A stretch of DNA of 27,451 nucleotides from a virus (Duplodnaviria > Heunggongvirae > Uroviricota > Caudoviricetes), in the IMG/VR virus record IMGVR_UViG_3300018489_000278, one strand, 5' to 3'. Below the pieces are notes generated by a model, which was not told the origin of the DNA, did not search any database, and was given only the letters and a program-made list of their open reading frames with translations. Within the stretch, counting starts at the first letter, position 1; each line of letters opens with the position of its first letter. Both the position numbers and the translations under genes were made by a program. Shown here one piece after another: positions 1-27,451 of the stretch.

Positions 1-70
1 AGAGAGTCTGAATAATCTTGTATGGCGAATATTAGCAATTGGCAACAATAACGGAGAGCGAAATGAATAG
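1..70 (+). CDS. 3' end of an upstream gene truncated by the window edge (…ESLNNLVWRILAIGNNNGERNE*)
   Basis: Frame starting at position 2 is open to TAG 68-70 and overlaps the ATG at 63, consistent with translational coupling. Confidence 0.45.
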   Translation, partial: ESLNNLVWRILAIGNNNGERNE

Positions 71-1061
71 GAAAGAACTTATAGAGTTTTATCAAGAGTT
101 TTATCAAGTTGATCATTTGCCAGATATTGTTAATAAGTCGCTGCATATTCCCGACGACGATGTTTTCGTTGCGAGTTTATTCGATCAGGATTTCGTTGAT
201 GAGTTTATTATAGAAAATAGGGTTAAAAACTTAAATTTATTGTATTACGATAAAGCAAGTCTTTCAACTGTTTACGCTATTCCTTTTTTAGAACAAGCTG
301 ATTGTTTGTCAGTAAATGTTTTAAGGCTTATCAATTATCAAAGATATATTCATCCAAGTTCTGTTGATGCATTAGACATAGAAAAAATGCAGTTTGTTTT
401 TGGTCCAGATCCTGCCTTATTTCAGAAAATTTTGAAGATGTACGAACTTTATACAGGAGAAAGATATAGAGTTGTGCCAACAATTCCTAAGATAAGAGAA
501 AGAAAGCTGTCAGCGTATGTAATAGTTGGTGTACCTAATTCAGGTAAATCTACATTAGCGAAAAGTATTGTCAATAACATTAACGAGCCCGTGAGACTTA
601 TTGACAGCGATAATTATATACAACAATATGCAGATGAGCATAAAATGACTTTTAATCAAGCTTATGAGACTCTGACAGAGAAGAATCTGTGGGCGCCGGT
701 TGTTGATATTCCATTAAACAATGCAATTGCCTCTGCTATTACCAATAAAGAGAATATTGTTATTTGTAGGACAGGTTTGTCTAAAAAGAATAGAGACAGG
801 ATATTGGAGAGAATCAGTAAGAATTATAACATTAAACTGTCTGTTCTTTTGCTTTCGCTTCCTAAAGCTCTTGAAGTGAATCAACAAAGAACTGATAGAA
901 CATTACCCGAGGAGAGGATTTTGCAATTTGCTAACAGGACAAACATACCTCGTCCTTATGAGTACGATAAGCTTTTTCATGTCGTCGTGGATCATTTGTC
1001 CGTTGAAACTATGAGCTTAACCACAGTGAAAGTTAACGAAAGAGCAGGCATAGAGAGGTAG
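63..1061 (+). CDS. Unknown N-terminal domain fused to a P-loop kinase domain (AAA_33 / polynucleotide-kinase-like)
   Basis: Walker A GVPNSGKST, then LIDSD and an R-rich lid (QQRTDRTLPEERI) typical of PNK/AAA_33 kinases. ATG 63 has GGAG at 53-56; the ORF track uses TTG 39. Ends …AGIER. Confidence 0.65.
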   Translation: MNRKELIEFYQEFYQVDHLPDIVNKSLHIPDDDVFVASLFDQDFVDEFIIENRVKNLNLLYYDKASLSTVYAIPFLEQADCLSVNVLRLINYQRYIHPSSVDALDIEKMQFVFGPDPALFQKILKMYELYTGERYRVVPTIPKIRERKLSAYVIVGVPNSGKSTLAKSIVNNINEPVRLIDSDNYIQQYADEHKMTFNQAYETLTEKNLWAPVVDIPLNNAIASAITNKENIVICRTGLSKKNRDRILERISKNYNIKLSVLLLSLPKALEVNQQRTDRTLPEERILQFANRTNIPRPYEYDKLFHVVVDHLSVETMSLTTVKVNERAGIER

Positions 1062-1099
1062 TTATGTTTTTTTAAATATTACACATAGGAGGTGTAAGA

Positions 1100-1945
1100 A
1101 TGAGTGAAATGGTTAGATTAGTAGAAGAAGTAAAGGTTACTTCTAATGACGGAAGAGAATTGACTTTGCATTTTTTGAACGAAGAAGTAGTAAAAGCTGT
1201 TTTAGAGAAGTTAGCAGAGGCAGAAGTTAAGCCTAAATGGTATAACACTCCTGACAAGAGGTTTACAGTTGGTGTTAGCTTTAAAGATGTCCAGGTATCG
1301 CATAATAGAGAGGGTAAAGTTGATGGCATCATTATTTATCCTGTCGTTTCTCAGTATTTCTTTGATAGAGATGCTAAGAAAAGAGTTAAAACTACTATAA
1401 GTGAAGACAAAACGATGCCTAGACTCAAACAAGCAATCGAGAAGTTTAATGAACAGTTTATTGTAAAAAATGAGAATGGCAAAACTACGAGAATTCTTGC
1501 AAAAGTAGATTTATCTAAAAAACAAACAGACAAAGAAGGCCAACCTTATACGAGTAAACATCTTTATATGTTTGTTGCTTTTGATACATATAAGATGAGA
1601 CAAGATCTAAAAGCAAACAATATTGATGAAACTAAAGAATATACAAAAGATGATGCTGTTGCAGCGCTTACGCCTGTTCTTTCTGACTTCTTGAAGAAAG
1701 ATGTTGAAGGTAAGATTAGTATTCTTGTAGATGATATCGCGAAGGCAACTGAGTATAAAAAAGAGCAAAGTCAAACACAAAAACAGAATCAGTATAGACA
1801 ACAGAATGCACAACAACAGCAACAACAACAGCAAAAACAAGAGCAACAACAACAGGAAGAAGATAACAATTTTGTAGATGAAGTAGAAAATGAAGATCTG
1901 CCCGACGGGATTTTTAATAGAGGCAGAGGCGAGGAAGAGCGTTGA
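1100..1945 (+). CDS. Putative diverged single-stranded DNA-binding (OB-fold) protein with poly-Q linker and acidic tail
   Basis: SSB-like segments FTVGVS and KVDLSKKQTDKEGQPYT, a Q-rich linker and an acidic tail EDLPDGIF resembling the SSB DDDIPF tail. Strong SD AGGAGGTG. Ends …GEEER. Confidence 0.4.
   Translation: MSEMVRLVEEVKVTSNDGRELTLHFLNEEVVKAVLEKLAEAEVKPKWYNTPDKRFTVGVSFKDVQVSHNREGKVDGIIIYPVVSQYFFDRDAKKRVKTTISEDKTMPRLKQAIEKFNEQFIVKNENGKTTRILAKVDLSKKQTDKEGQPYTSKHLYMFVAFDTYKMRQDLKANNIDETKEYTKDDAVAALTPVLSDFLKKDVEGKISILVDDIAKATEYKKEQSQTQKQNQYRQQNAQQQQQQQQKQEQQQQEEDNNFVDEVENEDLPDGIFNRGRGEEER
1811..1855 (+). repeat. Imperfect (CAA/CAG)n trinucleotide tract encoding poly-glutamine
   Basis: caacaacagcaacaacaacagcaaaaacaagagcaacaacaacag read directly; encodes QQQQQQQQKQEQQQQ. 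Confidence 0.9.
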
Positions 1946-1970
1946 GGATAAAAATTAGAGAAAAAGACTA

Positions 1971-2549
1971 ATGAATAATACTATACGGTATCAAGTGATA
2001 AAACAACACATAATAAATTTAATAAAACGAGTTGAACCTGATTTGATACCGTATAGTAAATCTAGCGGAAAAATGTGGATTACACAAGGATTTTATTATG
2101 CAGTAGATAAACATGAGACGCACGTAGATGTAAATAACGCTTTTGTAGAAATATTTAAAGAAAATGGGTATGAGACTAAACTTGAATACGGACAAGGTTA
2201 TACCGATGATGTAAAAGATAGAAGAGGAAGAATTGATGCATTTGCTACAAAAGGAAATGTTATGTGTGCTTGGGAATTTGATACAGGCATTACACCTAAA
2301 TATAAAAGCATAGAAAAAGTAATCAACTTATATAAGCAGAATACAGATAAGCAATTTTATGGTTTTCTCGCAGTAAGAGGTTCGTCAAAAGTCAATAAAG
2401 AGGATTTTGCAGAAACTGTTGCTAAGATCAATAAATTCGCTAAAGTTGATTTTCCTTTGTATATTGTCTATCTCTCTACCAATTATATCGCTAGATATCA
2501 AAGAGTTCGCACACCGTGCGAAAAACAAGGAGAAGCTAAAAATGGTTAG
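1971..2549 (+). CDS. Putative PD-(D/E)XK-superfamily nuclease-like protein
   Basis: Motif GRIDAFAT…CAWEFDTG (ID…ExD variant) followed by the KSIEKV helix. Confidence 0.45.
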   Translation: MNNTIRYQVIKQHIINLIKRVEPDLIPYSKSSGKMWITQGFYYAVDKHETHVDVNNAFVEIFKENGYETKLEYGQGYTDDVKDRRGRIDAFATKGNVMCAWEFDTGITPKYKSIEKVINLYKQNTDKQFYGFLAVRGSSKVNKEDFAETVAKINKFAKVDFPLYIVYLSTNYIARYQRVRTPCEKQGEAKNG

Positions 2550-3211
2550 AATAGGTCTTAGCGATAATTTAGAGCAGAATATGATGTTAATAGGTTTTTT
2601 ATCTGAAAATAATTATGTTCAGGACAAGATATCTAGAGACCCTCAAACAGGTACTACCGGCATTCCTAATATTGTATACGATCAGTTTAAAGAACAGGCA
2701 AATAACGAGTATATTAATAAAGCTTGGCTTAATATTAACGGAGATTATCCAATTTTTATTAATATGCCTATTATTTACATAATGCACGACATACTTCGTT
2801 CTGCAAGACAATACAAGAAAGAGGGCAACTTGTGTATTATGGATATTATTAAACAGGCTTGGAGAGATTATGACTTTTTCTTATCGTATCAAGACGAAGA
2901 AGAGAGAGACAGATGGAAGAATTTTGATATTCTTGTTAAAACTAAAGATAAGGTAGAAAAAGTCATGTTAGTCCTATATCATATGATATTTTTGACAATG
3001 CTTTTATATTCTCTATTTTGGATAAACTTAATGATATATATTATGTTGAAGAGATATGCAGTATTTCTGTTTTAGATGATATTCCCGTAGTTATATCTAC
3101 TATCAAAAAGAGAAGAAAGGTGATGTAGTCAGTAAATTGGTTGGCAGTTTACATTTGTTTTATGAGAATTTGGTTGTAAAGAGTATGCAAAGTTCGTCTA
3201 GCAGCATATGA
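2542..3211 (+). CDS. Hypothetical protein, probably broken by two homopolymer frameshifts
   Basis: ATG 2542 has SD AAGGAG and overlaps the previous stop; the track start at 2407 is a shadow extension. Adding one A at A5 2957-2961 and one at A5 3105-3109 extends the frame to TGA 3209-3211, just before the next SD. As sequenced, it stops at 3075. Confidence 0.5.
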
Positions 3212-3234
3212 TTTATATAAGTAAGGAGGTTAAC

Positions 3235-3623
3235 ATGTATTACAAGCAAAATTGTGGGAAGAAAATATGGATAGAAAAAATAGCAGTAGAAAAAAGAAGG
3301 TGTCTAACATGTCTTTAGATAGTAAGATTATTACTACATTAGATGCCGTTAGCGGTTATGTCCGTGAGTTGAGAGATCATTATGAAGGTGTTGTTAAGGA
3401 TAAGACCTTTAAATTATTGGTTGATAATTTAAACGATAAAGTTGAGTTACTGAAATTCTACATAATGGGTAGCGACGACGTGTATGATGGAGACGGAGAA
3501 GATGGTAACGTGATAGTGAGGCAAAATATTAGAAAGATTAGTAAAAAATCAGATCCTATAGAACAAACTATATTAGATCTGGAGGAGTTAAAAAAGAGAA
3601 TACAAGATGAGAGAGGAAGGTGA
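3235..3623 (+). CDS. Hypothetical protein (track ORF 3252..3623)
   Basis: SD AAGGAGGT 3223-3230 precedes ATG 3235, which joins the track ORF if one A is added at A4 3248-3251 (MYYKQKLWEENMDR…). An in-frame ATG at MDRKN is an alternative start. Confidence 0.55.
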
Positions 3624-3628
3624 TACAA

Positions 3629-4209
3629 ATGGGTTTTTTGTTTAACGAAGATTTTCATGATGAAGATTTTTTGAAAAACCAGAAGTAACATTGCAGGACA
3701 TCAAAGATATTCTCGCAAGGACAGGGCTAGATATTATATGGGACATCGATAAAATTCTCGATGTTTTGTATGACATATCAGGTAAAAAATGGACTTTCGA
3801 GGGTTATTTCAAACAAGAAGATCATAATTTTTTCTTTATTTCATGCGCTCCTGGTGGCATTGTTCTTGAAGACGATCCAAAAGATTTACATCCTGCTTTA
3901 TATTTTATGTACAAGGAGAGAATCAAAAAAGTGGCAGATCCCGTTTTCACAGAGGAAGAAATGTGGGATACGATAAGAAGAGCAGGAGGCACTAATGGTC
4001 TTGCAATATTAGATAGTTATCCACTAACAGCAGCGCAGTCTCAGAAAATTAGGCAACTATTAGACTATCAACAGCTTAAAAAACAGATAGAAAAAACAAG
4101 AGAGATATCAAGTAAAGAAGCTTCAGAGAAGATAGACAAAATGTCTAAGACTCCTGCGTTTAAAAATGTAGTGAATAAAATATTTGGAAAAGATGACATG
4201 GAGAGGTGA
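3629..4209 (+). CDS. Hypothetical protein ending …KDDMER (track ORF 3691..4209)
   Basis: SD GGAAGG plus ATG 3629. One extra A at 3674-3678 joins MGFLFNEDFHDEDFLK to KPEVTLQDIKD…. Confidence 0.6.
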
Positions 4210-4212
4210 CAA

Positions 4213-4791
4213 ATGGATAAATACGAAGAAATGTATAACGAGATAAAACAGAAAAACGGAGTATCTTTCGTAAGCACTGAATCACGTGTTAAATATTTGC
4301 GAAACGAGGCAAGTAAAATTCTTCCAACAACACCGTATAACGATACTGATGACTGCGTTGACATAATATACAAAGGTAGAGTTTTTTATGTAGAATCAGC
4401 TTTGTTTGAGCATCTACCACTATATGCAAAAATCTTGCACTTACCTTCATATGATTATGTAAGGATAGTGACATATTTGCCAGAAAAACCTAATGAGTTT
4501 TATGACTTTTATTATCCCATTTTGCCAGAAGAAGTTGATAGCGTTCTCTCCATGTTTTATGATTTAGTGTTTTGCAGTGATCCAAGTCTTCCTGAAGAAG
4601 AGAAAGAAAGATTGGAACGTAACGCTGGGATAGTGTTCTCAAATCTATTTCTGAAAAACATGGATTTGTCAAGGATAGTTTATGGTGGACCTGAGAAGAG
4701 AATACCGAAACTTGGACCAGAATTTTATATAGTAGAAAACAGCAAGTCTAATAACCAACGAAATAATACAGCAGAAGAGAATGAAAGATGA
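4213..4791 (+). CDS. Hypothetical protein ending …AEENER
   Basis: 192-aa ORF coupled to both neighbours (SD inside the previous stop region; ATGA overlap downstream). No recognisable family. Confidence 0.7.
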   Translation: MDKYEEMYNEIKQKNGVSFVSTESRVKYLRNEASKILPTTPYNDTDDCVDIIYKGRVFYVESALFEHLPLYAKILHLPSYDYVRIVTYLPEKPNEFYDFYYPILPEEVDSVLSMFYDLVFCSDPSLPEEEKERLERNAGIVFSNLFLKNMDLSRIVYGGPEKRIPKLGPEFYIVENSKSNNQRNNTAEENER

Positions 4792-5192
4792 GAAAATATA
4801 AAGATAGAGTAATGCTTGGTATTTTACTATTTTTGGTAGGGTACTATTTCAACGCTATTTTATATTTTAGGAATCCTTTATTCCAAGAGTGGCTTTTAGG
4901 CAAGTATTGTATAGGTGATATCTTCTATGTTACAAGTATTTCACTTTGGCTATCTGTTCTTTACGAAAAATTGTATAAGAAAGATATGAAAAATTTTAGT
5001 AAAGATCTTGTATTGTTAGGACTATTATTTTGGTGTTTAGGATATTGTTCAAATTGTTTTTTATTCCCTAGATATCGATTATTCAACGATATTATCTATT
5101 TTGACAAAGGTGTTTATAGTATCGGAGATATATTTCTTTTTACTGGTTATTCAACGATTTTATCTATAGTGTGGCGGGGAGGTGATAATTAA
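4788..5192 (+). CDS. Small multi-pass membrane protein with an internal duplication (loosely DUF5317-like)
   Basis: About four hydrophobic segments. Repeated motif GKYCIGDIFYVTS / GVYSIGDIFLFTG. The family resemblance is by eye only. Confidence 0.5.
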   Translation: MRKYKDRVMLGILLFLVGYYFNAILYFRNPLFQEWLLGKYCIGDIFYVTSISLWLSVLYEKLYKKDMKNFSKDLVLLGLLFWCLGYCSNCFLFPRYRLFNDIIYFDKGVYSIGDIFLFTGYSTILSIVWRGGDN

Positions 5193-5473
5193 ATGAAAAA
5201 CAAAGATGTAATGTTGTTCAAAAAGCCTGAGGATACTTTTGTAGAAGATCCTAAATTGGATAGTTTGAGAAAAACTATGTCTGAGCTGTTTGACTATCAG
5301 CAAAAACTTGTGAAAAGTGTAAAAACATAGATCCAGATTTGTATGAGGCAATGTCTGTATGTTTGAATAATTTGAGAACAGCTATTCAGTTATCTATAGA
5401 TTTAGCTTATTACAACAAAGAGCAATCAGTATTGCAACAAGCGAGAAGAAGTAACAGTGATTTTGAGCGTTAA
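5193..5473 (+). CDS. Hypothetical ~93-aa protein not in the ORF track, one homopolymer frameshift, ends …NSDFER
   Basis: SD GGAGGTG 5179-5185, ATG 5193. One extra A at 5302-5306 joins MKNKDVMLF…YQQK to TCEKCKNIDPDLYE…ARRSNSDFER* (TAA 5471-5473). Confidence 0.6.
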
Positions 5474-5501
5474 TTAAATTAAAATACGAAGGAGGCTTAA
5501 T

Positions 5502-5714
5502 ATGGATATTGAAAGAAGTTTAGAAGTTAAGAAAGAAGAAAGAAAAGATTTGGTTTTAGCAGACGGGAGTATCGTCCCAGAAGAGAAAAGGACTCGTTGT
5601 GAAATTTGGAGTAGACCTGTTGGTTATTTAAGGCCAGTTCAACTCTACAACAAAGGGAAACAGGAAGAATTTAAAGAGCGTAACAGTTTTAAAGTTTCAG
5701 AAGATCAAAAGTAA
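5502..5714 (+). CDS. Stand-alone NrdD-type (class III ribonucleotide reductase) C-terminal glycyl-radical domain
   Basis: CEIWSRPVGYLRPVQLYNKGKQEEFKER matches the NrdD C-terminal consensus C-x3-SRxxGY(L)RP…NxGKxxEF. Only 70 aa, with its own SD GAAGGAGG. Confidence 0.8.
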   Translation: MDIERSLEVKKEERKDLVLADGSIVPEEKRTRCEIWSRPVGYLRPVQLYNKGKQEEFKERNSFKVSEDQK

Positions 5715-5739
5715 ATTTAAAAAATAGAAGGAGGTACAG

Positions 5740-6336
5740 ATGCCAACATTAAATAGTAGAAATAAGTCAGACAAAGAAGTGTGTGAGTTGATGAGGTTAA
5801 AGCCTAACTTTTTAGAGCTTGATTTTAAAGGAAAGAATACAACAGAGGAAAAATTTAATTATTTGTTAAGCAAGTACAAAGAAACAATCGTGCAGAACAC
5901 TTGCTCCAAAGTTGCAGAAAACGAATTAAAAGAATACGCAGTGCAGTTAGATGAAGTTGTTGACTACCTGTTGGGGATCAAGGATTACAATGCCTTATGT
6001 CCGAAAGCGCAGAGAGTCATGATGTTCTTGCTTTCATGCACTTCTGTGTGGTATTGCAATAACAACAAATTGTTTGACTTTGAAAAGAAAGATGTGGATA
6101 GAGCATTAAAGTTAATTTATGCAGATGTACTTCCTGAATTCAGAAAACAAGTTATAAGGAATTTTTTAGAAAGAAATGAAATTGTAATTCGTTGCTTGTC
6201 TGATTATGACAAAAATGTGTTGGATAATCCGGACATTAATGATACTATTTGTATGTATAAATTAGGACTGCCTCTATTTTTTGTTCGCAACTACAGGAAG
6301 AGGCACAATATTATATCATGTGATGGGGAGGTATAA
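5740..6336 (+). CDS. Hypothetical protein
   Basis: 198-aa ORF with SD GAAGGAGGT. No recognised motif. Confidence 0.7.
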   Translation: MPTLNSRNKSDKEVCELMRLKPNFLELDFKGKNTTEEKFNYLLSKYKETIVQNTCSKVAENELKEYAVQLDEVVDYLLGIKDYNALCPKAQRVMMFLLSCTSVWYCNNNKLFDFEKKDVDRALKLIYADVLPEFRKQVIRNFLERNEIVIRCLSDYDKNVLDNPDINDTICMYKLGLPLFFVRNYRKRHNIISCDGEV

Positions 6337-6702
6337 GTGGAAGAAAATAATACCATAGATAAAAGGATAGAACAGTTGGATGAGAATATTCAATTAATAC
6401 ATGAGAATTTGAAATACTTACTTGGTCTTTTAAAAAAACTTGCGGAAGAGGATTCTATAAGTCACGTTAACATAGAAGAGCGAGCAGATGAAATAGCAAT
6501 ACCTGAAAGTAATCGTAGAGCTAAGAATCCTCATCGGTTTACTAATACTGCAGAAAAAGTACGTGGTACGATGAAGCTATTGCAGGATCTTTTCGATAAG
6601 CTTACTATTATAACTAATGATTTTTATATAGATCTTGACGATTTAGTAAGTGAAGAATACAGAAAATATAGAAAAGAATTGAGTATTCAAGAAGAACGGT
6701 AA
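6337..6702 (+). CDS. Hypothetical helical/coiled-coil protein ending …IQEER
   Basis: GTG start with SD GGGGAGG; heptad-like N-terminus. Confidence 0.7.
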   Translation: MEENNTIDKRIEQLDENIQLIHENLKYLLGLLKKLAEEDSISHVNIEERADEIAIPESNRRAKNPHRFTNTAEKVRGTMKLLQDLFDKLTIITNDFYIDLDDLVSEEYRKYRKELSIQEER

Positions 6703-6709
6703 AAAAATG

Positions 6710-6718
6710 TGTTATAAT
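6710..6718 (+). promoter_or_regulatory. Extended -10 element (TGnTATAAT) upstream of the 6745 gene
   Basis: TGTTATAAT in the intergenic gap. No good -35 at 17 bp. Confidence 0.4.
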
Positions 6719-6744
6719 ATAATTGAAAAGTATGGAGGTGTTCA

Positions 6745-7665
6745 ATGACAGAAAACGCGAGTATGAAAGATATAATTGAAGCATTAGATGAGGTTTGTTA
6801 TAAAACTGTTGGTATACATTATGTTCCTATTCAGTCTCTTGATATTTATGAGACAATAGAAGCACCGCCAAAAGCGGTCAAAACTCTATCGAAGTTGAGG
6901 GCTTTTGCAGATATAAAGCCACAACCTAATTTAGATAGTATTGTTTCTGATATTATAATCTTGTCTCTTTCTGAGAAGAATTTTGTCCACGAATTGGTTA
7001 GAAGCAGAATGCCCGATGCAGATTTTTCAGATCATCCTGTTAAAGATCTTATTCTTGCTATAAAATCTAATCTATATGCGTTGTATCAAGAAACACTAGA
7101 TAAATTAGCGGAAAATAAAAAGTCACCTAAAGAGATATTAGAGGATTATTTCAAAGAAAGAACAGACATTGTAGAAAATGCTTTCAGTTATCCGTCTAAG
7201 ACAATTCTACAATTTAGAAGCAAAGAAATTCCTTTTGATGAAGCAATTGCATCTGCTAATTCAATGATTACAAAAATGGGTATAAGTTTTAAATACATTC
7301 CTATTTTGTATGGCAGGAAGTTAGGACACCGTTTGCCTTATCAACCGAATTATAAGATAAGGAAATTATCAGAAGAAATCCTTCAGTCCGACGGTAACAA
7401 TATAGATAAGATGTCTCTGTTAGCAGATGTGTATGACTATATATTTGAGTTAATGAAAACAGAGGAAAATGAAATGCACCTGCAGAATCCTACACTGGAT
7501 GTGTTTAGGCAAAACATTCCTATATTAATAAGTAGATTAAAATATGGCACAGATGAGGACAAAGAAAGGATTGCTATGAGGATAGAATCTCTGTTCAGTG
7601 TTTACTTTAAAGAGAGACAAAACGCTGTAAAATTACAAGGATATGTTCATACAGAGGAAAGGTAA
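6745..7665 (+). CDS. Hypothetical protein ending …HTEER
   Basis: 306-aa ORF with SD GGAGGTG. No recognised motif. Confidence 0.75.
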   Translation: MTENASMKDIIEALDEVCYKTVGIHYVPIQSLDIYETIEAPPKAVKTLSKLRAFADIKPQPNLDSIVSDIIILSLSEKNFVHELVRSRMPDADFSDHPVKDLILAIKSNLYALYQETLDKLAENKKSPKEILEDYFKERTDIVENAFSYPSKTILQFRSKEIPFDEAIASANSMITKMGISFKYIPILYGRKLGHRLPYQPNYKIRKLSEEILQSDGNNIDKMSLLADVYDYIFELMKTEENEMHLQNPTLDVFRQNIPILISRLKYGTDEDKERIAMRIESLFSVYFKERQNAVKLQGYVHTEER

Positions 7666-7672
7666 CAGAATA

Positions 7673-7701
7673 TTGACTTTTATGTATTGCCATGATATAA
7701 T
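7673..7701 (+). promoter_or_regulatory. Sigma70-type promoter for the parM-containing operon
   Basis: TTGACT 7673-7678, 17-bp spacer, TG at 7693-7694, TATAAT 7696-7701. Confidence 0.75.
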
Positions 7702-7750
7702 GCTTTTGAAAGGTTATTTTATAAGCCTGTTTTTACGAAGGAGGTAAAAA

Positions 7751-8070
7751 ATGGGACAAGATGATTTTACAGTAGGGCGAAAAATTGCATGGAAAGATGA
7801 AGAAGTTTAATAAAAGCAATACCTGAGACTGATAGGGAATTGATAAACTTGTTAACACAACTTTCTGACACAATAGACAAAATGCAAAGTGGCGAGTATG
7901 ATAAAGTAGAGACTCTTGCTCTATATGACAAACAGATAGAATTATTGCGGGAAATGATTAAGAGTGTAAGAAAGCAAAAAGAAAATCAGAAAGAATTTTA
8001 TGCTGTTAAAGAGGAAATGAGCAAATTAAAACTTATCAACGATGTAGATGAGACGTTGGATAAGGATTAA
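7751..8070 (+). CDS. Small helical protein upstream of parM, candidate partition adaptor (track ORF 7840..8070)
   Basis: SD GAAGGAGGT plus ATG 7751. One extra T at 7806-7808 gives MGQDDFTVGRKIAWKDEEVLIKAIPETDRELINLL…DKD. The adaptor role is inferred from position only. Confidence 0.5.
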
Positions 8071-8099
8071 CTTTTTAGAAAGTAAGGAGGTTATTGACT

Positions 8100-9236
8100 A
8101 TGAGTGGTAAAGCTATTTTGGGAGCCGATCTGGGATACGGCTTCGAGAAGTTTGTAGTAACAAAATTACCTAAAACAGACGAAACTAAGTATTTATTCCC
8201 AGCGCTGATAACATTAGAGCCAACAGTACCTGAGACTTTCAGTGGTGTGGATAAGAAAAATCCATTTAAGTATTATGTTTTTAGAGTGGATAATGGTCCA
8301 CACTATACTGTGGGAGAAGGAGTTACCGACTTTGCAGATCGTATAGCGAATGAAAATTTTGCTTTAGACAGAGACATTGATCTATTGGAAAAATGGCTGT
8401 TTGCTGCAATAGGACTTTACGCACAGCAAAATAATATTGATACATTTTCTGTTGGGTGGGCTGTTCCTTTAAAAAGAAAACAAGAAGAGGTAGATAAGAT
8501 TAAGCAAAGCAATTTGAGAGGTTTGCATACAATCGATATCTCTGATATCAGAGGCAATGGGAAGACTGTTGGAGTAGAAATAGATAATATATACATTGTC
8601 GAGCAAACAATTTCTGCTTTCTTCGATCTAAAATTTGATTTTAACAAAGAAGGTAAATTAATTGTTAAAGATCCTGTGTATAGAGATGGTAGAGTTGTTT
8701 TGATTGATATAGGTACAAATACTATTGGTACTGTGTTTGTGGATGCATCTACAATCCAAAATAAGAATATGTTCAGTTATAGTGGTGTAGCTGAAATTTT
8801 GTTAGATATGCAGACATTATTAGCAGAAATGGGCTATGTTTCATCTTTAGCTAGTATACAAAAGAAATTCATATTAGAAAAGAATCCTATTGTTAAACAA
8901 TTTAAAAACGGTAGACTTATTAGCGTTGATTTAAGTAAGGAATTTGAAGAGATACGCAACAGAACATTTAAGAGCAGAGTGAAACCAATCATAGATAATT
9001 TCTTGAAGTCTCTTAACGTGGAAGAAGGTATTGATAGGGTTGTTTTCTGCGGTGGTGGTGTTTATCTTTTTGATGACTTGTTAAAGGATTCATATTATAA
9101 CGGGCAAGACATTATCGTCCATCCAGATCCTGCTTACGCCAATGCGCGTGGTGTTTGGAAAACAGCCTACGCTAGAGAAAGCTTAAAAACAGACGACAAT
9201 ACTCTTAATAATGTAATAGACGAAGATAAAGAATAA
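8100..9236 (+). CDS. parM: ParM/StbA-family actin-like plasmid segregation ATPase
   Basis: Phosphate-1 GADLGYGFEK, EQ connect motif, phosphate-2 LIDIGTNT, adenosine FCGGG, connect-2 YANARG. ATG 8100 is 9 nt after SD AAGGAGG; the track uses TTG 8094. Confidence 0.8.
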   Translation: MSGKAILGADLGYGFEKFVVTKLPKTDETKYLFPALITLEPTVPETFSGVDKKNPFKYYVFRVDNGPHYTVGEGVTDFADRIANENFALDRDIDLLEKWLFAAIGLYAQQNNIDTFSVGWAVPLKRKQEEVDKIKQSNLRGLHTIDISDIRGNGKTVGVEIDNIYIVEQTISAFFDLKFDFNKEGKLIVKDPVYRDGRVVLIDIGTNTIGTVFVDASTIQNKNMFSYSGVAEILLDMQTLLAEMGYVSSLASIQKKFILEKNPIVKQFKNGRLISVDLSKEFEEIRNRTFKSRVKPIIDNFLKSLNVEEGIDRVVFCGGGVYLFDDLLKDSYYNGQDIIVHPDPAYANARGVWKTAYARESLKTDDNTLNNVIDEDKE

Positions 9237-9264
9237 AAAAAAGAGGAATGGAGGCATTTATAAA

Positions 9265-9504
9265 GTGACAGTAACCGAGTTAGTAAAAAAAGTATCCGTT
9301 GAGACAGGTTTTACACAAAAAGATGTAGAAACAACTCTTAAAGCTACTTTTGATATCATACAAAAAACGCTGTTAAACGGAGAGAGAGTCACTGTTAGAA
9401 AGAAATTTACCATTAGGCCTTTTGTCGTAAAAGGTTATCTTATAAACGGTAGAACAAAAGTTGAGCCTCATATTAGATGTTCTTTTGAGTTGAAACGGAG
9501 GTAG
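9265..9504 (+). CDS. HU/IHF-family histone-like DNA-binding protein with a short arm
   Basis: MTVTELVKKVSVETGFTQKDVETTLKATFDIIQKTLLNGERVTV matches HU helices 1-2 and the first strand. Confidence 0.75.
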   Translation: MTVTELVKKVSVETGFTQKDVETTLKATFDIIQKTLLNGERVTVRKKFTIRPFVVKGYLINGRTKVEPHIRCSFELKRR

Positions 9505-9511
9505 TAGCAGA

Positions 9512-10300
9512 ATGGGTTTTCTTTTGTCTATATGGCCTTTTGTTATAGTTTGTTTTATTTTTGGCACTGTTATGGGTAGCTTTCTTCTAACTATGGCATT
9601 GAGAATTCCTGCAGGCGAATCTATAATGACGAGATCTCATTGTCCTTATTGCAAACATGAGTTAGGAATGAAGGATCTTTTCCCTATTTTGAGTTATATT
9701 TTTATTAGAGGTAAGTGTAGATACTGTGGACATAAATTACCGATAAGATATTTGCTTTCAGAGATTCTTGTTGGAGCAGTTTATGCGTTAATAGGTTATG
9801 AGTTTGGTTTTGGTATCCTGTTTTGGAAGTATGTCGTTTTGAGTTCTTTTGTTATTGTAGTTGCTTTTTCAGATTTAATATATGGCGTTATTCCAGACTC
9901 TGTCGTGATTGTTGGTGCTATTTGTGGTCTTATTTTATCTATACTCACTGGAGACACTGTCGCACACCTTATGGGCTCAGTAGTGTTAGGTGGTATGTTT
10001 CTTCTTATATGGCTTGTTACGAAAAAACAAGGTATCGGCGATGGAGATGTGACATCAGCGTTTGCGATTGGTTTGTATTTTGATTTGCCTTCTGCTATTC
10101 TTGTGTTTATGGTTTCTTTTGTTATAGGCGCTATTGTTAGTATTATAGTTCTCATAAGCGACAAAAGAAATAAAAACGAAATAGTGCGTGAAGAAAATGG
10201 TAAAAAAGCAGTACCTTTTGTCCCGTTTCTATCTATTGCTTCTTTTATTGTTGCTCTCTACAGTTATCAGATATTGAATTTTCTTTTAAGAGGGAGATAG
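9512..10300 (+). CDS. pilD: Type IV prepilin peptidase (A24A, with N-terminal Zn-binding domain)
   Basis: GSFL…RIP, SHCPYC…GKCRYC (two CxxC), FSDL…IPD, GIGDGD, PFVPFL, multiple TM segments. Confidence 0.92.
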   Translation: MGFLLSIWPFVIVCFIFGTVMGSFLLTMALRIPAGESIMTRSHCPYCKHELGMKDLFPILSYIFIRGKCRYCGHKLPIRYLLSEILVGAVYALIGYEFGFGILFWKYVVLSSFVIVVAFSDLIYGVIPDSVVIVGAICGLILSILTGDTVAHLMGSVVLGGMFLLIWLVTKKQGIGDGDVTSAFAIGLYFDLPSAILVFMVSFVIGAIVSIIVLISDKRNKNEIVREENGKKAVPFVPFLSIASFIVALYSYQILNFLLRGR

Positions 10301-10310
10301 AACGATAAGC

Positions 10311-10553
10311 ATGGATAAGCAGGCAAAAGATCTTTTAATAGAATATTTTTCTGCTTCTTTTTCATTTATTTTCTTTGTTTTTTATTGGGATTGTCGCATA
10401 CTTTATTCTGTTTTTGTTTTTTGCTGGATTCTTTGTCTATTACTATTATAAGTTTTTTCTTTTGGAGATGACAGAAACAAGCAAAAAGATATGTGGTTTT
10501 GTTATTCTGTCTCTCCTTTGTGTTTTTTAGCTTTATTGCTGATAAGGAGGTAG
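10311..10553 (+). CDS. Probable small, very hydrophobic membrane protein; reading frame ambiguous across poly-T runs
   Basis: ATG 10311 (MDKQAKDLLIEYFSASF…). Fragments in different frames across T runs give IGIVAYFILFLFFAGFFVYYYYK… and …LALLLIRR* (TAG 10551-10553). Confidence 0.35.
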
Positions 10554-10556
10554 CGG

Positions 10557-10691
10557 ATGCCGTTAGGATTGGTTAAACAAATCGCAAGGTTTCTTTTAAA
10601 TGTTGCGATTTTATTTGTTTTATACAGAATTTTTTATACCCTTTTCAATAATTGGATAATACCTTTTATTGCAATGATAGTTTTCAATTAG
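10557..10691 (+). CDS. 44-aa hydrophobic peptide not in the ORF track
   Basis: SD AAGGAGG 10544-10550; MPLGLVKQIARFLLNVAILFVLYRIFYTLFNNWIIPFIAMIVFN*. Confidence 0.55.
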   Translation: MPLGLVKQIARFLLNVAILFVLYRIFYTLFNNWIIPFIAMIVFN

Positions 10692-10725
10692 GATACATGA
10701 TATATAATTATTATAGGAGACAGCA

Positions 10726-11859
10726 ATGAGCAAAAAGCGTGTATCAAATAAAAGTGTTAAAATTATAGAACACTCAGAAACAGATGTTTTTACATGCAAG
10801 AAATATCCAGTAACAATTCCTTTGTCTAAAGTATCAGCTGATTTTCAAAATCAGTACGGTAGTAGAGCATATGATTTCAAACTTGTAGCAAAGAATGAAT
10901 TTGAGAGTTGGTTTATAGTAATAGCAGCAAACAAGAAGTATGAAAATTCGAAAGAGGAATTGGTAGTTCCTATTGATTATGCGATTATGCATAGTTTAGC
11001 ACAGAAAACAGGATCTGCTCTCGTTGTAATTCCATACGACACATCAACAATGATAGGTGTAGTTAAAGACAAAGAAGTTGTGTATGTTCAAGAAATTCAA
11101 TTTTCTATATACGCACAAGAAAAATTGAATGGCGTTGAAATAGCTATTAGCAGCATACTCGATGAGATTAGACAAAGTAAAATAGTTCCTTCAATGGTGT
11201 ATATTGCCAATCCTACTTATCCTGTTCCCAATTATATTATTTCAATGTTTAACAATATGGATATCAATCCTGATGTCATTCCGCCAGGCACAATAGATAT
11301 AGAACAATATAATGGCGACTTATCTCTTAATAGTAAATATGCTTTTAGAAATAGAAAGTCTATAACGACATTTCTTTTTTCAATGGCACAGAATAGAAGA
11401 AAAATTGTGTCTACGGCTCTTGCAATGATAACAATGTTTATGTGGGTGTATTTTCCTGCATCTGAAGTGATTAGAATTATTGATACATCGTATACTAGTA
11501 CATCTGCAGAGATACAGCAGACTATTCTTCAAATACAGCAGCAGAAGCAGATTTTTAAAGATACACTGCAAAACATAGAAAATAAAAAGTCAATGGTGGA
11601 AAATTATAATGCATCTTTTAAAAAGATAAACAATCCTGACCTCACGCCTATTATAAAGGTTATTCTTTCTAATCCTAACGTTACATCTATTAGTTACTCT
11701 GGAGGAACATTCACAATTACTTTTACTGCAAATTCTACAGCAGATATAGACAGCTACTTTAAAACATTGCTTCAGTCTGGGTATTTTAGTGTATTGCAAC
11801 CAGTAGTAAGGACAAGTAAGCCTTCTACTTACAGCATTCAGGTGGTGATAAATAAATGA
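10726..11859 (+). CDS. PilM/PilN-like pilus alignment-complex protein (cytoplasmic domain, TM, coiled coil, PilN-like C-terminus)
   Basis: Single TM (ALAMITMFMWVYFP), Q/K coiled coil, C-terminal VTSISYSGGTFTITFTANSTADIDSYFKTLLQSGYFS resembling PilN; operon context. Confidence 0.55.
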   Translation: MSKKRVSNKSVKIIEHSETDVFTCKKYPVTIPLSKVSADFQNQYGSRAYDFKLVAKNEFESWFIVIAANKKYENSKEELVVPIDYAIMHSLAQKTGSALVVIPYDTSTMIGVVKDKEVVYVQEIQFSIYAQEKLNGVEIAISSILDEIRQSKIVPSMVYIANPTYPVPNYIISMFNNMDINPDVIPPGTIDIEQYNGDLSLNSKYAFRNRKSITTFLFSMAQNRRKIVSTALAMITMFMWVYFPASEVIRIIDTSYTSTSAEIQQTILQIQQQKQIFKDTLQNIENKKSMVENYNASFKKINNPDLTPIIKVILSNPNVTSISYSGGTFTITFTANSTADIDSYFKTLLQSGYFSVLQPVVRTSKPSTYSIQVVINK

Positions 11860-12566
11860 AAACTATTGTTGTATTTTTAGCTATTTTATTAATAGCTTTG
11901 AATTGCGTGACTTTGTATCAGAACATCCAACAATTTAAACAAGTGAAAGACAATCTTGCGCAAGAATCTAACTATGTAAACGATATTAATATGATAACTC
12001 AAAAAAATCAGGAGTACTACGCAACAGTTTTAAGTGTAACGAATAATTTTTATAATGATGACAGACTATATTTATTGTGGAAAAATTTTGAGAAAAAGTT
12101 TGGCTCTTCTTTTGTTAGCTTGTCTGTTGCACCGACATATACAGAGGAAAATGGGTTAAAATGGTTTGATATGTCTCTTTCAGTTAATACAGATCCTATT
12201 TCTTTTATTAACATCATTAAGACAGTTACACCTCCTTTGTTTATAGAAAGTTTTTCTTACAATAAACAGCAGAGTTCTCTTACGGCTGGAGTCAAAGGTG
12301 CTATTATATCTGACAAAAAAGGGTTTGTAATAACAGAAGATATGGAGAAAGGTGGAAGTTATGTTGTTTGTAAGTATATAATGAGTACGCCTGACAGTAA
12401 TTTGGTATTGAATGGAAGCAACTATTTTGTTGTTAAAAAGGACGATCTATATTATGTTGGTACTATACTCGAATCAGGATTAGATTTATTATCAGCAGAA
12501 GGCGATGCGAATAGATATGCGCAACAAGGTATTATAACATTTATTGCAAAAGAAGGAGGCAAATAG
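11856..12566 (+). CDS. PilO/GspM-like membrane-anchored protein, possible SPOR-like C-terminus
   Basis: N-terminal TM, coiled coil, DMSLSVNTDPISFINIIKTV…FIESFSY resembling the PilO ferredoxin-like fold; ATGA overlap with the previous gene. Confidence 0.45.
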   Translation: MKTIVVFLAILLIALNCVTLYQNIQQFKQVKDNLAQESNYVNDINMITQKNQEYYATVLSVTNNFYNDDRLYLLWKNFEKKFGSSFVSLSVAPTYTEENGLKWFDMSLSVNTDPISFINIIKTVTPPLFIESFSYNKQQSSLTAGVKGAIISDKKGFVITEDMEKGGSYVVCKYIMSTPDSNLVLNGSNYFVVKKDDLYYVGTILESGLDLLSAEGDANRYAQQGIITFIAKEGGK

Positions 12567-13648
12567 TGGACTCTATTTCTTTATTGTCTCAAGAAGGGAC
12601 TACTGTTGTCTATTATAAAGGGCACAAAATTCTTGCTGTTGAGGAAAATCCAGAACAAGGAGTTCCCCAAGGAGGTACTGTTGCACTTGTTAACAGTAGA
12701 GAAGTTAAAAGAGCTAGGGTTTTTACTTTCAGAAAAGATCAGATCGATAGATCTAAAATCTTCAGTAAAGTATCGGAATATACTGGGAAAACAGATTTTG
12801 TTTATGATGTTATTGAGTGGAAGAACTATTATATAGTCACCGTTGTCTCACAGAAGACATTCGACATAGTCCGTAGAACATTTAATCCTTCTCGTGTTGT
12901 ACCTTATGACTTTTTGGTAGTATGGAATATACAAAAACAAATTAAAAAACCTCTTGTTTGTTTAAAGAATGAATTGTTTTATTATATCTCTAATTCTGAT
13001 GTTGCCGTTAGCGTCTTTAAATCAGATATAGAGCCATATATCACAGTGGATACAGTAGTTATTGATAACGATACGCTTAGAGAATTTCCTGAATTACAAA
13101 TAGTTCCTGTCAAAAGAAAATGGGTTATAGATAAAAAATCTAATGTTGATCCTAATAATTTTGTAGTACGTGACGTAGAATTTATTGTTAACAACACATT
13201 ACCTATAAATATTTTGCAAGATGTGTTATTGGTTGCTAACAAAAAACAGCTCAATACTCTACCTGAATTAAGATATGTATTGTCTATATTATTTTGCCTT
13301 ATTGTTTTACTTGGTATAAGGATATTTTCTCCGTTTATTCAGAATATGGTCAAACCTCAATACACTCCAGTCAAGATTTCAATTCCTTCTAGCATAGATT
13401 TAGATCGACCTACTTTTAATGAGTTTATTTATAATAAAGGTTATCCATACACTTTATACGAAGCTTATGACCAAAATAATAATAAAGTGGCTACTTTTGT
13501 CGTGAAAGACGAAGCTATTAAATGGCAACAACTACATAATAATTTTAATTTGTATGCTGTTGTGTATGATAAAGATGGAAACGCGACAAAGACATTATTG
13601 TCAGCTTCCGTAAAGAATCCATCTAGTGAGAAAGGACCATCAGCATGA
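12566..13648 (+). CDS. GspL/PilM-like bitopic pilus assembly protein (putative)
   Basis: About 235-aa cytoplasmic beta-rich domain, one TM (YVLSILFCLIVLLGIRIF), extracytoplasmic C-terminus; coupled to the ATPase gene. Confidence 0.35.
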   Translation: MDSISLLSQEGTTVVYYKGHKILAVEENPEQGVPQGGTVALVNSREVKRARVFTFRKDQIDRSKIFSKVSEYTGKTDFVYDVIEWKNYYIVTVVSQKTFDIVRRTFNPSRVVPYDFLVVWNIQKQIKKPLVCLKNELFYYISNSDVAVSVFKSDIEPYITVDTVVIDNDTLREFPELQIVPVKRKWVIDKKSNVDPNNFVVRDVEFIVNNTLPINILQDVLLVANKKQLNTLPELRYVLSILFCLIVLLGIRIFSPFIQNMVKPQYTPVKISIPSSIDLDRPTFNEFIYNKGYPYTLYEAYDQNNNKVATFVVKDEAIKWQQLHNNFNLYAVVYDKDGNATKTLLSASVKNPSSEKGPSA

Positions 13649-14796
13649 CGGTTGGAAAAGTTGAAGAGATTATTAAAGTAATTGTCAAAACTTTGTCTGA
13701 AACGCACGCGGATTTGTCTGATATCCAATTGTTGCCAGACAGCGTTCCTTATATTCGTGGCTTTATATCTAACAAAATTGATGTTAATGCATTTGTTCCG
13801 CTTTCTTTAAACAATAATATTTCTATTAAAGAAGAGGAATTAAAAGATTTTTTATACAGCCATATTAGCGATGTACAATCGCAACTACTAACAAAAGAAA
13901 GACAAATATCTTTTAGATTAGAAATAAAAAACGAAGACGGATCGACATTGGCAATCTTTAGGGCTACTGCATACTACCAAAGAGATAAATTGTCTCTTGC
14001 ACTTCGTTTTCTAAAAACTAATATTCTTACTCCTAGTGAATTACATGTTCATCCTATTGTTTACACAAATTATATGAAGAATAATGCAGGTCTTATTATT
14101 GTGTCAGGACCTGTTGGTTCTGGCAAGACAACAACAGCAGTTTCTTTGCTCAAAGATAAGCTTATTTCTTCTAAAAATCGTGGCGCATTGCACTTAGTAA
14201 CAATTGAAGCACCTGTAGAATACGAAATCAATGTAGCACCTGACGAAGGAATTGTGGAACAAAGAGAAGTTGGTGTAGATACGCCTGACTTTTTTACAGC
14301 TACAAGGGATATTGTAAGAATCAATCCGAATATCATTTTTGTAGGTGAAGTAAGAGATCCAGAAACAGCAATAAACTGTATTCAAATGGCTACAACAGGA
14401 CATTTAGTTTTAACAACATTCCACTCAGATTCAGTAAAAGACACTATTGCAAGATTCCGTTCTTTTTTAAGAACAAAAGAAGATATATCGATGTTTGCTA
14501 ATGCATTAGTAGCAGTTACTAATCAAAGATTGTTTACATTTAAAACACTGGACGGCTTTAAGGTTTTTCCTATCATGGAGACAGTTAAAGTAGCTGCAAC
14601 ATCTCGAGGCTCAGATGCTATCAAACCTTTAATTATTGAGGATAGAATTTCTGAGATTCCAAATTATATAAATATTGAAAATGAGTCAGTTACAACAGAT
14701 GCTTGTTTAAGCTATATTAAGAAATTGATAGATCAAGAAGAACAGCTTGAGATCGTAAGGAAACCACCGAATCCACCAGTTTCAACAGATTTTTAA
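13645..14796 (+). CDS. pilT: PilT-like type II/IV secretion/pilus ATPase
   Basis: Walker A GPVGSGKTTT, Asp box TIEAPVEY, Walker B PNIIFVGEVRD, His box TGHLVLTTFH, AIKPLIIE resembling the PilT AIRNLIRE motif, and no long PilB-type N-terminus. Confidence 0.75.
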   Translation: MTVGKVEEIIKVIVKTLSETHADLSDIQLLPDSVPYIRGFISNKIDVNAFVPLSLNNNISIKEEELKDFLYSHISDVQSQLLTKERQISFRLEIKNEDGSTLAIFRATAYYQRDKLSLALRFLKTNILTPSELHVHPIVYTNYMKNNAGLIIVSGPVGSGKTTTAVSLLKDKLISSKNRGALHLVTIEAPVEYEINVAPDEGIVEQREVGVDTPDFFTATRDIVRINPNIIFVGEVRDPETAINCIQMATTGHLVLTTFHSDSVKDTIARFRSFLRTKEDISMFANALVAVTNQRLFTFKTLDGFKVFPIMETVKVAATSRGSDAIKPLIIEDRISEIPNYINIENESVTTDACLSYIKKLIDQEEQLEIVRKPPNPPVSTDF

Positions 14797-14825
14797 TGGA
14801 GATATATAGGAAAAATGATAAAATA

Positions 14826-14834
14826 TGATATAAT
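14826..14834 (+). promoter_or_regulatory. Extended -10 element (TGATATAAT) upstream of the DUF1016-like/topB operon
   Basis: Lies in the 100-bp AT-rich gap. No canonical -35. Confidence 0.4.
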
Positions 14835-14897
14835 ATATAAAATGGATCAACAAGAGTATAATTTGTATATATTTAATATATCAGAAGGAGGTAATGT

Positions 14898-15505
14898 ATG
14901 AATACGAGAAAGCTTTTAAAGGAAGATGATTGGCTCAGAGATTTTCTCGATGAAACTCTGGGTGCCATTACTGAGGAGCAGTTCAATGCGACATGGACGA
15001 CGGTAGAGTTTTACCACAAAGTAGGAGAGGTGTTAGCGCCGAATATGGAAGAACTCAAAAACATTTGCGTACAGAAAGCAATGTTGATGTAATGAAATTT
15101 ATTGCAACAAAAATTAAGAAGTCGCCTGCAACAGTTTACAGGGCAGTACAGTTCTACAACAAGTTTCCTGATTTGAATGCTCTGCCTGAAGGTAAAAATA
15201 CTTCGTGGAGAAAAATCTGTAGGTTATATTTACCTAGTTTGCCAAAAACAGATCTTACAGATTGCTTGTTTATTGTTACGGAGGATTTAGCTCATGGTAT
15301 GCGTAAGGGCGACCAAGACTATAATTTCCAGCAGGCAAGCGTTATTTTAGACGATGATGGTACGAAAATTAAGAAGTTTGTCCTTTTCTTTTCACTTGCA
15401 CCTGCGAAAACAGAAGAATTTAAGTTGCCCGATGTAATCGAAGAAAGTGAATTGAATGATATTTTAAATAAGGTTGAAAAAACAAAGACGGTGATTAATT
15501 ATTGA
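14898..15505 (+). CDS. DUF1016/YhcG N-terminal-like helical domain protein (two track ORFs joined at one homopolymer frameshift)
   Basis: SD GAAGGAGGT plus ATG 14898. One extra A at 15057-15061 gives FYHKVGEVL…ELKKHL…FIATKIKKSPATVYRAVQFYNKFPD…SWRKI, the YwxxG…la…s..nl…qFY..fpd…sW pattern of DUF1016_N. Confidence 0.55.
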
Positions 15506-17199
15506 TTAAGTTAATTATTGCCGAGAAACCCTCGGTTGCAAAAACTATAGCTAATGCAATTGGCAATCCTGTTTTTAATAAGGATTACTACGAAGCAGGT
15601 GGATGGACTATTTCTTTTGCATTAGGTCATATTGTTAATCTAGTCTATCCTGAAGAATACAATCCTGCTTTTAAGAAGTGGAGTGTAGATAGTCTTCCTA
15701 TTATTCCGTCTGAGTTTAAGTATACAATTCTGAATAAGCAAAGATTTTATGCTTTATCAAAGCTTATTCAACAAGCAGATGTAATAGTAAATGCTTGTGA
15801 TGCTGGAAGAGAAGGAGAGCTTATATTTAGAGAAATCATTATGTTAGCACAGCCTAAAAAGACAGCTAAAATATACAGGTTGTGGATATCAGCTCTCACA
15901 AAAGAAGAAATACAGAAAGAATTAAATAATTTAAAGGATATTAACAAGTACGATAATCTGTATTTTTCAGCTGAAGCCCGTGCAAAGGCAGATTGGTTAG
16001 TAGGGATTAATGCAACACGGGCTTTTACTATAAAGGCAAACGAATTGCATACGATAGGAAGAGTTCAAACACCAACGCTCTATGCAATTGTAAAAAGAGA
16101 AGAAGAGCGTGCTAAGACACAGGATAAGAAGTACTATGAAATTGTTGGTACTTTTCATTCTGATGAATATAATGGCGTACTTCAAACAGCAGATATTTTG
16201 GAGGATAAATCTATTGCAGAAAGTGTAGTACAGGGGATTCAAGTGGGGACCCAAGGAGTTGTGCAAAATTATCAAGATAGAGTTGTTCAGGTTTCGCCTC
16301 CACTATTATACGATTTAACAACACTTCAAAGAGAGGCAAATAGCGAGTATCATTATACAGCTCAACAAACATTGGATATAGCACAAGCTTTATACGAAAA
16401 GGGTGTTATATCTTATCCAAGAACAGATTCTCGTTATTTGCCCTCCTCTTTGAAGGCAACAGTTGAGAATACAGTCAAACAGATATATCAAGGGCCTATT
16501 GGTCCAATTTATTCTGGCGTTATAAATGATGCAGGAGTTTCAGATCATTATGCACTAATTCCAACAGGTAAGCCTTTAACGACAAGTGATGTAAGAGAGC
16601 AAAAGATATACGACCTTATTGAAAAAAGATTTATTGCAGAATTTTTAGGTTTCGCACACGTGCAAAAACAGAATTTCGAGACGGTACTAAAAAATAAGAA
16701 TAAAAATTTGTTCAAAACAGAGAGGGAAGCTTTGTTGGACCCAGGTTGGCGTGCTATTTACGGAGATAAACCAGTAAACAGATTGCCAGATATCTCTAAA
16801 ACAGAGCATATTTTAGTTGAATTGAATATTGCAGAAAGAATCAAGAAAAAGCCTTCTTCTTTTACTGATGCAAGTTTACTTCACTGGATGGAGAAAGTTG
16901 GTAAAACAGGTTTGGGGACACCAGCAACACGAGCGCAAATCATAGAAAGATTAGTTGAAACAAAGTATGTTGCTCGTGTTAACAATTTTCTTGTACCAAC
17001 GCAAAAAGGTATCAATCTTGTAAAGAAATTAGAAGCTTTGAAGATGAATGAGCTGCTTTCTCCAGATCTTACTGCTTATTTTGAAGAGCAGTTAAAAGAA
17101 ATAGAAGAAGGGAAAAAGAGAGAAGACGATTTTATATCGGATATGGAGAATTACACGAAGAATGTAACGAGTAAATTGTTGGAGGCCTCGCTTGTATAG
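15502..17199 (+). CDS. topB: DNA topoisomerase III (type IA), short form without a C-terminal extension
   Basis: IIAEKPSVA, ACDAGREGELIF, GRVQTPTL, catalytic SYPRTDS, GLGTPATRAQIIERL. Confidence 0.92.
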   Translation: MIKLIIAEKPSVAKTIANAIGNPVFNKDYYEAGGWTISFALGHIVNLVYPEEYNPAFKKWSVDSLPIIPSEFKYTILNKQRFYALSKLIQQADVIVNACDAGREGELIFREIIMLAQPKKTAKIYRLWISALTKEEIQKELNNLKDINKYDNLYFSAEARAKADWLVGINATRAFTIKANELHTIGRVQTPTLYAIVKREEERAKTQDKKYYEIVGTFHSDEYNGVLQTADILEDKSIAESVVQGIQVGTQGVVQNYQDRVVQVSPPLLYDLTTLQREANSEYHYTAQQTLDIAQALYEKGVISYPRTDSRYLPSSLKATVENTVKQIYQGPIGPIYSGVINDAGVSDHYALIPTGKPLTTSDVREQKIYDLIEKRFIAEFLGFAHVQKQNFETVLKNKNKNLFKTEREALLDPGWRAIYGDKPVNRLPDISKTEHILVELNIAERIKKKPSSFTDASLLHWMEKVGKTGLGTPATRAQIIERLVETKYVARVNNFLVPTQKGINLVKKLEALKMNELLSPDLTAYFEEQLKEIEEGKKREDDFISDMENYTKNVTSKLLEASLV

Positions 17200-17626
17200 A
17201 TATTTTAATAGGTACGGCACAAAATACAATAACGCAAAGATAGAATACGATGGAGAAAAATTTGATTCTATGCTCGAGCTTACCTATTATAAGTATCTGT
17301 TGCTTTTGAAAGAAGCAAAAGTTGTTAAAAAGATAGAGAGACAACCAACGTATGAGCTTATACCTGCTTTTGACAAGAACGGTAAGCATTATAGAGCTAT
17401 CAAATATACACCAGATTTTAGAGTGACTTACTACAACAAAGATAAAGAACCAAGAAGGGAAACAGATAAGAAAAAAGATGAGTATGTTGAGATTGTCGAA
17501 GTAAAAGGTTTCCCAGATACGGCATTTAAGATAAGAGTTAGACTGTTTGAGTACTTGTATAAAGACGCAAATCTTGTTATAATAAATAGTAGAAACATAA
17601 AAGAGTACGTAGGAGGTGTATTATGA
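17192..17626 (+). CDS. DUF1064 family protein (PD-(D/E)XK-like)
   Basis: KYNNAKIEYDGEKFDS..E..YY…QP.YELIP…YTPDF…EVKG..D..F; TTG start with SD GGAGG 17181-17185. Confidence 0.85.
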   Translation: MYRYFNRYGTKYNNAKIEYDGEKFDSMLELTYYKYLLLLKEAKVVKKIERQPTYELIPAFDKNGKHYRAIKYTPDFRVTYYNKDKEPRRETDKKKDEYVEIVEVKGFPDTAFKIRVRLFEYLYKDANLVIINSRNIKEYVGGVL

Positions 17627-17886
17627 AATATCATTTAGTTAAAAAAGAGCCGTTGATTAACTCTCTCGGCGAAGAGATTCCGAACTGTTATTTTAGCACT
17701 TACATAAGCGAAGATGCGAAGAATAAACTGGTTCTGTTAAGGTCTCCTTGGTTTAAAGAAGAAGATGTATCAAAAATCTTTTTTGATCGACACAATGAGG
17801 ATGGTAAAGACTATCACACAGCGGTATTTTTTGTGCATGATAAGCAAAATGATTCTTATTATTCTGTAGAGTTTTTGTCAAAATAA
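17623..17886 (+). CDS. Hypothetical protein
   Basis: 87 aa, SD AGGAGGTG, ATGA overlap. Confidence 0.65.
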   Translation: MKYHLVKKEPLINSLGEEIPNCYFSTYISEDAKNKLVLLRSPWFKEEDVSKIFFDRHNEDGKDYHTAVFFVHDKQNDSYYSVEFLSK

Positions 17887-17887
17887 T

Positions 17888-18067
17888 ATGAAACTGCCCG
17901 TTGATATGTTTGATAAGAAATTCTGGTATGCAGAGCCTGTAGTTAATAGAATGTTTGATAAAAATGAGTTTCTTTTGACTATTGATTCTTACGACAAGAT
18001 TAGGAAAAAATTAGATAAACCTAGTGTATTTTTCCACGATACAGGAGATCGAGAGCAAGAGCGATAG
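17888..18067 (+). CDS. 59-aa hypothetical protein not in the ORF track, ends …GDREQER
   Basis: Fills the gap exactly (1 nt after the previous stop, 2 nt before the next start): MKLPVDMFDKKFWYAEPVV…HDTGDREQER*. Confidence 0.6.
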   Translation: MKLPVDMFDKKFWYAEPVVNRMFDKNEFLLTIDSYDKIRKKLDKPSVFFHDTGDREQER

Positions 18068-18069
18068 CG

Positions 18070-18609
18070 ATGAATAGCGTAAAAGCAAGAATAAACAAAA
18101 TTGTACTTGTCCAGTCTTCTTTTCAGTTTATTGTTCCTATTCTTTTACTTGTTTTTGGTTTTACTGAATGGTATAAAATTGGTATCAGTTATATCGTAAA
18201 ATATGTAAGTATTAGCTCTCTATGGATTAATCGTATTTATTTTAGTATTGTATTACTTTTGTTTGTTCTTGTTGCTTTTAAGTTTGTCTCTTTTTTATAC
18301 ACAGTACTTCACAGCTATTTTGAAGTTAATGAAAACAGTATAAAAGTTTCTATCGCATCTTTTACTCGTAGGTATGAGTCAGAAATGCCATTGCATAGTA
18401 TAGAGAATATTCATATGTATCAAAATGCGTGGGAGTCACTTCTTCATTACGGGACAATCCTGATAGAGGGTAAAGGTGGAGGTAAAATGGTATTGCCGAT
18501 GGTATCAGATGTCGAGAATGTATATAAAAAATCTCTGAGAATATTAAAAGCAATGAGAAGGAGCAAGATAGTGCAAAAACAGAGGTTGCAGTATGATTTA
18601 TTATATTAA
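18070..18609 (+). CDS. Membrane protein with a bacterial PH domain (bPH_2/YdbS-like)
   Basis: Two N-terminal TMs, then YFEVNENSIKV…FTRRYESEMPLHSIENI…QNAWESLLHYGTILIEGKG. The C-terminus may differ if A6 18526-18531 lacks a base. Confidence 0.75.
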   Translation: MNSVKARINKIVLVQSSFQFIVPILLLVFGFTEWYKIGISYIVKYVSISSLWINRIYFSIVLLLFVLVAFKFVSFLYTVLHSYFEVNENSIKVSIASFTRRYESEMPLHSIENIHMYQNAWESLLHYGTILIEGKGGGKMVLPMVSDVENVYKKSLRILKAMRRSKIVQKQRLQYDLLY

Positions 18610-18643
18610 GAATAAAAAATGAGTGAGAGGAGAGTGATGTGAG

Positions 18644-20856
18644 ATGTTAGAAAAAATGGTTTTAAAATTTTGAATCCAAGAGAATTTGTTTACGGTCACA
18701 CAGATCAAAAGTTGCTTGATGAGGTTCAATCAGGGCTTACAGGGAGGGTTATACCCACAAGTCATTCGCTAGATTTTGCTAAGTCTGCACAAAAAGATAA
18801 TAGCAAAGCTTTTGATCTTAGTGGTGAAAGAATGAACTTCTTTCTTGGTATTGCAGGATCTCAATCGAAGAGCGATCCTAATACAATCCATACTATTGGA
18901 TATTTAGTTATTCCATATGAGTATTTGCCAGATAATCTGCCACTTAAAAGTGCTAAAAAAGATGTAGTCATATTACTTGATAGTTGCCCTGGTTATTATA
19001 GCGATCAGAATAAAAATGCTGTATATAAAAGACTTGTTGCAGATAAACACATAGATTATATGTTAAAAGATATAAATTACAACCTTCAGAATATTCATGA
19101 TTTAATTGGTGGCATACTTCATTCTTCAGACAATCCTCTATTGGCATCTGATATCAGATACGATATTAGCAAAAATGCAGTTATAGTACTACCAAATAAA
19201 GATAGACTTAAGGAGCTGTTGGTTGAGGACAATCAAAAAATTACGGACTCTAACTTTTCTTTTAAATTTGATATCGCAGTTAGCAAAAATCCTCAGTTTT
19301 TTGAAGAATTATTGGCATCTTTGGATTCTTTTATGAAGAAAGAAGAGGAAACGAATAAAACAGTCATAGCGCAACAAGGTCCAAGAGAACCGTTAGACGA
19401 TATTCTTGATAGAAGCGCTCGTCATAATACGCCAGACGATAAAGATATGTGGGCTTTTAAGCAGCAAGAGTTTGAAGATCTTAAGAAACAGCTTGCTAAT
19501 ATAAACGTAGTGCCAACTAAAAACTTCTTATCAGCGTATTACGCAATGAATGCTTTTGTTTTTGGAGCTAAGCTACAATTGAATAGTACTGACAAATCAA
19601 ATAATCCAGTAAATGAGCGTTTGCTTGTTATAAGTGGTCCTCCAGGTGTTGGTAAAACATTTGCAGTCCAAGCATTCTTGAAACTGTATGAGGATAAAGT
19701 AGCCTGCGCTGAGATATCAGGTAACGCTAATGATATGGACGCTGTTAAGAGAGACCTTATAGGAACAGTGAGACTTGAAGGCAACGAGCATGGTGGTACT
19801 TCTACAAAATTTGAAGCAGGCCAATTTGCAAAAGTTATAGGTAAAGCTATATCAGAGAATAAAGATCATTGTGTCATATTCTATAATGAGTTTAACAGAA
19901 ATATCGGTCTTAATGAGTTCGATAAATTTGTAAGAAGTATAGGTGATAGTAACAGGATTGATATTGATCCAGAGGCGAACCTTGACGAAGTTGCGAATGT
20001 GCTTATTACTGAATATAACATCGTTCCTATTCGCGATGGTAATAGACTCGTTATAGATCTCAACAATGTAGATGGACATGGCAAGAAAGTAAATTTGTCT
20101 TTTATTTTGACTGGTAACTTCCCTGATAAAGATTTGACTGCAGCAGATTTGCAGGTTTCAGACCAGATACCTTTGGCTTTGTCTAGAAGGTCTTATCTTG
20201 TGAAAATGGATTACTTTGATCCAAGAGATAAAGATGATGCAAAGCAAATTAAGTCTATGATTTATCACAATGGCCACTTCTTGGATACTGTTTCTGTGTA
20301 TTCACAAGCAGTAGCAAAAGCTAGTGGTTTTAACGAACAGCAGACAAGCGATTTTGTATCTACGGTTAGACAAGCTCTTTTAAGTGAGAATTTAGATATT
20401 ATTAGACAAAAATATGGCGAGAAAGCGTATCTCGTAACGGATGCTTTTGTTGGAGAAAATGGACAAAGCTCTTTGTATAGAAACATTAACGATTTTTATA
20501 CTAAGTTTTACACTTTATACAAGAATGGTAAAACAACGCTTGTTCCAGCTATAAGCGAAATAGCTATGGAGATGCAACAGGTATTGGATATCGTAGCACA
20601 AGTAAATTCATCTGAACTTGTTTCATCGCAAATTAAGAAATCTTTTGTTGACTTTTTGTATAAAGAAGAAACAGTGTCAAAAGCATTCCCTCCAGGATCT
20701 GAGGAAGAGGAAGGTATGATAGAAATGATTCAGTTTATGTCAGACGATCTATTTGCACCTGCAGATTTGTATAACTATGTTTTGTTTAAAGCACAATCAG
20801 CAACACTTCCTAAAAACAACAATGTCAAACAGGTACAAGACGATAAAGAAAGGTGA
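18644..20856 (+). CDS. MoxR/McrB-like AAA+ NTPase, copy 1 (track ORF 18670..20856), ends …DDKER
   Basis: Walker A GPPGVGKT, Walker B-like IFYNEFNR, sensor-1 TGNFPD, Arg finger ALSRR. ATG 18644 joins with one extra T at 18660-18663, giving MLEKMVFKI, which aligns with LNKLVFNV of copy 2. Confidence 0.8.
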
Positions 20857-20862
20857 TAGACG

Positions 20863-23289
20863 ATGACTGATAACGAAAAACAAAAAATCGTAGATCAGTT
20901 GAGAGAGTCTATTAGTAAAGCACAAGAGCATTATGAACTTTATGTTCCGCATGCTACTGCTTCATTTGATGGTGTCTATCGCTTAAAAGCCAATGTTTAC
21001 AACAATCTCAATACACAGCCTGTTACGATTGTCCAAGTACCGCCTAATTTGACAAACGAGGAAGAATTACGCTCTCTGTTTTTTAGACAAGGCGTAGATG
21101 CAAATATTTATATTGGCGGACAGTTCAAGTTGATAGATATGCAGGCAAAAAAAGCCTATCCGTACGAGTCTGCTGTATTACAAGAAAAATATACTATTGT
21201 AGTACATGAACTTTATCATATAGCTATAACATTTAATCCATTCCTTTTCAGTATAGAAAATGAAAAAGATAAATATGTAGATCCGCAAATAGGCAACATT
21301 ATTGATGACTTTATTATTGATGTAATTGGAACGCCGCTTCTTCATGAAAATAGCATGTTGGAGTCTGCAACAAGAGGTTTTGAGATTGACAAATACCATT
21401 ACTACAATATGATGAAGCCAGGTAAAGGATTTGCAGCAGATTTTTGCAGATATTTATATGGTTATGTATTAGAAAGAGATATAAGTAAGTCTTATAGTTT
21501 TCCTAAAATGGAAGGTTTGCCAGACGAACAGCAAAAACAGTTGGAAAAAGCATTTAATAAGTTTAGGCAAAGAATATTGAGTATTAGAGTTAGACTTGAT
21601 AATAAAGATCCTGATCTTTACTATTTTTGGAATTATCCTAACTTGTTTACTAATGGCAGGGATAATGTGCTTTTAAATGAAATATATGCTACGATCCGTT
21701 CTTTAACAAGAGATTTGAAGTTAATAGATAAAAAATTACAAGACGAGCAAAAAAAGTCCTTAAAGGATTTAATGCAACAAAATAACAATGCACAACAGCA
21801 AGGTCAAGGTCAAAAAGGTGAAGGTAACGACGGAGGTCAGAATAATCCTAACAGTCAGAAACAGGGACAAGGACAAGACCAGCAAGATGCTAACGCACAA
21901 CAGCGACAACAAGGACAAGAAGGTGGCGAGCAACAGCAACAAGGACAAGGGCAAAGTCGCGGTCAACAAGAGGCAAAAGGCAGTGGAGATAAAAACCAAC
22001 AAAGCCAAGCATCTTCTCAACAGTCGCAAAACGGAAAAGATATTGATAGAAATTCTACAGGTAATGCTACTGTAAAAAATTCTAACTCTGAGCAAAAAAG
22101 TGGCAATGGCAAAGGGCAAAGAACAAATAATATAGACGGAGAAAAAACAGAGCAAGAAGGACAAAGTGAAAAGGTAGGCGAGAAGCAAAATAAAGAAGGT
22201 AATCAAGATAGCAAAAACGGAGAAGAGCAATTATCAAATGATAAACAGCAAGCGTCAGGCGATAATGAAAATGGTAGAGAATTAAGTCAAGAAGAGATAC
22301 AAGAAATTGTTAATGAGTTGCTTAATCAAATGATCACCTCTAATACAGTAATTTTTGTTGATAGAGACAGCGGAAAAGTTATATCAGAAGACGAGGTTGG
22401 TAATACATTGCAGACATTACAAGAAGTTTTAGATGCAATTTCAGAGAAAAAAGGTGCAGGTGCTAAAGTTGTTGATGGTAATCCTGTTACGCTAGTGTCA
22501 AAGTATTATAATCCAGAGCTAAGAAGACAGTCTCGCAAGATTGTGAATAAATATCTTAATACAAAACTGCACGCCTTTGCAGATAATGCTAATTTGTATG
22601 GGAATAATATTGTATTAGGCAAGCAAGGGAACGATAGTGGAAGAATAAACATCGATAGAGTGGTTAAACAGTATCCTAAGATTGTTTCACGTAGCAATTC
22701 TCCTGCACTTGTTTACGATAAATATAAGATGTCACCTATGCCTAAAATAAATATTTATGCCGTATGTGATGTATCTGGTTCTATGGACACATTAAACAAA
22801 ACATTAAAACCTTTTCTTTCTACTTTTTATAGAGAAGGTCTTAATTCGTTGTTTCATATATCAATAGTTGATTTTTCAGACAGCGTAGTGTTAGAACCAG
22901 AAAGTGCCGTTAGATCATATGATACATATTTTAGCAATATTAGAAGAGGTAATATAAATGAAAGTGGTACAGATCCTTTACATCCGACAAATCTTCCAGT
23001 GTGGAAAAAAATTATTAGAGAAGGTCATCCTGATTTGGTGATAGTGTATTCAGATTTTGATATTAGTGGCGCGAGATCGAAACAAGAGGCACAAGCACTT
23101 ATGAAAGAGACTTTTAGAAAATTGGGAGCTAAAGAAAACGGTATAGTTTTTGTTGATGTCAGCAGTGAGAAATTTCGTGAAGTCAGAAGCGTACAAGAGT
23201 TTTTAGAGAAGGTAGCCGACATCACTATGACTAATATTATTGACTACTTTAATAATAAGGTTAAAATGATAAGTAGCGTTGGTAGGTAA
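20863..23289 (+). CDS. Putative metallopeptidase (HExxH) plus VWA domain protein, copy 1 (DUF2201-like architecture)
   Basis: HELYH at 21205-21219, NIIDDFIID, ~170-aa Q/G/N/E-rich linker, MIDAS DVSGS at 22768-22782, GTDP and YSD. Confidence 0.8.
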   Translation: MTDNEKQKIVDQLRESISKAQEHYELYVPHATASFDGVYRLKANVYNNLNTQPVTIVQVPPNLTNEEELRSLFFRQGVDANIYIGGQFKLIDMQAKKAYPYESAVLQEKYTIVVHELYHIAITFNPFLFSIENEKDKYVDPQIGNIIDDFIIDVIGTPLLHENSMLESATRGFEIDKYHYYNMMKPGKGFAADFCRYLYGYVLERDISKSYSFPKMEGLPDEQQKQLEKAFNKFRQRILSIRVRLDNKDPDLYYFWNYPNLFTNGRDNVLLNEIYATIRSLTRDLKLIDKKLQDEQKKSLKDLMQQNNNAQQQGQGQKGEGNDGGQNNPNSQKQGQGQDQQDANAQQRQQGQEGGEQQQQGQGQSRGQQEAKGSGDKNQQSQASSQQSQNGKDIDRNSTGNATVKNSNSEQKSGNGKGQRTNNIDGEKTEQEGQSEKVGEKQNKEGNQDSKNGEEQLSNDKQQASGDNENGRELSQEEIQEIVNELLNQMITSNTVIFVDRDSGKVISEDEVGNTLQTLQEVLDAISEKKGAGAKVVDGNPVTLVSKYYNPELRRQSRKIVNKYLNTKLHAFADNANLYGNNIVLGKQGNDSGRINIDRVVKQYPKIVSRSNSPALVYDKYKMSPMPKINIYAVCDVSGSMDTLNKTLKPFLSTFYREGLNSLFHISIVDFSDSVVLEPESAVRSYDTYFSNIRRGNINESGTDPLHPTNLPVWKKIIREGHPDLVIVYSDFDISGARSKQEAQALMKETFRKLGAKENGIVFVDVSSEKFREVRSVQEFLEKVADITMTNIIDYFNNKVKMISSVGR
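21772..22280 (+). repeat. Low-complexity Q/G/N/E-rich coding region (CAA/CAG-rich)
   Basis: QQNNNAQQQGQGQKGEG…QQQQGQGQSRGQQ… read directly. Confidence 0.85.
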
Positions 23290-23327
23290 AAATGTATAGA
23301 CCTAATTATTTTGTTGAAGGAGGTAAT

Positions 23328-23650
23328 ATGGCAATGAATAACAAGAAACCGGCGATGTTGCAGGCTTTTTATAAATTAGTTTATGCAACAGAACCTGCAG
23401 TATTGAGCGGGAAGGATGTTGTTTATATTTTTAAAAACGATGATAGTATCTTAAAAAGTTTTTTAACACATTTCAGAATGTCGTTTCTAATTACGAGAAT
23501 GCAAAATTTTGTTTATCTGCAGATTTGCAGAATGGCTCTTTTGTTTTGTATGTGAAGGATCTTATAAACGGTCCTTATATTCAGTTTGACATTGTTACAG
23601 AAGAAGAACTTTTTTTGATACAGAGTTTAAAAGAGCGTCATTATTTTTAA
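23328..23650 (+). CDS. Hypothetical ~107-aa spacer gene between the two AAA/VWA modules, one homopolymer frameshift
   Basis: SD GAAGGAGGT plus ATG 23328. One extra T at 23459-23464 continues as FFNTFQNVVSNYENAKF…LKERHYF*. As sequenced, it stops at 23555. Confidence 0.55.
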
Positions 23651-23666
23651 GAAAGAAAAGTAGGAG

Positions 23667-25802
23667 GTGCGTGTGAAAGTAATGACTTTAAACAAATTAG
23701 TATTTAATGTTGACGATGACAGGTTAGATCGTTTATTAGATCCACAAACTGCTACAGGTAGTGGAAACGTTAACGAACCAGTTGTAAAGGATATTCTTAG
23801 CGACAATGGGACAAATGTTAATATTGTTTATTCTACTATCTACGCACGAGCCTCCAGTGGTGGAACTGTTAATCAGCAGAAACCAATTGAATTTAATATA
23901 GCAGGTGTAATCTGTGTTCCGTATGAATTCTTCGCCGATAATTCTCTGATTAATGCAAGCAAGAAAGACTTAATATTTATTTTTGATACATGCGAAGGAT
24001 ACAAAAATCATACATATCCATACGGAAGAGCAGAAGTGCATGTTAATTATATAATGAGACATTTGACAGAGATGGTAGATACTTTTGCTAATACTTACCA
24101 CAGAAGTAATAATTTTGATGATATAGCAAAAAATAGTCTACTAATATTATTGAGTCCAGACGAGATAAAGAATCTTGGTATTAATAGAAAAACAGTAAAT
24201 TCTATCTCAAAGAATATTGAGATATCTCGTATGCTTAAAAGATCCAATGTTGATATAGAAGCTAATAGTATATTAAGTATTGTCAAAGAGGCTGAACCTC
24301 TTGCAGGGAAACTGATTACAGAGATGGGTATCCAACAAAGCAAAGAGAATGTATCCACCAATGGCGAAATAGATCTTTCTCTTTTGAATGGTGAACAGAT
24401 AACAAACTTGATTCTTACTTCTATTAAAGATAAAAATGTTATACATTCAACAATTAGAAGCACTATTGAAGAGAAAAATAGGATTTTTAATGAAAAACTT
24501 ATGTCGATGCGGATTGTCCCTACGAGAAACTTTCTTAAGGTATATAAAGAAATAGATCACTTGATTAAAACATCAATTAGAATCAAAAAAGTAAATAACG
24601 AGTCTTCTTTAATTATATATGGACCTCCTGGTGTTGGCAAAACATTTGCTGTTGATGCTTACAGACATTTAAACAGTAGCGATTACGCTTTTGCTTTTAT
24701 ATCTGGCGATCCAGACAATATTACTGCGTATAGAAATGACCTAATTGGTAGAAACATTGTTACTGCCAAAAATGGTGGCACTGAGAATGAGTATGTTCCA
24801 GGACAGCTTGTTATAGCTTTAAGCGATGCTATTGTTAATAAGAAGAAAGCTTTGAATGTTATAATAAACGAATTTAACAGATCTGCTTCGCTTGGCAAAC
24901 TGGACCAAATTATTCGTGATGTAGGCGATACAGGTATTATAAGAATCGAAGCGCAAGCAGACATGGAAGAACTTGTCAATGTAATGAGAGAGAAGTACGG
25001 TATAAACGCACAGTTTAAAGGTGGTTTTATTGAAATAGATACAAATAATGTTGACGGCAAAGGTACACGTGTTCCTGTGACATTTACATTGATTGGCAAT
25101 TTGCCGGATAAAGATCTCTCGGCGTCTTCTTTGGGCGTTCATGAAGAAATACCAGCGGCATTGGTGAGAAGATCAATTACGAGAAGACTGGATTATACAA
25201 ATCCGTATACAAAACAAGGATTGGATGAATTAAAAATGGTTGTAATGTACGATAGGCATTTTAATATAATGTTAGAAGATTATGTTTATGGTATTGCTTG
25301 TATCAATAAAGTAAATGCTACAGAACTTTTCAATGATGTAATGAGTGCGTTAGCAAGTAATGATTTTTCTCATATAAAGCAAAAGTATAACGAGGCAATA
25401 TATAATGCAATTGATGAATTTGTCGGTAGCTCAGAAAATTCTATTATTAACCAATCGCTCACTTTTTACAATAATTTATACGATATGTATCAAAATGGAC
25501 AAATAAAAATTGTTCCTTCTATTCCAGAGATACTGAACCATTTTAGTGCGATGTTAGATATTATTAAAGATTCTGCTACATTACAAGATGCACAAGACGA
25601 CATAAACGATGCTATTAAGCAGTTTGTTGATAAATATGTATCTTCAAAAATGATAGATATAGACGAAGTTGATGAAAGTTTTAAAGACTTTATTAAAATA
25701 TGGACTAACCATATACTTAAGCCGGCTCTTTTGTATGACTATTTCAACATAATTCCTGAAGATGTATTGCAGAGAGGTCAAATAGATGGAGAAGAGAGGT
25801 AG
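23667..25802 (+). CDS. MoxR/McrB-like AAA+ NTPase, copy 2, ends …DGEER
   Basis: GPPGVGKT, VIINEFNR, IGNLPD, ALVRR. N-terminal domain is homologous to copy 1 (VPYEF…ASKKDLIFIFDTCEGY). Confidence 0.8.
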   Translation: MRVKVMTLNKLVFNVDDDRLDRLLDPQTATGSGNVNEPVVKDILSDNGTNVNIVYSTIYARASSGGTVNQQKPIEFNIAGVICVPYEFFADNSLINASKKDLIFIFDTCEGYKNHTYPYGRAEVHVNYIMRHLTEMVDTFANTYHRSNNFDDIAKNSLLILLSPDEIKNLGINRKTVNSISKNIEISRMLKRSNVDIEANSILSIVKEAEPLAGKLITEMGIQQSKENVSTNGEIDLSLLNGEQITNLILTSIKDKNVIHSTIRSTIEEKNRIFNEKLMSMRIVPTRNFLKVYKEIDHLIKTSIRIKKVNNESSLIIYGPPGVGKTFAVDAYRHLNSSDYAFAFISGDPDNITAYRNDLIGRNIVTAKNGGTENEYVPGQLVIALSDAIVNKKKALNVIINEFNRSASLGKLDQIIRDVGDTGIIRIEAQADMEELVNVMREKYGINAQFKGGFIEIDTNNVDGKGTRVPVTFTLIGNLPDKDLSASSLGVHEEIPAALVRRSITRRLDYTNPYTKQGLDELKMVVMYDRHFNIMLEDYVYGIACINKVNATELFNDVMSALASNDFSHIKQKYNEAIYNAIDEFVGSSENSIINQSLTFYNNLYDMYQNGQIKIVPSIPEILNHFSAMLDIIKDSATLQDAQDDINDAIKQFVDKYVSSKMIDIDEVDESFKDFIKIWTNHILKPALLYDYFNIIPEDVLQRGQIDGEER

Positions 25803-27451
25803 TAATTATTATACTCTTGTAGTTCCTTATGCGACAACTTCTTTAGAAGGTGTTTTTGATTTAAACGCTGTTGTCTATACAGATGAGCAGAATAAAAATG
25901 TACCAGCGCATACATCTATTATGCTACCTGATACGGATACTGCAGATGACATTAGTAATATTTTTTTCTCTAAAGGTATCCCTGTTGATATTATAATTGG
26001 TAGTCAAACACAGCTTGTATCAAACGGCAAGCCTTGTTTTTTCGAAGAAGCACCTATTAATGAAAAATACTCGATTGTTTTTCATGAACTAAATCATATT
26101 GTTATTACATATAATCCATACATACATGAAGTTAGAAAAAGTATAGGCAACTTTTTAGACAAACTTACTAATAATATTCTGCATGATTTTATTGTAGATA
26201 CGATAGGCACTGCTATCCAAAATGAAAACTCAATGATGAAAATGGCATTAAAAAATACGGCTATCGATAAGTACCATTATTATAACTACCTAAAGAATTG
26301 GAAAGGAACAACAGGCGATCTGGTAAGATTTTTATATGGTTATACGGTAGAAGGCATAGAATATCCTTTTCCTGCTATTGATGGATTGTCCCAAGAAGAC
26401 TATAACAATCTGAAAGATGCATGGAAGAATTTACGGAATGGCATAAAAGCAATACGAGATAAGATAGACAAAAGGCAAGATGGATATTTTGATTTTTGGC
26501 ATTCTAATAGGATTTTTTCTGTTGAAGATCCTACAAAAATTATACGCGACATTAGAGATGTTCTTACATTGTTTAAAGATAGTTTAAAAGAAATAGATAA
26601 TAATGTCCAAAATGTTTCTCAAAATTGTATACGAAGCATACTAGAGAACATGGCAAAAAAAGAGCAGTCTGAGCAGAGTCAGAACAAAGATTTCCAAAGC
26701 TATACGGAAGTTATTTTTGTTGACGCAAAAGGTCAAGCGTTGTCAGATAGAAGTGGTGAAGACGGATTAAAAAATTATTTGTATAGCATAAAACAAGTAA
26801 CGTCTTCACATAAAGTTGATGTTGGCGGGCTTATAAAATCGCAATGTCCTCCTGAAATTCGTAGTTATGCTAAACAAGTTGCACGAAAACTTATAAGCAA
26901 TACTCGTTTGAGAATTATTTCAGAGCAAGCTAATGTATATGGGCACAATGTTATAATCGGTAAAGAAGCAGATTTTTCAGACGGTGAAGTTAATATGGAA
27001 AGGATTGTTGATAATTATGCAACTATACTTAAAGGCAACGCAGAAAGTGTACCTTTTTATGATTCTTATCATATAAAACCACTTCCAAAAATATCTATTC
27101 TTATTGTTACGGATGTATCTGGTTCGATGGAGATGCTGAATATGACATTAAAACCATTTTTGTCCGTTTTTTATTTAGAAGGTCTTAATACATTGTTTGA
27201 TATTAATATTGTTGATTTTTCTGAATCAGTAGTGAAAGAACCTAAATCAAAAATGGTACTGCCTTGTATTATTGCTATATTGCAGGTGAAGGAGGAACAG
27301 ATCCTTTTGCGTTAGATAATTTACCTGTGTGGAAAATATCATTAGAGAGACAAGACCGGAAATAGTTCTTTTTACAGTGATTTTAAGTTTGATACATCAT
27401 TGTTTTCTGATTAGTAGGGACCCAGATCCTGAACATCTTACATTGCATATG
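25786..27451 (+). CDS. HExxH peptidase plus VWA protein, copy 2; 3' end frameshifted and possibly running off the window
   Basis: HELNH at 26083-26097, DKYHYYN shared with copy 1, MIDAS DVSGS at 27112-27126. Adding one base at each of 27249-27253, 27333-27336 and 27369-27373 restores GGTDP…NLPVWKNIIRE…YSDF, matching copy 1. The track stop is 27315. Confidence 0.75.

Follow-up and report, generated by a model that had tools for sequence, protein, structure and literature searches.

A probable C-terminal Glu-Arg recognition tag on unrelated soluble proteins of an uncultured conjugative element, and its candidate role in translocation

The 27,451-nucleotide stretch of DNA analyzed here (hereafter the window) is part of an uncultured, AT-rich, conjugative element. 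Ten of its approximately 33 to 36 genes encode proteins that end in Glu-Arg immediately before the stop codon (hereafter ER), and the products include a P-loop kinase, two AAA+ ATPases, and several orphan proteins (Table 1). All ten ends listed in an earlier note were recovered, with position, codons, and stop as it gave them. For counting, we used a tiling set of 36 plus-strand ORFs, in which Glu and Arg account for 6.7% and 4.3% of residues, respectively. The internal frequency of the ER dipeptide was 0.45%, and ER preceded off-frame stops on the same strand at a background of about 0.35%; the expected number of ER ends by chance was about 0.15, as against the ten observed (binomial P of 3e-16 to 8e-16, about 1e-15), in line with the earlier estimate of fewer than one. 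Arg was the last residue of 15 of the 36 ORFs, including the ten with ER; the bias extends further than first noted, with five more genes ending in Arg (GR in three, RR, and LR). The Arg ends at 23289 and 27315 are doubtful because the assemblies differ there by a frameshift. The ER pattern is real and stronger than first noted.

Table 1. Genes of the window with their C-terminal ends and the ends of sister-element counterparts (amino acid identity in parentheses).
Feature	Coordinates	Strand	End in window	Sister counterpart
P-loop kinase (AAA_33/polynucleotide-kinase-like), 332 aa	63..1061	+	AGIER; GAG AGG TAG	ASMER; GAA AGA (P0014, 72%)
Orphan, 281 aa	1100..1945	+	GEEER; GAG CGT TGA	Two homologues: KEEER (44%), QGNER (36%)
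Orphan, about 104-123 aa	3309..3623	+	ERGR, tag variant	IQNER (58%)
Orphan, 172 aa	3691..4209	+	DDMER; GAG AGG TGA	RDNER (38%)
Orphan, 192 aa	4213..4791	+	EENER; GAA AGA TGA; ATGA overlap with next gene	TMEER (32%)
One gene, 93 aa	5193..5473	+	SDFER; GAG CGT TAA; frameshift-split	DRDER (43%)
Orphan, 121 aa	6337..6702	+	IQEER; GAA CGG TAA	KQSER; GAG CGT (41-42%)
Orphan, 306 aa	6745..7665	+	HTEER; GAA AGG TAA; no close gene start downstream	NVNGR (54%)
HU-like DNA-binding protein	9265..9504	+	LKRR; Arg last, not ER	EKGR
One gene, about 148-151 aa	17623..18067	+	REQER; GAG CGA TAG; frameshift-split	EEVGR
AAA+ ATPase 1, 728-737 aa	18670..20856	+	DDKER	
AAA+ 1 partner (HExxH, Q/G/N-rich linker, VWA with DxSxS)	20863..23289	+	SVGR, doubtful	
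AAA+ ATPase 2, 709 aa	23673..25802	+	DGEER; GAG AGG TAG	NGKER; GAA CGA
AAA+ 2 partner (HExxH + VWA)	25786..27451	+	RRIDVTR, true end just beyond window	RRIETTR (L006)

The window assembly and related assemblies carry homopolymer frameshifts. Two tagged ORFs of 44 aa (5339-5473) and 59 aa (17888-18067) are only the 3' parts of longer genes. The first, split in the window into 5193-5330 and 5339-5473, is an intact 93-aa gene in L001, L002, and L004; the second, split into 17623-17886 and 17888-18067, is undivided elsewhere, with 148 aa in L029 and 151 aa in L001, where the copy is truncated at the edge of the locus. The sequence around every ER end was identical when this element had been assembled independently from other samples.

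A conserved VWA partner with the DxSxS motif comes after every AAA+ gene. In the family alignment of AAA+ ATPase 1 (A1), the last two invariant columns are Glu and Arg; the ends of homologues at 27 to 36% identity are EMER, EFER, or the close variants MERG and RERE, so that ER is retained in the family down to 27% identity, and distant homologues have no ER end. The last ~10 residues of the AAA+ ATPase 1 model have pLDDT values of 44 to 50, and the tail is accordingly predicted, at low confidence, to be flexible. The partner of AAA+ ATPase 1 ends in NNKVK in another copy, and its orthologues end in MER (L005, L008, and L023), NER (L025), or EMEL (L018/L022). For the partner of AAA+ ATPase 2, a stop at 27315 (QILLR) was rejected as a frameshift artefact, with which L039, from the same element, and L006, from the sister, agree. 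Pfam, NCBIfam, and PDB searches lent no support to the earlier descriptions of an SSB-like protein in the window and of a conjugation ATPase role for its two large NTPases. Assignment of the NTPases to VirB4/VirD4 was rejected; each is a generic AAA+ protein with an HExxH-VWA protein as its partner.

No type IV secretion system (T4SS) genes lie inside the window. A Gram-positive-type T4SS set was found 5 to 17 kb beyond its end, comprising VirD4-like, VirB4/PrgJ-like, PrgI-like, and Maff2-like genes, with the VirD4-type coupling protein and the VirB4/PrgJ-like ATPase at 5 to 13 kb. The coupling protein, full length as P0039 on a 111.8-kb contig in which this element is also present, matches PF02534/TraG-D_C/TrwB_AAD_bind (PF02534 E = 2e-51) and belongs to the CD1115/Tn1549-type family. 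These genes, all outside the window, bear out the conjugative nature assumed earlier, and they are untagged: from the window edge through the coupling protein, the PrgI-like and VirB4-like proteins, and a 1348-aa protein, none of 14 genes has an ER end. No relaxase or SSB was found. The element is large and extrachromosomal with a type IV pilus operon, and is not a Tn1549-like integrative and conjugative element (ICE).

An excess of this kind could be produced by chance, purine-rich composition, Shine-Dalgarno (SD) sequences overlapping the stops, or assembly and gene-calling errors. The stops at 4209 and 20856, and possibly those at 4791 and 18067, have the next start no more than 10 nt away, GAGAGG or GAAAGG followed by TGA looks SD-like, and homopolymer frameshifts do occur in the assemblies; with the next start 3 nt from 4209, GAG AGG there may double as an SD. 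However, only 3 to 4 of the ten ER ends in the window are ≤10 nt from the next start. The gene after the kinase has its own AGGAGG and lies 38 nt downstream, and the gene after AAA+ ATPase 2 starts 17 nt upstream of the 25802 stop, so that GAG AGG has no SD role there. How far away the next gene lay had no bearing on the frequency of ER (17/97 for starts >15 nt away, 14/58 for close starts, and 3/25 without a same-strand downstream gene), convergent gene ends also carry ER, each of the six Arg codons is represented, and in distant relatives its Arg is mostly encoded by CGN, on both strands; these results bear out the earlier judgment that SD overlap is an insufficient explanation. Together with the P value and the off-frame background, which reject base composition or chance as the cause, the identical ends in independent assemblies, and the orthologues that conserve ER through synonymous changes, they effectively refute an artefact.

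Conservation in a syntenic sister element points to selection on the amino acids. Seven of eight tagged orthologues keep ER at 32 to 72% identity, the only exception among the eight tagged pairs being the 306-aa orphan; the check proposed earlier, that orthologues hold ER while the upstream tail diverges, thus gave a positive answer. Among eight ER-ER pairs, a shared residue occurs in only 0 to 1 of 8 at positions -3 and -5 to -12 and in 4/8 at the conserved acidic position -4, and 10 of 16 ER codons have changed synonymously between the window and the sister. Untagged pairs are all still untagged. In the clade as a whole, ER ends occur on 34 of 180 non-redundant genes and in 19 of 99 families; the tails are enriched for E/D/G at -4 and have no Lys-rich linker, and tag status is binary and conserved for each protein family. 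No ER end was found among 81 genes of unrelated Firmicute and viral contigs or among 25 genes of the syntenic relative L036, despite its similar GC content and gene packing, and ICE transfer regions, taken as the 10 kb on either side of 80 related coupling proteins, gave 15/1433 (1.0%). The earlier claim of an element-specific, amino-acid-level feature therefore holds for the elements and contigs compared: the ER signal lies in the amino acids and is clade-specific.

Within the clade, ER ends 33 of 142 non-membrane proteins, those with no predicted membrane segment, and 1 of 38 membrane proteins (Fisher p = 0.002). TopB, ParM, DnaB, ParB, the pilus genes, and the entire T4SS lack it, and HU ends in RR. 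ER is therefore excluded from membrane proteins and transfer machinery, which agrees with the limits drawn in the earlier note, HU included. The carriers are a subset of soluble, mostly fast-evolving, non-machinery proteins in one clade of AT-rich conjugative elements.

We also considered that Glu-Arg before the stop might be optimal for termination or expression, in which case highly expressed soluble genes would drift to it as a lineage-wide or host-wide bias rather than an address. Terminal Arg in the window is encoded by AGG/CGG in 57% of cases versus 19% internally, which suggests that the nucleotide sequence, through an SD-like run or a G preceding the stop, adds some influence on top, and TAG is overused after ER (9/20 versus 27% overall), hinting at a stop-context effect. 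In bacteria at large, moreover, a positively charged last residue is favored and influences expression; this bias is about 2-fold (about 1.8-fold for Arg and larger for Lys) and is found in every class of protein, to a greater degree in membrane proteins (Weber et al. 2020, PMC7246954). The ER tag shares the favored positive last residue with it, but here Arg is enriched about 8-fold (61/180 genes) and Lys is not (15/180, about 1-fold), Glu stands at -2, and membrane proteins almost entirely lack the feature, which is family-specific. The general Lys/Arg bias was consequently rejected as the cause, and the binary, family-conserved distribution, the untagged housekeeping and transfer genes, and the untagged L036 make a translation-level effect quite improbable.

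Retention of ER by selection in related elements makes it look like an address or recognition tag, previously undescribed. We conclude, with a probability of about 0.9, that [acidic/Gly]-x-Glu-Arg-COOH is a selected protein-level tag. Purifying selection would maintain this short C-terminal recognition motif, and the free, flexible Glu-Arg end would be bound by a single reader, most likely the VirD4-type coupling protein of the element itself. Tagged proteins would then be passed to the conjugation channel and reach the recipient alongside the DNA. Those acting early there would be the kinase, the AAA+/VWA modules, and orphan proteins for establishment or anti-defense. We give about 0.4 to ER being a T4SS translocation signal read by a coupling protein. 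The more specific proposal, a sequence-defined signal of a Gram-positive-type conjugative T4SS read by a CD1115-family coupling protein, perhaps via its charged extensions, is tentative; charged N- and C-terminal extensions are found only in the coupling proteins of the tagged clade. Several points count against translocation. Known T4SS signals are longer and looser charge patterns rather than a strict terminal dipeptide, tagging of 20 to 45% of soluble proteins is a large fraction for a secretion substrate set, and the ~700-aa AAA+ ATPases would need unfolding. The carriers include no identified relaxase, primase, SSB, or anti-restriction protein, which are the proteins classically co-transferred. 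In addition, L036 has an orthologous coupling protein (53% identity) and the same AAA+/VWA module yet no tag, so that neither of these alone predicts the tag.

The main rival to translocation is that the Glu-Arg end is a C-degron or a protective cap that sets the lifetime of a protein cohort, candidate readers being host ClpXP/ClpCP/Lon-type machines or the AAA+/HExxH-VWA modules of the element, of which it has two, both conserved. ER is strictly terminal, on flexible tails, and confined to cytosolic proteins, the stability and expression of bacterial proteins are known to depend on their C-terminal residues (PMC7246954), and timed expression is plausible for fast-evolving orphans. However, known bacterial C-degrons are non-polar (ssrA-type) and charged ends usually stabilize; an ssrA-like or ClpX C-motif degron (L-A-A-COOH) was rejected for this charged terminus. 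A host-encoded reader fits poorly with the untagged L036, the AAA+ and partner proteins carry the tag themselves, and the protease activity of the HExxH partner is putative, and we regard a stability tag as somewhat less likely than translocation. Alternatively, ER proteins might dock on a shared intracellular hub, neither secretion channel nor protease, which would assemble or remodel client proteins in the donor; one example is the MIDAS site of the VWA partners, a kind of site to which acidic side chains or carboxylates bind. The DxSxS partner behind every AAA+ gene and the (M)ER ends of the AAA+ proteins and many partners fit tail-mediated AAA+-VWA coupling; against this, L036 has the module without the tag, the binding is purely hypothetical, and the need of one hub for so many orphan families is unexplained. 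We consider docking improbable.

We know of no short sequence tag defined for any conjugative "conjutome." The tag would divide the proteome of the element into tagged cargo (the kinase, the AAA+/VWA modules, and fast-evolving orphans) on one side and untagged machinery or housekeeping proteins on the other, and would provide a simple sequence rule for spotting candidate establishment or anti-defense proteins in uncultured mobile elements. How Gram-positive conjugation machines recognize and choose protein substrates is almost unexplored experimentally (PMC12857230), and a two-residue tag maintained by selection would make this question directly testable. If ER is a translocation signal, sequencing an uncultured element would suffice to read off the full set of injected proteins, and terminal tags would differ between element lineages; if it is a stability tag, a mobile-element lineage would have its own charged C-terminal degron or cap, which would be unusual.

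Among known systems, the Agrobacterium VirB/D4 substrates (VirF, VirE2, VirE3, and VirD5; Vergunst et al. 2005) likewise carry their signal at the extreme C-terminus of unrelated soluble proteins, with Arg as the key residue, and the signal is read by the VirD4 coupling protein; PMC8406263 cites Vergunst 2005 for the C-terminal position and positive charge of Agrobacterium signals. The element analyzed here resembles this arrangement in having C-terminal tags on unrelated soluble proteins (19 families), a VirD4-family coupling protein with a T4SS, and untagged machinery. It differs in the signal itself: a loose, net-positive, Arg-rich stretch of ~20 residues (R-x7-R-x-R-x-R) in Agrobacterium, as against a strict Glu-Arg with acidic -4 in a tail that is neither net basic nor Arg-rich, with no Arg periodicity over the final 10 positions in the clade's tagged tails, where the conserved Arg is the last residue only. 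The T4SS here is also of the Gram-positive type and belongs to a conjugative element rather than an effector system, and protein translocation by it is a prediction.

The Dot/Icm (type IVB) system of Legionella and Coxiella similarly has Glu-containing disordered tails on hundreds of unrelated fast-evolving proteins, and its E-block signal is read by DotM of the coupling complex. That signal is a diffuse Glu-rich stretch about 10 to 17 residues from the end, with small or hydrophobic residues near the end, whereas the tag here is a fixed terminal dipeptide; an E-block-like stretch was absent from the clade tails, in which Glu is enriched only at -2 and -4 and no residue dominates at -5 to -10, and no DotM, IcmS, or IcmW homologues were seen. 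Finally, it is the coupling protein that receives T4SS substrates, and co-transfer of plasmid proteins by conjugative T4SSs is established (PMC8406263). The pED208/F conjutome (ParA, ParB, SSB, PsiB, and PsiA; PMC8406263, PMC11288057) exemplifies the coupling-protein-dependent sending of soluble proteins that we propose here. It is, however, of the Gram-negative F type, its substrates are without a defined shared short sequence tag, and its carriers are Par, SSB, and Psi proteins, whereas those of the present element are mostly orphans that share the terminal Glu-Arg.

All ten genes that the earlier note had listed as ending in Glu-Arg (ER) and a stop were recovered in the same places, with the same codons and stops. 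When the window was tiled with 36 plus-strand ORFs as the gene set, 10 of the 36 gene ends were ER and 15 were Arg, and no convincing genes were found on the opposite strand. Glu and Arg account for 6.7% and 4.3% of residues in the window and ER for 0.45% of internal dipeptides; the probability of at least ten ER ends by chance was approximately 3e-16 to 8e-16. The plus strand is purine-rich, and we therefore counted every plus-strand stop in every frame: Glu-Arg codons preceded approximately 0.35% of the off-gene stops. An alternative genetic code was ruled out, with all three stops in use and no tRNA genes. The 45 nt at the 3' end of every ER gene were identical across independent assemblies of the element from other samples. 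Homopolymer frameshifts in the window split or mis-terminate the 93-aa, 148-151-aa, and 202-aa genes and the ends of both VWA partners of the AAA+ proteins; the 93-aa and 148-151-aa genes are unbroken in other copies. The ER ends of the 44-aa and 59-aa ORFs are thus retained, but these ORFs, previously taken as complete genes, are 3' parts of the 93-aa and 148-151-aa genes. The extra Arg ends at 23289 and 27315 are unreliable because frameshifts occur there too. A mini-ORF of three codons (ATG TTT TTT TAA; window 1062-1077) begins 4 nt past the stop of the kinase gene, behind its GAGAGG, and could be a re-initiation remnant or a chance occurrence.

Positions of features in the window and in related loci
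Feature	Position	Remark
Single-base (homopolymer) frameshifts relative to other assemblies	5330-5339, 17886-17888, 14898-15505, ~23250-23289, ~27315	
AAA+ and HExxH-VWA two-gene module, tandem duplicate	window 18670-27451	also L005, L006, L008, L018, L022, L023, L025, L036
Conjugation module	L039:10001-21636 (~window-equivalent 32,790-44,430)	includes the coupling protein

L033, the left half of a sister element, is syntenic with window positions 1-10,300, and 9 of its 20 genes end in ER. Seven of the eight ER-tagged window genes with an L033 ortholog keep ER at 32-72% identity; the remaining ortholog ends in GR, one window gene ending in GR has ER in the sister, and all untagged pairs remain untagged. 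The tails of eight pairs with ER on both sides were compared; L033 supplied six of these, and the two AAA+ proteins made up the rest. Residues at positions -3 and -5 to -12 matched in 0-1 of the eight pairs and those at position -4 in four, and 10 of the 16 Glu and Arg codons differed synonymously. The orthologs therefore behave as the earlier note anticipated for a genuine signal, keeping ER while the upstream tail diverges. In the AAA+ family, the terminal E-R is invariant down to 27% identity, with occasional one-residue-longer variants (ERG and ERE), and more remote homologs have other C-terminal ends. Clustering gave 99 families, 19 with an ER member and 33 with an Arg-ending member. In the consensus, E/D/G at -4 precedes the final E-R, and the residue between them, at -3, varies and is often hydrophobic (M, Y, or I, also R or E). 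Common descent of the tails was ruled out by the 19 unrelated families, and a shared recombination-linker sequence at gene ends was ruled out because the nucleotides are not conserved. The median window/sister identity was approximately 43% for tagged and 62% for untagged proteins (one-sided Mann-Whitney p = 0.03); between window 63-7665 and L033:2311-11272, tagged proteins showed 32-58% identity (72% for the kinase), whereas most untagged neighbors showed 53-89%. The family of the orphan gene at window position 1100 has two copies in the sister element.

In the window, only 3-4 of the 10 ER ends have the next start 10 nt or less away. In a wider sample comprising copies of the element (L001-L004 and L029), the sister element (L005, L006, and L033), and more distant relatives reached via the AAA+ protein (L008, L009, and L018-L028), 34 of 180 pooled nonredundant genes ended in ER and 61 in Arg. 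The frequency of ER did not depend on whether the next same-strand start was far (17 of 97), close (14 of 58), or absent (3 of 25), so that, with downstream distance and Shine-Dalgarno overlap controlled for, the earlier claim that such overlap does not account for the endings holds. In the distant relatives, the terminal Arg is mostly encoded by CGA, CGT, CGC, or CGG, and ER genes occur on both strands, convergent ends included. Across the pooled element loci, AGG and CGG make up 57% of terminal but 19% of internal Arg codons, and TAG follows 9 of 20 ER ends versus 27% of all stops. This stop-context or codon preference is an overlay that modulates codon choice and is not the origin of the ER pattern.

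Scanning the whole AAA+ alignment over GTDB genomes and IMG/VR returned only Walker-A look-alikes, and the contigs bearing these served as negative controls; in these unrelated low-GC Firmicute and viral contigs, 0 of 81 genes ended in ER and 6 in Arg. The corresponding counts were 0 and 1 of 25 in L036, an untagged syntenic relative that is comparable in GC and gene packing and has an orthologous coupling protein (53% identity) and the AAA+/VWA module. In the ±10-kb flanks of 80 related coupling proteins from named Firmicutes, ER ended 15 of 1433 genes (1.0%) and Arg 9.3%, a baseline only, silent on cargo tags in other ICEs because these flanks hold mainly machinery genes, which carry no tag in the window's element either. 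The universal C-terminal bias (Arg 1.76x and Lys 2.32x) is stronger in membrane proteins (PMC7246954), a profile opposite to that of the ER ends: these occur on 33 of the 142 proteins in which no membrane segment is predicted but on only 1 of the 38 in which one is (Fisher p = 0.002). Given the codon and stop preferences on one side and these controls on the other, we consider it very doubtful that ER reflects termination or a host-wide effect.

The carriers in the window are a P-loop kinase (AAA_33/polynucleotide-kinase-like), seven orphans, and two paralogous AAA+ ATPases, and the tagged proteins of relatives are likewise orphans. Aside from the kinase and generic AAA+ hits, PHROGs, Pfam, and NCBIfam gave no match to the tagged orphans. 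The SSB-like protein that had been counted among the carriers was not found, and the two large NTPases are generic AAA+ proteins, not VirB4 or VirD4. ER is absent from DnaB, the ParB-like protein, TopB, the ParM-like protein, an NrdD-like 70-aa protein, and the pilus operon, and HU ends in RR. These data show that cytosolic proteins carry ER at their free end as a protein-level motif specific to particular families and to this clade, a pattern characteristic of a short linear motif recognized by a single receptor. A literature search for a terminal Glu-Arg tag found no paper describing one.

The gene after each AAA+ ATPase encodes a partner protein that has a conserved N-terminal HExxH, then a low-complexity Q/G/N-rich linker, and at the C-terminus a VWA domain with DxSxS; the AAA+ family has 26 representatives among 1.84 billion proteins. 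The motif might dock its carriers onto the VWA/AAA+ modules or another hub, which we regard as unlikely. A predicted complex of the VWA domain, the tagged orphan 6337-6702, and Mg scored 0.22 (mark 0.32), a value that argues neither for binding nor against it. The AlphaFold model of the kinase, built on an alignment of just three rows, had a mean pLDDT of 44, too low to inform on the tail. In the single usable model, ER sits on a low-confidence tail, and the ER-bearing tail is probably flexible.

In L036, a VirD4/TraG-type coupling protein gene lies downstream of the AAA+/VWA module, and the equivalent gene in the window's element encodes a coupling protein too (PF02534, E = 2e-51). The full-length protein, P0039 (649 aa), is of the CD1115/Tn1549-type family and is encoded on a 111.8-kb contig that also bears the element. 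Downstream of its gene are a short T2SSE-like ATPase, Maff2-like and PrgI-like genes, a VirB4/PrgJ-like ATPase (592 aa), and a 1348-aa protein. On the basis of this coupling protein and the downstream T4SS-type genes, the element is conjugative; its T4SS is of the Gram-positive type and begins approximately 5.3 kb past the window end. ER is missing from all 14 gene ends counted from the window edge through the T4SS machinery, and no relaxase was seen in the stretches of the conjugation module that were read. The element also carries a type IV pilus-like operon with a prepilin peptidase and a T2SSE ATPase (window 9512-14796), and in L036 a second T2SSE-like ATPase and an N_methyl pilin directly follow the coupling protein (L036:19275-21623). 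This combination of pilus and conjugation genes is reminiscent of IncI plasmids and their thin pilus, although the element here is of the Firmicute type. Near-identical DNA was searched for in plasmid and phage collections, with no match to the window. Identical or near-identical pieces occur in ENA and Logan runs (L030, L031, L032, and L035) and in four JGI samples; because these come from several unrelated metagenome projects, the element is widespread, though absent from plasmid, phage, and GTDB collections.

On conjugative elements, no receptor other than the coupling protein is known to read C-terminal signals (PMC8406263 and the work it cites), and a 2025 review notes limited evidence on substrate recruitment in Gram-positive systems. 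We propose that the element's own coupling protein would read the ER end and that the tagged proteins would pass through the T4SS; as fast-evolving orphans, they would be expected to act on a new host. Given a coupling protein on the element, machinery without the tag, and fast-evolving orphans as carriers, we rank a T4SS translocation signal first, with a probability of roughly 0.4. Against it, L036 has the same machine and no tag, the tagged fraction is large, and big AAA+ ATPases are among the carriers; that ER is instead a stability tag is possible, if less probable. In the coupling proteins of the tagged clade (P0039, P0041, and P0042, compared with P0046 and P0047), the N-terminus is extended by a basic stretch (...IVGDGKT...GFK...) and the C-terminus by a charged one of approximately 25-30 residues; both extensions are missing from the untagged relative L036 and from most named Firmicute homologs. 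These charged extensions may offer a weak lead toward tag recognition. A net-positive, Arg-rich tail defines the Agrobacterium-type signal, and the ER tails lack this feature; nor do they fit the Dot/Icm E-block. If translocation is the correct reading, ER would be a new form of signal outside both the Agrobacterium-type and Dot/Icm classes.
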